The notes under the pieces: model-generated
Database searches by the model: none
What the model was told of the DNA's origin: nothing
The model's input: only the letters and a program-made list of their open reading frames with translations
NCBI GenBank assembly: GCA_963666735.1
Contig: OY762926.1
Span: 2,368,001-2,432,000 of the forward strand
Reading direction: 5' to 3'
Length of the DNA stretch: 64,000 nt
From: Gemmatimonadota bacterium
GTDB taxonomy: Bacteria; Gemmatimonadota; Gemmatimonadetes; Palauibacterales; Palauibacteraceae
In this document: positions 1 to 64,000 of the stretch, one piece after another
How positions within the stretch are numbered: position 1 is the first letter of the stretch
Layout of the letters: each line of letters begins with the position of its first letter
Translations under genes and position numbers: made by a program

Positions 1-2969
1 TCGCCGAACGCGGGGTGCTCGACGAACACGGGGTGGAGTTGATCGGCGCCGATGTCCGGGCGATTCAACTCGCCGAGGACCGGGAACAGTTCGCCGAAGC
101 GATGCGGCGAATCGGGCTCAAGTTGCCGGCGGGAGGCTTCGCCCGCTCGCTCGACGAGGCGCTCACGCTGGTCGAGAACACGGGATTCCCCGCCATCATC
201 CGGCCCTCCTTCACCCTCGGCGGCACCGGCGGCAGCACCGCCTACAACCGCGAGGAGTTCGAGGATCTCGTCCGCTCCGGCATCCGCTCGTCGCCGATCG
301 GCGAGGTGCTCATCGACCGCAGCATCATCGGCTGGAAGGAGTTCGAACTCGAGGTGATGCGGGACCGGGCGGACAACGTCGTCATCGTGTGCTCGATCGA
401 GAACTTCGACGCCATGGGCGTGCACACGGGCGACTCGATCACCGTCGCGCCGGCGCTCACGCTCTCGGACCGCGAGTACCAGGCGATGCGGGACGCGGCC
501 ATCGCGTGCATCCGCGAGATCGGAGTGGACGCGGGGGGCTGCAACATCCAGTTCGCCGTGCACCCGACGACGGGCCAGATGCTCGTCATCGAGATGAACC
601 CGCGGGTGTCCCGGAGTTCGGCGCTCGCGTCGAAGGCGACCGGGTTCCCCATCGCCCGCATCGGCGCCAAGCTCGCGGTCGGTTACCGCCTCGACGAGAT
701 CCCGAATGCGATCACCCGGGTGACGCCTTCGTGCTTCGAGCCGGTGCTCGATTACATGGTCGTGAAGATCCCGCGCTTCGCGTTCGAGAAGTTCCCGAAG
801 GCGGACGCCACGCTCGGCGTGCAGATGAAGGCCGTGGGCGAGGTGATGGCGATCGGCCGCACCTTCCAGCAGGCGTGGCTCAAGGGCTTCCGCGCGCTCG
901 AGAACGGGCGGTCGGGGTGGCTTCCCTCCCCGGACCCCGATGAGGACCGGCTGGAGGACGACGAGGTCGACACGGTACGGGCCGCGATCCGCACCGCGAC
1001 GCCGGAACGCCCCTTCCAACTGTACCGCGCCTTCCAGGCGGGCCTCTCCGTGTCCGAGATCAACCGGATCACGGGGATCGATCCCTGGTTCCTCTCGCAG
1101 CTCGAGGAACTGGTGCGGGAAGGCCAGACCTTCGCGGCGGCCGCGGAGGTCACGCCCGGGGACGTCGAACGGTTGAAGCGGATCGGCTTCGGCGACGCGG
1201 AGATGGCACAGTTGCGCGGGACACGCGGGACGACGGAGGCCGCGGTTCGCGAGATGCGCCAGACCGCGGGACTCCGGCCCGTCTACAAGACCGTCGACAC
1301 GTGCGCGGGCGAATTCCCCGCCGCCACGCCGTACCTCTACTCGACGTACGAAGACGAAAACGAATCCGAGCGCTCCGACCGGCGCAAGATCATCATCCTC
1401 GGCAGCGGCCCGAACCGCATCGGACAGGGCATCGAGTTCGACTACTGCTGCGTCTCGGCCTCGCTCGCGCTGCGCGAGGAAGGGTTCGAGACGATCATGA
1501 TCAACTCGAATCCCGAGACCGTCTCCACCGACTTCGACATCTCGAACAAGCTCTACTTCGAGCCCCTGACGGTGGAAGATGTGCTCGCGATCGTGGAGCA
1601 GGAGAAGCCGGAGGGCGTCATCGTCCAGTTCGGGGGACAGACGCCGCTGACCATCGCCCGCAAGCTGGAGCAACTCGGCGTCCCCATCCTCGGGACGAGC
1701 GTCGAATCGATCGACCGCACCGAGGACCGCCGCCGCTTCGACCAACTCTGCCGCGAGCTCGGCGTGCCCATGCCGCCGGGCGGGACCGCGACGAGCATCG
1801 AGGAGGCGCTGGAGATCGCGGAGGAGATCGGGTATCCCGTCCTCGTCCGGCCCAGCTACGTGCTCGGCGGCCGGGCCATGGAGATCGTCTACGATCCGGT
1901 CTCGCTGCGGGAATACTTCGCGCGCGCGGTGCAAGCTTCTCCCGAACATCCCGTCCTCCTCGACCGATTCCTCGAGGACGCCTTCGAGGCGGACGTGGAT
2001 GCGGTGTGCGACGGGGAGACGGTCGTGATCGGCGGGATCATGCAGCACATCGAGGACGCCGGCGTGCACTCGGGCGACTCGGCCTGCGTGCTGCCGCCCT
2101 ACCTCCTGCGCGACGTCGACATGGAGGCGATGCGCCGCTTCACGCGGGACTTCGCCCTCGCGCTGGACGTCCGGGGCCTCATCAACGTGCAGTTCGCCGT
2201 GCACGAGAAGACGGTGTACGTGCTCGAGGTGAACCCGCGCGCGAGCCGCACCGTGCCCTTCGTGAGCAAGGCGACGGGGGTCCCGCTGGCCCGGGTGGCC
2301 GCGCGCGTCCTTGCCGGGGTGAAGCTCGCCGACCTGGGCCTCGGCGACGAACTTGTCCCGCACCAGGTCTCGGTGAAGGAGGCGGTGCTCCCCTTCGACA
2401 AGATCCCGGATGCGGACACCGTGCTCGGGCCGGAGATGCGGTCCACGGGCGAGGTCATGGGATACGCGGACAGCTTTGGGCTCGCGTTCGCGAAGTCGCA
2501 GATCTCCGCCTACCAGGGGCTGCCGACGGAGGGGGCCGTCGCGATCACCGTGCACGATCAGGACAAGCCGAACATGGTCCCGATCGCGCGGCGCTTCCAT
2601 GAACTCGGCTTCTCGATCTTCGCCACCGAGGGCACGGCGAAATACCTGCGCGGGCGGGGAGTCCCCTGCGAGCGCATCCTGAAGGTGCACGAGGGTCGGC
2701 CGAACCTCCTCGACCGCATCGTCTCGGGCGAGGTCCAGCTGCTCCTGAACACCCCGCTCGGCAAGCACGCGCAGCACGACGACTACATGATCCGCCGCGC
2801 GGCCGTCGTCCGGCGGGTACCCTACACGACGACCCTTTCCGCAGCCTCGGCAGCCGCGGACGCGATCATCGCGCTCCGCCACCGCCGCCACACGGTCCAG
2901 AGCCTCCAGACGCGCGACGTGGCGGAGGTGGAAGAGGACCGGCGCACGAGGACCGCCGGCCCCGTCTGA
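1..2969 (+). CDS. carB: Carbamoyl-phosphate synthase large subunit (5' end outside window)
   Basis: Two ATP-grasp repeats ([21 protein letters not shown]), [16 protein letters not shown]-terminal MGS domain; the frame is open back to the window edge. Confidence 0.98.
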
Positions 2970-3058
2970 CGTTCCCGCGGGAACGTCCTCGCCCGCAGTC
3001 CCATTTCACCTGTCCATCCCACCGCCCCATCTCACCGGACCAGCCAGTTCTCATTTGT

Positions 3059-3092
3059 TGCATGTTTATTCAAGATCTTGTATATATTCCCG
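3059..3092 (+). promoter_or_regulatory. Tandem ARG boxes (ArgR operator) overlapping the probable argG promoter
   Basis: AT-rich island with TGCATGTTTATTCA (3059-3072) and a weaker copy TGTATATATTCC 20 nt later, upstream of argGH-argR. Confidence 0.75.
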
Positions 3093-3167
3093 CCCCGCGC
3101 GGGCGCGCCCTCGTGCGGATCTCACTCCGTGAACGGTTCGACTTAACTGCCACCTCAGGATCGACGC

Positions 3168-4523
3168 ATGACGAAGAAGAGCGTGAAGCGGGTCGCCCTG
3201 GCGTACTCCGGGGGCCTCGATACATCGGTGATGGTCACCTGGTTGAAGGAGAACTACGACTGCGAGGTCGTGGCGGTCGTCGTGGACGTCGGCCAGAAGG
3301 AGGACTTCGAGGCGGCTCGCGAGAAGGCGATGGCGACCGGTGCGATCGCCTGCCGGGTCATCGACCTGCGCGAGGAGTTCCTGACCGAATGCGCCTTCCC
3401 CGCTCTGAAGGCGGGGGCCGTGTACGAGGGCCGCTACCTGCTCGGCACCTCCCTGGCCCGGCCCGTGATCGCGGCCGCCCAGGTCGAGGTCGCGCGCGAG
3501 TACGACTGCGACGCGGTCGCGCACGGATGCACCGGCAAGGGCAACGACCAGGTCCGCTTCGAACTCACCTACCAGGCGCTCGCTCCGGACCTGGCCGTGA
3601 TCGCCCCGTGGCGCGAGTGGGAAATCACCTCCAGGGAGGACGCCTTCGCCTACGCCGCGGAACGGAACATCCCCGTGCCGGGCAGCCCCCGGAAGCTGTA
3701 CAGCATCGACCGGAACCTGTGGCACACGTCGTTCGAGGGCGGCATCCTCGAGGATCCGGGCGCGGCCGCGCCGGACGAGTTGCGGGAACTGACGGTCGAT
3801 CCGGCCGAAGCGCCGGACACGCCCGAGGACGTCGTGATCTCCTTCGAGGGCGGCATCCCGGTGGCGCTCAACGGTGAGGCGCTCGATCCGATGACGCTGA
3901 TTCAGGGTCTGAACGAGAAGGCGGGGGCCCACGGGGTGGGGCGCGTGGACCTCGTCGAGAACCGGCTCGTGGGCATGAAGAGCCGCGGCGTCTACGAGAC
4001 GCCGGCGGGAACGGTCCTTGTCGCCGCGCTCGCCGATCTCGAGTCGATCACGCTCGACCGGGACACGGCGGGCTTCAAGCGGGGGATCGCCGACCGCTAC
4101 GCGGAGCTCGTCTATCAGGGTCTCTGGTTCTCGCCGCTGCGTGCGGCCTTCGACGCGTTCCTCGATGAGGCGCACGCGACCTCGACCGGAGACGTGACCG
4201 TTCGGCTGTTCAAGGGCTCCGCGCTGCCGGTGGCCCGCACGTCGCCCTTCTCGCTGTACCGGGAGGATCTCGCCACGTTCGAGGAGGATTCGGTCTACGA
4301 CCAGGCCGACGCCGGCGGCTTCGTCCGCCTGTGGGGCCTGCCTTCGAGTCTGGCGGCGCGAGTGCGGAAGGCGGCGGAGGCGGACGGCCCCGTCACCGAC
4401 TTCGCGTCCAACGGCGCGGATGCGGCGCGGGTTGGCCCGGAGGGGGGCACGGGACCGGGAATGGCGGTCCCGGCGGGCCTGCCCAGGCGAGCCGGCCGGC
4501 CGCTGGCGTCCACCCGAGGCTGA
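3168..4523 (+). CDS. argG: Argininosuccinate synthase
   Basis: LAYSGGLDTS, HGCTGKGNDQVRFE, ENRLVGMKSRGVYETP. Confidence 0.98.
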   Translation: MTKKSVKRVALAYSGGLDTSVMVTWLKENYDCEVVAVVVDVGQKEDFEAAREKAMATGAIACRVIDLREEFLTECAFPALKAGAVYEGRYLLGTSLARPVIAAAQVEVAREYDCDAVAHGCTGKGNDQVRFELTYQALAPDLAVIAPWREWEITSREDAFAYAAERNIPVPGSPRKLYSIDRNLWHTSFEGGILEDPGAAAPDELRELTVDPAEAPDTPEDVVISFEGGIPVALNGEALDPMTLIQGLNEKAGAHGVGRVDLVENRLVGMKSRGVYETPAGTVLVAALADLESITLDRDTAGFKRGIADRYAELVYQGLWFSPLRAAFDAFLDEAHATSTGDVTVRLFKGSALPVARTSPFSLYREDLATFEEDSVYDQADAGGFVRLWGLPSSLAARVRKAAEADGPVTDFASNGADAARVGPEGGTGPGMAVPAGLPRRAGRPLASTRG

Positions 4524-4529
4524 CCACCC

Positions 4530-6020
4530 GTGACGGAAGAACCCGAAGGGAGAACGCCGGGCGACGCCCTTTGGGGAGGGCGCTTCGCGGTCCCCGTACA
4601 TCCCGCGATCCTCGAGTTCACGAACTCGCTCCCGTTCGACCGCAGGCTGGTGCGGCACGACCTCCTCGCGAGCCTCGCGCACGCCCGCATGTTGCGCGAG
4701 ACGGAAATCCTCTCGACGGCTGACAGCAACCTGATCCTGTCGGGGCTGTCGGAGGTCCTGCGGGACGTGGAGAACGGCGAACTCAGGGTCGAAGGGCCGG
4801 ACGAGGACGTGCACACCTGGATCGAACGCACGCTCGTCGAGCGCGTGGGCGAAGCGGGCAAGCGGCTGCACACCGCGAGGAGCCGGAACGACCAGACCGC
4901 GATCGCGCTCCGGCTCTACGTGCGCGAGCGGCTCGAGGACGTCCTTTCGGGGGTGGCCGGGCTGCAGCGGGTGCTGACGGGCCAGGCGGCCTCGTTTCGG
5001 GAGACTTTCCTGCCCGGCTATACCCACCTGCAGCGGGGACAGCCGGTCAGCCTCGCGCACCACCTCCTCGCCCACGTGGCCTCGCTGGCCGCGGACGCGG
5101 AACGGCTCCGGGCGGCGCACCGGCTGGCGGGCGTGTCGCCGCTCGGCGCGGGGGCACTCGCCGGGACGTCGTTCCCGATCGATCCGCAGCGCAGCGCCGC
5201 CCTGCTGGGGCTCGACCGCACCTTCGCCAACAGCATGCACGTCGTCGGCGACCGCGACTACGTGCTCGACGCCGCGTACGCCTGCGCCATGCTCTCCGTG
5301 CACCTGTCGCGCTGGGCGGACGAAGTCGTGCTCTGGTCGACGCGCGAGTTCGGGTTCATCGACCTCGACGACTCCGTGGCGCAGGGCAGCAGCATCATGC
5401 CGCAGAAGAAGAATCCGGAGGCCGCCGAGATCCTGCGCGGCAAGTCGGCGCGGGCGATCGGAAACGTGACGTCGCTGCTCGCGCTGATGAAGGGTCTCCC
5501 CCTCACCTTCAACAGCGACTTTCAGGAGGACAAGGAGCGCCTCTTCGACTCCTTCGACACGGCGGACTGGTCGCTGGCGGCGGCGATCGCGATCGCGCGG
5601 GGCGTGGACTACCGGACCGATGCCATGGAGGCGGCGCTCACCGGCGGGATGCTGACGGCGACCGAGCTCGCCGACTATCTCGTCCGCGGCGGCGTCCCCT
5701 TCCGGACCGCACACCACGAGGTCGGCGAGGCGGTGCGCCTTGCCGAGGAAGGCGGCGTCGAACTGTGGGAACTGGACCTCGAGACCCTCCGGACGTGCTG
5801 TCCCACGGTGGGGGGCGACGTGCACGAGGTGTTGCGCCCGGAGGCCGCCGTCGCCGCGCACGACTCGCCGGGCGGGCCGGCTCCGGGACGCGTGCTGGAG
5901 CAGTTGCAGACGTGCGACCGCGATGTGGCGGCGCTCGAAACCTGGCTCGACGGCCGCACCGATCCCCCGATCCGGCGCGCCCACCTCGAGGAGCGCCTGC
6001 TGGACGCGGTGATCGCGTGA
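4530..6020 (+). CDS. argH: Argininosuccinate lyase
   Basis: LWGGRF, HTARSRNDQ, PGYTHLQ, GSSIMPQKKNPE. Confidence 0.98.
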   Translation: MTEEPEGRTPGDALWGGRFAVPVHPAILEFTNSLPFDRRLVRHDLLASLAHARMLRETEILSTADSNLILSGLSEVLRDVENGELRVEGPDEDVHTWIERTLVERVGEAGKRLHTARSRNDQTAIALRLYVRERLEDVLSGVAGLQRVLTGQAASFRETFLPGYTHLQRGQPVSLAHHLLAHVASLAADAERLRAAHRLAGVSPLGAGALAGTSFPIDPQRSAALLGLDRTFANSMHVVGDRDYVLDAAYACAMLSVHLSRWADEVVLWSTREFGFIDLDDSVAQGSSIMPQKKNPEAAEILRGKSARAIGNVTSLLALMKGLPLTFNSDFQEDKERLFDSFDTADWSLAAAIAIARGVDYRTDAMEAALTGGMLTATELADYLVRGGVPFRTAHHEVGEAVRLAEEGGVELWELDLETLRTCCPTVGGDVHEVLRPEAAVAAHDSPGGPAPGRVLEQLQTCDRDVAALETWLDGRTDPPIRRAHLEERLLDAVIA

Positions 6021-6484
6021 CGCCGGCACGCCGCAGAGCGCGCGAGCGGGCGATCCTGCGGATCATCGACCGCCGGCCGATCCGGACGCAGACCGAACTC
6101 GTAGCCGCGCTCGCGCGAGAGGGCGTCTCGACGACCCAGGCGACGCTGTCGCGGGATATTCGGCGCCTCGGCGTCGTGAAGCGGCCCGGCGCGCGCGGTC
6201 CCCGGTACCAGCGCGCCGAGTCCGAGACCACCCCGCCCAACCCCCGCCGCGTGCTGGCGGTGACGCTGAGCGAGTTCGCGCTGGAGGTCGGCCCGGGCGA
6301 CGCGCTGCTCGCGATCCGGACGCTGAGCGGCTGCGCCAACGCCGTCGCGATCGCCGTCGATGAGTCGGACCTGGAGGGCGTCGTCGCGACGGTCGCGGGC
6401 GACGACACGATTCTCATCCTGTGCCGCGACGCGGAGGTGCGGTCCCGGCTCACCGCCGAGCTGAGGTCGCTGGCCGGCCTCTGA
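6017..6484 (+). CDS. argR: Arginine repressor
   Basis: TQTELV, TQATLSRDI, TVAGDDTIL; GTGA overlap with the argH stop. Confidence 0.95.
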   Translation: MTPARRRARERAILRIIDRRPIRTQTELVAALAREGVSTTQATLSRDIRRLGVVKRPGARGPRYQRAESETTPPNPRRVLAVTLSEFALEVGPGDALLAIRTLSGCANAVAIAVDESDLEGVVATVAGDDTILILCRDAEVRSRLTAELRSLAGL

Positions 6485-6539
6485 GTCGCGCTATGTCGCG
6501 CGCGGTCGAACAGTCCCCGCTTTCGTTACGCCTTGTCCA

Positions 6540-7745
6540 TCATGGACTGAAGAACTGCCGTCGCACCTCGCCGCTCCCGACGAACTGGGACAGCAGGCGA
6601 TAATTGTTGCGTTCAAAACGCACGCGGCCCGCCACAACGGCCGGATGAACTCCCACATCGCTTGCGAAGTGCATCACGTTCATCGCTGTGGGACGCTCAC
6701 GAACGCCGCTGGCGTCCCATGCATCCCCGGGGATCAGTGCCTCCTCCGCCCACTCGTCGGCCTCCCCTTCGCGCGGATCCTCGGTGGAAGCCCTGGCGCG
6801 ACGGAGCGAATGATCGTCGAGGAACGCCCGGGGATCGTCGTAGTCCATGTGGCGCCCTACATGTGCCAGCTCGTGCAGAAGGCAGAACCAGAAGTTGTCT
6901 ATGCGATTGTGCCTGAGGGTCAGAGCCACCACGGGGGTCCCGTCGGCGAGCTGCAGCGCTGCGCCATCAAGGTAGGTGCGCGGCAGGTGTTCCAGGGCCA
7001 CGAACGGGATTCCGAGTTCGGTCAGGCTGGCTTCGGCGCGGCTGGGACCATCTCGCAGCGGACTCATCCTCGCCAGTTCGCGCAGAACATCCGGGGTGAT
7101 GCACCCGGGAGCGAAATCGGCCTTCGGTCGGTTCGCGTTCGCGACCGCCATCGCCTGCCAACACCAGGCCTGCAGCGCGTAAGCGTCGGCCTTGGCGTTC
7201 GCCCGGAGGCCCGTTTGCCGAAACATCACGGCGCCGCCGGGCCCGACGCCGGCGCGCTCCACAAACCGTTCCATGATCTCCTTGGCATGGTGTGCCAGTG
7301 ATGGGACCTTGGGGATCCAGCCGCGATTGGCCATCGTGCGGAGCGGAAAGCGCCTCCAGTGGTCGTCGTCCCAGTCCTCCGGCGGATCCGGCCTTCGCAG
7401 CAGATTTTCGGCCCGAACGCCCAGGTGCCTATGTAGCGCTCGCGCCATGGGGAGCGTCAGCGGACGCTTGCGGCCCAGTACTTCCGACACCCTCGCGGCA
7501 CTCCCGATGAAGGGAACCAGGTCACGCGGCGACAGATCGCGCTCCTCCATGCGCAACTTGATGGCGTCGATCGGATCCAGGTCGCCCGTGGGGAAGTGCC
7601 TTCGCTCATAGAGCTCCACCAAATCCGCCAGGATGTCCAACTCTCGCGCTTGATCGCTTCGCGGATCTGCACCCATCAGTTCGGAGATCCGAGCAAGGGC
7701 GGCTTGGTAGGCGGTCTCGGAGCGGATGGGTCTCAGCTGTGGCAT
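6540..7745 (-). CDS. HigA-type HTH antitoxin fused to an ImmA/IrrE metallopeptidase domain
   Basis: LRPIRSETAYQAAL, DPIDAIKLRME, HTH (RVSEVLGRKRPLTL), NFWFCLLHELAH (HExxH). Confidence 0.88.
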   Translation of the reverse strand: MPQLRPIRSETAYQAALARISELMGADPRSDQARELDILADLVELYERRHFPTGDLDPIDAIKLRMEERDLSPRDLVPFIGSAARVSEVLGRKRPLTLPMARALHRHLGVRAENLLRRPDPPEDWDDDHWRRFPLRTMANRGWIPKVPSLAHHAKEIMERFVERAGVGPGGAVMFRQTGLRANAKADAYALQAWCWQAMAVANANRPKADFAPGCITPDVLRELARMSPLRDGPSRAEASLTELGIPFVALEHLPRTYLDGAALQLADGTPVVALTLRHNRIDNFWFCLLHELAHVGRHMDYDDPRAFLDDHSLRRARASTEDPREGEADEWAEEALIPGDAWDASGVRERPTAMNVMHFASDVGVHPAVVAGRVRFERNNYRLLSQFVGSGEVRRQFFSP

Positions 7746-7761
7746 CTTCTTGTTCCCTCAG

Positions 7762-8055
7762 TCAGATCGTGGCCGCGTCCACCCGGTCGTACTCGCTGTG
7801 CGTGCCCGCAAATCGCACGAAGATTATCCGGTTGGCGTAGTCCACCTGCGCGACGATTCGGTAGCGGTTTCCTCAAATTCTGAAGACCACCCTGTGACCG
7901 GGCAGGATGCTGGGATTCCATCTGCCGGCCCGGACATCGGCAGGACCAACCCATTCAGCCCGTTCGACATCTTGAAGCCAGTCCACGAACGCGCTCCGCG
8001 CGTCCGCGTGATCTCTTGCGCAGTCGTGAATCAGCTTCTGGGAGACGATCCGCAT
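7762..8055 (-). pseudogene. higB: HigB-family toxin with an in-frame TGA at 7873-7875
   Basis: MRIVS...RVVFRI*GNRYRIVAQVDY...FAGTHSEYDRVDA reads in one frame across a single stop; lies directly upstream of HigA. Confidence 0.85.
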
Positions 8056-8121
8056 GGCATCCTGACATCGAGTACATCTCCATCCAAGATATCGTATCTA
8101 GACAGTTTCCAAACCGGAAAG

Positions 8122-8406
8122 CTAGATGCCGGTCACATCGTGATCAAAGACCAGCGCGACGGCGTCGGGCGCGAAGCGGAAATCGGGGTAGCGGAGGGCG
8201 AGCAGCGATCGGAGCGCCTCTTCCACCGACCGCTCCTCGTTCCTGGTCGCCACGATCACGGAGAGACTGGGAGGCGGGGGCTCGTCGGCGGCGGCGGGCT
8301 TCACCTCATCGAGCCGGCCAACCTTGAGCCCGCTGTAGGTGACGGTCCCCGCGATGCTCGTCCACACAACGAGCGTGAGGACCGCGAGCGCGAGGAGCAG
8401 CGTCAC
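8122..8406 (-). pseudogene. N-terminal fragment of a GT2 glycosyltransferase
   Basis: TM helix then SLSVIVATRNEERSVEEALRSLLALRYPD; ends at 94 aa without the catalytic DxD region. Confidence 0.65.
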
Positions 8407-8458
8407 CGTCTATCGCCGTCCGGCGAGTGGCCGGCCCGGCAGGCGGGGGAGAGGAGTG

Positions 8459-10045
8459 CTAACGGGTGCCGCTCGTGATCGGCTGGCCCGGGTAGACGCC
8501 CGGCACGATCTCCCCGCCCCGGACCACGGCCGTTCCCTCGACGAGGAGGTGCATGACTCCCTCCGAGGGCGCCGCCGGATCGGCGTACGTCGAGCGGTCG
8601 ATGATCGTCTCCGGGTCGAACACGACGATGTCCGCGTCGGCGCCGGCCTGCACCCTGCCCTTCCGCGCCATCACCGGCGCGAAACCCTCCACCCGCTGCG
8701 CCGGCAGGATCGTCATCTTGGCGAGCGCGTCCATGAGGCTCAGCGCCCCGCGCTCACGCACGTAGTGGCCGAGCACCCGCGCATAGGTCCCCGCGCCGCG
8801 GGGATGGATCGCCTCGTACAGATAGGGGATCCCGTCGCTGGCCACGATCACGTCGGGCTGCGCGACGATCCACTCGTTCGTCTCCTCGTTCCTCCCGTGG
8901 ATCACGACCCAGCCGCCCTGTTCCCGGTAGCGGCGGAAGCTCTCCGCGTTCAGCCGCTCCGGCGTCCCGGACCACTGCAGACGGCCGTATTCCTCGTCGG
9001 AGAGTCCCTCCCACGAGTCGAACAGGGCCGACTCGATGCGCGTCGAGCCCGCCGTATAGGGGTAGGATTCCGTCGTGATGTCGATCCCCCGCTCGCGCGC
9101 CCCGCGGATCATCTCCAGCGTCGTGCGCGCCAACTCGTCGGCGCTCGAGTTCATGTGGACGATGTGGAGCGAGGCCCCCGTCGCGAGCGCGTTCGCGATC
9201 ACCTCCTGGAAAGCGCCCAGCGTGCCGCCCGAGTTCTCGCCCCGGATGTGCACGTAGGCCGGAGCCCCCTGCGCCGCGGCGAGTTGGAAGGCCCGGTAGA
9301 TCTCCGTCCGCGACGCGCCCGGCGTGTAGGTGATCCCAAATCCGATCCCGAGCCCGCCCTCCTCCAGGCCCGAAGCGATGAGCCCGTTCAGTTCGAGAAT
9401 CTGATCGTCGTCCAATTCGCCGTACACCGCCTCCGACTCGAACGGGCTGGGCTCCCCCGGGGGCGTCATCGTCGAGTGTCCCACGTCCACGCCCGTGACG
9501 AGCTTCACGCGAGCACCCGGGTGGCTCACCGTCGCTCCGAAGTGGATGGGGGCCGTCCCCTCGCGGGAGGCGACCCACTCGGCCACCGGGTACACGCCAA
9601 TCTCCATCTCGAGCGCCGTCGTTACGCCGTCGAGCGCCTGGAGCTTGGCGCTCACCGTGTCCTGTCCATGGGCGTGCAGGTCGATGAAGCCGGGCGCGAC
9701 CACGAGGCCCGTGGCGCCGATCGTGTCCCGTCCTTGGACGCCCCCCTCCACGACCGCCGTGATTCGTCCGTCGGCGACCGCGACATCACGCGCGGCGTCC
9801 AGCCGCGTCTCCGGGTCCATGACCCGACCGCCGAGGATGACGAGGTCCGCGACGCCCCCCGCTCCCGCGGCCGCGTCCCCGCTTTCGGGAGAACCCTCGG
9901 GGGAACTTTCCGGAGAACCTTCGGGGGAAGCGCAGGCCGCGAACGCGAGGGACATCAGCCACGCGATTCCAAGCGTCGAGGCTGCCCGCCCGCGCGCCGT
10001 TCGCGTGCCACGGCCGCCGCCCCTGTCGCCGCTGTCGATCGTCAT
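8459..10045 (-). CDS. Amidohydrolase (N-acyl-D-amino-acid deacylase-like), probable lipoprotein
   Basis: VAPGFIDLHAH, IVASDG, KGRVQAGADADIVVFDP; FAAC lipobox. Confidence 0.85.
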   Translation of the reverse strand: MTIDSGDRGGGRGTRTARGRAASTLGIAWLMSLAFAACASPEGSPESSPEGSPESGDAAAGAGGVADLVILGGRVMDPETRLDAARDVAVADGRITAVVEGGVQGRDTIGATGLVVAPGFIDLHAHGQDTVSAKLQALDGVTTALEMEIGVYPVAEWVASREGTAPIHFGATVSHPGARVKLVTGVDVGHSTMTPPGEPSPFESEAVYGELDDDQILELNGLIASGLEEGGLGIGFGITYTPGASRTEIYRAFQLAAAQGAPAYVHIRGENSGGTLGAFQEVIANALATGASLHIVHMNSSADELARTTLEMIRGARERGIDITTESYPYTAGSTRIESALFDSWEGLSDEEYGRLQWSGTPERLNAESFRRYREQGGWVVIHGRNEETNEWIVAQPDVIVASDGIPYLYEAIHPRGAGTYARVLGHYVRERGALSLMDALAKMTILPAQRVEGFAPVMARKGRVQAGADADIVVFDPETIIDRSTYADPAAPSEGVMHLLVEGTAVVRGGEIVPGVYPGQPITSGTR

Positions 10046-11439
10046 GCGACCACCTTTCCCGGGTTCATGAGGCGCTTCGGGTCGAGCGCCTCCTTGATCG
10101 AACGCATGGCGTCGACCGCATCTCCGTGCTGCGCCCGCATGTAGGGGATCTTCCCGTAACCGACCCCGTGCTCGCCGGTGCAGGTGCCGCCGACCGCGAT
10201 CGCCTGCTCGATCATGCGCGCGTTCACCCGCTTCGCCCGCGCCATCTCCTCTTCATCGTCCGGATCGATGATGAAGAGAACGTGGAAATTGCCGTCTCCC
10301 GCGTGGGCCACGATCGGCGCCAGCAGACCCTCCGCGTCGATGGCTTCGCGGGTCTTCAGTAGACATTCGGCGAGCGAGGAGATCGGGACGCAGACATCCG
10401 TCGCCCACCCCCGGGCTCCCGGACGCAGGGCAAGCGAGGCGTAGTAGGCCTCGTGCCGGGCCGCCCACAGCCGCGACCGCTCCCCGGCGCGCGTGGCCCA
10501 CTCGAAGTCCGTTCCGCCCAGTTCCTTCGCGATGAGGCCCACTTCGGCCGACTGCTCCTCGACACCGGCGGCCGATCCGTGGAACTCGAAGAAGAGCGTG
10601 GGACGCACGGGATAGTCGAAGTCGGAATACCGGTTCACCGCGTCCATCTGCACTTCGTCGAGGAGTTCGGCGCGCGCGACCGGCACTCCGCTCTGGATCG
10701 TGTGGATCACGGCGTCCACCGCGTCGGCCAGCGTCGGGAAGGAACACACCGCCGAGGCGATCGCCTCCGGAATCCCGTGCAGCCGGAGCAGGACTTCCGT
10801 GATGATGCCGATCGTGCCCTCGGAGCCGACGAAGAGCCGCGTGAGGTCGTAGCCCGCCGACGATTTACGCGCGCGCCCGCCCGTCCGGATCACCGCGCCG
10901 TCCGGGAGCACGACGGTGAGGCCGAGCACGTTTTCCCGCATCGTGCCGTAGCGGACGGTGGTCGTCCCGGAGGCCCCGGTCGCGGCCATCCCGCCGAGGC
11001 TCGCATCGGCGCCCGGGTCGATGGGGAAGAACAGGCCCGTCCCCTTCAAGTGCTGCTCCAGCGCCATGCGCGTCATCCCCGCCTCGACGCGGCAGTCCAT
11101 GTCCTCGGGGTTGAGTTCGACGAGGCGCTTGAGGCCGCTCGTCGCGATCGTCACCCCCCCGCGCAGCGCGGCGACATGCCCCTCGAGCGAGGTCCCGGCC
11201 CCGAACCCGATCATCGGGACGTCGTGCCGGTGGCAGGCGCGCACGACCGCGGACACCTCGGCCGTCGACGCGGGGAAGACCACCGCGTCGGGCGGCTCGT
11301 TGGCGTGGAACGACTCGCCTTCGCCGTGCTGCCGGCGCATCGCCTCGGCCATCGTGAAACGGTCGCCGAACACCTGTTCGAGTTCGTTCTCGAGCGCCGC
11401 CGGGAGCGGGGTCCGTTGCGTCGGTGTGATCGTGCTCAT
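10042..11439 (-). CDS. FAD-linked oxidase, D-lactate dehydrogenase/GlcD family
   Basis: GAGTSLEG, SSAGYDLTRLFVGSEGT, HAGDGNFH, GEHGVG, MNPGK. Confidence 0.93.
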   Translation of the reverse strand: MSTITPTQRTPLPAALENELEQVFGDRFTMAEAMRRQHGEGESFHANEPPDAVVFPASTAEVSAVVRACHRHDVPMIGFGAGTSLEGHVAALRGGVTIATSGLKRLVELNPEDMDCRVEAGMTRMALEQHLKGTGLFFPIDPGADASLGGMAATGASGTTTVRYGTMRENVLGLTVVLPDGAVIRTGGRARKSSAGYDLTRLFVGSEGTIGIITEVLLRLHGIPEAIASAVCSFPTLADAVDAVIHTIQSGVPVARAELLDEVQMDAVNRYSDFDYPVRPTLFFEFHGSAAGVEEQSAEVGLIAKELGGTDFEWATRAGERSRLWAARHEAYYASLALRPGARGWATDVCVPISSLAECLLKTREAIDAEGLLAPIVAHAGDGNFHVLFIIDPDDEEEMARAKRVNARMIEQAIAVGGTCTGEHGVGYGKIPYMRAQHGDAVDAMRSIKEALDPKRLMNPGKVVA

Positions 11440-11545
11440 GCCGGACGTTGCCGCCCGGCCCCGCCCTGCGTCAAACGCGTGCGGGGGCCGGCCATTCCGC
11501 ACCCCGTCTCTTGACCGGTGCCCGCGCCGCCCGGACTTTGCGCGC

Positions 11546-12022
11546 ATGGACATGCGTGGAGTGATGCTCTTTCTGCATCTGACCGGGCTGGCGCTGTGGT
11601 TCGGCGTCACCTTCTCGCTCGCGATCCTCGGCGTCCGGGCCAACAAGACGGGCGACCGGAACGTGATCGCGTTCATCTATCGCGCCGGCCACCGGCTGCT
11701 CAGGGGTCCCGGGCTCATCGGCATGGTGCTGACCACCGTCGCCGGATTCGGGCTCGCCGGCCTGGGCGGCTACGGCGTCTTCCGGCTCACGCCGCACTGG
11801 CAGTTTCAGATGCAGGTGCTGGGGCTGATCGCGTTCGCCCTCGCGGTGGCGATTCAGATCCCCAACTCGGGCCGGCTCGCGCGCGCGGCGGAAGCCTCCG
11901 CCACCGCCGGCGAGGACAGCGCCTCGTTCCTTCGTTTCCGGAAGACGAACGCGATCGTGGCCTCGATCAACGGCGTGCTGATCCTGATCGTGACGCTGCT
12001 GGGGACCATCCGCCCCATGTAG
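11546..12022 (+). CDS. Four-helix membrane protein (DUF2269/CopD-like)
   Basis: Four hydrophobic segments, N-terminal FLHLTGLALWFG. Confidence 0.65.
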   Translation: MDMRGVMLFLHLTGLALWFGVTFSLAILGVRANKTGDRNVIAFIYRAGHRLLRGPGLIGMVLTTVAGFGLAGLGGYGVFRLTPHWQFQMQVLGLIAFALAVAIQIPNSGRLARAAEASATAGEDSASFLRFRKTNAIVASINGVLILIVTLLGTIRPM

Positions 12023-12037
12023 CGCCCGCAACCGCCC

Positions 12038-14368
12038 TCAGTTCCCCGGCACGCCGAGTCCGGCGAGCAACCCGAAGTGGTCCGCGCGCCCATAGGCCTC
12101 CTCGGCGGCTTCCACGTCTCCCAGGTGTTCCTCCGTCATGCCGTGCAGGTAGTACGCGAGGTAGTACTGGGCCGGGATGCTCGACTGCGTGGACGGCTCG
12201 GGCCACTCGTCCCACTCCAGGACGCCATCGAAGCGGAATACATCCCACAGCAGTTCGCTCGTGCGCGCCCGGTCGTTCCACGTCGGCGATATCGTGTTCG
12301 GCATGTACGCGCGCAGGTTCACGAGGTCGTCCGTCTCCTCGAGCGCCGCGTCCACGAGCTTGAAGGCCAGCCCGTGCCGCACGAGGTGCGGCTGCAGCCC
12401 CCACTTTCCGTACACCGGCGGGGCCGTCGCCGCGAAGTAGACCGGCCGGTCCCCCAGCGACTGCTGCATGATGTGGAACACGAGGATGTCGGGATAGAGA
12501 ATCGAGTCCCCGCCACGCACGGTCGCCGTCACCGCGCTCGACACCCGGAATGCCGTGTCCTGCTCGATCGCGATACCCGGCGCGAGCCCATCGATCTGCG
12601 CGTCGTTCAGGGCGATGATCGAGCGCGTCGGAGACGGCGCCGCCGCATCGGCGTACGGGCTCGCCGCATTCGCCGCATCGAAGGGACGCTGGCACACGAT
12701 GGTTGTGGGAGAATCCGCCGCGGACACCCCCGGCTCGCAGGGCGTCGTCAGGGACCGCAGCTGTTTCGGATACCAGTCCGTGCCGAGGTAGGAGTGGACG
12801 ATGACGGTCACGTCGCGCCGAATCCCCTCCACTTCCTGCAGATACCAGAGCGGAAACGTGTCGTTGTCCCCGTTCGTGAACAGCACGCCGTAGGGTTCCA
12901 CCGACTGCAGGATGTTGTACGCCCAGTCGCGGGCCGCGCTGTCCTCCGTCCGGTCCGCGCGCGCGAAGTTGAAGAAGAAGGGCACGAACGCGACGGCGAG
13001 GATCGGCGCCGCCCTCCAGTGCCGCTCGTTGAAGCCGGCCGGGCGGTCCTCCGGCGGACGCGTCCTGCCCGGTAGCGCGGCGGTCCTCTGTCGGGCCGGG
13101 ACGGTCCAGTTGCCCCACAGCGAGACGAGTCCCAGTCCGGCGTAGATCCCCCACAACTGGAAGCCGATGATGTAGAAGTAGTCGCGCTCCCGCACCTCGT
13201 GCAGGAGCATGTTCGGCGCCTCCTCCAAGTACAGCGAGTAGCCGTACTTGAAGTTGAGATAGTAGACGAGAAGGAGCGTGACCGTGAAGAAGAGGGTGCC
13301 CGCGTAGACGAAGCGCTTCCGGTCGCTCCGGAAGTGGGTCCAGAGGCCGACCAGCGCGAGGAAGAGGAAGAGCATGCTTGCGGCGATCCGGCCGGCCGGC
13401 GGCAGCGAGCGCGCCCACTGCCAGTCGAAGTACTGCCAGTAGTTCGCGTATTGGGCGGACAGCGGGGCCTGGCGCTGCGTGACGGGTCCCGGGCCGTACT
13501 GATCGCGGATCAGCGACAGGGCCAGCGGCTCGCACGCGACGGAGAGTTTGCTGTTCCCGAAGCGGTCGTCGATCCGACTGGGCGTCACGGCCGATATGAG
13601 CGTCGGACACTCCGGGTCCGCCTCGTCGATGATCGGGTTCTGCGCCGACCGAATGGGGATGAAGAGGAGCTGCACCGAGTAGCCGACCGCGAACAGCGCC
13701 ACGCCCAGACCGAGAACGCGCGGGTTCAGGGCGGCCCGCCAGCGGTGCAGGAGGACAAAGAGCGCGAGCGCCGGGCCCGGCAGCAGCGACATGGTGTGAT
13801 TCGACCAGCCCAAACCGAGCAGGAGCGCGATCAACACGAGCAGCCGGTTCCCGCGCGCGGTGTCCGCCTCGTCCACCCAGACCATCGTCAGATAGCTCAC
13901 GAGGGAGACGACGAAGAGCGAGAGCGTGTAGACCTTCTCGTTCAGGTTCGACTGGGTCCACACGGTGAAGGCCGTCGCTCCGATCCACACGGCGACCATC
14001 GAAGCCACAAGGATCTCGTGCCGGTTCTCGCGAAAGTGCGCGACCATGCGCGCCACGGAAAGGAACCAGAAGAAGCTCGCCCCGGCGGAGAGCGTCGCGC
14101 TCAGCACGTTGATCCTGAGGGCGACCGGGAGGCCGGTGAAGCCGAGCAGGAGGTCCCATACGCGGCCCACGAGGACGAAGAACGGGTTCCCCGGCGGGTG
14201 CGGGAGCCCGAGGATGTGCGCCGTCGTCACGTATTCCGACGTGTCCCAGAAACCCGTCGTGGGCGCGATCGTCAGCAGATAGAGCGACCACACGGCGAGG
14301 GCCGTGACAAGCCCCCACAGACGCAGCGTCAGCGGACCGATCTTCTCGCGCTCGATGCCGTTCATCAC
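12038..14368 (-). CDS. DUF2723/TMEM260-like GT-C membrane glycosyltransferase
   Basis: FWDTSEY, LGLPHPPGNP, FTNGDNDTFPLWYLQEVEG; many TM helices. Confidence 0.88.
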   Translation of the reverse strand: MMNGIEREKIGPLTLRLWGLVTALAVWSLYLLTIAPTTGFWDTSEYVTTAHILGLPHPPGNPFFVLVGRVWDLLLGFTGLPVALRINVLSATLSAGASFFWFLSVARMVAHFRENRHEILVASMVAVWIGATAFTVWTQSNLNEKVYTLSLFVVSLVSYLTMVWVDEADTARGNRLLVLIALLLGLGWSNHTMSLLPGPALALFVLLHRWRAALNPRVLGLGVALFAVGYSVQLLFIPIRSAQNPIIDEADPECPTLISAVTPSRIDDRFGNSKLSVACEPLALSLIRDQYGPGPVTQRQAPLSAQYANYWQYFDWQWARSLPPAGRIAASMLFLFLALVGLWTHFRSDRKRFVYAGTLFFTVTLLLVYYLNFKYGYSLYLEEAPNMLLHEVRERDYFYIIGFQLWGIYAGLGLVSLWGNWTVPARQRTAALPGRTRPPEDRPAGFNERHWRAAPILAVAFVPFFFNFARADRTEDSAARDWAYNILQSVEPYGVLFTNGDNDTFPLWYLQEVEGIRRDVTVIVHSYLGTDWYPKQLRSLTTPCEPGVSAADSPTTIVCQRPFDAANAASPYADAAAPSPTRSIIALNDAQIDGLAPGIAIEQDTAFRVSSAVTATVRGGDSILYPDILVFHIMQQSLGDRPVYFAATAPPVYGKWGLQPHLVRHGLAFKLVDAALEETDDLVNLRAYMPNTISPTWNDRARTSELLWDVFRFDGVLEWDEWPEPSTQSSIPAQYYLAYYLHGMTEEHLGDVEAAEEAYGRADHFGLLAGLGVPGN

Positions 14369-14503
14369 GCCGGTGCTACGCCGCTCCGTTCACGAAGTTC
14401 GCGTGGGGAGATGCCGCCGCGAGTCTGGAACGGCCGCGGCGGTTCTATGTGCGCGCCGAAACTAGCCGCCGGTCGCGACGGGAGCGAGCCACCCCGCAGC
14501 CTG

Positions 14504-15718
14504 TCAGGAGCCGGCCCGGGCGAGCGGCCAGAGCTGAACGTACTCGATCCGAAATTCGTCGTACGCGGCGCCGAGGATGTAGTCGGGGCCGATTTCGAAC
14601 ACTCGCAGGCCGGGCGGAGTCTCCATGAAACCGAGCACCCGGCCCGCAGGGTCGAACACGGTCCAGACACGGTCGGTTTCGCCGGGCTGACGGTACTCTT
14701 CGACCCAAAGATGCTCGAGCCCGTCCACGCGGATGGTGTTGAACGCGGGGAACGCCTCGGTCAGCGCCATGTCGGCCACCTCGGCCAACGCGGCGGAGCG
14801 TTCCTCGCCGGACAGGTTCTCGTACCGCCGGGCGTGGTATGCGTCGAGGTCCGCGCGGGTGGGGCGCCGAGCTTCGTGGTCGCGTCGCACGATCCGCCTC
14901 GGCCCGCCGTCCGTGGCGTAGGCGCGGATTTCATAGCGGTCGTTGGCGCCGATCACGACAAGCTCTCCCCACACGGCGTAGATCGGGGAGCGGCTGAAGG
15001 GGTGCGGCCGGACGGACATTTCCTCCGCATTGGCGGACCATTCCCTGCCCGGATGCGTACCCAGCGTCGAATGTGCGCGGCCATCCGCCTCGACGATCCC
15101 GTACTCGAGCTCTATGCGAGCCACTCCGTCCGGGAAATCACCATCGGGAGGGCGAAAACTCGAAACCGTCCCGGCGAACAGCTTCCCCCCGGGCAGGAGT
15201 CCGATCAGGCGGTAGAAGGGATTCGGCAGCGAAACCGTGCGGCCGTGTTCTCCGTTCGCGTCGAAGACGGAGAACCGCCTCGCGTACGTGTCCGAGGCCG
15301 AGATGGAGTCGCCCGGCCAGCGCCCGACTGCGGAGGGCCCGCCGAGGCCGAATTCCCCCGGCCCCTCCCCCTCGCCCCCCCAGGTGCCCAGGTGGGCGCC
15401 GGTTTCGTCGAACATCCGCAGTTCGGCGGAACCCGCGTTCGCGACCACGATCCTTCCATCGGGGAGCCGGGTCGCATCCGCAACCCGGAACAGTTCGTAG
15501 GCGGGATCGCCTTCGACGGCGCCGAGCGAGAGTGTGGGCTCCGGGCCGATCCGCCACCCGAGCCGCGTATCGGACGCGGGCCTTTCATTCTCGACGACCG
15601 TCACGCCCGCGCTGTCCCGAACCACCGATTGAAGGCCGGCGTTCGCGCCCTGTGCGCCGCCGTAGGCAAGGAAAGAGGCCGTGGTCGCGAACAACCCGCC
15701 GAGAAACACGCTCCGCAT
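14504..15718 (-). CDS. Exported six-bladed beta-propeller protein (array copy 7)
   Basis: RDSAGV, GEGPGEF, C-terminal DEFRIEYV. Confidence 0.8.
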   Translation of the reverse strand: MRSVFLGGLFATTASFLAYGGAQGANAGLQSVVRDSAGVTVVENERPASDTRLGWRIGPEPTLSLGAVEGDPAYELFRVADATRLPDGRIVVANAGSAELRMFDETGAHLGTWGGEGEGPGEFGLGGPSAVGRWPGDSISASDTYARRFSVFDANGEHGRTVSLPNPFYRLIGLLPGGKLFAGTVSSFRPPDGDFPDGVARIELEYGIVEADGRAHSTLGTHPGREWSANAEEMSVRPHPFSRSPIYAVWGELVVIGANDRYEIRAYATDGGPRRIVRRDHEARRPTRADLDAYHARRYENLSGEERSAALAEVADMALTEAFPAFNTIRVDGLEHLWVEEYRQPGETDRVWTVFDPAGRVLGFMETPPGLRVFEIGPDYILGAAYDEFRIEYVQLWPLARAGS

Positions 15719-15763
15719 GCTTACCTCCAGGTTTTCCTCAACGGCCGGCCGCGATCGTCTTGC

Positions 15764-16969
15764 TCAACGGCCGCCCGCGATCGTGACCAGCTCCGGGGGG
15801 AGAGGGTAGAGGGACACATACTCGATGTCGAGTTCGTCGGTTTCCGTTGCGATCAGGCGCCACCGGCCGACGCGCGTGAGGTTGGCGTTCGGAGGGAGCG
15901 CGAGGCGGCCCAGGAGGCGTCCTTCTCCGTCGAACGCGAGCCACCGTTCCCCTTCGGGATCGCCCGGGCGAGGCATCTCCCCTACCCACACGCCCCCGTC
16001 CGGGGCGGGACGAAGTCCGGACACGGTGCCGAACTGCTCGGCGGCGGGTGTCGCGTCGAAGCGGCGCAGGGCCGATTGCCGCTGTTCGTCCGGCACCCGG
16101 CGGCTTAGGGCCTCGCGGGCCGCGGCCACATGCGCCTCCCTGACGGTGCGGTCGCGTCCCGTCCAGCGGATCAGCCGGGTCAGCCGCCCTGCAAAATCGA
16201 GGATGCGGACCTCGTACGCATTCCCCGGCGTGAGCGCGATGCCGTCCCTCAGGGCGCGAGCTCCGGCCAGTCCCTCGAAGTGCCGGGCGACGAAGACGGT
16301 CTCGTCGCCGATTTCGACGGGCCCGAGGTTCCAGCCGGGGACATTGAACACCGTATCCCGGGAGGCTCCCGTCGCGTCGTAGCGCATCCCGGTGAGCGGC
16401 GACCACGTGAACTCGCCGGAGCGGGTCATGCGGAGGCTTGTGACGAGGACGCTCCCGTCCCCGAAGCGTCCCGCGGGAATCGGAGCCGCCGGGACCGGGC
16501 GCAGCGGACTCACCGAGAGGAACCTTCCACCCTCGGTCCAGTAGGCGAGCCGCCGGTTTCTCCAGTCGTAGATCACCAGGGAGTCGGCCCCCGCCTTCCA
16601 CAGCCGTTGTGGGAGGCCGAATTCCCGCGGACCCTGGCCCAGAGACCCGAAGAAGGCGCGGATCGTACCGTCCGGGTTGAAGAAGCGGAGGAGCGGCTCG
16701 ATCTGGGCCGCTACGGCAACGGATCCGTCGTCCAGCTCAAGTGCGTCGACGACCCGAAACATCTGCTCCTCGGGCGGGCCGTCCCGCCGGCCCAGCCGCA
16801 GCTTCCTCTCGGGGAGGACCAACTCGGGAACGTTTCCCCCGTTCTCGGCGATCTCGATGCCCGCGCTGTCGCGCACGGAGAACTCCCGGGACCGGTCACC
16901 GGAGGAAGCCTCGCACCCGATGCACAGGACCGCCGCAGCCAGGGATGTTGCCGCGCGGAAGTTGTCCAT
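15764..16969 (-). CDS. Beta-propeller lipoprotein (copy 6)
   Basis: CIGC lipobox, RDSAGI, GQGPREF, DELDIEYV. Confidence 0.8.
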   Translation of the reverse strand: MDNFRAATSLAAAVLCIGCEASSGDRSREFSVRDSAGIEIAENGGNVPELVLPERKLRLGRRDGPPEEQMFRVVDALELDDGSVAVAAQIEPLLRFFNPDGTIRAFFGSLGQGPREFGLPQRLWKAGADSLVIYDWRNRRLAYWTEGGRFLSVSPLRPVPAAPIPAGRFGDGSVLVTSLRMTRSGEFTWSPLTGMRYDATGASRDTVFNVPGWNLGPVEIGDETVFVARHFEGLAGARALRDGIALTPGNAYEVRILDFAGRLTRLIRWTGRDRTVREAHVAAAREALSRRVPDEQRQSALRRFDATPAAEQFGTVSGLRPAPDGGVWVGEMPRPGDPEGERWLAFDGEGRLLGRLALPPNANLTRVGRWRLIATETDELDIEYVSLYPLPPELVTIAGGR

Positions 16970-16978
16970 CCATCCCTC

Positions 16979-18139
16979 CTACGGGATCCGGGCGAAGCGG
17001 ACGCGTACGGCTCGCCAGACATCGAGAGAGTCGCGCGTCGTGCCGTAGAGGGCCGTCTCGGTGACCCAGGGAGATCCGAGGTGGCTGACGCGGCGCGGCC
17101 AGCGGTAGCGCGCCACCAGCGTTCCCGCGCGGTAGACATCGGCTTCACGCATCTGCTGTCCCTCGACACCCGTCTTCTCCACCCACATCCGGCCGGCGCG
17201 ATCGAAGAAGAGTCCTTCGAGGACCGGCTTGCGATCCGGGATCCCCCATGGGTGTGCCCGCAGGTCGAATCTCTCCTTCTCCCGGTCGATGCGGGCTTGC
17301 GCGCCGCGCCGCTCATCCGGGCTCAACTCCGGTCCCCGCAGCGGCGCCCGGACCAATGACGTGCTCCCGTCGGGATGGCGGAGCGTGACCGCGTACGCGG
17401 AACTGATCGCCGTGGCCCACCAGCCTCCCGTCCCGTGCCCGTGAATCCATAGCGGACCGAAGGGCTGGTAAACGAAGAATGAGGCGGCCTGATCTCCAAT
17501 CATGATGTCGACCGGGCTGAAGCCGGTGGCCTGCTCCTCGGCCGTCGCCATCGGGACCGTATCCACGGTCGTGCCGGGACCCAGGTGAAAGCGTGTGAAC
17601 CGGGTGTCGCCGGCCGCCATCCCGAGATCCACGAGCCGGCCCTCCGCGTCGAAGGTCACCGGAGCGATCAGGTTGAAGGAGGCGTTGAGGCTCCTGAGGC
17701 CGCGTACGTACTCCGCGCCCTCGTCCTCGAGTCTGAACGCGCTGTAGCGGACACTCTCCCGAACCCAAAGGAGGCCGTTGGGCCCGAACGTCATGCAGCA
17801 GGGATTCGTCATCTCGCCGGGACCCTCCCCCTGGCCGCCGAAGCTGAAGGCGAAGCGGCCGTCCGGCTCGAACACCCGCACCTCGTGAGTCTGGTAGTCC
17901 GCGACGATCATCCGCCCGCGTTCGTCTTCCACCACGGAGCCGATGGTCGTGAACAGGTAGGGATCCTCCCCCTCGACCTCGCCGATCTCGAGGTCGACCG
18001 ACCCCTCCCAGACCGGGACTTCGCGCGGCGCCTGGGAACCGCCATTCGTACACGCGCTGACGCCCAGGACCAGCGCGACCCCAATCGCCATTCCGCCGAA
18101 TGTCCCCGCGTCCCCCGGGATCGCCGGTCCGGGCTTCAT
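16979..18139 (-). CDS. Beta-propeller lipoprotein (copy 5)
   Basis: VSAC lipobox, GEGPGEM, DSLDVW; ATGA overlap with the upstream gene. Confidence 0.8.
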   Translation of the reverse strand: MKPGPAIPGDAGTFGGMAIGVALVLGVSACTNGGSQAPREVPVWEGSVDLEIGEVEGEDPYLFTTIGSVVEDERGRMIVADYQTHEVRVFEPDGRFAFSFGGQGEGPGEMTNPCCMTFGPNGLLWVRESVRYSAFRLEDEGAEYVRGLRSLNASFNLIAPVTFDAEGRLVDLGMAAGDTRFTRFHLGPGTTVDTVPMATAEEQATGFSPVDIMIGDQAASFFVYQPFGPLWIHGHGTGGWWATAISSAYAVTLRHPDGSTSLVRAPLRGPELSPDERRGAQARIDREKERFDLRAHPWGIPDRKPVLEGLFFDRAGRMWVEKTGVEGQQMREADVYRAGTLVARYRWPRRVSHLGSPWVTETALYGTTRDSLDVWRAVRVRFARIP

Positions 18140-19404
18140 GAGCCGGAGCGGTCGAGAGGCCAGGACTCCACGTACTCGATGCCGAGTTCGTCTCGCCGGG
18201 TACCGAGGATGTAGTCCTCGCCGATCTCGGTGACGGCGAAGCTGCCGGGCATCTCGACCAGCCCGAGGGCGCGGCCCTCCGGATCGAATACGGTCCACAG
18301 CCGGTGCGTCTCCCCGGGCAGCCGGTATTCCTCGACCCAGAGGTGGCCCATCCGGTCGGCGAGCACCCGGCCGAAGGCGGGGAACGCCTCGACGAGCGGC
18401 ATGTCGGCGACCGCTTCCAGCGCCTCGGGCCGGCCGGGGTTCTGCCGGGCCACGGCGTCGCGCAGGTCGGCCCTGGTCGGAGCCCGGGCCTCGTGGTCGC
18501 GGCGGACGATCCTCGCGAGCGACCCGTCCGGCCGGTAGGCGCGGATCTCATAGCGGTCGTTGGTGGTGATGACGACCAGGTCACCCCACACGAAGGCGGA
18601 CGCGCTGCGATTGAAGGGATAGGCGCGGGGCCACGGCGGCCCCTCGGCCGTGTTGACGAGGTACAGTTCCGATCCGGGGTACGCGCCCAGATCCCGCTGC
18701 ACGCTCCCGTCCGCGTGGAGGATCCCATACTCCAGATCCGGCCGGATGACCTCCGAAGTGCCCGGTTCCCCGCGCTCGAACGTCACGAGCGTGGCGGCAA
18801 GGATCCTGCCGTCCGGGAGCGGCCCGGCCACCCGCTGGTAGCCGCCCGGCAGCCGGAGGGCGCGACCGAACGTCCCATCCGCGGAGAAGATTGAGATCCG
18901 GCTACTGAAGGAGTCTCTGGCCATTAGCGAGTCGCCCGGCCACGGTTCCACCCCTCCCGGAGCCATGGCTCCGAATTCGCCGGGACCATCGCCCTGGCCG
19001 CCCCACGATGCGAGGTGGACGCCGTCCGTGTGGTAGACGCGAAGCTCCCCGGTCCCTGCGTTGGCGACCACGATCCGTCCGTCCGAGAGTCGCATCGCGC
19101 CGCCTACCCGGAAGAGTTCGTACGCGGGGTCGCCCTCTGCCGTCCCGATGGTCGCGGTCGGCGTGGGCCCGACCCGCCATCCCAGCCGCGAATCGAGCGC
19201 GGGTCGGCCGTTGTCGACGACCATGACGCCGGCGCTGTCGCGCACCGTGCTTCGCAGGCCTCCAGCGCCTCCGCCGCCGCCCGGGCCGCCCGAGCACGCT
19301 GCCCAGAACATGCCACAGAGGACGCCGACGAGGACGGGCGGAAGGAACCCCGGAATCCGCATCGTGCCGGGTCTTCGGATGGTCATGGCTTGTCCAGTGG
19401 TCAT
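18136..19404 (-). CDS. Beta-propeller lipoprotein (copy 4)
   Basis: WAAC lipobox, RDSAGV, GDGPGEF, DELGIEYV; close paralog of 14504-15718. Confidence 0.8.
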   Translation of the reverse strand: MTTGQAMTIRRPGTMRIPGFLPPVLVGVLCGMFWAACSGGPGGGGGAGGLRSTVRDSAGVMVVDNGRPALDSRLGWRVGPTPTATIGTAEGDPAYELFRVGGAMRLSDGRIVVANAGTGELRVYHTDGVHLASWGGQGDGPGEFGAMAPGGVEPWPGDSLMARDSFSSRISIFSADGTFGRALRLPGGYQRVAGPLPDGRILAATLVTFERGEPGTSEVIRPDLEYGILHADGSVQRDLGAYPGSELYLVNTAEGPPWPRAYPFNRSASAFVWGDLVVITTNDRYEIRAYRPDGSLARIVRRDHEARAPTRADLRDAVARQNPGRPEALEAVADMPLVEAFPAFGRVLADRMGHLWVEEYRLPGETHRLWTVFDPEGRALGLVEMPGSFAVTEIGEDYILGTRRDELGIEYVESWPLDRSGS

Positions 19405-20669
19405 GGCTTGTCCAGGGGATAGAGGCGCACTTGCTGGATGTCCTGCGCGTCGCGCCATACGCCGAGGATGTAGTCGTCGCCGATTTCCAGACCCGGCGCG
19501 AAGTTCGGGATGAAGCCTCGTTCCAACCCGCCGGGCACGGAGACGCTGCCCAACCACGTGCCGTCGGCAGCGAAGACCTCGAAGGGCCCGATGTCTGTCC
19601 CGGCACCGAAGAACGGCTCCACCCAGAGATTCCCCCCGGCATCCAGGCGGATGGAGCGCAAGACTGGCAGCGTCGGGGCCCTGGGGTCCTCGCGCCGGCT
19701 CCGCGCCATGTCCTCCGCCTGTTCGCGCGAGACGCCGCCGTACAGGACGTTCGTCTCGATGTACTTCTCGATCTCGGCATCCACGTGGGCAGTCGTGACG
19801 GGGGGCGGCGCGATGTCGCGGTGCAGGATCCGCGCGATCCTGCCGTCTTCGAGGCTGAACAACCGTATTTGGTACGCCTCTGTATCGACGGCCGCGAGCG
19901 TCCCGGGAGCGACGGCGAACCGAGGCCCCTTTCCAAAATCGTAATCGATGCGCGCGACGCTTTCGCCATAACGTCGTATGACAATCTCTGGACCGGGAAA
20001 ATCCGACACCACCTTGATCGTCCCGTCCGAAAGATCGAGGGTGGCGATCCTGATCCCCGGCCATCTCACGACGCCTCCCTCGGGCATGTCACCGCCATCC
20101 GCGAAGTTCATGATCAGCCGGCGGCCCGAGACTCCCACGGCCGATCGAGGCCAAGACCCGCGCCAGGGCGGCTCCACCGGGAGCGTGCGGACGAGTTCGC
20201 CTTCAGCGTCGAAGATCTGTACGCGCCGCAGTCGGATGTCGTACGTAACGAGGGAGTCGCCCGCGAGCAAACCGAGGAAGGAGAGAAACTGGTGTTCGCC
20301 GGGCCCTTCGCCCGCTCCGGCCGCACGCCACACGAAGGTCTCGTTGCGATCGTAGCGGCGGAGTTCACCGGAGCCCCCGTCCGCGAGGACGATGTCGCCC
20401 GAGCTGAGGCGTACCGCCCCTATGACATCGTCGAGCAGGTAATCGGGATCTCCGATGGCGGTCCCGATCTCGAGCAACGGCTCTTCGCCCACGGTCCAGC
20501 CTTCGTCCGGCCCCCACAGCGGCTCGACAGCCGTGGCGACCGCCACGCCTGCGGAATCCGAGTGCAGCGTGCCCGTCGGCGCCCCCGTCGAATCACAGGC
20601 CTGCAGAACGAACACGACCAGGAGCGGAAGGAGACAACCGCGGCAGCGCGGCAGCCGTGACCGACCCAT
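19401..20669 (-). CDS. Beta-propeller lipoprotein (copy 3)
   Basis: LQAC lipobox, DSAGV, GEGPGE, DAQDIQQV. Confidence 0.8.
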   Translation of the reverse strand: MGRSRLPRCRGCLLPLLVVFVLQACDSTGAPTGTLHSDSAGVAVATAVEPLWGPDEGWTVGEEPLLEIGTAIGDPDYLLDDVIGAVRLSSGDIVLADGGSGELRRYDRNETFVWRAAGAGEGPGEHQFLSFLGLLAGDSLVTYDIRLRRVQIFDAEGELVRTLPVEPPWRGSWPRSAVGVSGRRLIMNFADGGDMPEGGVVRWPGIRIATLDLSDGTIKVVSDFPGPEIVIRRYGESVARIDYDFGKGPRFAVAPGTLAAVDTEAYQIRLFSLEDGRIARILHRDIAPPPVTTAHVDAEIEKYIETNVLYGGVSREQAEDMARSRREDPRAPTLPVLRSIRLDAGGNLWVEPFFGAGTDIGPFEVFAADGTWLGSVSVPGGLERGFIPNFAPGLEIGDDYILGVWRDAQDIQQVRLYPLDKP

Positions 20670-20730
20670 GACGCTCTCCCCGTGGCAGGTTCAGTGTGGC
20701 AAGTTCAGTCGTACCGAGCCGGAGACACGA

Positions 20731-21951
20731 TCAACGGCGGCTTGGTTGCACGGAGACCAGCTCGTACACCGCCACGTTCTCCAGGTCCATGTCGTCCCTG
20801 AGCACCCCGAGGACGAGTCCTCCGGTCACATCGAGGACGCGGAACCTGGACGGAGTCTCAACCTGTCCCAGCCACTCCCCGTCCGGGGAAATAACGGCGT
20901 ACGGCGACCCTTCCTCCGGATAGCCCGGCCGGTAGGCGGGCAGCCACACGTTTCCGTCGGCGTCGGCGAAGGGGGAACCGAAGAGCGGTATCGGTTGGCC
21001 GATCATGGCGCGATACCGGGCCATGTCTTCCTGAACCATCTCCTCGAGCCGGGCTTCAGATACTCCGTAGTTCATCCGGCCGATCATTAGGTTGTAGGCC
21101 TCGACGTCCACCAGGAGTTCGTCGGTCAGCAGGTTGGGCTCGGGCCGCCAGCGCAGGATCTGGTTTACCGTGCCGTCCGGCAAACGCCAAGTGATCTCGG
21201 GCCTGTCGGACCTCGTGTAGACGAACCGCCCTGCAGCGGTCGTGACCTCGCCAACGGGCTGGATGATCGGGTTCGCCGCACCCCGCGTTGCTCGCGGCAT
21301 GTGGTCGTACGACGCGACCGTGTCCAGCGCACCGGTTTCAGTATCGAACAGGGTCATGTGCCCGCCGAGCCACTCCTCCTCTATATCGAACCATGACCGG
21401 TTGGGGTATCGGTTCCAGAGCAGCAACTCACCGGATGCACCGATCCCCGCCACACCGATGTGGGCTACCCGAGGGGTGCTCACGATGCGCGCGACCGCAT
21501 CGCCGACGAAGAGAGTGAGGCGAGACAGACGACGGTCTGGCACAAGGACGCTGTCCTGGCCCAAGACGAACGCCGAGTAGGGTTCGATCACTTCGCCCGG
21601 ACCCTCTCCAACCCTCGCGAGCACCTTGTGCGTCGTCCCCTCCGGACTCAAGACGACCACTTCGCCGTACCACTCGGCGACGACCGCGCCTCCATCCGGG
21701 AAGAGCCGGCCGGCGTCGACCGACACGAACTCGTAGTTGCCCGGGTTCGCGCCGTGCCGGTATCGCGGTTCCGCCCCCAGAGCGAAGGGCGCCTCAACCT
21801 CGGGCACTCCGGCATACTCGACGATCCGTACGCCGGCGCTGTCCCGGACCTGGACCCGAATGTCGTCGGAGAGCCCGGGGCCTCCCCCGCAGGCGGCGAG
21901 GGCCGGCGCCAAGATCGATATTGGGCTCAGCGTTGTTACGCGGCTCTTCAC
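20731..21951 (-). CDS. Beta-propeller lipoprotein (copy 2)
   Basis: LAAC lipobox, RDSAGV, GEGPGE, DDMDLENV; GTG start overlaps the upstream stop. Confidence 0.8.
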   Translation of the reverse strand: MKSRVTTLSPISILAPALAACGGGPGLSDDIRVQVRDSAGVRIVEYAGVPEVEAPFALGAEPRYRHGANPGNYEFVSVDAGRLFPDGGAVVAEWYGEVVVLSPEGTTHKVLARVGEGPGEVIEPYSAFVLGQDSVLVPDRRLSRLTLFVGDAVARIVSTPRVAHIGVAGIGASGELLLWNRYPNRSWFDIEEEWLGGHMTLFDTETGALDTVASYDHMPRATRGAANPIIQPVGEVTTAAGRFVYTRSDRPEITWRLPDGTVNQILRWRPEPNLLTDELLVDVEAYNLMIGRMNYGVSEARLEEMVQEDMARYRAMIGQPIPLFGSPFADADGNVWLPAYRPGYPEEGSPYAVISPDGEWLGQVETPSRFRVLDVTGGLVLGVLRDDMDLENVAVYELVSVQPSRR

Positions 21952-23051
21952 CGGACGAAGGGCAGGCCTGCGATGTCGTACCAGTCGAGGGCTCGATCGG
22001 GCATCCCGCCGGCATCGTCCGGCCCGGCCTGCCGGTCGACAAGCACGACCAGGGTCGACCCAAGGAGGTCGAAGGCCTGGAGCCGATCCCTGACCCGCAC
22101 CGACCCGACGTATTCGGCGTTCTCGTACACGTCCAGCCAGGACCATTCATGCTGGTCGCGCCGGGTGGCGATCCAGTAGCGGTTGGCGTCGTCGAACAAC
22201 TGCTGGCCCGTGGACAGATGGTAGTTCTTCGGGGTGGCGCGATAGTCGTCCACCTGCTCCTCGACACCCTGCGAGATGGGGAAGCCCCGCTCCCTGTTGA
22301 AGCGCCTGAGCGTCTCTTCGAACCGTGCCACGTCCCGCTCGTTCGGAAGTTCCGGGACGTACATCGGGGCGCGAAGCACCGTGGCGTCACCGGTGTCGCC
22401 GACGAAGATCAGATGCCCTTCGCAGCCCACGAACGCCCACCCCTCTCTCCGGTCCGGGATGCCATGGATGACCTGCCCGCACTCGACGCCCCACGGCCCG
22501 TGCGGCGAGCCCTCCTGCCGCACGACCGCCCCGGAGGCAAGGTCCACCTCGTACCGGGTCATCAGCGAACCGGAGCCGTCGCCCCGGAGCATCTCCATGT
22601 AGTCCAGCGACACGCCCGAGACCGCGGCGCCGAACGATGGGCCGGGCTGGAACACGCTTGGCAGCACCACGGCGGACACGTAGGCGCCCGATGGCTCGAA
22701 GACCGAGAAGCGGCCCAGGCCGGAATCGATCACGCCGACGGTTCCCGCCTCTCCGCGGGCGAGATACGCGGGATCGCCAAACTCGCCGGGGCCTTCGCCC
22801 TCGCGACCGAAGACTCCCGCGACGGCGCCGTCCCCCGCCACGCAGCGGACCCGCCCTTCGTAGGAGTCGATGACGCAGGCGGTTCGCTCGTCCGCGAGAA
22901 GCGCGAGTGAGGGATTATCGCTGAGAGGCACGGCCGTCGTATGGATCAATTCGGGCGTAAAGATGGCCTCGTCGCCGGCGTCGCCCGGACCGCATGCCCC
23001 GGCGAAGACCAGGAGCGAATAACACGCTGCGCGGACCCGGCCACTCAGCAC
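21948..23051 (-). CDS. Beta-propeller lipoprotein (copy 1, divergent)
   Basis: AGAC lipobox, GREGEGPGEF. Confidence 0.75.
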   Translation of the reverse strand: MLSGRVRAACYSLLVFAGACGPGDAGDEAIFTPELIHTTAVPLSDNPSLALLADERTACVIDSYEGRVRCVAGDGAVAGVFGREGEGPGEFGDPAYLARGEAGTVGVIDSGLGRFSVFEPSGAYVSAVVLPSVFQPGPSFGAAVSGVSLDYMEMLRGDGSGSLMTRYEVDLASGAVVRQEGSPHGPWGVECGQVIHGIPDRREGWAFVGCEGHLIFVGDTGDATVLRAPMYVPELPNERDVARFEETLRRFNRERGFPISQGVEEQVDDYRATPKNYHLSTGQQLFDDANRYWIATRRDQHEWSWLDVYENAEYVGSVRVRDRLQAFDLLGSTLVVLVDRQAGPDDAGGMPDRALDWYDIAGLPFVR

Positions 23052-24937
23052 CGTTCCGGACCGCCCTCCCGTGGAGGCGGGATCGTGTCGGTCGCCGCCG
23101 CCGGCAGGAACTCGAGGAGAAAGCCCACGGCTTCCTCGGCGCCCGTGCGCCCGAGCCAGTAGATCCCACGCTCACGTACTTCCGCGTCGGTTTCCTGGCG
23201 AATCAGGTCCATCATCGTCGACGCCGCCCCGGAGTCGGAATCCACCCTCCGATAGATGGCGTACATCGCGTGCCGCCGCATGAAGGGCTCCGTGAAATCG
23301 CGATAGAGTTGGGCAAGGCCCGCGACGTCGGCCGATGTGCCCTCCGCCCAGGCGTCGAAGGCTTCACCCCGGACGCCTTCGGACGCGGAAGAGTCGAGAG
23401 CGATCGCATAGACCCAGGCGGCGGACTCCTCGTCACCCGTCCTACGCAGCTTGGCCCCCAGTTGGTCCAGGAGATATTGCTTGACTTGATCTTGATCCGC
23501 GTACGACGCGACGTCTTCGTAAATCGTGATGAGCTGGCCGCCAGTCACTTCCTCGCGTCTACCGAGTTGACGGATCGCCTGGCGGCGGAGCCTCAACGAT
23601 GCCGATCGATCGGCGATGACGTCGGCGAGCGCGCCCAGGACCCAGATGGGTTTCGTCGCCCAATACCGACTGCTTCCAAGCCCGTCAACTGCGGCCAGCC
23701 TGGTGGTCTGGTCCTCGGCGTCGAGCTTCGACCGGAGTACCAGGTACGCGTCGTAGGAGTCGAAACGCCACAGTTCCGCAACGGCGGCCCGGCGGACCGG
23801 TTCGTCCAAGTGGCCCTGAACGACGCCGAGAAGCACTGCCTGGGCTTCATCCGTCGCCTCCTGGCCAATGAGTCCGACGACCTCATCGTGAAGCAGTATC
23901 GAGCAGTCGTCCTCGCGGTCCAGGACGCCGCGCAGGATCTGCATGCGATTGACGTCGAAACGCATGAGCGCCTCGAGCGCGGCAAGCTGCACCGACACGC
24001 CCTCGCACGCCTCCTGCTGCCCGGTCCGGGCGCGGTAAGGTTCCTGGTACTCCGCTACTGCCTCCCGCACGTATGCCGTCGCCCATTCGGCATATTCCGC
24101 CGCGGCTTGGTCGGCTCGTGCCACCTCGTAGAATGTCTCGGCCAGCGTAGTTGCGAGCGGCTCCTGCCGTGCGCGCCGGGCCGCGGCCGGAGAATCTGCT
24201 CCGTCACGGGCTTCCGCCATCGCCGCGTCCGCCATGATCGAGTCCGGCGGCGGGTAGGCTCCTGCGTTGATTACATCCGCTTGCCGGCCGGCCGCCCCAA
24301 ACGCCGCCGCCGCCATCGTGTCACCCTGCGCCGGCAGCAATGTCCGCCTTTGGATTACCAGGTGCGCCAACGGATCCGGCGATTCGACATCGTCGGTTAT
24401 CGCCGCCGGTAGTGAGGGGAATCCGGACTCCGCGTCGAGAGCCGCCTCCGCCTCGCGGAGCAGGTCGGCCGTCTCATCCGCATCGCCGCGGGCCGCCAGC
24501 TGACTTCGGATCTCGAACTCCAGCGCCCGCGCATCGTGGTACAGGCGCCCGGTCTCCCTATACCTGCCGACTCCTGTCTGCGCCTCTTCGAACCCGATCA
24601 TGAGGGTTTCCAACAGCAACCGCGCCTCGGCCAGATCGCCGAGCCGATAGCGGGCGAATGCCTCCCAATAGTAGGAATCCGCCTCAAAGCGCGGTGACGA
24701 CGTGATGCTTTCGGTGCGGATCTCCTTGAAGAGTTCCGCCGCGCGCGCGAATTCCTCCGCGTTGATGGCGCGACGCGCCTCGAGAAACGCCGCGACTTCC
24801 GTCTGTTTGACGGTCTGTGCCGAGAGGGCGTCCGCTCCGAGCATCCGGAGCCGACCGGATGCGGGTACTGCCTGGACCGCTGCAAAACCGGCCAGCAGCA
24901 GCCCAACCGAGATCAGGCTCTTCGCGCGATGGTTCAT
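23045..24937 (-). CDS. Exported TPR + HEAT-repeat protein
   Basis: Signal peptide, YYWEAFARYRLG TPR-like helix pair, C-terminal HEAT repeats (VRERGIYWLG). Confidence 0.75.
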   Translation of the reverse strand: MNHRAKSLISVGLLLAGFAAVQAVPASGRLRMLGADALSAQTVKQTEVAAFLEARRAINAEEFARAAELFKEIRTESITSSPRFEADSYYWEAFARYRLGDLAEARLLLETLMIGFEEAQTGVGRYRETGRLYHDARALEFEIRSQLAARGDADETADLLREAEAALDAESGFPSLPAAITDDVESPDPLAHLVIQRRTLLPAQGDTMAAAAFGAAGRQADVINAGAYPPPDSIMADAAMAEARDGADSPAAARRARQEPLATTLAETFYEVARADQAAAEYAEWATAYVREAVAEYQEPYRARTGQQEACEGVSVQLAALEALMRFDVNRMQILRGVLDREDDCSILLHDEVVGLIGQEATDEAQAVLLGVVQGHLDEPVRRAAVAELWRFDSYDAYLVLRSKLDAEDQTTRLAAVDGLGSSRYWATKPIWVLGALADVIADRSASLRLRRQAIRQLGRREEVTGGQLITIYEDVASYADQDQVKQYLLDQLGAKLRRTGDEESAAWVYAIALDSSASEGVRGEAFDAWAEGTSADVAGLAQLYRDFTEPFMRRHAMYAIYRRVDSDSGAASTMMDLIRQETDAEVRERGIYWLGRTGAEEAVGFLLEFLPAAATDTIPPPREGGPERC

Positions 24938-25007
24938 CGTATCCTCCAGGACGTTCTGTCTTGTCCGTTTTCCGTGGTGTCGCGTTGAGGTCGTATTGTC
25001 GGCTCGC

Positions 25008-26096
25008 TCAGGCGCCGCTCGCGGAACGAAGCCGCATCAGCGTGCCCTTCCGTTCCATGCTCTCATGGGCCAGTTCGCGCTCGAAATCCGGGGCATCCGG
25101 GCCCAGGCGCGCGATCTGCACGAGAACGAGTTCGAGATCCCGCAACAGGGCGCGCTCCCTCTGGCCCTGCGCCCCCGGCGTGTCGAGCAGGGAACGGGTC
25201 TCGACCAGGAACTCGCGCGCCCACCTGGCCAGGTCGCTCTGCGATTCGTCGCTCCCGCTGTCCGTCCGGAACGCCACGAGCAGGGCCTGGGTCCGGTCGA
25301 GGTGGCGGGACATGCGGGACATGTCGTACTCGCCGGCCGCGGAGCGCGGCGCGGGGAGCCCGACGGGTCGCTGTGAGGGCGAGCTGACGGCGGCGCGAAC
25401 GGGCGGATCCGCTTCGGGTCGGCGCGTCGTCTCCCCGGGGGCCGGATCGACGGCCGGCGGCGGAGCGGCGATCGCGAACCGGCGGCTCGTCTCCAGGGGG
25501 TCCCCGACGCGGGAAGGCGCCGGCGCCTCCTCCGCGGCCGTTGGAGCGAGGGGCCCGTAGTCGGCCGGCGCGACCGAGGCCGGCGTCGCCGCCGCGATCG
25601 TCGCGGGTTCCGCAGGCTCCGGTAGCTGCGCACCGCCGTCGAGCGCCACGGCCAGCGCAACCGAAGCGGCCGCGGCTCCCGTCAGCCATACCACCGTGCG
25701 GCCGGGCCGCCGCCCGAACGCACGGGCCACGACAAGCCGGAGCGGGCCGCGCGTCGCCTCGCGCGCGCCGGGGGTCTCCGGCTGCCGCGCGACCCAACCG
25801 GCCTCGATTCGCTCCCACATCGCCTCGCGCGGCGCGGGCGGCGGGTCGTGGTAGCCCAGCGCGTCGAAGGGGTGATCCAACGGGAGACCGACCGCGCCTC
25901 CGACGCCGGCCGCGACGCCCGTCATCTCCGGCGCCTCGATCGAATCGGGCACCGGTGCCGCGCCCAGCCGCGTCTCGATCTCGGCCCACATCGCCTCGGC
26001 CGGAGGCTCCGGCGGGTCGTGGTAGCCGGCCGCCTCCCGGCGGACGAACCGGGCAAAGCGGCTCGCGTCGTCCATGCGATCCTTCAGCATGCCCAT
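25008..26096 (-). CDS. Putative membrane anti-sigma factor
   Basis: Overlaps the ECF sigma stop; one TM helix; C-terminal LLRDLELVLVQIA. Confidence 0.7.
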   Translation of the reverse strand: MGMLKDRMDDASRFARFVRREAAGYHDPPEPPAEAMWAEIETRLGAAPVPDSIEAPEMTGVAAGVGGAVGLPLDHPFDALGYHDPPPAPREAMWERIEAGWVARQPETPGAREATRGPLRLVVARAFGRRPGRTVVWLTGAAAASVALAVALDGGAQLPEPAEPATIAAATPASVAPADYGPLAPTAAEEAPAPSRVGDPLETSRRFAIAAPPPAVDPAPGETTRRPEADPPVRAAVSSPSQRPVGLPAPRSAAGEYDMSRMSRHLDRTQALLVAFRTDSGSDESQSDLARWAREFLVETRSLLDTPGAQGQRERALLRDLELVLVQIARLGPDAPDFERELAHESMERKGTLMRLRSASGA

Positions 26097-26626
26097 TCTC
26101 CTGCGAAATCCGCGAGTTTCTCCCGCAGGCGGCCGCGGGCCCGAAAAAGTTGCGACTTGGATGTCCCGGACTTGATCCCGAGCATCGCCCCGATCTCCTC
26201 GTGCGTGTAGCCCTCGAGATCGTGCAGCAGAAAGACCGTTCGATAGCCCGCAGGAAGTTCGTCGATCGCGCGGTGCAGGCGCTCCTTGACATCGGGTTCG
26301 AGGCGGTCCGGGCCGCCGGTCGAGCGGAGATCCTCGTGCAGCGCGGTCTCGCGGTTGCGAAAGCGCTTGACCTTGCGGAGCCCGTTCAGCGACACCGTCG
26401 TCGCGATCGATCCGAGCCACGTCCCGAACGCGGCCTCGCCGCGAAACGTGTCGATCTTCGTGAACGCCCGCACGAACGTCTCCTGCGTGAAATCCTGGGC
26501 GAGATGGTCCTCGCCGGCGAACCGGTAGCATATCCGGAACACCCGGTCGACGTGCGCATCGTACAACGCGCGCGCCGCGTCCTCGTCTCCGTCCCTGAGC
26601 CGCTGAATGAGTTGCGGTTCCGTCAC
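26084..26626 (-). CDS. ECF (sigma-24 type) sigma factor
   Basis: Region 2 DFTQETFVRAF...FGTWL; region 4 LHDLEGYTHEEIG...SKSQLFRAR. Confidence 0.93.
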   Translation of the reverse strand: MTEPQLIQRLRDGDEDAARALYDAHVDRVFRICYRFAGEDHLAQDFTQETFVRAFTKIDTFRGEAAFGTWLGSIATTVSLNGLRKVKRFRNRETALHEDLRSTGGPDRLEPDVKERLHRAIDELPAGYRTVFLLHDLEGYTHEEIGAMLGIKSGTSKSQLFRARGRLREKLADFAGEWAC

Positions 26627-26865
26627 CGTGCCGGGGTCTCCGGGTACACGCCGGTTCTTCCGCTTCTTCTGCTTCTGGATCGGTGACACAGGCAACTGGG
26701 GATTGGTTGCGCGGGAATCCGGCGGGCCGCCGGAGGAGGAAACGACGGGCGGACCCGGAGGACGACCGCACCGCGGCGGCGATGCGCCGCGGCCGGTCGG
26801 CCGGAGGCGGGGTTCCGGGAGCGGCCGAGGCTCCCGGCCGGGCGGCGAGCGCCCGAATCCGCTAC

Positions 26866-28083
26866 TCAGGCGACGGCGACGGCCGCCCCCCGCACCACCT
26901 CGGCGATGTGTTCCAGCGCCCATTCGAGGCTGGCCTTTTCGATCGTGAGCGGAGGCGCGAACCGGATCACCTGCTCGTGCGTCTCCTTGGCGAGGATCCC
27001 GCGCGCCTGCAGTTCCTCGCAGAACGGACGCGCCGATCCGGACTCGTCCCGGATCACGACGCCGATGAACAGGCCGCGGCCCCGCACATGGTCCACATGC
27101 GGAGAATCGATCGATTCCAGTTCCCGCTTGAACCAGGAGCCCAGTTCGTTCGACCGCCCGGCGAGATCTTCATCCCGTATCACGTCGAGCGCCGCCATGC
27201 CGACCGCCGCGCCCAGCGGATTTCCGCCGAACGTCGAGCCGTGGTCTCCCGGATGGAAGACGTCCATGATCTCCGAGTTCGCGAGGATCCCGGAAACGGG
27301 GAACACCCCCCCTCCGAGCGCCTTGCCGACGATCATGATGTCGCCCCGGTCCGCCTCCCAGTCGGCGCAGAACAGCTTGCCGGTTCGCCCGAGACCCGTC
27401 TGGATCTCGTCGTTGATCATGAGGACGTTGTTCGCGCGGCAGATCTCCAGCGCCCGCGCGTAGTAACCATTGGGCGGCACCACGACGCCCGCCTCACCCT
27501 GGATCGGCTCGACGAGAAAGCCGACGGTGTTCGGCGTAATCGCCGCCTCGAGCGCGTCCGCATCCCCGTAGGGAATCGGCACGAAGCCCGGCGTGAAGGG
27601 GCCGAACCCGGACGTGGATCCCTCGTCCGAGGAAAAGCCCACGATCGTCGTCGTCCGGCCGTGGAAATTGTCCTCGCAGACGATGATTTCCGCCTGGTTT
27701 TTCGCCACGCCCTTCACCGTGTAGCCCCACTTGCGGGCCGCCTTGATCGCCGTCTCCACGCCCTCGGCGCCGGTGTTCATCGGCAGCGCGCGCTCGAACC
27801 CCGTCATCTCGCACAGCTTCTGGAGGAACGGACCCATGCGGTCGTTGTGGAAGGCGCGCGACGTGAGCGTGAGCTTCTCCGCCTGCGCGCGCAGCGCCTC
27901 GATGATGCGGGGATGACGGTGTCCCTGGTTCACGGCGGAATAGGCGCTCAGCATGTCGAGGTACCTTCTGCCCTCGACGTCCCACACCCACTCGCCTTCG
28001 CCACGATCGAGCACGACGGGAAGCGGATGGTAGTTCTGGGCGCTCCACTGGTCGACCTGAGAGATGTAATCGCTGGTGTTCAT
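26866..28083 (-). CDS. rocD: Ornithine aminotransferase
   Basis: NYHPLPVV, SAYSAVNQGH, PMNTGAEGVETA, EPIQGEAG, DEIQTG, HGSTFGGNP. Confidence 0.95.
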   Translation of the reverse strand: MNTSDYISQVDQWSAQNYHPLPVVLDRGEGEWVWDVEGRRYLDMLSAYSAVNQGHRHPRIIEALRAQAEKLTLTSRAFHNDRMGPFLQKLCEMTGFERALPMNTGAEGVETAIKAARKWGYTVKGVAKNQAEIIVCEDNFHGRTTTIVGFSSDEGSTSGFGPFTPGFVPIPYGDADALEAAITPNTVGFLVEPIQGEAGVVVPPNGYYARALEICRANNVLMINDEIQTGLGRTGKLFCADWEADRGDIMIVGKALGGGVFPVSGILANSEIMDVFHPGDHGSTFGGNPLGAAVGMAALDVIRDEDLAGRSNELGSWFKRELESIDSPHVDHVRGRGLFIGVVIRDESGSARPFCEELQARGILAKETHEQVIRFAPPLTIEKASLEWALEHIAEVVRGAAVAVA

Positions 28084-28290
28084 CGCTTCCTCACTGAGCT
28101 GCCGAGATTGAGCCATCGAGATTGCGGCCGAGACCGAGCTGCCGAGCGATCTCGACCACGGGTTGATACGGGTCTGGGCCGGATTGAACCGGACCTGAGA
28201 GAATAGACGAAAACCCCACGCCCGACAAGGTGATTCGGGCGCGTGTCCCCATCGGTCCCCGTCCCTGTCGCAGGCTGCTACCTTGGGCGC

Positions 28291-29775
28291 ATGAGCGACG
28301 CCTCCGTCATCCCCGACCTTGCCGAATTCTCCCGCCTCGCCGAGCCCGGCCGGATGGTGCCCGTGGCCATCGAGATCCCGTTCGACCTCGACACTCCGGT
28401 CACGGCGTTCTCGAAGCTCCGACGCGGCCCGTTCTCCTTCCTGCTCGAGTCGGTGGAGGGCGGGGAACGCTGGGCGCGATTCAGCTTCTTCGGCTCGGAG
28501 CCCCGGGAAGCGTGGCGACTCGACGGGTCGGAGATCCGGCTCTGGACGCCCTCGGGAGGCTGGGGCGAGCCCGAGACGACGAGCGATCCGTTCAGCGCCT
28601 TCGATGCGTGGATCAACCGTTACGAACCGGTCGAACTCCCCGCCCTGCCGCGGTTCTGGGGCGGGGCCGTCGGATTCTTCGGCTACGATACGGTACGCTG
28701 GCTCGAGCGGTTGCCCGCGGCGCCGCCCGACGACCTCGGCGTGCCCGACGCCTGCTTCATGTCGACGGAGCACATGCTCATCATCGACAACCTCTATTCG
28801 CGGGCCGTCGCCGTGGCGGCCGTGCCGGTCACGCCCGACGACGACCCGGCCGAACTGTACGGGAAGGCCGTGGACCGACTCATCGACTGGGTTCGCGGCC
28901 TCGAGAGACCGCACGGGCTGGGGCCGATGGGCGGCGGCGGGGCGCGCACCACGGAGGTGGCCGGAAACCGCTCGCGGGAGGACTACGAGGCGGCCGTCGA
29001 GCGGATCCGCGAGTACATCGTGGCGGGCGACGCGTACCAGGTCGTCGTCTCGCAGCGCGCCGGCGCCCGTTTCGGGGGCGACCCCCTCGAGCTCTACCGC
29101 GCACTCCGGCGCAGCAACCCGTCGCCCTATCTCTTCTTCATCGAACTGGACGGCATGCGCCTCATCGGCTCTTCCCCCGAGACCCTCGTCCGCGTCGAAG
29201 ACGGGATCGTGACCGTACGCCCGATCGCCGGGACGCGACCGCGCGGGGCCACGCCGCGGGAGGACGAGCGGCACGCGCGCGAGCTGCTCGCCGACGAGAA
29301 GGAGCGGGCGGAACACCTCATGCTCGTGGATCTCGGCCGCAACGATGTGAGCCGGGTCGCCCGGCCCGGCTCCGTCGAGGTGTCGCGCTTCATGGAGACC
29401 GAGCGCTACAGCCACGTCATGCACCTCGTGAGCGAGGTGGCGGGGTCGCTGAAGGACGGAGCCGACGCCGTCGACGCGTTCCAGGCGTGCTTCCCCGCCG
29501 GCACGCTGACCGGCGCCCCGAAGGTGCGCGCGATGGAGATTCTGGACGAACTCGAGCCGACCCGGCGCGGGCCGTACGGCGGGGCGGCGGGTTACGTGGG
29601 CTACGGCGCGACGAGCCTCGACATGGCCATCGTGATCCGGACGCTGCTCTCCGTCGGCGACCGCGTGTACGCGCAGGCCGGGGCGGGGGTCGTGTACGAC
29701 TCGGAACCGGCGCGCGAATGGGAAGAGACCCGCCACAAGGCCCGCGTGCTACTCGAGGCGCTGGAAAAAGTCTAG
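28291..29775 (+). CDS. trpE: Anthranilate synthase component I
   Basis: FLLESVEGG, NPSPYLF, PIAGTR, EHLMLVDLGRND, GAPKVRAM. Confidence 0.93.
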   Translation: MSDASVIPDLAEFSRLAEPGRMVPVAIEIPFDLDTPVTAFSKLRRGPFSFLLESVEGGERWARFSFFGSEPREAWRLDGSEIRLWTPSGGWGEPETTSDPFSAFDAWINRYEPVELPALPRFWGGAVGFFGYDTVRWLERLPAAPPDDLGVPDACFMSTEHMLIIDNLYSRAVAVAAVPVTPDDDPAELYGKAVDRLIDWVRGLERPHGLGPMGGGGARTTEVAGNRSREDYEAAVERIREYIVAGDAYQVVVSQRAGARFGGDPLELYRALRRSNPSPYLFFIELDGMRLIGSSPETLVRVEDGIVTVRPIAGTRPRGATPREDERHARELLADEKERAEHLMLVDLGRNDVSRVARPGSVEVSRFMETERYSHVMHLVSEVAGSLKDGADAVDAFQACFPAGTLTGAPKVRAMEILDELEPTRRGPYGGAAGYVGYGATSLDMAIVIRTLLSVGDRVYAQAGAGVVYDSEPAREWEETRHKARVLLEALEKV

Positions 29776-29801
29776 CCGCCCCCGCTCACGGCCCCGGACG
29801 G

Positions 29802-30179
29802 TCACATCCGGGCGAGACGTTCCTCGCGGGCCACGATGGGGTCGATCTGGGCGGCGTACTCCTTGGCGTACGCGAGGGCTTCCTCGAGCGCCTCCGTCCG
29901 CGTACCCGCGAAGCGCTGGCCCACGGCGGCGCTCATCGCACGGCCCGGCCCGGCCGCCGCCGCGACCTCCCACACCTCCGGCCCCCCGCGCAACGCCGCC
30001 CGCCTGCCCGCCCGCGTCTCCCGGAACTCGATCTGCGGGAATCTCTCCGCCGCGAGCCACTCCAGGAGAATCCGCCTCAGTCCCTGGGATGGAGTCCATT
30101 GCTGCTCGAGGAACACGCGTTCGAGTTCCGACTCGACCTCGCGCGAGACGCGCGTGCAGAGAGGACGGGGCAAAGGCAT
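29802..30179 (-). CDS. DUF433-like putative antitoxin/DNA-binding protein
   Basis: FPQIEFR...GRRAALRGGPEVWEV, ALAYAKEY. Confidence 0.6.
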   Translation of the reverse strand: MPLPRPLCTRVSREVESELERVFLEQQWTPSQGLRRILLEWLAAERFPQIEFRETRAGRRAALRGGPEVWEVAAAAGPGRAMSAAVGQRFAGTRTEALEEALAYAKEYAAQIDPIVAREERLARM

Positions 30180-30360
30180 GTATACATAGTATACCATCCA
30201 CCGAAGACATGCCAGGCGGCATGGCCCCGCGGGCTTGGCAGCGAAGCGCGATGTAACCCTTTCCCCGTTTGCGGCGTCTACGGGTGTGTCGCCGGACGCT
30301 CGCTGTTCGTCGCAGGAGCGCGGCAGCGGCCTTCGGCCCAGGGAAGGAAACGAGGCGACC

Positions 30361-32304
30361 ATGAACATTCGCGGAATCCCGGCGCGCGTCGGCACCCTGT
30401 TGGCCCTGATCCTCGCGGTCGCGGACCCGGCCCCGTCTCACGCCCAATCGGAGACGGGAACCGTGCGGGGGAAGGTGCTCGCTGCGACGGCCAACGTCGG
30501 AGTCGCTGGAGCCCAGGTCTTCCTGGCGGGGACGACGGTCGGCACGCTGACCGATGCGGAGGGCGGGTATTCCCTCTCGGGCGTGCCGGCGGGAGAGCGG
30601 GTCGTGACGGTCCGGTTGATCGGCTACCGGGAGACCAGCCGGCCGGTCACCGTGGCGGCGGGGCAGACGGTCACGCTGGACTTCACGGTCGAGCGGACGG
30701 CGGTGCGGAGAGAGGAGACCATCGTGACGGGGGTGGCCGCGGCGACCCCCGAGGCCGCGCCGCCCTTCACCGTGCTGCGAGGACCCTCGTCGATTAGCGC
30801 TTCCGCCAGGGCGATGTCTCTGGCGCGCCCGTTCCACAACACCGGCCACAACACCGAGTCGTACGCCCCCATCGAGGAGAACGACTTCCGGCTCGTGAGC
30901 GCGTCGCCGCTCTCCACCTTTTCGATCGACGTCGACCGCGCATCCTACGCCAACGTCCGGCGCTTCATCCAGGCGGGAGAGCGTCCGCCCACCGATGCGG
31001 TGCGAATCGAAGAGATGATCAACTACTTCCCCTACGAATGGGATGTCGAGGCGGGCGACCACCCCTTCCAGCTCCTCACCGAGGTGTGGGATGCGCCGTG
31101 GAGGACGGAGCACCGGCTCGTTCGCATCGGACTCCGGGCCCCCTCCATCGACACGGAGAACCTGCCGCCGAGCAACCTGGTCTTCCTGTTCGACGTGTCG
31201 GGGTCCATGAACTGGCCGGACAAGCTGCCCCTGCTGAAGAAGGCGTTCGCCCTCCTCGTCGACCAACTGAGGCCGCAGGACCGGGTTGCGATCGTCGTCT
31301 ACGCGGGAGCCGCGGGTCTCGTCCTCCCCTCGACGCCGGGCAACCGGCGCGGGAAGATCCTCGAGGCGGTGGAGCGGCTGGAGGCCGGAGGGAGTACGGC
31401 GGGCGGGGCCGGGATCGCCCTCGCCTACGACGTGGCGCGGAAGCATTTCATCGAGGGCGGGAACAACCGCGTGATCCTGGCGACGGACGGCGACTTCAAC
31501 GTGGGCGCTTCCAGCGACGGCGAGATGGTGCGGCTCATCGAGGAGGAACGCGACAGCGGGATCTTCCTCACGGTCCTCGGCTTCGGCACCGGGAACCTGA
31601 AGGACTCGAAGATGGAGCAGATCGCGGACCGCGGGAACGGCAACTTCCACTACGTCGACGGCCTCCTTGAAGCGCGGAAGGTGCTCGTGGAGGAGATGGG
31701 GGGGACGCTGTTCACGGTCGCGAAGGACGTGAAGCTGCAGGTGGAGTTCAACCCCGCGCGGGCCGCCGCATACCGGCTGATCGGGTACGAAAACCGGCTG
31801 CTTGCCGACGAGGATTTCAACGACGACACGAAGGACGCGGGCGAACTCGGCGCCGGACACACGGTGACCGCGCTGTATGAGGTCGTGCCCGCGGGTCTCC
31901 CGGTCCCCCGCAGCGTGGATCCGTTGCGGTACGAGTCCACCGCCGGCCCGCAGCTATCGGTTGAAACGCCTCCGGGTGCGTTCGAGGACGAACTGCTCTA
32001 CGTGAAGGTCCGCTACAAGGACCCGGACGGCTCCGAGAGCAGGATCCTGGCGCATGCGGTCGCGGACCGCTCCCGGTCGCCTTCGCGAAGCTTCCGGTTC
32101 GCCGCGGCCGTGGCGGGGTTCGGCATGCTGCTGCGGAACTCGCCCCACGCCGGACGGTTCACGCCGGATGATGTCATCTTGCTGGCGGAAGGAGGCCGGG
32201 GTGACGATCCGCGGGGATATCGGGGAGAGTTCATCCGCCTCGTGGAGGCCGCGCGCGACCTGGATCTTCTCGGGACGGCAGCGGAGGAGGGCGACCAGCG
32301 TTAA
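30361..32304 (+). CDS. YfbK-like vWA protein with an N-terminal carboxypeptidase-regulatory-like domain
   Basis: STFSIDVDRASY, DVSGSM (MIDAS), ILATDGDFNVG, YRLIGYENR. Confidence 0.92.
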   Translation: MNIRGIPARVGTLLALILAVADPAPSHAQSETGTVRGKVLAATANVGVAGAQVFLAGTTVGTLTDAEGGYSLSGVPAGERVVTVRLIGYRETSRPVTVAAGQTVTLDFTVERTAVRREETIVTGVAAATPEAAPPFTVLRGPSSISASARAMSLARPFHNTGHNTESYAPIEENDFRLVSASPLSTFSIDVDRASYANVRRFIQAGERPPTDAVRIEEMINYFPYEWDVEAGDHPFQLLTEVWDAPWRTEHRLVRIGLRAPSIDTENLPPSNLVFLFDVSGSMNWPDKLPLLKKAFALLVDQLRPQDRVAIVVYAGAAGLVLPSTPGNRRGKILEAVERLEAGGSTAGGAGIALAYDVARKHFIEGGNNRVILATDGDFNVGASSDGEMVRLIEEERDSGIFLTVLGFGTGNLKDSKMEQIADRGNGNFHYVDGLLEARKVLVEEMGGTLFTVAKDVKLQVEFNPARAAAYRLIGYENRLLADEDFNDDTKDAGELGAGHTVTALYEVVPAGLPVPRSVDPLRYESTAGPQLSVETPPGAFEDELLYVKVRYKDPDGSESRILAHAVADRSRSPSRSFRFAAAVAGFGMLLRNSPHAGRFTPDDVILLAEGGRGDDPRGYRGEFIRLVEAARDLDLLGTAAEEGDQR

Positions 32305-32388
32305 CGTGGCGCCTCGTCCCCGGGCCGCGGCGCCGACGAGTGCGGTCGCGGCGGCCCGCACCGGGAGGGCGCCCCCGTTGAAGCTCAG

Positions 32389-33129
32389 TTGAAGCTCAAT
32401 CGACGCATCTCCGGCCGGATCGAACGGCCGGCGGACAAGCGACGCTACGTGCGCCGGCTGTTCGCCGGCGTGGCCGGTCGCTACGACCTCACCAACGATG
32501 TCATGTCGCTGGGTCTCCACCGCCGCTGGAAGCGTCGGCTGCTCGCCAGGGCCGACCTGCGCCCGGGCCACCGCGTCCTCGATCTCGCGGCCGGCACGGG
32601 GGACCTCGCCCGGGGAGCGCTGGACCGGGCCGCGCGTGGAGCGTTCGAGATCCAGGTCGTTGCCGCCGATCTCACGCTGGAGATGATGCGGGTCGGGCGC
32701 GGAAGACCGGGTCCCGACCTCGCCGGCTGGATCGGAGCCGACGCGCTTCGTCTGCCCTTCCCCGATGGCGCGTTCGACCGCGTCGTCATCGGCTACGGGC
32801 TGAGGAACTTCGCCGGCCTGGACTCCGCGCTGGCCGAGAGCTTCCGCTGCCTGCGCCCGGACGGCCGGTTGATCTCACTCGATTTCGGGCACCCGCGCCC
32901 TGAGGCGCTGCGCCGCATCTACCTCGGATACCTCGACGTCTCGACCCGCGTCGCGGGTTGGGCGCTTCACCGCGATCCGGAGTCCTACGTGTACATCCCC
33001 GAGTCGCTGAGGAGGTTCCCGGATCAGCGGGAGATGGTCCGCAGGATGGAAGCGGCCGGGTTCGTGGAGTGCGGCTACGAAGACCTGATGAGGGGCGCCA
33101 TGGCCGTCAATTACGGAGACCGCCGCTAG
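32389..33129 (+). CDS. UbiE/MenG-family methyltransferase
   Basis: YDLTNDVMSLGLHRRWK, LDLAAGTGD, YGLRN, YIPESLRRFP. Confidence 0.9.
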   Translation: MKLNRRISGRIERPADKRRYVRRLFAGVAGRYDLTNDVMSLGLHRRWKRRLLARADLRPGHRVLDLAAGTGDLARGALDRAARGAFEIQVVAADLTLEMMRVGRGRPGPDLAGWIGADALRLPFPDGAFDRVVIGYGLRNFAGLDSALAESFRCLRPDGRLISLDFGHPRPEALRRIYLGYLDVSTRVAGWALHRDPESYVYIPESLRRFPDQREMVRRMEAAGFVECGYEDLMRGAMAVNYGDRR

Positions 33130-33150
33130 TGTCGCGGCCGGATTTTCGAG

Positions 33151-33342
33151 CTAGATGTTCGGGTTGGATTCCGTCTTCCAGACGGTGAACTGGCGCTGGC
33201 CGGATTCGCTTTCCTCGAGGCGAACCTTCAACGCATCGCCATCAGCCAGTCGCATGTGGTCGCGCATCTCCAAGGGAATCGTGATACGGCCACCGCTTCC
33301 TACGGTGATGTCGCGGTAATACAGGACGCGGAAGATCGCCAT
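33151..33342 (-). CDS. AbrB/MazE-like DNA-binding protein
   Basis: VGSGGRITIPLEMRDHMRLADGD; GGAGG RBS. Confidence 0.75.
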   Translation of the reverse strand: MAIFRVLYYRDITVGSGGRITIPLEMRDHMRLADGDALKVRLEESESGQRQFTVWKTESNPNI

Positions 33343-33485
33343 CTAACCTCCCATGGAGGGTGGATTCGGCAAAGCGAGGGGAATCCTCAATATGGGGATT
33401 CAGCGGCCCCGGCGGTAGACCGGTCCGCCGCACGCCCGCGGCTGCTGCTTGGCGAGGGGTGCGGGCAGTCCGTATCATCGGGGCC

Positions 33486-34436
33486 GTGAATACACCCGCC
33501 ATTCGCCTCCAGGGCGTCACGAAGCGCTTCGACAGGAAGGTCGCGGTCCGCGATCTCGACCTCGAGATCCCACGCGGATCGATCTACGGCCTTATCGGCC
33601 CGAACGGCGCCGGAAAGACCACGACACTCCGGATCATCCTCGACGTCATCGGGCCTGACGCCGGTTCGGTCGAAGTCTTCGGGTCCCCCAACGTCGAATC
33701 CATGCGCACCCGCATCGGGTATCTGCCGGAGGAGCGCGGGCTGTACCAGAAGATGACGGCGGCCGATCACCTCGCGTTCTTCGGCCAGCTCAAGGGGCTG
33801 CGCCGGAAGGAGGCGCTCGCGCGGGCCCGGGCCGGGCTGGATGCGGTCGGTCTTGGTGACCGGGCGGACGACAAGGTGGAGACCTTCTCGAAGGGGATGG
33901 CCCAGAAGGCCCAGTTTCTCGGGGTCATCCTTCACGAGCCCGACCTGCTGGTGCTCGACGAGCCCTTCAGCGGCCTCGACCCGCTGAACGTCGAACTGTT
34001 CAAGCAACTGCTGCAGGAACGACAGCGGGCCGGAGCCACGATTCTGCTCTCGACGCACCTCATCGAGGACGCCGAGCGCCTGTGCGAGCGCGTGTGCATG
34101 ATCGCCGGAGCGACCAAGGTGCTCGACGGACGGGTCCGCGACATCAAGGCCGCGGCGGGGCGGCGCGACATCGCGCTGTCCTTCGAGGGGAACCCCACGT
34201 TCCTCGATGCGCCGGATCTCATCGAGGACATCTCGGCGCACGGCACGTACGTGGAGGTCCGCATGGTGGAGGGGGCGGACCCCCAGGCCCTGCTGCGGCA
34301 GGCCGTGGAGAGCGGCGCCCTGATCTCGCGCTTCGAACTGATCGAACCGTCGCTGCGCCAGATATTCATCGAGAAGGCCACGGAGGCCGGGCTCTCGCAC
34401 GAGGACGAGAGTGACGATGACGAGGCGGCGGCATGA
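33486..34436 (+). CDS. ABC-2 type ATP-binding protein (NatA/YhaQ-like)
   Basis: GPNGAGKT, FSKGM, LDEPFSGLD. Confidence 0.93.
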   Translation: MNTPAIRLQGVTKRFDRKVAVRDLDLEIPRGSIYGLIGPNGAGKTTTLRIILDVIGPDAGSVEVFGSPNVESMRTRIGYLPEERGLYQKMTAADHLAFFGQLKGLRRKEALARARAGLDAVGLGDRADDKVETFSKGMAQKAQFLGVILHEPDLLVLDEPFSGLDPLNVELFKQLLQERQRAGATILLSTHLIEDAERLCERVCMIAGATKVLDGRVRDIKAAAGRRDIALSFEGNPTFLDAPDLIEDISAHGTYVEVRMVEGADPQALLRQAVESGALISRFELIEPSLRQIFIEKATEAGLSHEDESDDDEAAA

Positions 34437-35758
34437 ATCCGTTCACGCCGAGGGTGGCGACGGTGGTCCGCCGCGAGTTCATGATGCGCGTGAAGTCCAA
34501 GTGGTTTCTCATATCCACGCTGGGCCTCCCCGTTCTGATCGTCGGGCTCGGCGCGCTCTCCGCTTTCCTCGCGGTGAGGGGGGCGACGGATGCGGGCGAG
34601 GAGCGCAGGGTCATCGGGGTCGCCGATCCCGCCGGGCTGATCGGCGACCTCGTCGTTGAAGAGTTTCTCGCCGACGGGCTCGACGCCGTGCGCGCCGAGG
34701 ACATGGAGGAGTTCTCGATCGACGAGGCGCGGGCGCGGCTCTCCGACACCTCGTACGACCTGCTGCTGATGATCCCGAGGAGTGCGGGCCGGCGCTCTGC
34801 GGAGATGCCGGGGGAGACGCCGGACGCGGACGGGGGGGACCAGGAGGAGACGACGCTGCTCGCGCGGGCCAGCGTTCCGTCCGTCATCGAAGGTTCGGTC
34901 CGGGGGGCACTTCAGAGGGCATCGGTACGGGCGCGCCTGCGCTCCATCGGCGTGCAGAGCATCGATCCGGGCGCGCTGCTCCAACGGACTTCCTTCGAGG
35001 TCGTGAACGTGACGGAATCCGGAGAGGCGCGATCCCAGGACGTCTACCGGATGCTGAGCTTCGCCATCGCCTTCTTCTTCTACTTCATCCTGCTCATCTA
35101 CGGGCAGATGATCGTGCGGGCGATCCTGGAGGAGAAGCAGTCGGACATCGTCGAGATCATGGTCTCGTCCCTTCGCCCGTGGGAACTGATGCTGGGGAAG
35201 ATCGTCGGCGTCGGGGCGGTGGGCGTTGCGCAGATGGCCGTCTGGGCGCTGATCTTCGCGCTCGCGGCGGTCTACGGCCTCACGGCCGGAGCAACCACGC
35301 TTGCCGAGGCGGGGATCGACATCGCGAACATCCCGATCCCGTGGGGCACGCTCGTGCTGATGCTCTGCTTCCTCGTTTTCGGGTATCTGCTCTACGCGGG
35401 GATGTTCGCGGGCGCCGGCGCGACAATCAGCAACGAACACGATGCCCAGCAGGCGATACTCCCCGTCATGATGCTGATCATCCTTCCCTTCATCGCGACG
35501 CAGGGCGTGATCCAGAGCCCGAACGCCGGTTGGGGCGTCATCCTCTCCCTCGTGCCGTTCTTCAGTCCGCTGGTGATGCCGGCGCGACTGTTCGCCACTT
35601 CGGTCCCGGTGTGGCAGTGGCTCGTGTCGCTGGTGCTGCTGGGAGTGTTCGTCCTCGGGGCGGCGTGGGTCGCGGGCCGCATCTTCCGGGTCGGGATTCT
35701 GATGAAGGGCCAGCGCGCCAACCTGCCGCAGGTGCTGCGGTGGATACGCCACGGCTAG
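34433..35758 (+). CDS. ABC-2 permease (NatB/YhaP-like)
   Basis: EEKQSDIVEIMVSS, LMLGKI, RIFRVGILMKG. Confidence 0.9.
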   Translation: MNPFTPRVATVVRREFMMRVKSKWFLISTLGLPVLIVGLGALSAFLAVRGATDAGEERRVIGVADPAGLIGDLVVEEFLADGLDAVRAEDMEEFSIDEARARLSDTSYDLLLMIPRSAGRRSAEMPGETPDADGGDQEETTLLARASVPSVIEGSVRGALQRASVRARLRSIGVQSIDPGALLQRTSFEVVNVTESGEARSQDVYRMLSFAIAFFFYFILLIYGQMIVRAILEEKQSDIVEIMVSSLRPWELMLGKIVGVGAVGVAQMAVWALIFALAAVYGLTAGATTLAEAGIDIANIPIPWGTLVLMLCFLVFGYLLYAGMFAGAGATISNEHDAQQAILPVMMLIILPFIATQGVIQSPNAGWGVILSLVPFFSPLVMPARLFATSVPVWQWLVSLVLLGVFVLGAAWVAGRIFRVGILMKGQRANLPQVLRWIRHG

Positions 35759-36597
35759 CCGGCCGTGACAGAAGCGCGCGGCGAACCTCCTTCGCCGTCC
35801 TCTTGGCCCTCGGCGGCGGACTGTGCGCCGGGGCGTGCGGGACCGACGCGGACGCCTTCGTGCTCGGCGCCACGACGTCCACCTACGATTCGGGTCTGCT
35901 CGAACACCTGATCGCCCGCTTCAACGAAGACCACCCCGGACTCCGGGTGCGCACGGTCATCGCCGGGAGCGGCGAAGCGCTGGAACTCGGTCGCACGGGA
36001 GACGTGGATCTCCTGCTCGTGCACGCTCCCGAAGCCGAGGCCCGCTTCATCGAGGCGGGGCACGCGCCACGGCGGCATCCCGTCCTCTTCAACGAATACG
36101 TGGTCGCCGGCCCGCCCTCGGATCCGGCGCGGATTCGGGGATCCGCATCCCCGTCCGAGGCGTTCGCGACCCTCGCGCGGGGGGGGCACGGCTTCGTCTC
36201 GCGCGGCGACAGTTCGGGCACGCACTACCGCGAGATCGCCCTGTGGCGCGAGGCGGGCGTGGCCGGCGGCGGCACGGGGTACGTCGAGTCCGGGCAGGGA
36301 CAGGCCACGACGCTGCACGTGGCCAGCGAACGCGGCGCCTACGTCCTCACGGACGACGCGACGCTCGCGATGCTGTCGGAGGTGCTCGGCCTGGCCGCGC
36401 TCGTCGAGGATCACCCGTCGCTGCGCAACGTCTACTCGCTGCTGGCGCCACGAGCCGCGATCCGGCCCGAGCGCGCCGTGGTCTTCGCGGACTGGCTGCG
36501 CTCCGGCGACGGACGCCGCGCCATCGGGGAATTCCGGGTGCGCGGCGGCCCCGAGGCGCTGTTCGCCCCGTGGCCCGGCGACGATCCGCCAAACTAG
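35740..36597 (+). CDS. tupA: Tungstate ABC substrate-binding lipoprotein (start approximate)
   Basis: ATTSTYDSGLL, LLVHAP, FVSRGDSSGTH. Confidence 0.85.
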   Translation: MDTPRLAGRDRSARRTSFAVLLALGGGLCAGACGTDADAFVLGATTSTYDSGLLEHLIARFNEDHPGLRVRTVIAGSGEALELGRTGDVDLLLVHAPEAEARFIEAGHAPRRHPVLFNEYVVAGPPSDPARIRGSASPSEAFATLARGGHGFVSRGDSSGTHYREIALWREAGVAGGGTGYVESGQGQATTLHVASERGAYVLTDDATLAMLSEVLGLAALVEDHPSLRNVYSLLAPRAAIRPERAVVFADWLRSGDGRRAIGEFRVRGGPEALFAPWPGDDPPN

Positions 36598-36606
36598 ATT
36601 CGGCGC

Positions 36607-37305
36607 GTGGATCCGCTGCTCGAGGCTCTCCGGCTCATCACGTCGGGTGACCTGTACGTCTGGAACGTCATCTTCCGCTCTCTGCAGATCAGCGGATCGG
36701 CGCTCCTCCTGGCGATGGTCATCGGACTCCCCATCGGGATCGCGGTCGGGCTGACGCGATTCCGGCTTCGCCTGCCCGTGGTCGCGGTCATCAACGCGGG
36801 TCTCGCCTTCCCGCCCGTCGTGGTCGGCCTCGGAGTCTTCCTCTTTCTGTCGCGGGCCGGCCCGCTCGGCGACCTGCAACTGCTCTACACGCCGGCCGCC
36901 ATGATCGGCGCCCAGGCGATCCTCGCCGGCCCCTACATCGCGGCGGTGAGCCTCGCCGCGGTGGAGAACATCCCCCGGGACATCTCGCTTCAGGCGCGGG
37001 CGCTCGGCGCGAGCCGGCGGCGGGCCATCCTCCTGCAGCTGAGGGAGGTGCGGACGTCGCTCGTGGCCGCGGTGGCGGCGGGGTTCGGGGCCATCATCAG
37101 CGAGGTGGGCGCGGTGATGATGGTGGGGGGCAACATCCTCGGAGAAACCCGGGTGATGACGACCGCGATCGTGCTGGAGACGCGGCGCGGCAACTTCGAC
37201 GTCGCGATCGCCATGGGGATCGTACTCATGCTCCTCGCCCTCTGTGTGAACGCGGCGCTCCTCCTGCTCGGCCGGCGCACGATCCGCCGCGGCCAGGTCG
37301 CGTGA
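36607..37305 (+). CDS. tupB: Tungstate ABC permease
   Basis: PPVVVGL, ISEVGAVMMVGGNI, TRVMTTAIVLETRRG. Confidence 0.9.
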   Translation: MDPLLEALRLITSGDLYVWNVIFRSLQISGSALLLAMVIGLPIGIAVGLTRFRLRLPVVAVINAGLAFPPVVVGLGVFLFLSRAGPLGDLQLLYTPAAMIGAQAILAGPYIAAVSLAAVENIPRDISLQARALGASRRRAILLQLREVRTSLVAAVAAGFGAIISEVGAVMMVGGNILGETRVMTTAIVLETRRGNFDVAIAMGIVLMLLALCVNAALLLLGRRTIRRGQVA

Positions 37306-38429
37306 ACGCCCAAGCCGGACCGCTGCTCGGCGGCGCCGGCCTGCGCCGGGTCTACGGCGGGAGGACGGCCGTCGAGGTGGACCGCATCGAACTGCGCGAG
37401 GGCGAGATGCTCGCGGTGTTCGGGCCGAACGGGGCCGGGAAGTCCACGCTGCTGCGCCTGCTCGCCATGCTGGAGAAGCCCGACGCCGGAGAGGTCACGT
37501 TCCGCGGCGGGTCGGGGCGGGCGGCCGAGCGAGCGCTCCGGGCCGCGTCCGCCGTCGTGTTCCAACGCCCTCACTTCTGGAGCGATTCCGTCGAGTACAA
37601 CGTCGGGCTCGGCCTGGCCCTGCGCGGCGTGCCCCGCCCCGAAGCTCGCGCGCGCTCGCGCGCCGTGTGCGAGCAACTCGCGATCTCGCACCTGCTGGGA
37701 GCCCCGATATCGCGGTTGTCCGGAGGAGAGGCACAGCGCGTGGCACTCGCGCGGGCGCTGGTGCTCGACCCCGAGATCCTCTTCCTCGACGAGCCGACGG
37801 CGAACCTGGACACCGATTCGCGGCTCGACCTCCGTCACGACCTGGAGCGGGTGGCCCGGGAACGGGCGACGAGCGTCTTTCTCATCACTCACGACCGGGG
37901 CGAGGCCTTCCACCTCGCGGATCGGGTCGCCGTGATCCGGGACGGGAAGCTGGTCCAGACGGGTACGCCGAAGGAAATCTACGAGAACCCCGCCGATGTC
38001 TACACGGCGCGCGTCACCGGGGCGGAGTTCACGATCTCCGGCGTCGTGACGCGGGCGCACGAGCGCATGGTCACCGCCGACATCGGGGGCGCTTCGCTCG
38101 TGGCCCAGGGCGAAGCGGTCCCGGGCACGCCGGTGAAGATCGCCTATCGGCCGGAAGATCTCGTTCTCGGACCCCCGGACGTCCCCCCGGCGGACCTGAG
38201 TACGCGCAACCTCGTCGTGGCGACCGTGGAGGAACGGCGCGACATGGGCGGGCTCGTGCGGCTGCGGCTCCGCGGCCCCGTCGAACTCGTGGCCCTCGTC
38301 ACGCTCGACGCCGCGGAGGAACTCGGCGTCGACCCCGGAGTGCGCGTGGCCGTGCGCGCGAAGGCCACCGCGCTGCATGCGTTCGCGGCGGCCCCGCCGG
38401 CCCCGACGCTCTCCGACCCGGACGGCTAG
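37302..38429 (+). CDS. tupC: Tungstate ABC ATPase with a TOBE domain
   Basis: GPNGAGKS, LSGGEAQRVALARA, C-terminal TOBE-like region. Confidence 0.85.
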   Translation: MNAQAGPLLGGAGLRRVYGGRTAVEVDRIELREGEMLAVFGPNGAGKSTLLRLLAMLEKPDAGEVTFRGGSGRAAERALRAASAVVFQRPHFWSDSVEYNVGLGLALRGVPRPEARARSRAVCEQLAISHLLGAPISRLSGGEAQRVALARALVLDPEILFLDEPTANLDTDSRLDLRHDLERVARERATSVFLITHDRGEAFHLADRVAVIRDGKLVQTGTPKEIYENPADVYTARVTGAEFTISGVVTRAHERMVTADIGGASLVAQGEAVPGTPVKIAYRPEDLVLGPPDVPPADLSTRNLVVATVEERRDMGGLVRLRLRGPVELVALVTLDAAEELGVDPGVRVAVRAKATALHAFAAAPPAPTLSDPDG

Positions 38430-39658
38430 CCCGAACGCCGCCGGATTCCGGGGCCCGTCCAGATGACGATGGCTCCGCAGCGCCCCACGGCCCCGCCGAA
38501 CTCGGCCGGCAGCTCACTCGGACCGCGATAGACTTCGATCCCGGCGATCTCGGACGTCGAGACGAAGTTGTCGATCGATTCGCCGCCCCCGCCGTCGCGG
38601 ATCACGCGCACGCCGTCCAGGTAGACGTTCGCATTCCGGCACCCGTATTCGGCGCGGTTCCTCAGGCTGGGCACGCCCCGCGTCATGCGGATGATGCAGT
38701 TGTTGTTGGCGCCTCCGGTGCACTCGGTGCGCACCCCCGGAATCCGTCCCAGGTAGTGCGTCACGCGGATCGCGCCGGCGTCGTGGATGTCGTCCCGCGT
38801 GAGGAATACTCCGGCGCCGATCGCCTCGCCCAGTTCGCGCCGGTCGTAGAACCCCTGCAACTCCAGTCGTTTCTCACGCAACGCCGTGACGACGATCGGC
38901 GCGAGTTCGATCGGGTCCGCGCTGAGTTCGAAATCCACCTGCACCGTTCGGTCGCTCGGGAGGTGCACCAACTGGTCCAGGGGATCGAAGGTGATGTGAT
39001 CCACGGCCACCCGGTACATGCCCGGATCGAGGTCGGTGAACATGAAGCGGCCGCTGCCATCGGTCATTCTCTGCCGGTCCTCCGCCAACAGCGTGTCCGA
39101 GAGCATGATGCTCGCCGCTTCGACGGGACGACGGGAACGCCGATCGACCACCCGACCCACGATTCGGCCGGGCACGGTGAGCAGACTGGCGAGCGCGCCT
39201 TCCTCCACGCCCACGAGGATGTCCCACCCGGCGGGGGGGCCGGGTGCGATGTTCACCTGCGCCGGCTCCGTGCGGAAGGACGGAAACCTCGCGCTCACCG
39301 TGACATCCTTCAGGGGCGGAAGGCCGCAGAGGACGTACACGCCCGCGTTGTCCGCCTCCACGGAGATGGTGCGCCGCTGTCCTTCGTCTTCGGTCCAGGT
39401 CGCGGAGACGGTGGCCCCGGGAATGAGGATGCCTTGGAGCGTATCGCGGACGATGCCCGCAAGACCCGTGAGGGACGGATCCATATCCGCCGGACACGTC
39501 ACGATGCTACGGGAGGGGGTGAGGGGCGGGCCCTGAGCGGCCAGGCGAGATCCGGCCGACAGCAGGATGGCGGCTCCCGCCAGAGCGAAGGACGCGGCCC
39601 GGTAAACGGCCCTGCTCCGCGCCCGCGCCTCCGAACGATCCTCTCGATGTGTTCGCAT
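38426..39658 (-). CDS. Exported protein: two carboxypeptidase-regulatory-like domains + TonB plug-like domain, no barrel
   Basis: IVGRVVD, IELAPIVVT, GFYDRR, VYLDG, IAGIEVY, CGAIVIWT. Confidence 0.75.
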   Translation of the reverse strand: MRTHREDRSEARARSRAVYRAASFALAGAAILLSAGSRLAAQGPPLTPSRSIVTCPADMDPSLTGLAGIVRDTLQGILIPGATVSATWTEDEGQRRTISVEADNAGVYVLCGLPPLKDVTVSARFPSFRTEPAQVNIAPGPPAGWDILVGVEEGALASLLTVPGRIVGRVVDRRSRRPVEAASIMLSDTLLAEDRQRMTDGSGRFMFTDLDPGMYRVAVDHITFDPLDQLVHLPSDRTVQVDFELSADPIELAPIVVTALREKRLELQGFYDRRELGEAIGAGVFLTRDDIHDAGAIRVTHYLGRIPGVRTECTGGANNNCIIRMTRGVPSLRNRAEYGCRNANVYLDGVRVIRDGGGGESIDNFVSTSEIAGIEVYRGPSELPAEFGGAVGRCGAIVIWTGPGIRRRSG

Positions 39659-39845
39659 CCTGCGGTCTCCGCCGCTACGTCGCCAAGCCACGCATGGAAA
39701 GTAATGCCAGCGCGCAGCGCGCACACGACGCGCGCCGGACCGCCGCCGCGAAGAACCTGCGGGGATTAGCGACGGGCGATGGTATTGCGAGACCCTACCG
39801 GACGCTGTCACTCTTTCGAAGGTTCTTCGGCTGCGGAGTCTCATC

Positions 39846-40298
39846 TTGCAAATCGTGCGAAACCGGCAAGCTCGCTGCGCAATTGGCGTCGTTGGTGTCC
39901 TTCTCGGACTGTCCGGCTGCCTGAATCTGGGGGTCGGACTCTCCCCGACCGTCGGGAACATGCTCTCGTCCGTCGTCAGCGAGGGATCCGCCCTGCCCGA
40001 GTTCGCGCGCGCCGCCGGGGGGCCCGGGTCCATGCGAGTCTCGGGCCAGATCGTGGGCCGGCTGCGGTGCGATTACGTGTCCCCCGACCTGCGGGAGGTC
40101 GACGGAGGACTGGAACTGTCCATCACGATCGTGTCGGGCCGGCAGGGCTGCAACAGTCTGACGCCTTCGACGCTGTCCTACGTGGCGAACATCTACAACG
40201 TCGAGCCCGGATCCTGGTCGATTCTCGTGGAGCATCGCTACGAAGGCGTGGAGGGCATACCCGGCGAGCGTCTGTACGACGTCGTCACGGTAAACTAG
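39846..40298 (+). CDS. Hypothetical lipoprotein
   Basis: LSGC lipobox, beta-rich body with two Cys. Confidence 0.65.
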   Translation: MQIVRNRQARCAIGVVGVLLGLSGCLNLGVGLSPTVGNMLSSVVSEGSALPEFARAAGGPGSMRVSGQIVGRLRCDYVSPDLREVDGGLELSITIVSGRQGCNSLTPSTLSYVANIYNVEPGSWSILVEHRYEGVEGIPGERLYDVVTVN

Positions 40299-40323
40299 CT
40301 GCCGAAAGCTCCCCTCCGAGGCA

Positions 40324-40593
40324 TCACTCCAGGGGAGCGGAGCGGGAATGGAGCCCGAGAAGATCCGCGTCGCTCATGCCGGCCAGGGCGCGCGTCGCCT
40401 CGGCCACGCTGCGGCTCTCGTGCGACAGCCAGCGCGGCGGCTCGAAGGGGTCCTCAAGGCAGACGAAATAGATGCGGGCCGCTTGGGGCGTATTCGGCTG
40501 GCCACCCGAGACATAGGCTTCCCAGCGAACCATCCCTCCGTCGAGGAACGTGCGGGAGAGCGCCTTCTTCGGATCCACCCTCGCGGCGCTCAC
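40324..40593 (-). CDS. Small hypothetical protein
   Basis: GTGA overlap with the upstream ORF; resembles it. Confidence 0.6.
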   Translation of the reverse strand: MSAARVDPKKALSRTFLDGGMVRWEAYVSGGQPNTPQAARIYFVCLEDPFEPPRWLSHESRSVAEATRALAGMSDADLLGLHSRSAPLE

Positions 40594-40880
40594 ACCTTCA
40601 CCGAGCGTGCGAGCAGTTCGCGGAGTCCCACCTCGTTCATTTCGGCCACGGCCTCCTTCGGCACCTTGGAGATGCCCGGCGGCGCCTGGTTGTAGCGCTG
40701 CGGAATGGTGATGTCGTCCTGGTTCCGGAACATCACGAGCAGCCGGGGCGACTGTTGCGTGGTGCCGGAGAAGATGGAGAACTCGGCCTCCCAGGTGGCC
40801 CCGGATTCGCTCTTGAACCGGGTTCGGGCGCTGTCCGCGGCCCCATCCATCCGGAAGATCAGTTTCTTCAGAAGCGACAT
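40590..40880 (-). CDS. Small hypothetical protein
   Basis: ATG start, GC3-biased codons, 96 aa. Confidence 0.65.
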   Translation of the reverse strand: MSLLKKLIFRMDGAADSARTRFKSESGATWEAEFSIFSGTTQQSPRLLVMFRNQDDITIPQRYNQAPPGISKVPKEAVAEMNEVGLRELLARSVKV

Positions 40881-41062
40881 GTGTGCGCCGGTTGGTGCGT
40901 TTGCGTGAAACCGTTGGACGTCGGCGCCGGGACACTAGGCGAGTCGGGCGCGACCCGCCAGCCTGAAGGGTTCCGATGCGGACGCGAAGCTGCGAGTTTG
41001 CATCGGATTCGATGCCCGGCTGGTGGTTTTTCCGCCCCCGCCGGCCACGCAAGGAGAACGTC

Positions 41063-42241
41063 ATGCCGGCCCACCATCGCTCGTCCCGCGTCTCGGCGCC
41101 GCGCCGCCCGTACCCCGCGACGATCGTCTTCCTTCTCACCGTCCTCCTCCTTCCGTCCGCGGCGGCCGGTCAGGACGCGGACGTCATCGATGCCTTTTCC
41201 CGGCAGATCGCATCGGATGTCGCAGCGGACGGCATCGGCGGGATCACGGCGGCGGTCTTCAAGGGAGATCAGGTGCTGTGGGCGCAGGGGTTCGGCTGGG
41301 CCGATCCGGCCAACCGCGTGCCCGCGGGCGTGCGAACGATCTACCGCACCGGGTCGATCTCGAAGTCGGTGACGGCGATCCTGATGGCGGATCTGGCGGA
41401 GGAGGGGAAGGTCGCGCTCGATGACGCCGTCGTGGACCACCTGCCCGAGGCCGCCGGCTTCGGGGACCCGCCGGACGGCATGGCGCCGGTCACGTTCCGG
41501 CAGTTGGCCAGCCACACCGCCGGCCTCATCCGGGAGCCCGAACTCGAAGGAGCCGCGGCCGGGCCGATCGAGGACTGGGGATACAAGATCCTCGCTTCGA
41601 TCCCCCACACCCGGTTCTACACGATGCCCGGAACCCGGTATCAATACTCCAACATCGGGTACGGCGTGCTCGGTTACGCCCTGCAGCGGGCCGCCGGGAC
41701 GTCCTTCATGGACCTCGTCGAGGACCGCCTCTTCGAGCCGCTGGGGATGCGCTCCTCGACCTTCATCGTCGGCCCGGAGCTGTGGCGGCGCGTCGCGGTC
41801 GGCTTCGCGAACGGGGCCGACGGCGCCGCGGACTCCGACTTCCCGGCGCTCGAGCACGAGGGGCGCGGATACAAGGTGCCGAACGGCGGCGTTTACGCGA
41901 CCGTCGGAGATCTCGCCACGTTCGCGGCCGCGGTCATGGGGATGACCGAACACCAGCTCCTGGAGCCGGCCACCCGGCGGGAGGTCATGACGGTGCAGAC
42001 GCCCGAGGATCCCGACGCGGGGTACGGACTCGGTTTCTCGATTCGGCCTGTCGCGCTCGAAAGCGGCGCCGTGCGGTTCGTCGGCCACGGCGGTTCCGTC
42101 GCCGGGTACAACATGTACCTCGTGTTCGAACCCGAGAGCGGCTACGGCGTCGCGCTCGGCCGCAACTACAATCGCGGCGCCACCAACCTTGGCGAGGCTG
42201 GGAACGGGCTCCTCGAGGCGCTGCTCGAGGCCGGCAATTGA
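41063..42241 (+). CDS. Serine hydrolase (beta-lactamase class C-like)
   Basis: SISK (SxxK), YSN, HGG; signal peptide; AAGGAG RBS. Confidence 0.9.
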   Translation: MPAHHRSSRVSAPRRPYPATIVFLLTVLLLPSAAAGQDADVIDAFSRQIASDVAADGIGGITAAVFKGDQVLWAQGFGWADPANRVPAGVRTIYRTGSISKSVTAILMADLAEEGKVALDDAVVDHLPEAAGFGDPPDGMAPVTFRQLASHTAGLIREPELEGAAAGPIEDWGYKILASIPHTRFYTMPGTRYQYSNIGYGVLGYALQRAAGTSFMDLVEDRLFEPLGMRSSTFIVGPELWRRVAVGFANGADGAADSDFPALEHEGRGYKVPNGGVYATVGDLATFAAAVMGMTEHQLLEPATRREVMTVQTPEDPDAGYGLGFSIRPVALESGAVRFVGHGGSVAGYNMYLVFEPESGYGVALGRNYNRGATNLGEAGNGLLEALLEAGN

Positions 42242-43293
42242 ACCCCGCGTCCCGGCGATTCCGCCACGGTATCGCGCCGCTCCTCGCGCTGGCGGCCGTC
42301 GTGCTCGCGCCGTCCCCCGCCGCGGGTCAGGACGAGGAGGAAGAGCGGGTCCTCCGCATCTGCCGGCAGCTCGGACAGGCTGAACTCGAGGTCGGCATCG
42401 AGGGCACGATCCGGGACGATGAGAGCCAGGTCCCCCTGCCGGGGGCGACGGTCGTGATCCGCTACGAAGCCGAACGCGGGCTGGCGACGCCGGAGGATGT
42501 ACGGGTCGAAGCGGATGAGCGAGGGCGATACCAGGCCTGCGGCCTTGAAGCGTTTCGGGAGATCCGGGTGCGACCGAACTATCGGTCCCGGCGCGGGAAG
42601 GAGCGCAAGGTCGAACTCGACCGGTCGCAGTTCGTCGACCTCGAGGTGGACATGGGGGACGCGGCGTTCGTCGTCTTTTCCGTCGTGAACGCCGCGGACG
42701 GGCGCCCGGTGGCGAGCGCGCAGCTCGACTTCTCTCCGCTGCCCATCTCCGGGATCACGGATACGCTCGGACGCGTGGCGTTCCGCTCCATTCCGCCGCT
42801 CACCTACGGCCTGCGCGTCGCGCACATCGGTTACGCGCCCGTGGAGACCGAGATCAACATCCTCACGGACCAGAGCGCGGAATTCCGCGTCGAACTCAAC
42901 ACCCGGGCGATCGCGCTCGCGCCGATCGAGGTGCGGGTGACCGGCCGTGACCCGTTCCTGCTCACGTCGGGGTTCTACGACCGCCGGCAGTCCATCGACG
43001 AGGGCTACTTCGCGACCTATCCGGAGATCGACCAGTTCATCCACCTCGGGCAGGTGTTTCAGTTCAAGCGGGAACTCTCCATCCGGTACCGCCGGAACCA
43101 GCTCATCCTCCTCAACGGCAGGCCGGCCAGCCGCCTCGGATTCAACCGGAGAAACCTGGGCGAACTGAAATTCGACACCGTTCGGGGAATCGAGGCGTAC
43201 AGGTGCAGTGAGGCGCCGCCGGAGATCATGAACCAGGTACCGAACACCATGCTCCTGACCGACTGCAATCTGATCGCGATCTGGACATACTGA
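42238..43293 (+). CDS. Exported carboxypeptidase-regulatory-like + degenerate plug-like protein
   Basis: IALAPIEVRV, GFYDRR, VRGIEAY, CNLIAIWT; TTG start overlaps the previous stop. Confidence 0.7.
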   Translation: MNPASRRFRHGIAPLLALAAVVLAPSPAAGQDEEEERVLRICRQLGQAELEVGIEGTIRDDESQVPLPGATVVIRYEAERGLATPEDVRVEADERGRYQACGLEAFREIRVRPNYRSRRGKERKVELDRSQFVDLEVDMGDAAFVVFSVVNAADGRPVASAQLDFSPLPISGITDTLGRVAFRSIPPLTYGLRVAHIGYAPVETEINILTDQSAEFRVELNTRAIALAPIEVRVTGRDPFLLTSGFYDRRQSIDEGYFATYPEIDQFIHLGQVFQFKRELSIRYRRNQLILLNGRPASRLGFNRRNLGELKFDTVRGIEAYRCSEAPPEIMNQVPNTMLLTDCNLIAIWTY

Positions 43294-44672
43294 GACGCCT
43301 CCGGCGTGCCGTCCGCGATGTCCTGTGGGGCACGCAGGAGGACTTCACCTCCGGGAGCCTGAACCGCGGGGTCCTGCTCCTCGCCATCCCGATGGTACTG
43401 GAGATGGCGGGGGAATCGCTCTTCTTCCTCGTCGACATGGCCGTCGTGAGCCGGCTCGGGGCCGGCGCCCTGGCCGCGATCGCCCTCACGGAAGCGATGC
43501 TGGCGGTCATCTACTCGGTCGCGATGGGGCTCGCGATGTCCACGACCGCGATGGTCGCGCGCCGGACGGGGGAGAAGGACGAGCGCGGCGCCGCGACGGC
43601 CGCCGTGCAGGCGATCGTGCTGAGCGTCGGCATCGCCGCCGTTCTCGGCCTTGCCGGGGCGATGCTGGCCCCGTGGCTGCTCCGGGCCATGGGAGGGTCC
43701 CCCGAAGTCGTCGCCCAGGGCACGACCTTCGCCCGCATCCAGTTGGGCGGGATGGTCGTGATCATCCTCCTCTTCGTGAACAACGCGATCTACCGGGGGG
43801 CGGGCGACCCCTCGATGGCCATGCGTTCCGTGTGGCTGGCGAACGGCATCAACATCGTGCTCGACCCCGTGCTCGTGTTCGGCCTCTGGATCTTCCCGGA
43901 ACTCGGGCTCCCGGGCGCCGCCGTGGCCACGACGACCGGACGCGGCATCGGGGCCCTGTACCAGTTGTGGCACATGTCTCGCGGCGAGCGCATCCGTGTG
44001 CGGCGCGACGACCTCCGGGTCCGTTGGCCCGTGATCCAGCGGCTCGCGCGGGTGTCGGTGGGCGGCGTGGGGCAGATGCTCGTGACCCAGGTCAGCTACA
44101 TTCTCTCGATCCGCATCCTGTCCGAGTTCGGGACGATCGCTCTCGCGGGCTACACGATGGCGATCCGCGTCGTCATCTTCATCATCCTCCCCGCCTGGGG
44201 CCTCGCGAACGCCGCCGCCACGCTCGTGGGCCAGAATCTCGGCGCCGAGAGACCCGGCCGCGCCGAGCGGGCCGTCTACCTCACGGGCTTCTGGAACATG
44301 CTGTTCATGGCCGTGGTGACGGTGGTCTTCGTGGCTTTCTCGGAGCCGATCCTGGCCCCGTTCGCCCCGGACCCGGAGACGCTGGACGTGGGCGTGCGCG
44401 CGCTCCGGATCATCAGCTACGGGTACATCTTCTACGCCTGGGGCATGGTGACGATGCAGGCCTTCAACGGAGCCGGGGACACGGCGACGCCGACCTGGAT
44501 CAACATCGGCGTGTTCTGGTTCTTCCAGTTGCCGCTTGCCGCGCTCCTCGCCTTCGGCGCCGGGTGGGGCGAGACCGGCGTGTTCTGGTCGTTCGCGGTC
44601 GCCTACTCGCTGTCGGCCGTCGTCGGCCTCTGGATATTCCGCCGCGGCCGCTGGAAGCAGAAGGTCGTCTAG
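43281..44672 (+). CDS. MATE family efflux transporter (start uncertain; first ATG at 43392)
   Basis: DFTSGSLNRGVLLLAIPM, RGAGD, NIVLDPVL, VGQNLGA. Confidence 0.9.
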   Translation: MDILRRLRRAVRDVLWGTQEDFTSGSLNRGVLLLAIPMVLEMAGESLFFLVDMAVVSRLGAGALAAIALTEAMLAVIYSVAMGLAMSTTAMVARRTGEKDERGAATAAVQAIVLSVGIAAVLGLAGAMLAPWLLRAMGGSPEVVAQGTTFARIQLGGMVVIILLFVNNAIYRGAGDPSMAMRSVWLANGINIVLDPVLVFGLWIFPELGLPGAAVATTTGRGIGALYQLWHMSRGERIRVRRDDLRVRWPVIQRLARVSVGGVGQMLVTQVSYILSIRILSEFGTIALAGYTMAIRVVIFIILPAWGLANAAATLVGQNLGAERPGRAERAVYLTGFWNMLFMAVVTVVFVAFSEPILAPFAPDPETLDVGVRALRIISYGYIFYAWGMVTMQAFNGAGDTATPTWINIGVFWFFQLPLAALLAFGAGWGETGVFWSFAVAYSLSAVVGLWIFRRGRWKQKVV

Positions 44673-44682
44673 ACGAACCGCG

Positions 44683-46138
44683 CTAGGCGGAACACTGGGC
44701 CCGGCGCGCGAACCCCTTGGACCGAAGCGCGAGCACGACGCGAAGCTGTGCCCCCTCGGAGATTTCCGCAGTCTGTGCGGAACTATCGAAGCCTCCGCAC
44801 AGGGCTCGGATCCGGTGGGAGCCCAGGGGGAGGCCGTCCAGCGAGAATGCGCCCGTGCGGTCCGTTACGGCGCGGAAATCCGTACCGTCCACGGTGATAC
44901 GTACGGCCTCGAGCGGCTGGCGCGTGACCTCGTTGACCACAAGACCTGTGACCGATCCCGGAGGAGTAACCGGCACGCTGAGCCTCACTTCGGCGCGCGC
45001 AATGGCCGACACCAGGGAAGGGCCGCTCGAGTGGGGGCCGTAAGCGGCCGAGAGTTCCACTTCCGCTCCGACAGGGAGGTCGCACAGCCGATACCGTCCC
45101 AACGAGTCCGTTCGCACGACAGTCTCCACGCGCTCGAGGCTCCCGGAAGCCGGGAACGAGGCGATCACATGCGCCGCCGGCAGTCTCACCTCCGTGACCT
45201 CGTCGTCCACAAACCCCTCCAGCGCCACTTCATCCGGGCGCCCGGCAGGCTCGCACAGGTTGACCTCGATCACCGGTATCTCCGCCTCCGCCGCCGTCCA
45301 GTTGGACCAGAGGATGATCGCGCCGCAGGTCATGGAGGACGCGTCCCAGGCGAAGAACGGGACTCTCGCGCCAGGTTGGTACAACTCCGCCGCGCCGATC
45401 TCGTACACGGACAGTTCTTCCAGCAGCGTCGGGGGCGGCCCCACCGGAGAACGGAAGGTTCCCGCCGGATTCAGGGAGTACGACCGGCTCGTTCCCCAGC
45501 CGTCTGTCGCCCCGATCGGCCTCCGGTCGAGGTATACCGGAATCTTCTCACAGCGCGACAACGGGGCACGGCCCTGGAGGGTCGACATGAAGTCGGAGAG
45601 CCGCACGAAACCGGCCTTGTTGGCCTCGATCCACTCAGGCTCGAGGAACACGCCCCAGCCCTCCTCCATCCGGTCGTAGAAGCCGGACTCGACCAACCGC
45701 GACGGACGCCCTTCCACGCCGACTTCCAGCGGATCCAGCGGGATCGCCCGCGGGGTTAGCCGAACATCCAGCCGTGGCGGAGTCCGCAGTCCGATTTCCA
45801 GCGGGACACTGAGTACGTCATAGCCGATGCGTCGTGCTCCGAGTACGTATTCGCCGGGCGCAATCTGAGCGAAGGTGAACGCACCGGTCCGGTCCCGTGA
45901 TCGTTTCCCGGGCTGAACCGGACGCGTCGGCGAGCCGGACCGTAGCGCCCTCGACCGGCGCTCCCGTTCCGTCGTCGATGACGGTCCCGGCGACCTCCAC
46001 GCCCTCCTGAGCCGCTACCTCCCGAGGCGCGAAACCGCTCGCCGCCCACACTGCCGCCGCCGCGAGCATCGACGCCGTTACGCTTCGCAACCACAAGTCG
46101 CTTCGAGTCAAAGCACGGTTCCCCGTTAGATCGAGCAC
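44683..46138 (-). pseudogene. Frameshifted carboxypeptidase-regulatory-like/plug-like exported protein
   Basis: The N-terminal ORF (signal, VAGTVIDD) joins the 344-aa ORF if one base near 45895 is removed, restoring ITDRTGAFTF. Confidence 0.75.
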
Positions 46139-46600
46139 TCGGCCCGCGACGCCAAAGCGGTCCGGCGGAGCTTGAGAACCACCGCCGAGCTTCCGCCTTC
46201 GGAAACTCCACGTCCTGCGCCGGACCCGAATATCCCCGGCACGTTGCCCGGATCCGGTAGGACCCCGGCGGAAGGTCCGCGAGAGAGAATCTGCCCGCAG
46301 CGTTGGTCACCGCACGGAACTCCGTATCGACCAGCACGATTCGTGCGCCCTCGATGAGTTCCGATGTCGCCCCGTTCAGGACGAGTCCGGTGATCGAAGC
46401 GGCAAACGCCTGGACGAGGAGAATAGACCATGGCGCCGCTCGTCAGTAGACCCCGCAATCCCCGCTCGCGTCACTTCCACGGAGAAACCGGCGTTGCGCT
46501 GAGTGCCGCCGTACAGCCTCCATCGGCGGCCACCCGGGTGCCTCGAGACCGACCACGACGACGAGGCCAACGGCACCGACCCCGCCACGTCACCCCAACC
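46126..46600 (-). pseudogene. Degraded 3' remnant of a paralog of the 44683-46138 gene
   Basis: FRAVTNAAGRFSL...RIRATCRG and ...ASRAECSI mirror FRAVTDRTGAFSL...RIRALCGG and ARRAQCSA across frameshifts. Confidence 0.6.
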
Positions 46601-46672
46601 ACCGGTCATAAACCCGCCTTCGGTCGGTCGACTTATGCGGCAACGCAGGACCCGGGCTTAAGCAGTCACCGA

Positions 46673-46876
46673 TCAGGAAATATCGTAATAATAATAGTAC
46701 TCATCACAACACTCGCTGCCTCCTGGACACATCACCTCGCATACGCTGAGGCAAAGGGGGCCCCCATAATTACCACATGCCTGAGCTCTCGCCGTTTGCG
46801 GCGTCGCTCCGTGCATAACACCGAGCGCAACAACGGCTGTCAATATCGACCGCAGCATCAACTTCTTCCACGTCAT
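46673..46876 (-). CDS. Secreted 6-Cys peptide precursor A1 (67 aa)
   Basis: AAGGAG RBS; signal ending ARA; mature QACGNYGGPLCLSVCEVMCPGGSECCDEYYYYYDIS. Confidence 0.85.
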   Translation of the reverse strand: MTWKKLMLRSILTAVVALGVMHGATPQTARAQACGNYGGPLCLSVCEVMCPGGSECCDEYYYYYDIS

Positions 46877-46965
46877 CGTCGACTCCTTCCCCTTTTTTCG
46901 TTTCGTCCGGACTTCCCAAACAGCGCGTTTGACAAGAACCCTTTCGCTACCTGTCCCGTGATATA

Positions 46966-48138
46966 TTATCCCTTCATCGCTTCGGCGTTTGGCCTCCACA
47001 CCTCTACACGCTCGACGCCGAAATCGTCTATCGTTTTTATCAGTAAGATCTCTGGTTCGATCTGCCATAACTTCGCTTCGACCGGGAGCGACGTTCTGCC
47101 AACCGCCCGGCCGGCCCGATCAACAACCGTCCAAGTGCGAGTCTCGTCATTGCGGAATCCAGCGTCTCCCACCCAAAGGTGTTCGCCGCTGGCGCTCCAT
47201 TGCAGCTGCGCATAAAACCGGCCCCGCTCGTTGGCGTCGTCAAGCGACTGTACGTCGCGGGCTCCATTCCACTCACCACGAGGGTGATCCGGGTCCTCCC
47301 ACGTCGCAAGCAGCTCGCCCTTCGCATCCCGAATTTCGATTGCCGGCCGGTCATTAGAACTCGTCGCAAATACTCCATCTCGCGAAGTTATCGCCGCCAC
47401 CGGACCTTCCGGCGCCGCTCGAAGCCGAAAACCCGTCGTTCCTGCGGAACTCTCCCACCACATGTCACCAACCGAAAACATCAACTCTGGATCTGCTCGC
47501 CCCCCTCCAACCCGCAGCACCCGTACGGAATCCCGTGCGATCCTCATCTCCCGCGGATCCAATCCGCTCGAAACCGCAATGAACATCTCCGAACCCGATC
47601 CCGCCCACATCTCGCTAGCTTGTTGGTGTGCGTCCGCCAGCCGAACAGACATTGATTGGTTATAGACTCCTGCTCCATCGAAAACCGATATGCGAGCTCC
47701 CAGCGCATCCAAGGCCAGAACCGAACCTCCATCACCAATCTCGATCGATCGCAGGTTTCTGAACTCTCCCGGTCCTTCACCCCCTTTACCAAACGAGTAC
47801 AGAAACTGCCCGGCGCCGGAATACACACGAATCTCGCTCGTGCCCGAATTCGCAACGAACAATGTTCCATCTTGAGTCCGGAAGCCATCTAGCGCTCGAA
47901 ACAACAGATACTCAGCCGGCCCTTCCGCTAGCCCGATCCGCATCGACGGCGCCCAAGATGTTACCGCATCAACGCGACGATCAATAGTGACAGTCGCCGG
48001 CTCAATCGTGGTCAATCTCTCCGACGTCGGTTCAGCACATGACGCAACCGCCATCGCTACGACAATGACGGTACAGCGACACATCATCGACATCCGCAGG
48101 GACGACGACGATCGGGCCAATCTTGTTAATTCATCCAT
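46966..48138 (-). CDS. Beta-propeller lipoprotein of peptide locus A (alternative start 48093)
   Basis: VASC lipobox, GEGPGEF, DDFGVERVEV. Confidence 0.8.
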   Translation of the reverse strand: MDELTRLARSSSSLRMSMMCRCTVIVVAMAVASCAEPTSERLTTIEPATVTIDRRVDAVTSWAPSMRIGLAEGPAEYLLFRALDGFRTQDGTLFVANSGTSEIRVYSGAGQFLYSFGKGGEGPGEFRNLRSIEIGDGGSVLALDALGARISVFDGAGVYNQSMSVRLADAHQQASEMWAGSGSEMFIAVSSGLDPREMRIARDSVRVLRVGGGRADPELMFSVGDMWWESSAGTTGFRLRAAPEGPVAAITSRDGVFATSSNDRPAIEIRDAKGELLATWEDPDHPRGEWNGARDVQSLDDANERGRFYAQLQWSASGEHLWVGDAGFRNDETRTWTVVDRAGRAVGRTSLPVEAKLWQIEPEILLIKTIDDFGVERVEVWRPNAEAMKG

Positions 48139-48815
48139 GCAGTTTGGCTTCCTGGCGATAGGAGTTCGCGGAGCTCCAGCAGCCCTGGCGTACCGGTAAT
48201 GAGTCGCTGATCCACCACCATCGCAGGGGTGCCGATCAGAGATAGATACTGTGCTTCGATCAAAGTCGCAGCGATGCGGGACTTGTGAACCTCGCCATTG
48301 ACGCACGCACTGAAGCGAGGCAAGTCAGGGATGTCCGCTTGCCTCGCAAGTTCGTCGATTGACACAGTGGAAAGATGATCCTGAGATGCAAGAGCAATCC
48401 GGTGGAAGGTGCTGAAGCGCCCTTGGTCGCCGGCACACTCGGCGCCAAGTGCGGCCAAATAGGCGGGGTTACCGCGTATGGGGCGAACCAAGTGGCGCAG
48501 ATTTATGGTTAATGATGTCGAATCGTCGCGGATGACCGTATCGAGATTATTCCACAGTTCTCGACAAAAGGGACACAGGTAATTTGAGTAAAGGACGACC
48601 GCGATCGGACCAGTCCCGTGGGTTTGTGCGGCAGAATTGTTGCCGTAGATCTCCTGCGCCAAATCGAACTCTATATGTTCAACTGCATAAGTGGCCTCAT
48701 TGCCGGTGCGGAAAAACCCATACCAAATGACGACCGCCGCCAGCAGGAGTACCCAAAGGATTTTCGCGATGGTATTGAGAACTGTACGGCTTAGCCGCCG
48801 TATTGAGATGGGCAC
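48126..48815 (-). CDS. Membrane-anchored DsbA-like thiol-disulfide oxidoreductase
   Basis: N-terminal TM helix, YSNYLCPFC, AECAGDQG...FSAC, GTP cis-Pro loop. Confidence 0.88.
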   Translation of the reverse strand: MPISIRRLSRTVLNTIAKILWVLLLAAVVIWYGFFRTGNEATYAVEHIEFDLAQEIYGNNSAAQTHGTGPIAVVLYSNYLCPFCRELWNNLDTVIRDDSTSLTINLRHLVRPIRGNPAYLAALGAECAGDQGRFSTFHRIALASQDHLSTVSIDELARQADIPDLPRFSACVNGEVHKSRIAATLIEAQYLSLIGTPAMVVDQRLITGTPGLLELRELLSPGSQTAWMN

Positions 48816-48909
48816 AGAACCCGCTACCGGCAGCTCGCGCTGGCTTCGTCGTACACCGATGGATCTACTCCTCGTTGAGGGGCGTGTCGGTAATGCTGGA
48901 CGTTGACAG

Positions 48910-49131
48910 TTAGTCGTCTATCTTTGGAAAGTAACTGTAATGCGACGTGCAGCACTTATCTTCGTAAGGTGGCGAGCACATCAGCAGGCACGTCTTGCGA
49001 CACATCTTACCGTCGTTGGCACCGCAAGATGCCGCTGCCGTGACGTTCTGCGCACCAAAGCCTAGGGCCACCATGGTCAGGACTGCGACAGTGAGAGTTG
49101 TGGGGATGAGGTGGCTCCACTTGATCCGCAT
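48910..49131 (-). CDS. Secreted 6-Cys peptide precursor A2 (73 aa)
   Basis: AGGAG RBS; signal peptide; SCGANDGKMCRKTCLLMCSPPYEDKCCTSHYSYFPKIDD. Confidence 0.85.
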   Translation of the reverse strand: MRIKWSHLIPTTLTVAVLTMVALGFGAQNVTAAASCGANDGKMCRKTCLLMCSPPYEDKCCTSHYSYFPKIDD

Positions 49132-49199
49132 TGAGCATTTCTCCTGTCTTAGGGTTGACTTCAGCCGGCGACCGGCGACGGCGAGGAACTGAGGGTACT

Positions 49200-49229
49200 A
49201 TCCTAAGCAGGTGTGGCTACGGTTGTCAA
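49200..49229 (-). promoter_or_regulatory. Putative sigma70 promoter of locus A
   Basis: TTGACA-N18-TAGGAT on the minus strand about 70 nt upstream of the A2 start. Confidence 0.55.
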
Positions 49230-49399
49230 GGGCTGCCGGGACTCGACGTGTCAAACCGCAATAGAAATGTCCGGGGTTAGAGCGCAGTAGAAATGTCCTC
49301 CCCCGGCGGTTCGGTTTTGCCCCGCTCCCGGGCCGGTTCGGTCGTGCGGGGCGGTTCCTTCTCGTTGGATATCTCTTCTCTCTCGCGGCGGAGGTCTCG

Positions 49400-50656
49400 G
49401 CGGGCGACGGCCTGCTGGACCGAGGCTTGGAAGTGCCTGCGCCACGGGTGGTCCGGAGCCGGCTTCGGGGGCGCGGGCCTCGGCTTCGCCGACTTGGCGG
49501 GCGCGTCGCCGGGGGAGGCGGGGGGGGCTCGGCATAAGGGTTCGAGCTCCAGGTAGCGCTCGCCGAAGCGGACCTCGCCGCCGAGGCGGCGCTCGACGAC
49601 GACCTAGTCGCCGGGGGCGATGCCGGCGGCGTCGCTCTCCGGGATCTGCCAGTGGTGGTTCCGGAACCGGACCGGGAGGTCGCGGGCCACGACGCGCCTC
49701 TCCGTCTCGGCGAAGAGCGCCTCGAGGTCCGCACCGGCCGGTAGCGGGCGGTGCGCGTCGCGGGGATCGGCGGGCTCCACGGCGAAGCGTTCGTTTCAGA
49801 ACGGGACCCAGTAGTCGGCGAGGAAGCGGTTGGCCCCCTCCAGCGTGGCGATCCCCTCCACCCGCATCTCCCTGACCAGCCGGTCCTGTGCCGTGCCGAA
49901 GCTGCGCTCGACCCGGCCCTTGGCCTGAGGCGAGCCCGCGAGGATCACCTCGACGTCCAGCTCGCCCAGTGCCCGGGCGATGATCGTGTCCGTGCGCTCC
50001 TCCTTCTTCGACAGCCACTGCCCGAAGTGTCCGGCGTGGTCGGTGTACACCGCCACCGGGCGGCCGTGGCGGCGCAGGTAGCCGATGATCGCCCGCCGGT
50101 TCTCCGCCCCGTCGTCGCGCGCCGCGAAGCGGGCCATGAGCAGCCGGCTCGTCGCGTCGTCGTGGATCGAGATCAGCGTCTGGCTCCCCGGCAACCTCTC
50201 CTCCAGCCACGGATGCACCGAGCTGTCCCACTGCCCCGGCTCGCCCAGCGCCGCCCGCCTCGGACGCCGGCGGCGGTGCTTCGCGCGCTTGCGGCGACGC
50301 TCCCACAGCCCGGCCTCCAGCATCCAGCACCGCAGCGTCTCCGCGCTCAGACGCAGCCCGAAGCGTCTTTCCAGGTGTTCCGCAAGCAGCGTCGGCCCGA
50401 AGTCCCGGTACAGCGGATCCCTCGCAACCTCCAGCGCCCGCTCCCGATCTTCCGCGCGCAGCGCCCGGTTCGACCGCCGTCCCCGCAGGCCGTGTACCGC
50501 CGCCGCATCGCCCTCCGCCTCGAACCTCCGGCGCAACCGGCGAAAATGCCGCCGAGTCACGCCGATCCGCTCCGCTCCCGCAGCGACCGTCAGCACTCCC
50601 TCGCTCACCTGTCTCAGCACCGAGATGCGATCCCGCTCCCTCAGACTCAGGTCCAT
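49400..50656 (-). pseudogene. IS1202/ISNCY-type DDE transposase with premature stops (3' end approximate)
   Basis: HTH, QWDSSVHPW, DDATS, YTDH, SPQAKGRVER; in-frame TGA at 49796 and TAG at 49604. Confidence 0.85.
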
Positions 50657-50720
50657 CCGCTCCCCTCCCGGATCCCGTTCCGCCGTTGACCGAACATGGA
50701 CCGTAAGAGGACATTTCTAC

Positions 50721-52457
50721 CTCGGATCCTGCGTTGGTGCATAATCGGACGGCCGGAGGCGCGATTATGACCTGCGGCTGTGGCGATTTGGCGCGGGTGG
50801 TGGCGTTTTCGGGGCCGGACCGGGCCTCGGTGGGGGGCCGGCGGGGTTCGGGAGGGACCCCGGGCGGCGCGCGGAGACACGGGAACGGGGCGCCGCCGCG
50901 CGGCGCCTTCGCAAGGCCGGGTCCGGGGTCGGTCAGGCGGGCGCGGGCGGCGGGAGGCCGTTCTCGATGGTGCGGAGCGCCCGCCGCGGGAGGCCGAGGG
51001 CCGACTCGCCGCGCGCGAACCCGAGCGAGGTTCGGCGGGCGTGGGAGGTGATCCTGGCCGGGGCGCGCAGCAGGCGCAGCCGGATGCCGCGCGGCTGCGC
51101 GGTGCCCCAGCGGCCGCCGAGGCAGTTCGCGCGCAGGATGTGGAGGAGTTGGTAGGCGAGCGCGGCGAGGCCCCACAGGAGGGCGTTGCCGCCGAGGTCG
51201 TCGACCGCGGTGCGCCCGGCCGAGAGCGGGCCCAGCTCCTCGATCCGCTGTTCGACGACCGCGCCCGCGTTGTAGGCGCGCCACGCGTCGACGGGGCCGA
51301 CGCCCTCGATGTTGGTGAGAACGTCGGCGCTCATCGCGGTCTCCCACGCCGCGAGGTCGAGCTCCCCCTCCTCCGGCCCGATCCGTCTCCGCCTCTCGAC
51401 CGAGAGAAGCCGCGTCCCCCACAGCTCGCCGGAGGCGGTCCTCAACTCCCGGTCCCCGGCCCCGTCGGCGGCGGCCGTCTCCCAGGCGCCCCGGAAGCCG
51501 TCGAGCCAGCCGTGCCGCGGCACCTTGAGCAGATAGGAGACGCCGAGCTCCTCCATGCTCGCCGCGATGCGCTTGGAGAAGAACCCCTTGTCCAGCCGCA
51601 CGGTGATGTCCCGCACCCCCGCCTCCCTCAGGCGGGCCACCAGCCCGGCCAGCCACGCCTCGGCTCCCCCGGCCGTGTGCGCGTTGCCCGGCCGCCAGCG
51701 CACCCCGAGGCAGTCGCCCGTCTCCAGGACGTAGGCCAGCAGCGGATGGTGCGAGGGACGGCCCGGCTTCTTCGGATTGTAGCCCTTCTCCGCCCCGGCC
51801 TGTCTCAGCCCGTAGCGCACCACCACGGTCGAGTCCATGACGACCGTCGCCGACCGGGGCGCCCCGCCCGCCATCTCCCAGCGCCGCCGCACCATCCGCC
51901 ACGGCAGCTCGTCCAGAAGCGGCGACAGCACGGCCGCCGAGCGCCGCAGCCAGCGCCCGAACGTGGCCGGGTGCGGCACCCGCCTCCAGCCGAAGATGCG
52001 GCGTACCCCCCGCCGCTCGAGAAACGGCAGGTCGTCCATCACCCCGCCGCCGTACAGGAGCAGCGCCACCCACAACTCGACCATCAGCGACGGCCGGTAG
52101 CGGCCGGGGACGTTCCCGGTCCGGTCGTCGATCCAACGGCCCAGCCCCAGCGCGTCCCACAGCCTCCGGACCACGACCAGGCCGCCCGCGTCGGTGATCC
52201 GTACGCCGCCGCCGCGGACCCCCGGCGCCGCCGCCGATCCTTGCACGTGCGGGCGCGATCCGGTATAGTCGTTTCCGCGCACCATTCGGGTGTCCTCCGT
52301 TCCGGGGTGAACTCTTGTCCAGTCCCTCTGAACGTAGGGCCCCGGGCGGTGCGTTTCCATAGTCCGACACTATGCTCTCACTATCGTCAAGGCTTCCGCG
52401 GCCCGGCTACGGCCGCCCTCCCGGACGAGCCCCGCGCCAACGATCGCAGGATCCGGG
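50721..52457 (-). mobile_element. IS1380-type element with transposase ORF 50933-52360
   Basis: Terminal IR CTCGGATCCTGCG / CGCAGGATCCGGG (12/13); DSTV, GYNPKK...HPLLA, RPGNAHT, RLDKGF, YN...VEQRIEE. Confidence 0.8.
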
Positions 52458-52486
52458 TTGACAGCTCTGGCCCGCTTCCGTAGAAT
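52458..52486 (+). promoter_or_regulatory. Near-consensus sigma70 promoter of locus B
   Basis: TTGACA-N17-TAGAAT, 51 nt before the ATG at 52538. Confidence 0.75.
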
Positions 52487-52537
52487 TGTCGTCGCTATTC
52501 AACTTAGTTTGTCTCGCCAATTCCGTGGAGAATGCAG

Positions 52538-52765
52538 ATGAACAAGGTCGCCTTCCGTTGGAATCGCCTGCTTCAGCTCTTGGGCCTGCTCCTGATCGCC
52601 GTGTTGTCAGTTGGCCCCGAAGCCGCGCGAGCTCAAGAAGCAGGCGACGACGACTGCTTTCAGTTATACGGTTGCGAAGTCTGTCCCGCTCAAGACCCGG
52701 ACTGCATCACATATGTCTGCCCGGTCGGTGACCCCAGGGGTGTGGGGATCCTCTGCATAGGATGA
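52538..52765 (+). CDS. Secreted 6-Cys peptide precursor B (75 aa)
   Basis: GGAG RBS; signal ending ARA; mature QEAGDDDCFQLYGCEVCPAQDPDCITYVCPVGDPRGVGILCIG; ATGA overlap with the next gene. Confidence 0.85.
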   Translation: MNKVAFRWNRLLQLLGLLLIAVLSVGPEAARAQEAGDDDCFQLYGCEVCPAQDPDCITYVCPVGDPRGVGILCIG

Positions 52766-54561
52766 CTGCTGGATCGCGCAGTCCAGGGGATAAAGGGGAT
52801 GGTCGGTGGAACCGGGTCGTCAACATTGCGATCTTGGGAGTGCTCGCCATCCTGCTGTTCAATCCGTCGGGTGTGGTGGGAAGCTGGATCATCGCAGAGT
52901 ACAAAGAATGGCAGGAGCAGCGGCGAATCGCCCTGAACTGGCCGGAGTTGACAAGCGCATCGAGTTATCTTGGTCCGTCGCCTCTACAGGATGGTGCCGT
53001 CATAGTGGAGTTTGTGGACTATGACTGTCCCGCTTGTAAGGCGGTGGCTCCCGATGTCCTGGAGGGTGCTCGCGGCCGCGGCGTTACGGTGATTATGCGC
53101 CACGTCCCCTCTGAACGCGGTGGTCCGGCTGCAACGGAAGCGGCTCTCGCGGCGATCTGCGCAGAGCAGTACGGTCTGTTCCCGGAGGCGCATGGCGCGC
53201 TGATCTCGGAGGAGATGTGGCTGGAGACTCGAGATTGGGCGGGCTTCGCCGTCAACTTGGGAATTGGCGACCCAGAGTCGTTCGGCAATTGTGTGAGCGA
53301 GGAAGAAGCACCGCGGCGCCGTCTCGCCCGCGACGTGGAGTTGGCGGAAGTTCTGCGGATTCCCGGGACGCCGACCTTTGTCTCAGCCGAAGAGTTGCAC
53401 TTGGGGGCGCCGGGACTGGCGTCGGCGTTGGCCGCGGCTGCCCCGACGCGGCAGCACGCCCCGCGTCGTCCCTCGACCGACCCGGTCTTCGATTCGTCGG
53501 AGCACGGGGATCTTTCCGAGCGGCTGCTGTCCGTCAGAGCTGGCTTCTTCACGCCGGACGGTGGTCTCGTTGTGGTGGACCGCACCGAGATCCACATCAT
53601 CGACATGGCGTCCGGGGAGCATCGAGTGGTGGGGCGCAAGGGAGGGGGGCCGGAGGAATTCAGCCACATATCGCGGGCGGTTCGCACGTCGGAGGGTGTC
53701 GCCGTTAGCGACTACCTCAGACGTCGTATCGTGTCGATTGGGCGCGATGGCGGTTTTGGCCACTCCCAAAGCTACTCGGATGTTCCGCTCAACAGCCTTC
53801 AACCGCAGCTGGTAGCCCGTCATCCAGACGGCAGCACGGTCTTCCGCGACGTCGCGCCGCGCGTGCGGCAATCCGAGGGTCGATACTGGCGGCCAGCTCG
53901 GTACGTGGCGGTGGATGCCGACGGCGGACTTCGGGTGGTCGCGGAGACACCAGGCAACGAACGGTACTCCGACACGAGAGACAACAGTCCCGTGTTGTTT
54001 GGTCACCGGACATTGGAAGCGGCGACCGCAGACCGTCTCGTCGTCGCCGAAACTGACCGGGGATCCATCTCGGTACTCGACTGGAGCGGCGTGCCGGTCG
54101 CCGGTATTCCGATGCCGGCCAGCGTTAGGCTGTCCGCGGACCAGGTGCGGATGGGGCGAGAGTCCGCGGCGTCGCAGCGGCGGCAGGAAAGGGGGTGGCT
54201 CGTGGAAGCCGCGTTGGACGGCAGGTTCCCGTTCCCGCCGTCGGCCGTAGAGGAGCGACTCCTCTCCTTTTCGCCGGACTGGCCGGCAAACGAAGTGGCG
54301 CCCCCGATCGATGCGATGCTGACGGACTTCGATTCGAGACTCTGGGTGAGAGATTATCGGCTTCCCGGCCAGGATAGCGTAACGTGGCGAGTGTGGGACA
54401 TCGACCGGGAGCGGCTGCTGTTCACGGCGAGCATGGATGGTGAGGACACGTTGCTCGACGCGCGAGGCGACGTAGTGCTGCTGCGCCGATTGGATCCATT
54501 CGACGCTCACCAGGTTGTGGTTACTCCGCTTGGCCCCGAGCAGGCCAATGGGGGGACTTAG
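52762..54561 (+). CDS. DsbA-like domain fused to a beta-propeller
   Basis: TM helix, EFVDYDCPAC, AICAEQ...FGNC, PGTPTF; then GGGPEEF and a C-terminal DPFDAHQV propeller motif. Confidence 0.85.
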   Translation: MTAGSRSPGDKGDGRWNRVVNIAILGVLAILLFNPSGVVGSWIIAEYKEWQEQRRIALNWPELTSASSYLGPSPLQDGAVIVEFVDYDCPACKAVAPDVLEGARGRGVTVIMRHVPSERGGPAATEAALAAICAEQYGLFPEAHGALISEEMWLETRDWAGFAVNLGIGDPESFGNCVSEEEAPRRRLARDVELAEVLRIPGTPTFVSAEELHLGAPGLASALAAAAPTRQHAPRRPSTDPVFDSSEHGDLSERLLSVRAGFFTPDGGLVVVDRTEIHIIDMASGEHRVVGRKGGGPEEFSHISRAVRTSEGVAVSDYLRRRIVSIGRDGGFGHSQSYSDVPLNSLQPQLVARHPDGSTVFRDVAPRVRQSEGRYWRPARYVAVDADGGLRVVAETPGNERYSDTRDNSPVLFGHRTLEAATADRLVVAETDRGSISVLDWSGVPVAGIPMPASVRLSADQVRMGRESAASQRRQERGWLVEAALDGRFPFPPSAVEERLLSFSPDWPANEVAPPIDAMLTDFDSRLWVRDYRLPGQDSVTWRVWDIDRERLLFTASMDGEDTLLDARGDVVLLRRLDPFDAHQVVVTPLGPEQANGGT

Positions 54562-54569
54562 CTAGCTAG

Positions 54570-56813
54570 TTAGATCACCTGGAACGTCACCCACTGGGAG
54601 ACCCAAACTGCAGTCAGCTCATCGCTGTTGCTCGCGGGCCGGAAGCGCATCTGCTCGACGACTTCCGCGGCGGCGCGGTCCAGCGCCTCGTTGCCGCTGC
54701 TCGTCTTCACTCTGTGGTTGACAACGGCACCCGACAGGTCGACGTAGAGCCACATCTCGACCCGGCCACCAATGCCCGCTTGCTTCAGGTCGCTCGGATA
54801 AGCTCTCTCGATCGCCTGCTGTATCTCGCCCCCATTCTGAAGAGCCGGGGGCGTGTCGTACCCGACGAAGGTCGGCTGGTCCGCCGGGGCATCGCTGTCT
54901 GCGGCGCCGCCCTTGGTCGTGATTGCAACCACGCCATTCCTGGCACGCTCACCGTACATCTCGACAGCCCGCTCGCCCTTGACGACGTCGACATGGTCGA
55001 TATCGAGAGCCTGGAGGTCTGCCAAGCTCGTGCCCTCGGATAGCATGACTCCGTCGACGATGATGAGCGGCGCCTCGTCCATTGCCGGCGTGACGAAAAT
55101 ATCCGGGGCCCCATCCTGGTCGAAATCCGCGATCAAGTTCTCACTCTCGTGGTCCGTGCTGTCCATCGCGCCGGTCTTGGTCGTGATTTCGACCACGCCA
55201 TTCCTGGCGCGCTCGCCGTACAGATCGACCGCCCGCTCGCCCTTGACGATCTCGACGTGGCCGATGTCGAGGGCCTGTATGTCTCCCAGGCTCGCGCCCT
55301 CGGATAGCATGACTCCGTCGACGATGATCAACGGATTCAGCGCCTGTCGGACCGTTGGGTGCAGCCACAGATCCGCATCGTCCCCGTCAACGGGCCGGCC
55401 GTTGAGAAGGATGTCGCGCAACTCCAAGGGTTCCTCGGTCTGAGGAGGACCGCCGTCAACTGGGATCATGTCCCCAACCTCGAAGGTGACCCACTGGGAG
55501 ACCCAGACGTCGGTCGGCTGGTCACGGTTCATCGCGGGCTCGAAGCGCATCGTCGCGACCACATCGGCGGCGGCGGCGTCCAGAGCATCGTGGCCGCTGC
55601 TCATCTTGAGTTCGGAGTTCCGGACCACCCCGGACGCGTCGAGGTACAGCCACACTTCGACTCGGCCGCCGATTCCCGCCGTCATGAGGTCCCGCGGGTA
55701 GGCGTCCTGGAGGGCTAGCATCACAGCCCCGGCGTTCTGCAGAACCGGCGGCCTGTCGTACGCGATGAAGGACGGCCGGTCACCGCGCGCCATGACCTCC
55801 TCGCCGGGCACCAGCGGAGGCGCCCATTCGCTGGATTCGGACGGCGGTGTCACCGTCGCGGCGGGCGGTTCCGGCGCGTTCACGGAAGTCTCGGGTCCGG
55901 GGCAGCCGAGCACGAAGAGGACGGCGACCATGACCACCCCCGAAGCCCCCAGCGTTCGGAGCGGACGCATGCTGGCCGCCGGCTCGGTCATGCGGCGCAG
56001 GCGTCGTTCCACGGCCGGCTTGCGTTCGGCGAAGGCGGCGGCCGCGAGCAGCGGGCCGGAGACGCGGCTGCCCACGGTGAGGAGGGCGTCCGCGTAGTCG
56101 CGCGGCGACTCCCCCCGCCGGAGCACGCGACGGTCGCAGTCGAACTCGATCGCGAGCCGCAGCCGGGACAGCTGCCACCACACGAGCAGGTTCCAGGGCA
56201 TCAGCACGAGGGCGGTGACCGCCGCGGCGAAGAGCCGATGGTCGCCGGCGCGCTGATGCTCCCGCTCGTGGAGAAAGACGAGGCGGAGCAGCCTGTCCTC
56301 GAGTTCGGGGATCCACTTCGGCATCACGACGATCGAGCGGCGGATGCCGACGACGGCCGGTCCCCGCTCGTCGGAGATCATGACCGGCGATCCCGCGACG
56401 CGGCCCGGCGTCCATGTCCGCATCTCCGACCGCAGCCGACCGTAGATCCGGCCCAGGTAGCCGACCATGGCGACGGCCAGGAGCACCCAGCCCCACCCCA
56501 GCACCGTGCCGACGGCCGCCCCATCGAAACCCCCACCGGCCTCCGCGGCCATCGCGGGCAGTTCCGGCGCCGCGGCGACGATCGCCGGACCGCTCAACCC
56601 GACCGCCGGCGCGGCGGACGACACCCCGAAGCCGGGGAGGAGTCCGGGAGCGAGGAAGGCGACGACGGGCACCGTCACGGATCCGGCGACCGCCGCGAAC
56701 CACGCCCAGCGCACGGGCTTGCGGAAGTGGCCCAGCGCCCGCTCCGAGGCGAGGGCGGCCAGGGCGAGGAGTCCCGAAATCAACAGGCAGTATCCGATCC
56801 AGGCGATGACCAT
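54570..56813 (-). CDS. BlaR1/M56 peptidase fused to TonB-C and plug-like domains
   Basis: HEREH, AIEFDCD; two TonB-C repeats (YP..GIGGRVE.W); two PLIIVDGV...NGVV.ITTK repeats. Confidence 0.88.
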   Translation of the reverse strand: MVIAWIGYCLLISGLLALAALASERALGHFRKPVRWAWFAAVAGSVTVPVVAFLAPGLLPGFGVSSAAPAVGLSGPAIVAAAPELPAMAAEAGGGFDGAAVGTVLGWGWVLLAVAMVGYLGRIYGRLRSEMRTWTPGRVAGSPVMISDERGPAVVGIRRSIVVMPKWIPELEDRLLRLVFLHEREHQRAGDHRLFAAAVTALVLMPWNLLVWWQLSRLRLAIEFDCDRRVLRRGESPRDYADALLTVGSRVSGPLLAAAAFAERKPAVERRLRRMTEPAASMRPLRTLGASGVVMVAVLFVLGCPGPETSVNAPEPPAATVTPPSESSEWAPPLVPGEEVMARGDRPSFIAYDRPPVLQNAGAVMLALQDAYPRDLMTAGIGGRVEVWLYLDASGVVRNSELKMSSGHDALDAAAADVVATMRFEPAMNRDQPTDVWVSQWVTFEVGDMIPVDGGPPQTEEPLELRDILLNGRPVDGDDADLWLHPTVRQALNPLIIVDGVMLSEGASLGDIQALDIGHVEIVKGERAVDLYGERARNGVVEITTKTGAMDSTDHESENLIADFDQDGAPDIFVTPAMDEAPLIIVDGVMLSEGTSLADLQALDIDHVDVVKGERAVEMYGERARNGVVAITTKGGAADSDAPADQPTFVGYDTPPALQNGGEIQQAIERAYPSDLKQAGIGGRVEMWLYVDLSGAVVNHRVKTSSGNEALDRAAAEVVEQMRFRPASNSDELTAVWVSQWVTFQVI

Positions 56814-56817
56814 GTCC

Positions 56818-57189
56818 CTACTCCTTCGAGCTGAGGCGTTCGTCCACCAGGCCGCGCAGGTTCTCGAGGTCCTCCTTCGAGAGCGCCCGGTCGGAGACGA
56901 GATGCGTGAGCAGCAGTTCCGGCGACCCCTGGAACATCTTCTGAACCAGCCGGCGCACCGCGCTCGCCCCGGCGCATTCCCGCCCGACGAGCGTGTGATA
57001 GCGGTAGGCCTTCCCCTCCTGGGTGTGCCCCACGTACCCCTTCTCCTCCAGCGTCCGGAGGATCGTGAGCACGGTCGTGTAGGCCAACTCATCGCCGAGG
57101 CGGTCCTGCACCTCCGCCACGGTCGAGGCCCCTCTCTCCCAGAGCACCGCCATGAGGTCGAGTTCCCGAGTCGTGAACTTGATCTCCAC
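56818..57189 (-). CDS. BlaI/MecI/CopY family repressor
   Basis: RELDLMAVLW, LAYTTVLTILRTLEEKGYV. Confidence 0.93.
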   Translation of the reverse strand: MEIKFTTRELDLMAVLWERGASTVAEVQDRLGDELAYTTVLTILRTLEEKGYVGHTQEGKAYRYHTLVGRECAGASAVRRLVQKMFQGSPELLLTHLVSDRALSKEDLENLRGLVDERLSSKE

Positions 57190-57381
57190 GAGACCCGTCC
57201 TTTCGTCCCGAACCGTCAGCGTCGCCACCCGCGGCGGCCGGCCGTCGTCGAAGCGGCGGCGGGCCGAGCTGCGGCGTCGTTCCCGAGTGAGCGTAAACGC
57301 GCCGGGGCGCCGCTGTCAACTAGGTACGTAGTAGAAACGTCCGAAGGACCCCGATCGGGACATGGGGCGGGACGCGCGGGT

Positions 57382-60300
57382 TTACGCGCGCAACCAGTTG
57401 TGTGCGAAACGCACGAACCAGGAGGCGCCGGCGGACCGCAGGAAGCCGCAGGCCTCGCGTTGATCGCCGGGCCGGTTGGGTGGGGAGTACGTGCCGGCCA
57501 GCACTCTCAGCTTCTCGGCGCTCAGCCTGTCCAGCTCGGCTGTATGATCCGCGGCTTCGATGAGACCGTCGACCGTGGCCCGGCGGTCGCGAGTCCCCAT
57601 CGCCGCGGCGCGAAACCAATTCACCAGGTAGAGGTCGTTCTCCCCCACCCCATCGGAACCATCCCCTATCCGTTCGAGGCAGGCCTCCACCTCGCTCTGA
57701 TTGTCATCGGTCATCGCCAGCAGGCCGGTGAGTGCTTGCGCCTGCGCTCCGAACGGATGTTGACCCATGTGCCCGGGACACCGGAGCAGCCGCTCCATGT
57801 ACCGTCGACAAAGAGCGTAGTCCCCCTTGAAGAAGACGCACTCTGCCTGATTCAGCAGGGCGCAGGCTCGGGCTTCGGGTGGACTCTCGAGCGCCTCGTC
57901 CATCTTGCGGCAGCGACCGAGTTCATCGAGCGCCCGCTCGAAGTTGCCGAGTTCCAGCAGCACCGCGCCCAGGTTGTTGAGGTTCACCGACTCGTGGCGG
58001 TTCCCGTTGAGGATCCCGGAGGCATCTTCGAGCAGCCGGAGGGCATCGTGGAGACGCGCGCCTCGCATCGCCACCCAGAACTCGGCGGCAGTGGCGGCCC
58101 TGAAGCCCTCGTAGCCGAGCCAGTTGAGCTTGTGGCGGCAAGTCTCGAGCACCAGGCGAGCCTCCGTGAGACCGCTTTGACCTCCGACCTGCTGGAAGAG
58201 GAGCCGAAATGCATCGCACCAGACGCCCGCGTGGCGGGCATCCTCCTGGACGATCCCTCGGAGATGCGTGCGGATCCTCTCGACACCGGGCTTCCCGGTC
58301 CGCCGGAGCGTAGCATCCGTTGCCTCGAGTACGACCATCTGCACGGTCAGCGCGCGGATGAGCGCCGGGTCGGTCGCGTGCCCGCGAGCCTCCTTCAGAT
58401 TCCGTCGGTGCAGACCCGTCGCGAGTCGGTCTCCCGACGCCACCGCCGCCCGCGCCAGCGCCAATTGGACGCGGCTCAGGTCGTTCCCGGTGTCCGCGAC
58501 AGCGGCAATCTGGTGCAGCACGCCCGCGGCCCGTCGAAACCGGCCTCGCTGAAACTCGGCTTCCGACAGGAGGAAGCCGGAGCGCAGACGCTCGGCTCCG
58601 GCCGTGGCATGCTCGAACGCCAATGCCGCCGCCCGACCCGCGACCGGCGATCGGCCTTCCCGCAAAGCCCGCTTCGCCACCTTGCAGGCCAGACCGAAAG
58701 CACGGGAGGACTCTCCGGCCGCGGCCAGTTCGGAGGCGGCCGCCGCACGCGCGCCGAGACCAGCGTTCTCAAGGGCTCGAGCCGCTGCCAGGTGCACCTT
58801 CGTTCTCTCGTCCGGCTGCAGATTCCACGCGAGCACGGCACCGGCCAGCGGACGGCTCAGCGTCCATTGGTCGGTCTCGGAGTGTAACCAGCCCTTGGCC
58901 CGGAGCCCTTCAAGAGCCTCCCCGCTCGAATGTCCGGCCACGATCACATCGCCGTGGGCGCGCGCCGCGCGCGTGAGCAGCGCCAACGTCGTCGCCAGCC
59001 GTCCTTCACGGCGCGAGAGCGCGGCCAGTTGATCGCCGACGAGCGACCGAACCTCGGCGGACCGCTCATACGCCAATCGTCCGCCCGATTCCCGGTCGCT
59101 GGCTGTCGCAGGGCTGAAGTTGTGGCGCATCCACGCCCTGAGGATCGCCCGAGCCAGAGCCGGATTGCCTCCGGAGAGCCTCGCGCTCTCGACCGCCTGG
59201 TGAGGACCGCAGCCCGTCTCGGTCGCCGCAAGCGACACCGCGCACGCTTCGGTGGTGAGTGGATCGAAGTTGATTACGAAGTCCACCAGACGGGCGGCTT
59301 CCGCCTGCCGAGCCACGTCCGGGTCCGAGAAACCGACGACCATGGCGCCTGATGGATCTGCTGGATCTGCGGTCCGCATGACCTCCTCCACGGCGGCCCA
59401 ATCCCGAACATCGGCTCTGATCACGATGAGCCGCGTCTTTCGGGGGTAGCGGCGCAACTCCGAGGCCAGCTTCTCTCGCGTCCCTGCCAGGTCCGGCGGA
59501 AGCCACTGCACCAGCCCTCCACCGCCGCATACGAGCGCGGCGAAGTTCCGCACGACGTTTTCCCTCCCGGAACCGCGCTCGCCGGCCAGGACCAACCGTA
59601 CGGGCGCGGCGCCGGATGCACGGCGAGCGACCCTCAGTTGGCGGAACTCTCCTCCTCGATCCGACATCCGCGGTTCGTGGCGCTCGCGGACGACCGGAGG
59701 CGCGGCGTCCAGCTGGCTTCGAGCCCACGCCGCCGTTTCCGTCAGCTTCGTGGCGCTGGCGACCCATCCGCATTTCTCCAGTGCTCCGTAGTATGCAAGG
59801 GCGGAGGCGTAGTCGCCCTTCATGCCCAATGCACGCATGAGAGTGCTGTGCGCGTGCTCGTCGAACTCGTTTTGCCTCACGAGCCGGAGCGCGGCCAGAC
59901 ACGTCCGGTCCCAGTCGCCGCTCTCCTCGGCGGCTTGCTGTACGTTCTTGAGCGCCATGGCGACCAGAACGCGGCAACGCTCCCGTTCGCCGTCCAGCCA
60001 GCGCTCGAACTCGTCGGCTCCCAGGTTGAGCAGGCCGGTGGCGAAGTCTCCCCGGCACAGATCGATGACGGTCTCGTGATCCCCGTCCTCGAACGCCCGT
60101 TCGAAAGCATCGAGTTCGTACGTAACCCGCCGCGGTATGAGCCGGACCGTGTTGACGTCCACCGTGATCACCGGACCCATGGACGACCGGATGTCGTATA
60201 GTGCCTGGCTGAGCGAATGTCGCGCCTTCTTGTCGCGGCTGTCCCAGAGCAGATCGGCGAGCGTCTCCCGCATGTGAACGGCGCGGGGGTGCGCAACGAG

Positions 60301-60399
60301 ATAGAGCAGGAGGCCCATGTGCTTCCTTGACCGCAGCGAGATTCTTGCCCCCCGTGCGTCCGAGGCCGTGACCTCGCCGAAGCAGCGCAGCGTGAACAT
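57382..60399 (-). CDS. SARP/BTAD transcriptional regulator with degenerate NTPase and TPR regions
   Basis: LLLYL...RETLADLLW...ARHSLSQALY, FERWLDGERE, DEHAHSTLMRAL; GERGSGR; LNNLG TPR. Confidence 0.8.
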   Translation of the reverse strand: MFTLRCFGEVTASDARGARISLRSRKHMGLLLYLVAHPRAVHMRETLADLLWDSRDKKARHSLSQALYDIRSSMGPVITVDVNTVRLIPRRVTYELDAFERAFEDGDHETVIDLCRGDFATGLLNLGADEFERWLDGERERCRVLVAMALKNVQQAAEESGDWDRTCLAALRLVRQNEFDEHAHSTLMRALGMKGDYASALAYYGALEKCGWVASATKLTETAAWARSQLDAAPPVVRERHEPRMSDRGGEFRQLRVARRASGAAPVRLVLAGERGSGRENVVRNFAALVCGGGGLVQWLPPDLAGTREKLASELRRYPRKTRLIVIRADVRDWAAVEEVMRTADPADPSGAMVVGFSDPDVARQAEAARLVDFVINFDPLTTEACAVSLAATETGCGPHQAVESARLSGGNPALARAILRAWMRHNFSPATASDRESGGRLAYERSAEVRSLVGDQLAALSRREGRLATTLALLTRAARAHGDVIVAGHSSGEALEGLRAKGWLHSETDQWTLSRPLAGAVLAWNLQPDERTKVHLAAARALENAGLGARAAAASELAAAGESSRAFGLACKVAKRALREGRSPVAGRAAALAFEHATAGAERLRSGFLLSEAEFQRGRFRRAAGVLHQIAAVADTGNDLSRVQLALARAAVASGDRLATGLHRRNLKEARGHATDPALIRALTVQMVVLEATDATLRRTGKPGVERIRTHLRGIVQEDARHAGVWCDAFRLLFQQVGGQSGLTEARLVLETCRHKLNWLGYEGFRAATAAEFWVAMRGARLHDALRLLEDASGILNGNRHESVNLNNLGAVLLELGNFERALDELGRCRKMDEALESPPEARACALLNQAECVFFKGDYALCRRYMERLLRCPGHMGQHPFGAQAQALTGLLAMTDDNQSEVEACLERIGDGSDGVGENDLYLVNWFRAAAMGTRDRRATVDGLIEAADHTAELDRLSAEKLRVLAGTYSPPNRPGDQREACGFLRSAGASWFVRFAHNWLRA

Positions 60400-60622
60400 G
60401 TTCTTCTCCCCTTGAAGATTGACGTGGCGCCAGAGGCTCCGGCGCCCGGAATCTACTTACGGGGGAGATATGTACTGGGTATCAACACGTTGCGCCACAA
60501 GAAGATATCAGGCGTTGGACAGGCTGTTCCGAGCCGACGCAGCTCCCCCAATAGGGGGAGTGGAGGGCCAGCCGTCGGCTACTTCGTCCAGATCACGGCG
60601 GGGCGAGGGTTCACGGGAGGGG

Positions 60623-60928
60623 CTACAGGGGGGGCTGGATTTCGTCCGGGGCCGCGAGACCCTCGTGGATCGCCTCCTCGATCTCGTCGAGGAGGTCCGG
60701 CCACTCGAGCGCGGGGTTCTTCGTCACGGTGATGAAGTTCTCGACGATGAGCAGGGCGCGAACCCCGTCCACCTCGAACAGGCGGGCGGCCAGCGGGTCC
60801 TCGGCGGCGGATTCGGGATCGAAATAGCTTCGGCTCCCCTCGCCCGGGATGTCGCGGTCGAGCACGAACTTCGCCGCGTGCGGATTCGGGGTTCCCTCGA
60901 CGGTGATCTGGATGCCGGGGTCTGTCAT
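60623..60928 (-). CDS. Nfu/NifU N-terminal domain protein
   Basis: EGTPNPHAAKF, PLAARLFEVDGV, NFITVTK..W. Confidence 0.88.
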   Translation of the reverse strand: MTDPGIQITVEGTPNPHAAKFVLDRDIPGEGSRSYFDPESAAEDPLAARLFEVDGVRALLIVENFITVTKNPALEWPDLLDEIEEAIHEGLAAPDEIQPPL

Positions 60929-61062
60929 CGGGTCCGGAGTTGGTGGCGGTGGATGCGATCCGTTTGAGTATCGGCAGGCTGGGCTTGCTCGCAAGGCCTC
61001 CTTGCCCGGACATCCTCCCGCGGGCACGATGCGAACGCGGACCCACCGACCCTGGATGATCC

Positions 61063-61533
61063 ATGATCGCTCACAGGCAACGCGGACTCGGCGCCGTCGT
61101 TCCGGTGGCGGCGCTGGCGGGCCTCGCGGGGGCCACCGCGGCGGCGGCGCAATCGGGCCCCGCCGGGCGGGCGCCGGATCGCGTCCTCGCCTTCCCCGCC
61201 CCGGTCGGAGAGGAACGGCTGGACGTGGACCGCGGAGCCGTGGGGGCCTGGCACCGGATCCGCAAGCTCGCCACGACGGCCAGCCTGCTCCACGTCACCG
61301 CCCACCCGGACGACGAGCACGCCGGCATGCTTACGCTGGCCAGCCGGGGGTGGGGCGCCCGGACGGCGCTGCTCAGCCTCAACCGCGGCGAGGCCGGGGC
61401 GAACGCGACCGGCCCGGAACTCTTCGACGCCCTCGGCCTCATCCGGACCCGCGAACTCGTCCTCTCCGGCCGCTACTACGGTCTGGACGACCTCTACTTC
61501 ACGACGGCGGTCGACTACGGCTACTCGAAGTCG
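61063..61533 (+). pseudogene. PIG-L family deacetylase, 5' fragment
   Basis: AHPDDE, NRGEAGAN, GLIRTREL, DYGYSKS, then abrupt switch to transposase sequence. Confidence 0.85.
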
Positions 61534-62673
61534 GTACGAGGCGGAGGGGCCGGAGGGTCTGCGTGACGGGCGAGTGGCGGGAGGCTCGCACCGTCGCGCA
61601 CCGGGTTCGGAGGTGGCGGCGCTGGAGGCGCTGTACCGGCAGGGGTACGAGGGCTGGAGCGCGCGGCACTTCCACGAGCGGTACGTGGAGGATCACGGCG
61701 GGAGGCGGTCGTACACGTGGGTGAAGAACCGCCTGCGGGCGGCCGGTCTTGTGAAGCGTGGCCGGCGTCGCGGCCGAAACCGGCTGAGGCGGCCGCGGAA
61801 GCCCCTGGAGGGGCTGATGGTGCACCGGGACGGCTCGACGCACGAGTGGGTGCCGGGGCGGGCGTGGGATCTCATCGTGACGTCGGACGACGCGACGGGG
61901 CGGGTGTACTCCGGGTTCTGCGTGGAGGAGGAGGGGACTTGGTCGAGCTTCCGGGGCGTGCGCGAGACGGTGGAGGCGAAGGGGGTGTTCGCGAGCCTGT
62001 ACACGGACCGGGGGTCTCACTACCGGCACACGCCGAAGGCCGGGGGGAAGGTGGACAAGGGGAAGCCGACCCAGTTCGGGCGGGCGATGGGGGAGCTGGG
62101 GATCGAGATGATTCCGTGGTACTCGCCGCGGGCGCGGGGGCGGTGCGAGCGCCTGTTCCGGACGCTTCAGGGACTGTCTGCCCAACGAGCTGGCCCGCGA
62201 GGGGATCGCGGACGTGGAGGGGGCCAACGAGTACCTGAACGGGTACTGGCCGCGGTTCAACGCGGCGTTCGGGGTGGAGGCGGCCGGGGACGGGACGGCG
62301 TTCGTGCCGCTGCCGGAGGTGGGGCTGGACGACATCCCGTGCCTGCGGGAGACGCGGACGGTCGGCAACGACAACTGCGCGTCGTACGATGGCGGGCGGC
62401 TCCGGGATCGAGCCCCAACCGCACCGGATCCACTACGTCCGGGCGAAGGTTCGGGTGCACGAGTACGAGGACGGGAGTCTGGCGGTGTTCCACGAGACGC
62501 TCCGCCTGGGCCGCTACGACCGGGAGGGATGTCCGCCGGGTGCCCTCAACGGGGCGAAGGGGCATCGTCGTGAGGCGGCCCATGGCACCCGCTCCGGCTC
62601 GTCTCCGCAGCCACGATGTTCAAACCGGACATGTTACGTGCTACAAAACCGGACAACTTCATTGCTCCTTACA
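61532..62673 (+). mobile_element. 5'-truncated, frameshifted IS1202/ISNCY-type element
   Basis: RYEAEGPEGLRD, DGSTHEW, DDATG, YTDRGSHY, ARGRCERLF; frameshifts; end with AAACCGGACA x2 (62622, 62646) and terminal ACA. Confidence 0.8.
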
Positions 62674-62843
62674 CTGATCCTAGCGGCGGTGCTGACGCCT
62701 GGGTTAGCGTAGTAGATAGGTAACTGCCACGTTTGAATTTGCGTATCTGCTGCGATGCGACGCGAGTCGGCAGAGCGGAACCGCCGGGCGGTCCATCGGG
62801 TGTCCGCAACGCGATTGAAGGTCCTAACAGGAGGGAATCGCTC

Positions 62844-63080
62844 ATGAGTGTGAGAACCAAGCTGTCGTTTCTTGGAGTTGTTCTCGCGGCGCTACTCTGG
62901 GGCGGAGGCGTCGTTGCAGGTCAAATTCGGGCACCGGTGGCCGAGCTGGATCGGACAGATGACGCGGCTAGACCGCTATGCTGTGCACTGGCACATCGGC
63001 CAGATTGTTGCACGGTCGCGATCAGATGCCTGCCGGGCGACACGTGCTGCACGTGTGGGTCTCCTTGCCGTCCAGGCTAG
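62844..63080 (+). CDS. Secreted 9-Cys peptide precursor C (78 aa)
   Basis: AGGAGG RBS; signal peptide; ...PLCCALAHRPDCCTVAIRCLPGDTCCTCGSPCRPG. Confidence 0.75.
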   Translation: MSVRTKLSFLGVVLAALLWGGGVVAGQIRAPVAELDRTDDAARPLCCALAHRPDCCTVAIRCLPGDTCCTCGSPCRPG

Positions 63081-64000
63081 TCGCGCTAACCGCCTGCGCC
63101 TTCCTTGCCGGAGGCGCCGTCGCAGTAGCGGGCTGCGACCCCGGCGGCCGTGGCGAATGGGCGGGAACGGAGTACGACAGCGTCGGCGTCAGGGTCGTGG
63201 CCAATCCCCTGGTTGCCCTCTGGACCCGAAGCACTGCCTGGCGCGTCGAGCGCGACCTCACAATTGGGACGGACACTGGTCTGCCGGAATACGAGTTCGG
63301 TCGGGTTGTGGATGTGGATGTGGGTCGCGATGGGATGATCTACGCGCTGGACCAGATGTCAGCTCAGGTGCGGGTCTTTGATTCAAGGGGTGAACATCTC
63401 TTCTCCTTTGGCGGCTTGGGGGAAGGCCCTGGGGAACTGAGCAATCACGACCCGCTCGGTGCCCTGGCGGTGCTTGCCGATTCCGGGGGCGACTTGCTCG
63501 TCGTTGATCGCGTAAACAACCGACTGAATCGGTTCACGGGCGATGGCGAGTTTCTGGGATATGTGGACTTGGGTGTCCAGAGCGGCGAGGTCGAGCCCAT
63601 CGCTTCGGGGATCCTGCCGAATGGCGACTATCTCGTGCATCGCGTGGTCCGCGATCGGTGGAACGGAATCCTGCGGGTCGACCCACATGAAGGTCCAACC
63701 CTGGACACGCTATTGGCGTTCTCCCTCCAGCCGAGTGCGTGGGGACTCACACGGAGGAACGAGCAGGGACGCACGGAGGCCCTCATGCACTCACCGCTTT
63801 GGTCGATATTACCGGACGGCCGGCTGGTAGCCGGACGATCCGATCAGTCGTCCTTTCAGGTGTGGGGACCCGGCAAGCGGCTGAAAATGGTGGTAAGGAG
63901 ACATGAGCCCAACCCCATTCTCTCCGAATCGGGCCAGGAACGCTATCTGGATCGCCTGATGGAGATCTGGGAGACGATGTTCAGAGACGAGGGGGAGTCG
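63065..64000 (+). CDS. Beta-propeller lipoprotein of locus C (runs off window; start 63026-63065)
   Basis: Translated by hand: VAGC lipobox, YDSVGV, TIGTDTGLPEYEFGRV, FGGLGEGPGEL. Confidence 0.8.
   Translation, partial: MPSRLVALTACAFLAGGAVAVAGCDPGGRGEWAGTEYDSVGVRVVANPLVALWTRSTAWRVERDLTIGTDTGLPEYEFGRVVDVDVGRDGMIYALDQMSAQVRVFDSRGEHLFSFGGLGEGPGELSNHDPLGALAVLADSGGDLLVVDRVNNRLNRFTGDGEFLGYVDLGVQSGEVEPIASGILPNGDYLVHRVVRDRWNGILRVDPHEGPTLDTLLAFSLQPSAWGLTRRNEQGRTEALMHSPLWSILPDGRLVAGRSDQSSFQVWGPGKRLKMVVRRHEPNPILSESGQERYLDRLMEIWETMFRDEGES

Follow-up and report, generated by a model that had tools for sequence, protein, structure and literature searches.

Genes for small, Cys-rich exported proteins recur beside genes for six-bladed propellers in this Gemmatimonadota genome (3.98 Mb), forming about two dozen cassettes with some 26 predicted mini-proteins. 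Our sequence analysis indicates that this pairing is real, that it recurs in relatives and that it is partly fast-evolving, and suggests a toxin-antidote or signal-receptor role. The reading we favour, with a probability of roughly 0.4, is that the cassettes encode a polymorphic effector and a cognate binding or immunity propeller. Three cassettes lie in the window, by which we mean the whole stretch of DNA analysed (64,000 nucleotides), with the following features:

46673..46876 (-): peptide A2; 67 aa, 6 Cys; Sec-type signal and 36-aa mature region; net charge -5
46966..48138 (-): propeller A; 390-aa lipoprotein (lipobox VAS-C), NHL-type, six-bladed; DUF5128 (Pfam, E 6e-7); start predicted partly from the length of P0003
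48126..48815 (-): DsbA-type oxidoreductase A; N-terminal membrane anchor, CPFC, second Cys pair, GTP cis-Pro motif; Thioredoxin_4/DSBA (Pfam)
48910..49131 (-): peptide A1; 73 aa, 6 Cys; A2 paralogue with identical 6-Cys frame; net charge 0
49200..49229 (-): sigma-70-like site TTGACA-18-TAGGAT ahead of cassette A; a consensus match only
49248..50720: multi-copy insertion sequence (HTH and integrase core) between cassettes A and B; outside the system
50723..52461: second multi-copy insertion sequence (DDE_Tnp_1_4); outside the system
52458..52486 (+): sigma-70-like site TTGACA-17-TAGAAT ahead of cassette B; an 11/12 consensus match only
52538..52765 (+): peptide B; 75 aa, 6 Cys; signal and 43-aa mature region; net charge -7
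52762..54561 (+): DsbA::propeller fusion; 599 aa; membrane anchor, CPAC DsbA at about residues 20-225, six-bladed propeller at about 235-599
62844..63080 (+): peptide C; 78 aa, 9 Cys, strong RBS; a candidate by anatomy and position only
63026..64000 (+), continuing to window position 64348: propeller C; lipoprotein (AVAG-C); predicted start codon

Loci A, B and C are three separate cassettes with insertion sequences between them, and not one operon; a duplicated segment also lies around the loci. Rechecking the window sequence confirmed the four small ORFs of the initial annotation in position, length and number of Cys. All four have a purine-rich RBS and encode a basic N-region, a hydrophobic stretch and an AxA-type site; the signals were called by a hydropathy heuristic and not by SignalP. 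The Cys frame of the mature peptide is C-x7-C-x3-C-x3-C-x5-CC-x3-YxY in A2 and C-x5-C-x2-C-x6-C-x4-C-x11-C in B. A propeller gene beside each locus and a CxxC DsbA-like domain at two of them had also been noted, and both observations held. DUF5128 was matched in propeller A and, below the Pfam cut-off (E 7e-4), in propeller C; the C-terminal half of the fusion gave no Pfam match and was recognised by a profile of this genome's propellers (1.6e-55), its own sequence being among the profile seeds; and Thioredoxin_4/DSBA was found in oxidoreductase A and in the N-terminal half of the fusion. No DsbA gene lies downstream of propeller C.

The association extends beyond the window. Across the genome, 11 of the 12 ORFs passing strict thresholds (signal plus at least 6 Cys) have a propeller on the same strand no more than 2.5 kb away, and as propeller neighbourhoods make up 5.9% of strand-space this is more than chance (p 3e-13). 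Outside the window 7/8 strict peptides adjoin a same-strand propeller (p 2e-8), laxer thresholds place 25/62 near one, and all peptide-homolog matches at E<1e-4 sit within 2.1 kb of a propeller. The reverse is not true: most propellers have no peptide (57/79 in this genome, 74/78 elsewhere), which gives no support to the proposal that the propeller is dedicated to the peptide. The genome contains 93 propeller ORFs, with tandem arrays, and for several pairs within it propeller clade is tracked by peptide family. The cassettes have a patchy distribution and a reduced GC3 (0.73 vs 0.79), and they swap at one slot. This slot is flanked by BlaI/BlaR1-M56-TonB genes and a BTAD-TPR regulator in this genome, G003 and G033.

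Conservation was found for loci A and B. Both recur across the class with Cys positions fixed, and gene order, strand and overlap or adjacency stay the same at protein identities of 41-63% and between families. L082 and L085 were dropped as non-peptide matches. Peptide A2 has 46 relatives in a 50%-representative library, and both locus A peptides show a dN/dS of 0.23 (A2 vs G003). Peptide C, by contrast, had no homolog in 200 class genomes, its 7 weak matches not being peptide genes adjoining propellers, and the nearest relatives of propeller C (30-39%) are without a peptide. One peptide-less propeller lineage is itself conserved across the order (29/29 loci).

The idea that the peptides form a single family was not borne out: A and B are alike in the signal region alone (hhalign probability 17%), and the genome contains many unrelated Cys frameworks. 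A defensin- or conotoxin-like nature gained no support: the A2 model is a beta-hairpin (pTM 0.45) for which a PDB fold search gave nothing above Z 2.7, and 22/26 genome peptides are net acidic; 10/26 have an odd number of Cys. Pfam and NCBIfam assigned no named family, as had been anticipated; 3/47 family A members matched a spider-toxin Pfam family at E 0.013 only, and the ESM Atlas returned only unnamed clusters at 0.77-0.83, inside the shuffled-protein range. The reported absence of standard peptide-modification genes nearby also stood: radical SAM, YcaO, LanM and C39 families were matched in 0/20 ORFs scanned at 38-64 kb, and no RiPP class enzyme (rSAM, YcaO, LanM or MNIO) was found in 20 window ORFs, 10 NCBIfam-scanned, or 42 neighbours of related loci. 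The sole C39 match in the genome is 1 Mb distant. PADLOC anti-phage defence profiles matched 0/8 proteins.

Judged by its thioredoxin fold, CxxC, cis-Pro motif and export or anchor sequence, the cassette oxidoreductase is DsbA-type. CxxC and GTP are invariant in 10/10 aligned sequences, and the best PDB matches of the domain are named DsbA (E 1e-28), with ScsC- and DsbG-type proteins also matched. In agreement with the suggestion of dedicated DsbA paralogues, a propeller lies next to 5/7 of the genome's Thioredoxin_4 domains, and a separate DsbA-VKOR pair is encoded; DsbB was not found in the genome. At 6 of the 30 top DsbA loci a peptide gene is present and no propeller gene lies within 1.5 kb.

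Propeller A was modelled at pLDDT 92.8, and its best folds are NHL domains (Z 19-22; 3S9J, 4RAA); a single-protein search of genome contigs with it gave no match, and aligning the peptides yielded no usable pattern. PAL-type amidating lyase propellers have conserved His metal ligands. The comparison structure for these, 3FW0, scored Z 16.7 and ranked 20th in company with many other propellers, and no His or Cys was present among the polar columns conserved in at least 70% of 59 propellers, PAL residues not being mapped one to one.

A conserved signal with a fast-changing mature region is, in disulfide-rich mini-proteins, a hallmark of animal venoms and defensins; to our knowledge such mini-proteins are little known in bacteria. 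Cassette B has a conserved signal peptide (dN/dS 0.28-0.36) and a conserved DsbA (0.21-0.25), within 0.2-0.36 overall. The mature peptide gave 1.3-1.7, by NG86 counts in three genomes that do not establish an excess over 1, and the propeller 0.57-0.96, with change mostly in top-face loops. Both exceed DsbA in amino-acid change (Fisher p 0.001-0.004 for the mature peptide, 0.0007-0.014 for the propeller), and propeller sites with at least 3 states are more frequent on the top face (28/161) than in strands and bottom (10/185, p 5e-4) or the bottom alone (3/63, p 0.016). Frameshifted propeller copies (G014, G029) were left out of these counts, and short ones (G019, G022) out of the tree. Such propeller hypervariability did not recur in cassette A (propeller 0.28 vs DsbA 0.25) or in a further cassette that was compared (0.41 vs 0.31).

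In 8 of the 27 loci examined, a set that does not include the YNCE loci of G018, G009 and G031, propeller B persists without peptide or DsbA, joined in-frame to an unrelated gene for a lipoprotein. These fused orphans have 6 different junction sequences, their carriers are not one clade, and peptide B was not seen in five genomes with them; as 2/8 are frameshifted, drift may explain them. An inversion or shufflon between locus B and a YNCE-like gene 45 kb away was rejected, as this genome is without the second junction copy and the fused alleles retain the original downstream gene.

On the reading we favour, each cassette would make a disulfide-bonded small protein and a cognate envelope binding protein. 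The precursor would be exported via Sec and lose its signal peptide, and the membrane-anchored, cassette-specific DsbA would oxidise its Cys in the periplasm, probably being recycled by the housekeeping VKOR. The folded peptide may then bind the variable top face of the adjacent propeller, which would remain cell-bound, either as a lipoprotein or fused to DsbA. The peptide would act against related cells as a polymorphic effector, the propeller as immunity or capture protein, and peptide-less propellers as orphan immunity genes. The one-way linkage supports this, as do the faster change of mature peptide and propeller than of DsbA in cassette B, the excess of variable propeller sites on the top face, the persistence of propeller B alone, the lack of conserved His or Cys, and the patchy, low-GC3 cassettes swapping at one slot. 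It is weakened by the failure of propeller hypervariability to recur in the two other cassettes compared, by the conserved peptide-less lineage and the DsbA loci with a peptide and no propeller, and by the DsbA fusion, which equally suits a folding role. Acidity and odd Cys numbers also count against it, typical bacteriocins not being acidic. In polymorphic toxin-immunity systems the effector is rarely without its partner, orphan partners are many, and tandem arrays and IS-rich variable slots are usual. The cassettes share the one-way linkage, orphan partners, tandem arrays and IS-rich slots, but have no known toxin domain and encode free 4-8 kDa disulfide peptides, not large delivered toxins.

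An unlikely alternative is that the propeller is maturation machinery, holding the peptide, unfolded or folded, beside DsbA as a chaperone or substrate-binding protein, or tailoring it, while the peptide acts elsewhere. In family B, DsbA and propeller are one polypeptide in 11/15 loci, from two families of genomes. No leader is left after the signal; it would then fall to a partner to read the variable core, and this would also produce top-face variation. Thioredoxin-NHL fusions are known: NHLRC2/SOQ1 likewise carries a thioredoxin-fold domain N-terminal to a six-bladed NHL propeller, with a CC(I/V)NC active site (PMC6107167), and is not known to have conserved gene neighbours, whereas here we found a DsbA-class CPAC, a peptide gene upstream and a propeller face that is variable, not conserved. 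However, the propeller is retained after loss of peptide and DsbA, most propellers have no adjoining substrate gene, and the listed polar columns hold no conserved His or Cys.

Rather improbable, in our view, is peptide-receptor signalling or kin recognition, in which the peptide would be a strain-specific signal, the propeller its receptor, and orphans would eavesdrop. The one-way linkage and variation speak for it as they do for an effector with its immunity protein, the acidity of the peptides fits binding better than killing at the membrane, and regulators flank the slot. The slot is variable, however, whereas the regulators beside it are core genes, no signal-transducing gene recurs in the 42 neighbour ORFs scanned or beside family A loci, and the propellers have no cytoplasmic domain. 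We give little credence to a variable surface module facing a third party (host, phage or predator), or to metal binding by acidic Cys-rich peptides, with variation reflecting evasion or drift and not mutual fit: the 93 propeller ORFs in tandem arrays, the odd Cys counts and acidity, and the NHL binding scaffolds as nearest folds would suit it, but not the Cys frames, which are fixed and have dedicated CxxC oxidase-type genes alongside, or the pairs in which peptide family tracks propeller clade. That the genes merely gather at insertion hot spots, as the IS elements, the duplicated segment and the many peptide-less propellers might suggest, is scarcely credible given the conserved strand, adjacency and order and the matching architecture in Bacteroidota.

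Scanning related genomes upheld the expected recurrence of the association, but the peptide-propeller architecture is not unique to this lineage, as judged from the Bacteroidota NVEALA (PF14055) loci. There a small secreted Cys peptide lies directly 5' of a six-bladed propeller lipoprotein, in tandem repeats, and the same adjacency to a DUF5128-clan six-bladed lipoprotein was found here. OY726023.1 has 4 NVEALA matches above cut-off, two of them followed by DUF4221 or TolB_like/DUF5128 matches, and in NZ_CP111046.1 a 7-propeller array is followed by two unnamed peptides with 4 Cys. Our cassettes differ in their 6-9 Cys, their DsbA-type partner and their lack of PF14055 matches (0/4 window peptides, 0/22 other peptides of this genome, 0/47 family A members; genome-wide best 14.4 bits vs a cut-off of 27). 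No paper on NVEALA, DUF5128 or TolB-like 6-blade proteins was found in the literature searched, so that system too is functionally undescribed there; nor was a description of the cassette, in a search mostly outside subscription papers and supplements.

Sublancin, with BdbAB, is one bacteriocin with a dedicated thiol oxidoreductase. Bacteroidetocins are another case of a disulfide peptide gene with its own oxidoreductase, deletion of which weakens toxin activity; they use a double-glycine leader and a peptidase-ABC exporter, and their loci, as described, are without immunity gene or propeller (PMC6671954). The cassettes here have acidic peptides, a propeller partner and Sec-type N-termini, with no double-glycine leader or adjacent C39 peptidase-ABC exporter.

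More tentatively, the cassettes may belong to an undescribed, class-wide polymorphic ligand-receptor code, in which a genome would encode dozens of unrelated, Sec-exported disulfide mini-proteins, each read by a matching NHL propeller with a co-diversifying top face, orphans would be immunity or eavesdropping receptors, and the NVEALA loci would represent this system in a second phylum. Such a code would give a function to DUF5128/DUF4221/TolB_like propellers. The roughly 26 peptides, with their many Cys frames, were missed by Pfam, NCBIfam and a codon-based gene caller. Should every one of them have its own matching propeller, a lipoprotein expansion that ranks among the largest unexplained ones in Gemmatimonadota and Bacteroidota would gain a testable function, and the cassettes would form a natural library in which stable scaffolds come with their binders and oxidases.

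A promoter common to the peptides is not general (2/25 peptides vs 53/2505 genes). Sites resembling the one ahead of cassette A also occur in G003 and G017, and the -35 hexamer of cassette B is retained in G033 and G002, both without the IS. Public DNA contigs cover loci A, B and C, each separately, with zero differences, 3/4 runs being from one study that is possibly the source.

The initial annotation had proposed four small ORFs encoding secreted Cys-rich peptides, and these were confirmed, with 67, 73, 75 and 78 aa and 6, 6, 6 and 9 cysteines, respectively, each having an RBS and, by a hydropathy heuristic, a signal-like N-terminus. Their neighbours encode DUF5128 propellers and Thioredoxin_4/DSBA domains. 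The gene orders described for 46673..64000 also held, and the loci form three separate cassettes: cassette A (peptide-DsbA-propeller-peptide, minus strand, GC ~0.60 vs 0.68), cassette B (peptide-DsbA::propeller, the last two fused) and cassette C (peptide-propeller, ending at 64348). Insertion sequences separate A from B and also precede C, and each cassette is spanned by public DNA contigs with no differences.

Cassette C and an IS are surrounded by a 942-bp duplication (97.9%; window 60594-61535 and 66475-67416, the latter genome 2434475-2435416) that takes in an Nfu_N gene together with the first part of a PIG-L gene, and downstream of the cassette lies a diverged second copy of the 3' part of a BTAD-TPR regulator. 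Genes on the minus strand at 54570-60399 flank the variable slot; they encode a BlaI-type repressor, a BTAD/TPR regulator of 1005 aa and an M56-TonB_C-plug protein. At the corresponding slot, two of the genomes compared, G003 and G033, have two copies of M56-TonB.

Peptide-propeller cassettes are real and recurrent. An iterated profile found 93 propeller ORFs in the genome under study (G000), and a same-strand propeller lay within 2.5 kb of 11 of the 12 small ORFs with a signal and at least six cysteines under strict calling (5.9% expected), and of 7/8 such ORFs outside the window alone. The linkage in G000 is one-way: a peptide was present by rule at 22 of the 79 near-full propellers, with remnants beside about five more. 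Among the 26 signal and Cys peptides of G000 that we curated, Cys spacings are numerous and unrelated, net charge is acidic in 22, the number of cysteines is even in 16, and none scored over the Pfam cut-off. Five of the seven Thioredoxin_4 domains of G000 adjoin a propeller and, since another adjoins its only VKOR, the cassette DsbA enzymes are additional paralogues. All 10 aligned copies retain CxxC and the GTP motif, and the closest solved relatives of these enzymes carry the name DsbA.

Elsewhere in the window (14504-23171, minus strand), seven DUF5128-like propeller genes lie in tandem with no adjoining small Cys-rich ORF, a candidate orphan array. Two G000 cassettes carry a small secreted PDZ-domain protein between peptide and propeller (L012 2767-3213, L015 2961-3410), a third locus (L002, 331-337 kb) has identical peptide-propeller units duplicated in tandem, the scripted peptide start there being probably too late, and at L006 (1922788-1924540) a 9-Cys peptide gene immediately upstream of its propeller is apparently interrupted by a multi-copy insertion sequence.

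In related genomes the association of peptide with propeller or DsbA recurred for cassettes A and B, while the peptide of cassette C had no credible homolog in 200 genomes; the unpublished genomes G116 and G154 enter denominators alone, including that of this search, and no positive claim. The order of cassette A is identical in G003 and G017, and both its peptides have a dN/dS of 0.23 vs G003, with six of six Cys kept. Clustering at 50% leaves 46 representatives of its peptide family, and the family profile had matches in 11/401 phylum genomes. Outside G000 and G017, nine of the 11 family A loci (eight cassettes) have true peptides, the other two being noise; all nine have a same-strand propeller, and a DsbA match was found at four loci and an unclassified 175-180 aa ORF instead at three. 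At L079-L081 a family A-like peptide is followed by a membrane-anchored protein of 175-180 aa replacing DsbA, which has a single Cys motif and gave no Pfam match, and then by the propeller. Peptide B had matches in 13/251 class genomes, and the DsbA::propeller fusion adjoins at 11 of 15 loci, with neither fusion part within 1.5 kb at three and no peptide call at one. Among the best 30 DsbA loci from 151 genomes, a propeller was present at 19, a peptide at 15, and both within 1.5 kb at nine. Six DsbA loci (L152, L156, L159, L161, L165 and L174) have secreted peptides of 6-10 Cys and no recognised propeller within 1.5 kb, one with an adjoining MacB/FtsX permease.

Among named proteins, the closest homolog of the propeller is annotated as '6-bladed beta-propeller' and comes from Gemmatimonadetes. 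The 78 propeller-alignment loci mostly carry Gemmatimonadota/Longimicrobiales titles, with one from Ca. Palauibacter, which makes an origin of G000 in Gemmatimonadota very likely and one in Palauibacterales plausible. At the consensus-like propeller loci (n=78) a same-strand peptide-like ORF was found at four and a same-strand DsbA at none, and the 29 loci closest to propeller C all lacked a peptide. L096-L124 form a peptide-less DUF5128-like propeller lineage, conserved across the order in housekeeping neighbourhoods.

Propeller B (82-91% identity) is also found fused in frame to the 3' terminus of a YNCE-like lipoprotein gene that is itself conserved, being present in 29/36 genus genomes; the G000 copy of this gene is unfused.

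The YNCE-like gene was located at G000:C1:2467614-2469326 and at loci L064-L067, L070, L036, L134 and L138.

The fusion was found at 8/27 loci examined, with six junction sequences and a frameshift in two fused copies. Monophyly of seven fused alleles was rejected (AU p 1e-4; 2000 replicates, with a warning), a result that recombination could also give. No peptide B was found in G017, G014, G029, G024 or G022, and the peptide-DsbA DNA of cassette B was not found in the five genomes tested (94-97% complete; G003 with a distant cassette). In G002 an intact cassette B directly follows a 250-bp stretch from the 3' end of YNCE, which suggests that the cassette once lay behind the YNCE-like gene, its peptide and DsbA having then been deleted.

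In cassette B (G000, G033 and G002) dN/dS was 0.28-0.36 for the signal, 1.3-1.7 for the mature peptide, 0.21-0.25 for DsbA and 0.57-0.96 for the propeller; both peptide and propeller differ from DsbA. When seven propeller B alleles were aligned onto the secondary structure of propeller A as modelled (pLDDT 92.8), an approximate mapping, sites with at least three states numbered 28/161 on the top face vs 10/185 elsewhere, and pN/pS was 1.02 on the top face vs 0.46 in the strands. The pattern was partially replicated: in a third cassette (genome 3.873-3.877 Mb) signals were conserved and mature regions fast, as in cassette B, with the propeller at 0.41 vs 0.31 for DsbA, and cassette A was uniform (0.23-0.3).

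The peptide would be exported through Sec, oxidised in the periplasm by the cassette DsbA, and bound by a cell-retained propeller. Given the one-way linkage, the orphan arrays, the orphan capture and the variable top face, effector-immunity is the best-fitting prediction, with a probability of roughly 0.4. A folding or holding role of the propeller for the peptide, which fits the DsbA fusion, is rather unlikely, peptide-propeller signalling is unlikely, and a surface or metal role less likely still. The propeller A model has a six-bladed NHL-type fold; its best matches are NHL domains from eukaryotes (Z 19-22) and, from Bacteroides, 3S9J and 4RAA. No conserved His or Cys was found among the propeller polar columns. 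Peptide A2 was modelled as a signal helix and a beta-hairpin, with no PDB match.

A disulfide peptide with a dedicated oxidase is an already known kind. We found no description of a peptide-DsbA-propeller system in the literature searched, and a main-text term search of the paper on the order Palauibacterales (PMC10469786) found no mention of propellers, RiPPs or bacteriocins; the cassettes may, with considerable doubt, represent a new polymorphic peptide-receptor system. Like the G000 cassettes, bacteroidetocin loci encode an oxidoreductase of their own, but their peptides carry a GG leader and a propeller is lacking (PMC6671954); NHLRC2 is a thioredoxin-NHL fusion with a motif other than that of cassette B and no operon (PMC6107167). 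A Phocaeicola record contains four NVEALA peptides, each encoded directly upstream of a lipoprotein; two of these lipoproteins are Pfam six-bladed propellers. This is the architecture of the G000 cassettes with a different peptide family.

Follow-up and report, generated by a model that had tools for sequence, protein, structure and literature searches.

Disulfide-rich peptide families are few in bacteria compared with animals and plants. In Bacteroidota, the small NVEALA proteins (PF14055) are neighbours of DUF5128 or TolB-like six-bladed propeller lipoproteins, and the sublancin bacteriocin cluster carries its own thiol-disulfide oxidoreductase (BdbA/BdbB). In NHLRC2 and SOQ1, a thioredoxin fold is combined with a six-bladed NHL propeller, and a partner-binding role has been proposed for a cleft (PMC6107167). 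ERp44 and AGR2 are described, in the cited excerpt, as holdase-type disulfide isomerases with a CxxS motif (PMC12384036).

Herein, we analysed a locus in a 64,000-nucleotide window (the whole stretch of DNA examined) from a Gemmatimonadota genome. The host is a sponge-associated bacterium. The first-pass annotation of the window had described two small peptides, A1 and A2, bracketing a DsbA-like gene and a propeller gene. Profile searches agreed with this arrangement: the DsbA-like product matched Pfam Thioredoxin_4 (E 9.7e-11) and DSBA (E 7.1e-10), and the propeller matched PF17170 (DUF5128; E 4.6e-7), all above the cut-offs (Table 1).

Of 35 other genomes of the genus, 2 carried the cassette. 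A2 orthologues were found in G003 and G017, and A1- and A2-type peptides were both retained around the same gene pair in all three cassette-bearing genomes of the genus (G000, G003, and G017). This distribution, the low GC content, and the flanking transposases indicate cassette mobility, which we counted in favour of the explanation proposed below. Scans for promoters (1 versus 1.4 by chance) and terminators (1 versus 2.5 by chance) remained at chance level. Reads from four DNA sequencing runs revealed 4 variant positions within the cassette, one of them in A1 (L43V), which were too few for a selection test.

Table 1. Features of the A1/A2 cassette and its surroundings (window coordinates)
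Feature	Position	Strand	Remarks
Peptide A2 precursor	48910-49131	-	73 aa; Sec-type signal at about residues 1-33, six-Cys hairpin core (predicted), aromatic tail
DsbA-type thioredoxin-fold protein, membrane-anchored	48126-48815	-	CPFC active site; G-T-P cis-proline loop
NHL-type beta-propeller lipoprotein, six-bladed	46966-48093	-	Lipobox VASC; start codon inferred
Peptide A1 precursor	46673-46876	-	67 aa; Sec-type signal at about residues 1-31, six-Cys hairpin core (predicted), Tyr-rich tail
Low-GC stretch spanning the cassette	46500-49000	.	GC 0.52-0.59 versus genome 0.685
Two transposase genes	49796-52360	-	Directly upstream of the cassette; Pfam HTH/rve_3 and DDE_Tnp_1_4; context, outside the core
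Second, separate module	52532-54561	+	Secreted peptide gene, then DsbA-propeller fusion gene
Six-Cys secreted peptide, unrelated to A1/A2	52532-52765	+	Precedes the fusion gene
DsbA-propeller fusion gene	52762-54561	+	Active site CPAC; 3.6 kb from the A1/A2 cassette

Like the NVEALA loci, the cassette places a small exported Cys-containing protein beside a DUF5128-type propeller, the propeller match having been computed here. However, PF14055 matched none of 65 A1/A2 family members at E values up to 0.1, and the name NVEALA was not mentioned in the open-access literature searched. The pairing of a thioredoxin with an NHL propeller, mirrored by the fusion gene of the second module, recalls NHLRC2 and SOQ1 in architecture; here, there are usually two envelope-anchored gene products instead, the thioredoxin being of the DsbA or single-Cys type, and they adjoin a candidate client peptide gene. 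As in sublancin-type clusters, a secreted, putatively disulfide-bonded peptide is accompanied by its own oxidoreductase gene, but the scan, covering 95 out of 192 neighbouring ORFs, brought up no double-glycine leader, ABC exporter, or modifying enzyme, and an NHL propeller lipoprotein is found instead. Unlike SCIFF or ranthipeptide RiPPs, the family carries Sec-type signals in place of a cytoplasmic leader; no radical SAM maturase of that type was detected in the window cassette or the 95 scanned ORFs, and TIGR04117 matched 1 of 65 members (E 0.006).

Cysteine framework of the peptide family

The A1 core, CGNYGGPLCLSVCEVMCPGGSECC, has the spacing C-x7-C-x3-C-x3-C-x5-CC and is followed by the tail DEYYYYYDIS, and the A2 core, CGANDGKMCRKTCLLMCSPPYEDKCC, has the spacing C-x7-C-x3-C-x3-C-x7-CC and the tail TSHYSYFPKIDD. 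The six-Cys spacing claimed in the first pass was borne out in both translated sequences, as were the common features: CG, a first loop with Gly as its fifth residue, MC, a last loop containing Pro, and an aromatic tail. The N-terminus of each peptide forms a basic-plus-hydrophobic signal ending in A-x-A, and a purine-rich stretch lies 5' of each ATG. The six-frame pattern search suggested at that stage was run over the 3.98-Mb genome; the strict pattern had two matches, namely A1 and A2, and none in each of 10 shuffled genomes.

The family comprises about 70 clusters at 50% identity, with members placed only in Gemmatimonadota and 1 to 4 peptide copies per locus. Members share the signature CG-x3-G-x2-C…C-x3-Y-x-Y, fall into six-Cys and four-Cys classes, and are predicted to form a beta-hairpin. 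The conserved Cys scaffold with variable residues between extends to these homologues, as 40 of 72 members have six Cys, all 40 with a C3-C4 spacing of 3-4. The MC before the Pro-containing loop is specific to the A1/A2 pair and was seen in 4 of 72 members. Profile searches with 65 members revealed no Pfam or NCBIfam entry for the family, and searches of open-access main texts found neither the family nor the cassette described. The peptide family is apparently without earlier description; the A1/A2 family and the split of the thioredoxin partner by peptide class (see below) are what this analysis adds.

A DNA-pattern scan at database scale, demanding TGC as the first codon, returned at least 121 stretches. 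Among the matches listed, real members came from three Gemmatimonadota genomes only, and the others were mostly shadow frames of low complexity or PCC-rich proteins of Planctomycetes. Cys spacing by itself is not diagnostic of the family at this scale. The family did not turn up in two small samples, one of 121 genomes from the phylum to which G941 belongs and one of 4 further genomes from outside Gemmatimonadota. P0048, a 581-aa repeat protein, was excluded from the family as a false match, and weak same-genus matches limited to the signal region (e.g., L106) belong to another peptide family.

A1 was predicted to form a hairpin of two beta strands (residues 41-49 and 56-63; block pLDDT 88-93) that continues beyond the CC pair, and CxxxC falls in a strand in this one model. 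The full-length A1 model had no match in Foldseek, the signal helix dominating fold searches, and its best VIA Z score was 2.7, with mainly signal-helix matches. Three unnamed ESM Atlas clusters scored 0.78-0.80, below the threshold, with no usable match for the mature part, and the six-Cys profile, searched against PDB sequences, gave no match below E 6.

The number of Cys is even in 71 of 72 member cores; P0016 with five Cys and L097 with three indicate that parity is not absolute. C4 and C6 are missing jointly, with the other four Cys present, in P0025, P0027, P0069, L099, L242, and L243, representing about four lineages. The even number and the joint loss favour disulfides, and the natural co-loss points to a C4-C6 bond. 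Reduced metal ligands had been named in the first pass as the outcome to exclude; parity, paired loss, the export signal, and the thioredoxin-fold neighbour favour disulfides over them, and the family cysteines are probably disulfide-bonded. A metal-binding or redox-buffer peptide, with the thioredoxin-fold neighbour holding its Cys in the reduced state, would fit the six Cys within about 25 residues, the acidic bias, the DsbD-type proteins present, and the single-Cys thioredoxins, which could reduce instead of shuffle. However, in addition to parity and paired loss, two or more His occur in just 8 of 72 members, Sec export leads to a compartment with a DsbA-VKOR system, and no metal transporter recurred in the scan of 95 out of 192 neighbouring ORFs, making this role highly improbable.

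Selection, charge, and comparison with defensins

The first-pass annotation had mainly read A1 and A2, with their fixed Cys framework and hypervariable loops, as following the pattern of toxin and defensin families. The dN/dS of the A1 mature part between the G000 and G003 orthologues was 0.21, against 0.17 for the A1 signal peptide, 0.19 for DsbA, and 0.24 for the propeller, all from this one genome pair and short sequences. The mature part is under purifying selection at the level of the partner genes, and toxin-type hypervariability was not found. An arms race would not predict this, and we counted it against our own explanation.

Beta-defensins (trans-defensins), with spacing Cx4-7Cx3-4Cx9-10Cx5-6CC and disulfides C1-C5, C2-C4, and C3-C6 in the excerpt cited (PMC9138766), are likewise secreted with a signal peptide and have six Cys in the order C-C-C-C-CC. 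Three of the four spacings lie in the avian range given there (PMC9138766), the peptides are duplicated, and the NCBIfam actinodefensin model gave weak matches to 2 of the 65 members, the better at E 0.002. Beta-defensins fold as a three-stranded antiparallel sheet; the one A1 model has two strands. However, the C3-C4 spacing is 3 (3-4 across the family) rather than 9-10, the co-lost C4 and C6 are not a beta-defensin pair, and the inferred pairing differs. In addition, four-Cys members exist, net charge is 0 or below in 60 of 72 members and +3 or above in 1 only, dN/dS is about 0.2, and the predicted two-stranded hairpin runs past CC into an aromatic strand. The cis-defensins (CS-alpha-beta, actinodefensin) have CxC in the beta-strand, whereas the A1/A2 family has CC and never CxC; they also carry CxxxC on an alpha-helix, a motif that is present here in a stretch predicted as strand in the single A1 model. 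Defensin membership was not supported, and A1/A2 peptides, by their sequences, do not resemble fast-evolving defensins; a role as a defensin- or toxin-like, membrane-active antimicrobial is very unlikely.

The same annotation had speculated, from a charge flip, that A1 and A2 could act as two components. The flip was right in sign (C1-C6 core -2 in A1 versus +1 in A2; -5 versus 0 from C1 to the end), but the contrast is small. Obligate joint action via opposite charges would agree with the retention of both types around the same gene pair in three genomes and with A1/A2 core charges of -2/+1 in G000 and -3/+1 in G003. However, these contrasts amount to just 3-4 charges, and in G017 both cores are acidic (A1-type -1, A2-type -2). 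Unlike the genes of two-component bacteriocins, the two peptide genes are not always together: six six-Cys loci with flanks of at least 3.6 kb on each side (L074, L075, L077, L078, L240, and L241) have a single peptide. Two-component action is the least probable of all the alternatives.

Thioredoxin-fold and propeller partners

Sixty loci were picked from search matches, many of them kin (11 genomes of one genus), comprising 14 six-Cys and 46 four-Cys loci. A membrane-anchored thioredoxin-fold gene was found in 57 of the 60 and an NHL propeller in 54. The partner was of the DsbA type in 11/14 six-Cys loci versus 0/46 four-Cys loci, and single-Cys thioredoxin-like in 43/46 four-Cys and 4/14 six-Cys loci. 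A T-P motif and one invariant Cys are conserved in the single-Cys family, which is Pfam-blank and resembles thioredoxin-fold chains of solved structure (3lor, E 6e-4; 3gl3, E 3e-3); its occurrence with the four-Cys peptides suggests disulfide shuffling or holding. The idea that four-Cys peptides go without a redox partner was rejected, as this Pfam-blank ORF is present at their loci. L236 and L237 each have, next to the peptide gene, a partner-like ORF in which no active-site Cys motif could be recognised.

In the host genome, a VKOR gene adjoins a further DsbA-like gene, and there are two matches of the DsbD type; PF02600 (DsbB) was not found in this 94% complete genome. The active-site motif and cis-proline loop of the window copy were seen in the alignment with cassette orthologues, consistent with a DsbA-like fold. 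Three DsbA-type partners have CxxS (CPFS, CPFS, and CRFS) with Val before the cis-Pro. According to the cited excerpt, CxxS enzymes isomerise or hold clients without oxidation (PMC12384036). The single active-site Cys in a thioredoxin fold resembles ERp44 and AGR2, and CRFS in L078 is the ERp44 motif, a likeness by motif only; the cassette partner is, however, bacterial, membrane-anchored, and beside a single candidate client, and the window copy has CPFC. Thr preceding the cis-Pro is common in DsbC/DsbG and also occurs in oxidising DsbAs such as that of Staphylococcus aureus, as stated in the excerpt used (PMC2665069).

The AlphaFold model of the propeller (pLDDT 91.5) has a long protruding hairpin (residues 188-211), and its top Foldseek matches were NHL domains (E 9e-14), which are binding domains, not enzymes. 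Three A1-propeller complex predictions gave 0.03, 0.71, and 0.02, with a threshold of 0.32 on the median. In the propeller tree, one clade of 9 (support 0.93) comprises the propellers of DsbA-type cassettes, and another of 27 (0.87) comprises those of single-Cys cassettes. In L240, the partner of a six-Cys peptide is of the single-Cys type and the propeller belongs to the four-Cys clade; propeller clade tracks thioredoxin type more than peptide class, which was counted against the module proposed below.

Other six-bladed propellers act as enzymes, for example, amidating lyases and lactonases. In a RiPP-like pathway, the propeller would modify the conserved Tyr-rich strand; the layout of a precursor plus two proteins, the joint travel and single fusion of thioredoxin and propeller, and the polar invariants of the DsbA-linked clade (including R61, N77, E82, R182, and D183) are in line with this. 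However, the alignment of 37 propellers revealed no family-wide catalytic residues, the only invariants being G, G, G, E, and D of the NHL-type motif. Most of the clade invariants do not recur in the other clade, the best structural matches are not enzymes, and the peptides bear ordinary Sec signals rather than leader peptides, so that such a pathway is quite unlikely.

The host genome contains 97 propeller ORFs, of which 74 have no A1/A2-type peptide nearby and some lie in tandem arrays, an arrangement that would suit orphan immunity or receptor genes. Unrelated Cys-rich peptide types adjoin other propellers of this genome. These observations, and the range of 1-4 peptide copies per locus, argue against a structural subunit retained by the producer, which would cap or complete the propeller or polymerise via the Tyr-rich strand, with the thioredoxin-fold protein as chaperone; the polymer would be an adhesin-like surface or periplasmic structure with a host-contact role. 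Purifying selection as strong as that on the partner genes, the neutral or acidic charge, the lack of an exporter among the scanned neighbours, the conserved aromatic strand, and a modelled propeller hairpin that could pair with this strand all agree with such a subunit. It is unlikely, although the most probable of the alternatives.

A proposed three-gene module

We propose, with a probability of about 0.5 for the explanation as a whole, that the paralogues A1 and A2 are precursors of beta-hairpin mini-proteins stapled by disulfides, and that the peptide client, the membrane-anchored thioredoxin-fold protein, and the NHL propeller lipoprotein may form a three-gene module for cell-to-cell interaction. 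The export signals, Cys framework, constant gene trio, and purifying selection come from sequence and comparison. With the hairpin and propeller folds as predicted, we infer the following steps. Sec export and signal cleavage would yield a peptide of 36-40 residues in the periplasm, where the housekeeping DsbA-VKOR pair would oxidise it. Because most of its relatives have a single active-site Cys, the cassette thioredoxin-fold protein would not be the main oxidase and may instead correct or hold disulfides via a transient mixed disulfide. The propeller would bind the folded hairpin as a receptor, carrier, or self-protection protein, and the whole module would be used in cell-to-cell interaction, with A1 and A2 working independently on common machinery. 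The 95 neighbouring ORFs scanned, out of 192, included no dedicated exporter, which leaves the exit of the peptide from the periplasm unexplained.

Within this module model, target-specific antagonism with the propeller as immunity protein would be a little better than an even bet, and signalling with the propeller as receptor a little worse than one. We know of no ERp44-like holdase step in bacteria. A distinct bacterial route for disulfide-rich mini-proteins, in which an inner-membrane thioredoxin, DsbA-type or single-Cys, traps the exported peptide in a mixed disulfide and passes it to its cognate NHL propeller for display, sensing, or protection, is doubtful but conceivable.

The family would offer a hairpin scaffold of 30-40 residues in which most non-Cys positions tolerate change, in about 70 natural variants that include putative two- and three-disulfide versions. 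It also provides a candidate client for the DUF5128-type propeller lipoproteins and, likewise, for the Pfam-blank single-Cys thioredoxin family. As all three parts of the module are small and expressible in a laboratory host, the role of the propeller expansions is directly testable. If the capture-and-handover route is true, the roughly 97 propellers of this bacterium would be a receptor or immunity repertoire for many such peptides from neighbouring cells.

Cassette anatomy and the peptide family

A1 and A2, two small exported peptides, had been described in the first-pass annotation as sharing a six-Cys framework and bracketing a DsbA-propeller pair, and both ORFs carried these spacings. 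Across all six frames of the 3.98-Mb genome the strict Cys pattern gave two matches, and none of 10 shuffles gave any. In the cassette, A2 is followed by a DsbA-type gene for a membrane-anchored protein (CPFC), then by the gene of a DUF5128 propeller lipoprotein and last by A1, all on the same strand. The GC content of this stretch was 0.52-0.59 versus 0.685 for the genome, and two transposase genes precede it. An orthologous cassette was found at a Candidatus Palauibacter locus. Of 35 other genomes of the same genus, two have the cassette: G003 and G017, the latter with a third peptide copy. Sponge metagenomes were among the sequencing runs containing DNA of the window. A regulatory link between the cassette and the upstream M56/BlaI/BTAD genes is possible. 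Decaying copies at four loci (L075, L102, L103, and L104), with frameshifted DsbA-type and propeller genes or interrupted peptides, are consistent with frequent cassette gain and loss.

Coordinates of the peptides and of neighbouring features (window positions unless a locus is named)
Feature	Position	Strand	Description
A1	46673-46876	minus	C-x7-C-x3-C-x3-C-x5-CC behind Sec-type signal ending A-x-A
A2	48910-49131	minus	C-x7-C-x3-C-x3-C-x7-CC behind Sec-type signal ending A-x-A
Genes upstream of cassette	54570-60399	minus	BTAD-type regulator, BlaI repressor, M56-TonB fusion
G003 upstream genes	L020:1284-9217		M56-like, directly upstream of orthologous cassette
Fusion locus	52532-54561	plus	Unrelated six-Cys secreted peptide, then DsbA-type (CPAC)-propeller fusion gene
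Propeller array	14504-23051	minus	Seven tightly packed tandem propeller genes
Nine-Cys secreted peptide	62844-64000	plus	Immediately 5' of a propeller, at window end
ORFs between six-Cys peptide and propeller	L236:1640-2068, L237:197-802		Resemble single-Cys family without D-C motif; copy with the motif further downstream
Anti-sigma-like protein	L097:8456-10666		zf-HC2 fused to redoxin domain, upstream of three-Cys peptide and propeller
Three paralogues beside propellers	C1:353667, 515918, 2744426		End in C-x-Y-x-D-x-H-Y-Y

A profile built from 8 sequences was searched (E up to 0.001) against 1.84 billion 50%-identity representatives and returned 72 proteins, one of them a false repeat match. 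Motif and charge counts refer to the 72 parsable of 74 family proteins: 64 began with CG-x3-G-x2-C, 59 had C-x3-aromatic-x-aromatic, and 40 formed the six-Cys class, the remainder being mostly four-Cys (C-x7-C-x5-C-x8/9-C). The finer scaffold features proposed earlier are real in A1 and A2, but the 5-7 loop fitted only 12/72 members and the MC plus Pro loop 4/72, so both are local. Any Pfam or NCBIfam matches were weak and covered at most 2 of 65 members per model. With a 65-row profile, matches came from 55 of 401 class genomes, in a few of which only the signal of a different peptide matched; the 121 genomes searched in another phylum gave none. AlphaFold2 (41-row alignment) predicted the mature part as a beta-hairpin (residues 41-49 and 56-63; block pLDDT 88-93, pTM 0.43).

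In one genus, four-Cys peptides (L092, L093, L105, L107, L111, and kin) carry two additions at the C-terminus: a linker rich in Gly and a further two-Cys motif, C-x-W-G-x-D-Y-x-G-W-x-P-R-x-C. The DNA pattern also matched a family of secreted Planctomycete proteins of ~430-460 aa (L136, L141, L170, L176, L208, and L212), with CG-x3-G-CGC…CC and PCC repeats; these were rejected as unrelated to the hairpin family.

Thioredoxin-fold partners and propellers

Of 68 loci examined, eight were dropped before counting (one duplicate, one flankless, one three-Cys, four with broken or doubtful peptides, and one belonging to another family); the counts below rest on 14 six-Cys and 46 four-Cys loci. A DsbA-type gene was present at 11/14 six-Cys loci (one broken) and 0/46 four-Cys loci, whereas a single-Cys thioredoxin-like gene was present at 4/14 and 43/46, respectively. 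Counted by genus, the DsbA-type split was 5/6 versus 0/18 (Fisher p 1.4e-4, too strong a value since relatives do not count as independent and one genus falls in both groups). The single-Cys partner is a membrane-anchored, Pfam-blank ORF of 170-200 aa (95 of 192 candidate neighbour ORFs were in the Pfam scan), and its presence ruled out that four-Cys peptides lack a redox partner. Of the CxxC it keeps a single, invariant Cys, in x-x-D-C, and it also carries a T-P motif; its profile matched the solved thioredoxin-fold chains 3lor (E 6e-4) and 3gl3 (E 3e-3).

Three DsbA-type partners, all of one genus, had a CxxS active site; CxxS isomerases shuffle or hold clients and do not oxidise them, according to passages of a review (PMC12384036). 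In the window's DsbA-type protein, Thr precedes the cis-Pro, a feature that an excerpt of PMC2665069 describes as common in DsbC and DsbG and found too in an oxidising DsbA. In the own genome, VKOR is encoded next to another DsbA-like gene, and two DsbD-type proteins are present as well; general routes for oxidation and reduction thus exist, to which the cassette enzyme comes as an addition.

A same-strand propeller lay within 2.6 kb at 14/14 six-Cys and 40/46 four-Cys loci, some misses being at contig ends. In a tree of 81 sequences, with every second full-length propeller of the own genome as background, the nine propellers from cassettes of the DsbA type grouped in a single clade (0.93) and 27 from single-Cys cassettes in a second (0.87). 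Six-Cys locus L240 fell inside the latter, indicating that thioredoxin and propeller travel together and that the peptide class can be swapped. The DsbA-type-propeller fusion gene speaks for the two domains acting together. Of 97 propeller ORFs in the own genome, 23 had a small ORF with signal and Cys no more than 1.2 kb away (a few of the 23 are likely shadow frames), whereas 1000 random draws averaged 5.5 and reached at most 13; 5/7 DsbA-like genes adjoin a propeller. In this genome, propeller genes are neighboured by about 15-20 further short Cys-rich secreted peptides, whose frameworks are of several unrelated kinds. No small Cys-rich peptide was found beside the seven-propeller array, which also lacked any Pfam match at E 1e-5.

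The cassette propeller was modelled confidently (pLDDT 91.5) with NHL domains as best structural matches, and the only invariant positions across 37 homologues were Gly and the NHL-motif Glu and Asp. That the propeller is an enzyme modifying the peptide seems distinctly unlikely. The nearest characterised thioredoxin-plus-NHL protein is NHLRC2 (PMC6107167).

Probable disulfides, selection and proposed action

P0025, P0027, P0069, and the peptides of L099, L242, and L243 aligned to the six-Cys class with the fourth and sixth Cys (C4 and C6) both missing, and this joint loss suggests a C4-C6 disulfide; C1-C2 and C3-C5 would be the simplest completion. The Cys number was even in 71/72 members. 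P0016 (five Cys) and L097 (three) are exceptions. Metal binding by the peptide is very improbable.

On the hypervariable toxin type suggested at first, loops do differ across the family, but dN/dS between the own genome and G003 was 0.21 for mature A1, 0.17 for its signal, 0.20 for A2 overall, 0.19 for the DsbA-type gene, and 0.24 for the propeller. This is the one measurable pair, comparisons with G017 being largely saturated, and toxin-style acceleration was not apparent in it. The Cys order of A1 and A2 is also that of beta-defensins, but the latter have a C3-C4 spacing of 9-10, unlike the six-Cys peptides, and C1-C5/C2-C4/C3-C6 bonds; cis-defensins have CxC (both from parts of PMC9138766). 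PMC5116183 brought nothing decisive. Net charge was 0 or below in 60/72 members and +3 or more in one. A membrane-active, defensin-like role is very unlikely. The idea that opposite charges make A1 and A2 a two-component peptide found little support: G017 lacks the core contrast (-2 versus +1), and only one peptide is present at each of six six-Cys loci with ample flanks. We regard it as highly unlikely.

What the sequences show is the anatomy, the conservation and the linkage; the biochemical steps of the model are all inferred. In the reading we favour, at a probability of about 0.5, the peptide would be exported by Sec and oxidised by the housekeeping system, its disulfides would be shuffled or held by the cassette thioredoxin, and the cognate propeller would bind it for antagonism or signalling between cells. 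The passage of the peptide across the outer membrane is the main gap of the model. That the peptide is instead a structural subunit is rather unlikely.

We found no paper on the family or cassette, though genome-mining tables, whether in supplements or in subscription journals, could list such peptides; the main text of the Palauibacterales paper (PMC10469786) has no occurrence of propeller, cysteine, bacteriocin, RiPP, or NHL. New here are a defined hairpin family with two Cys classes and natural Cys-pair loss, a single-Cys thioredoxin partner whose presence differs with peptide class, and findings that speak against both hypervariability and a two-component mode of action.
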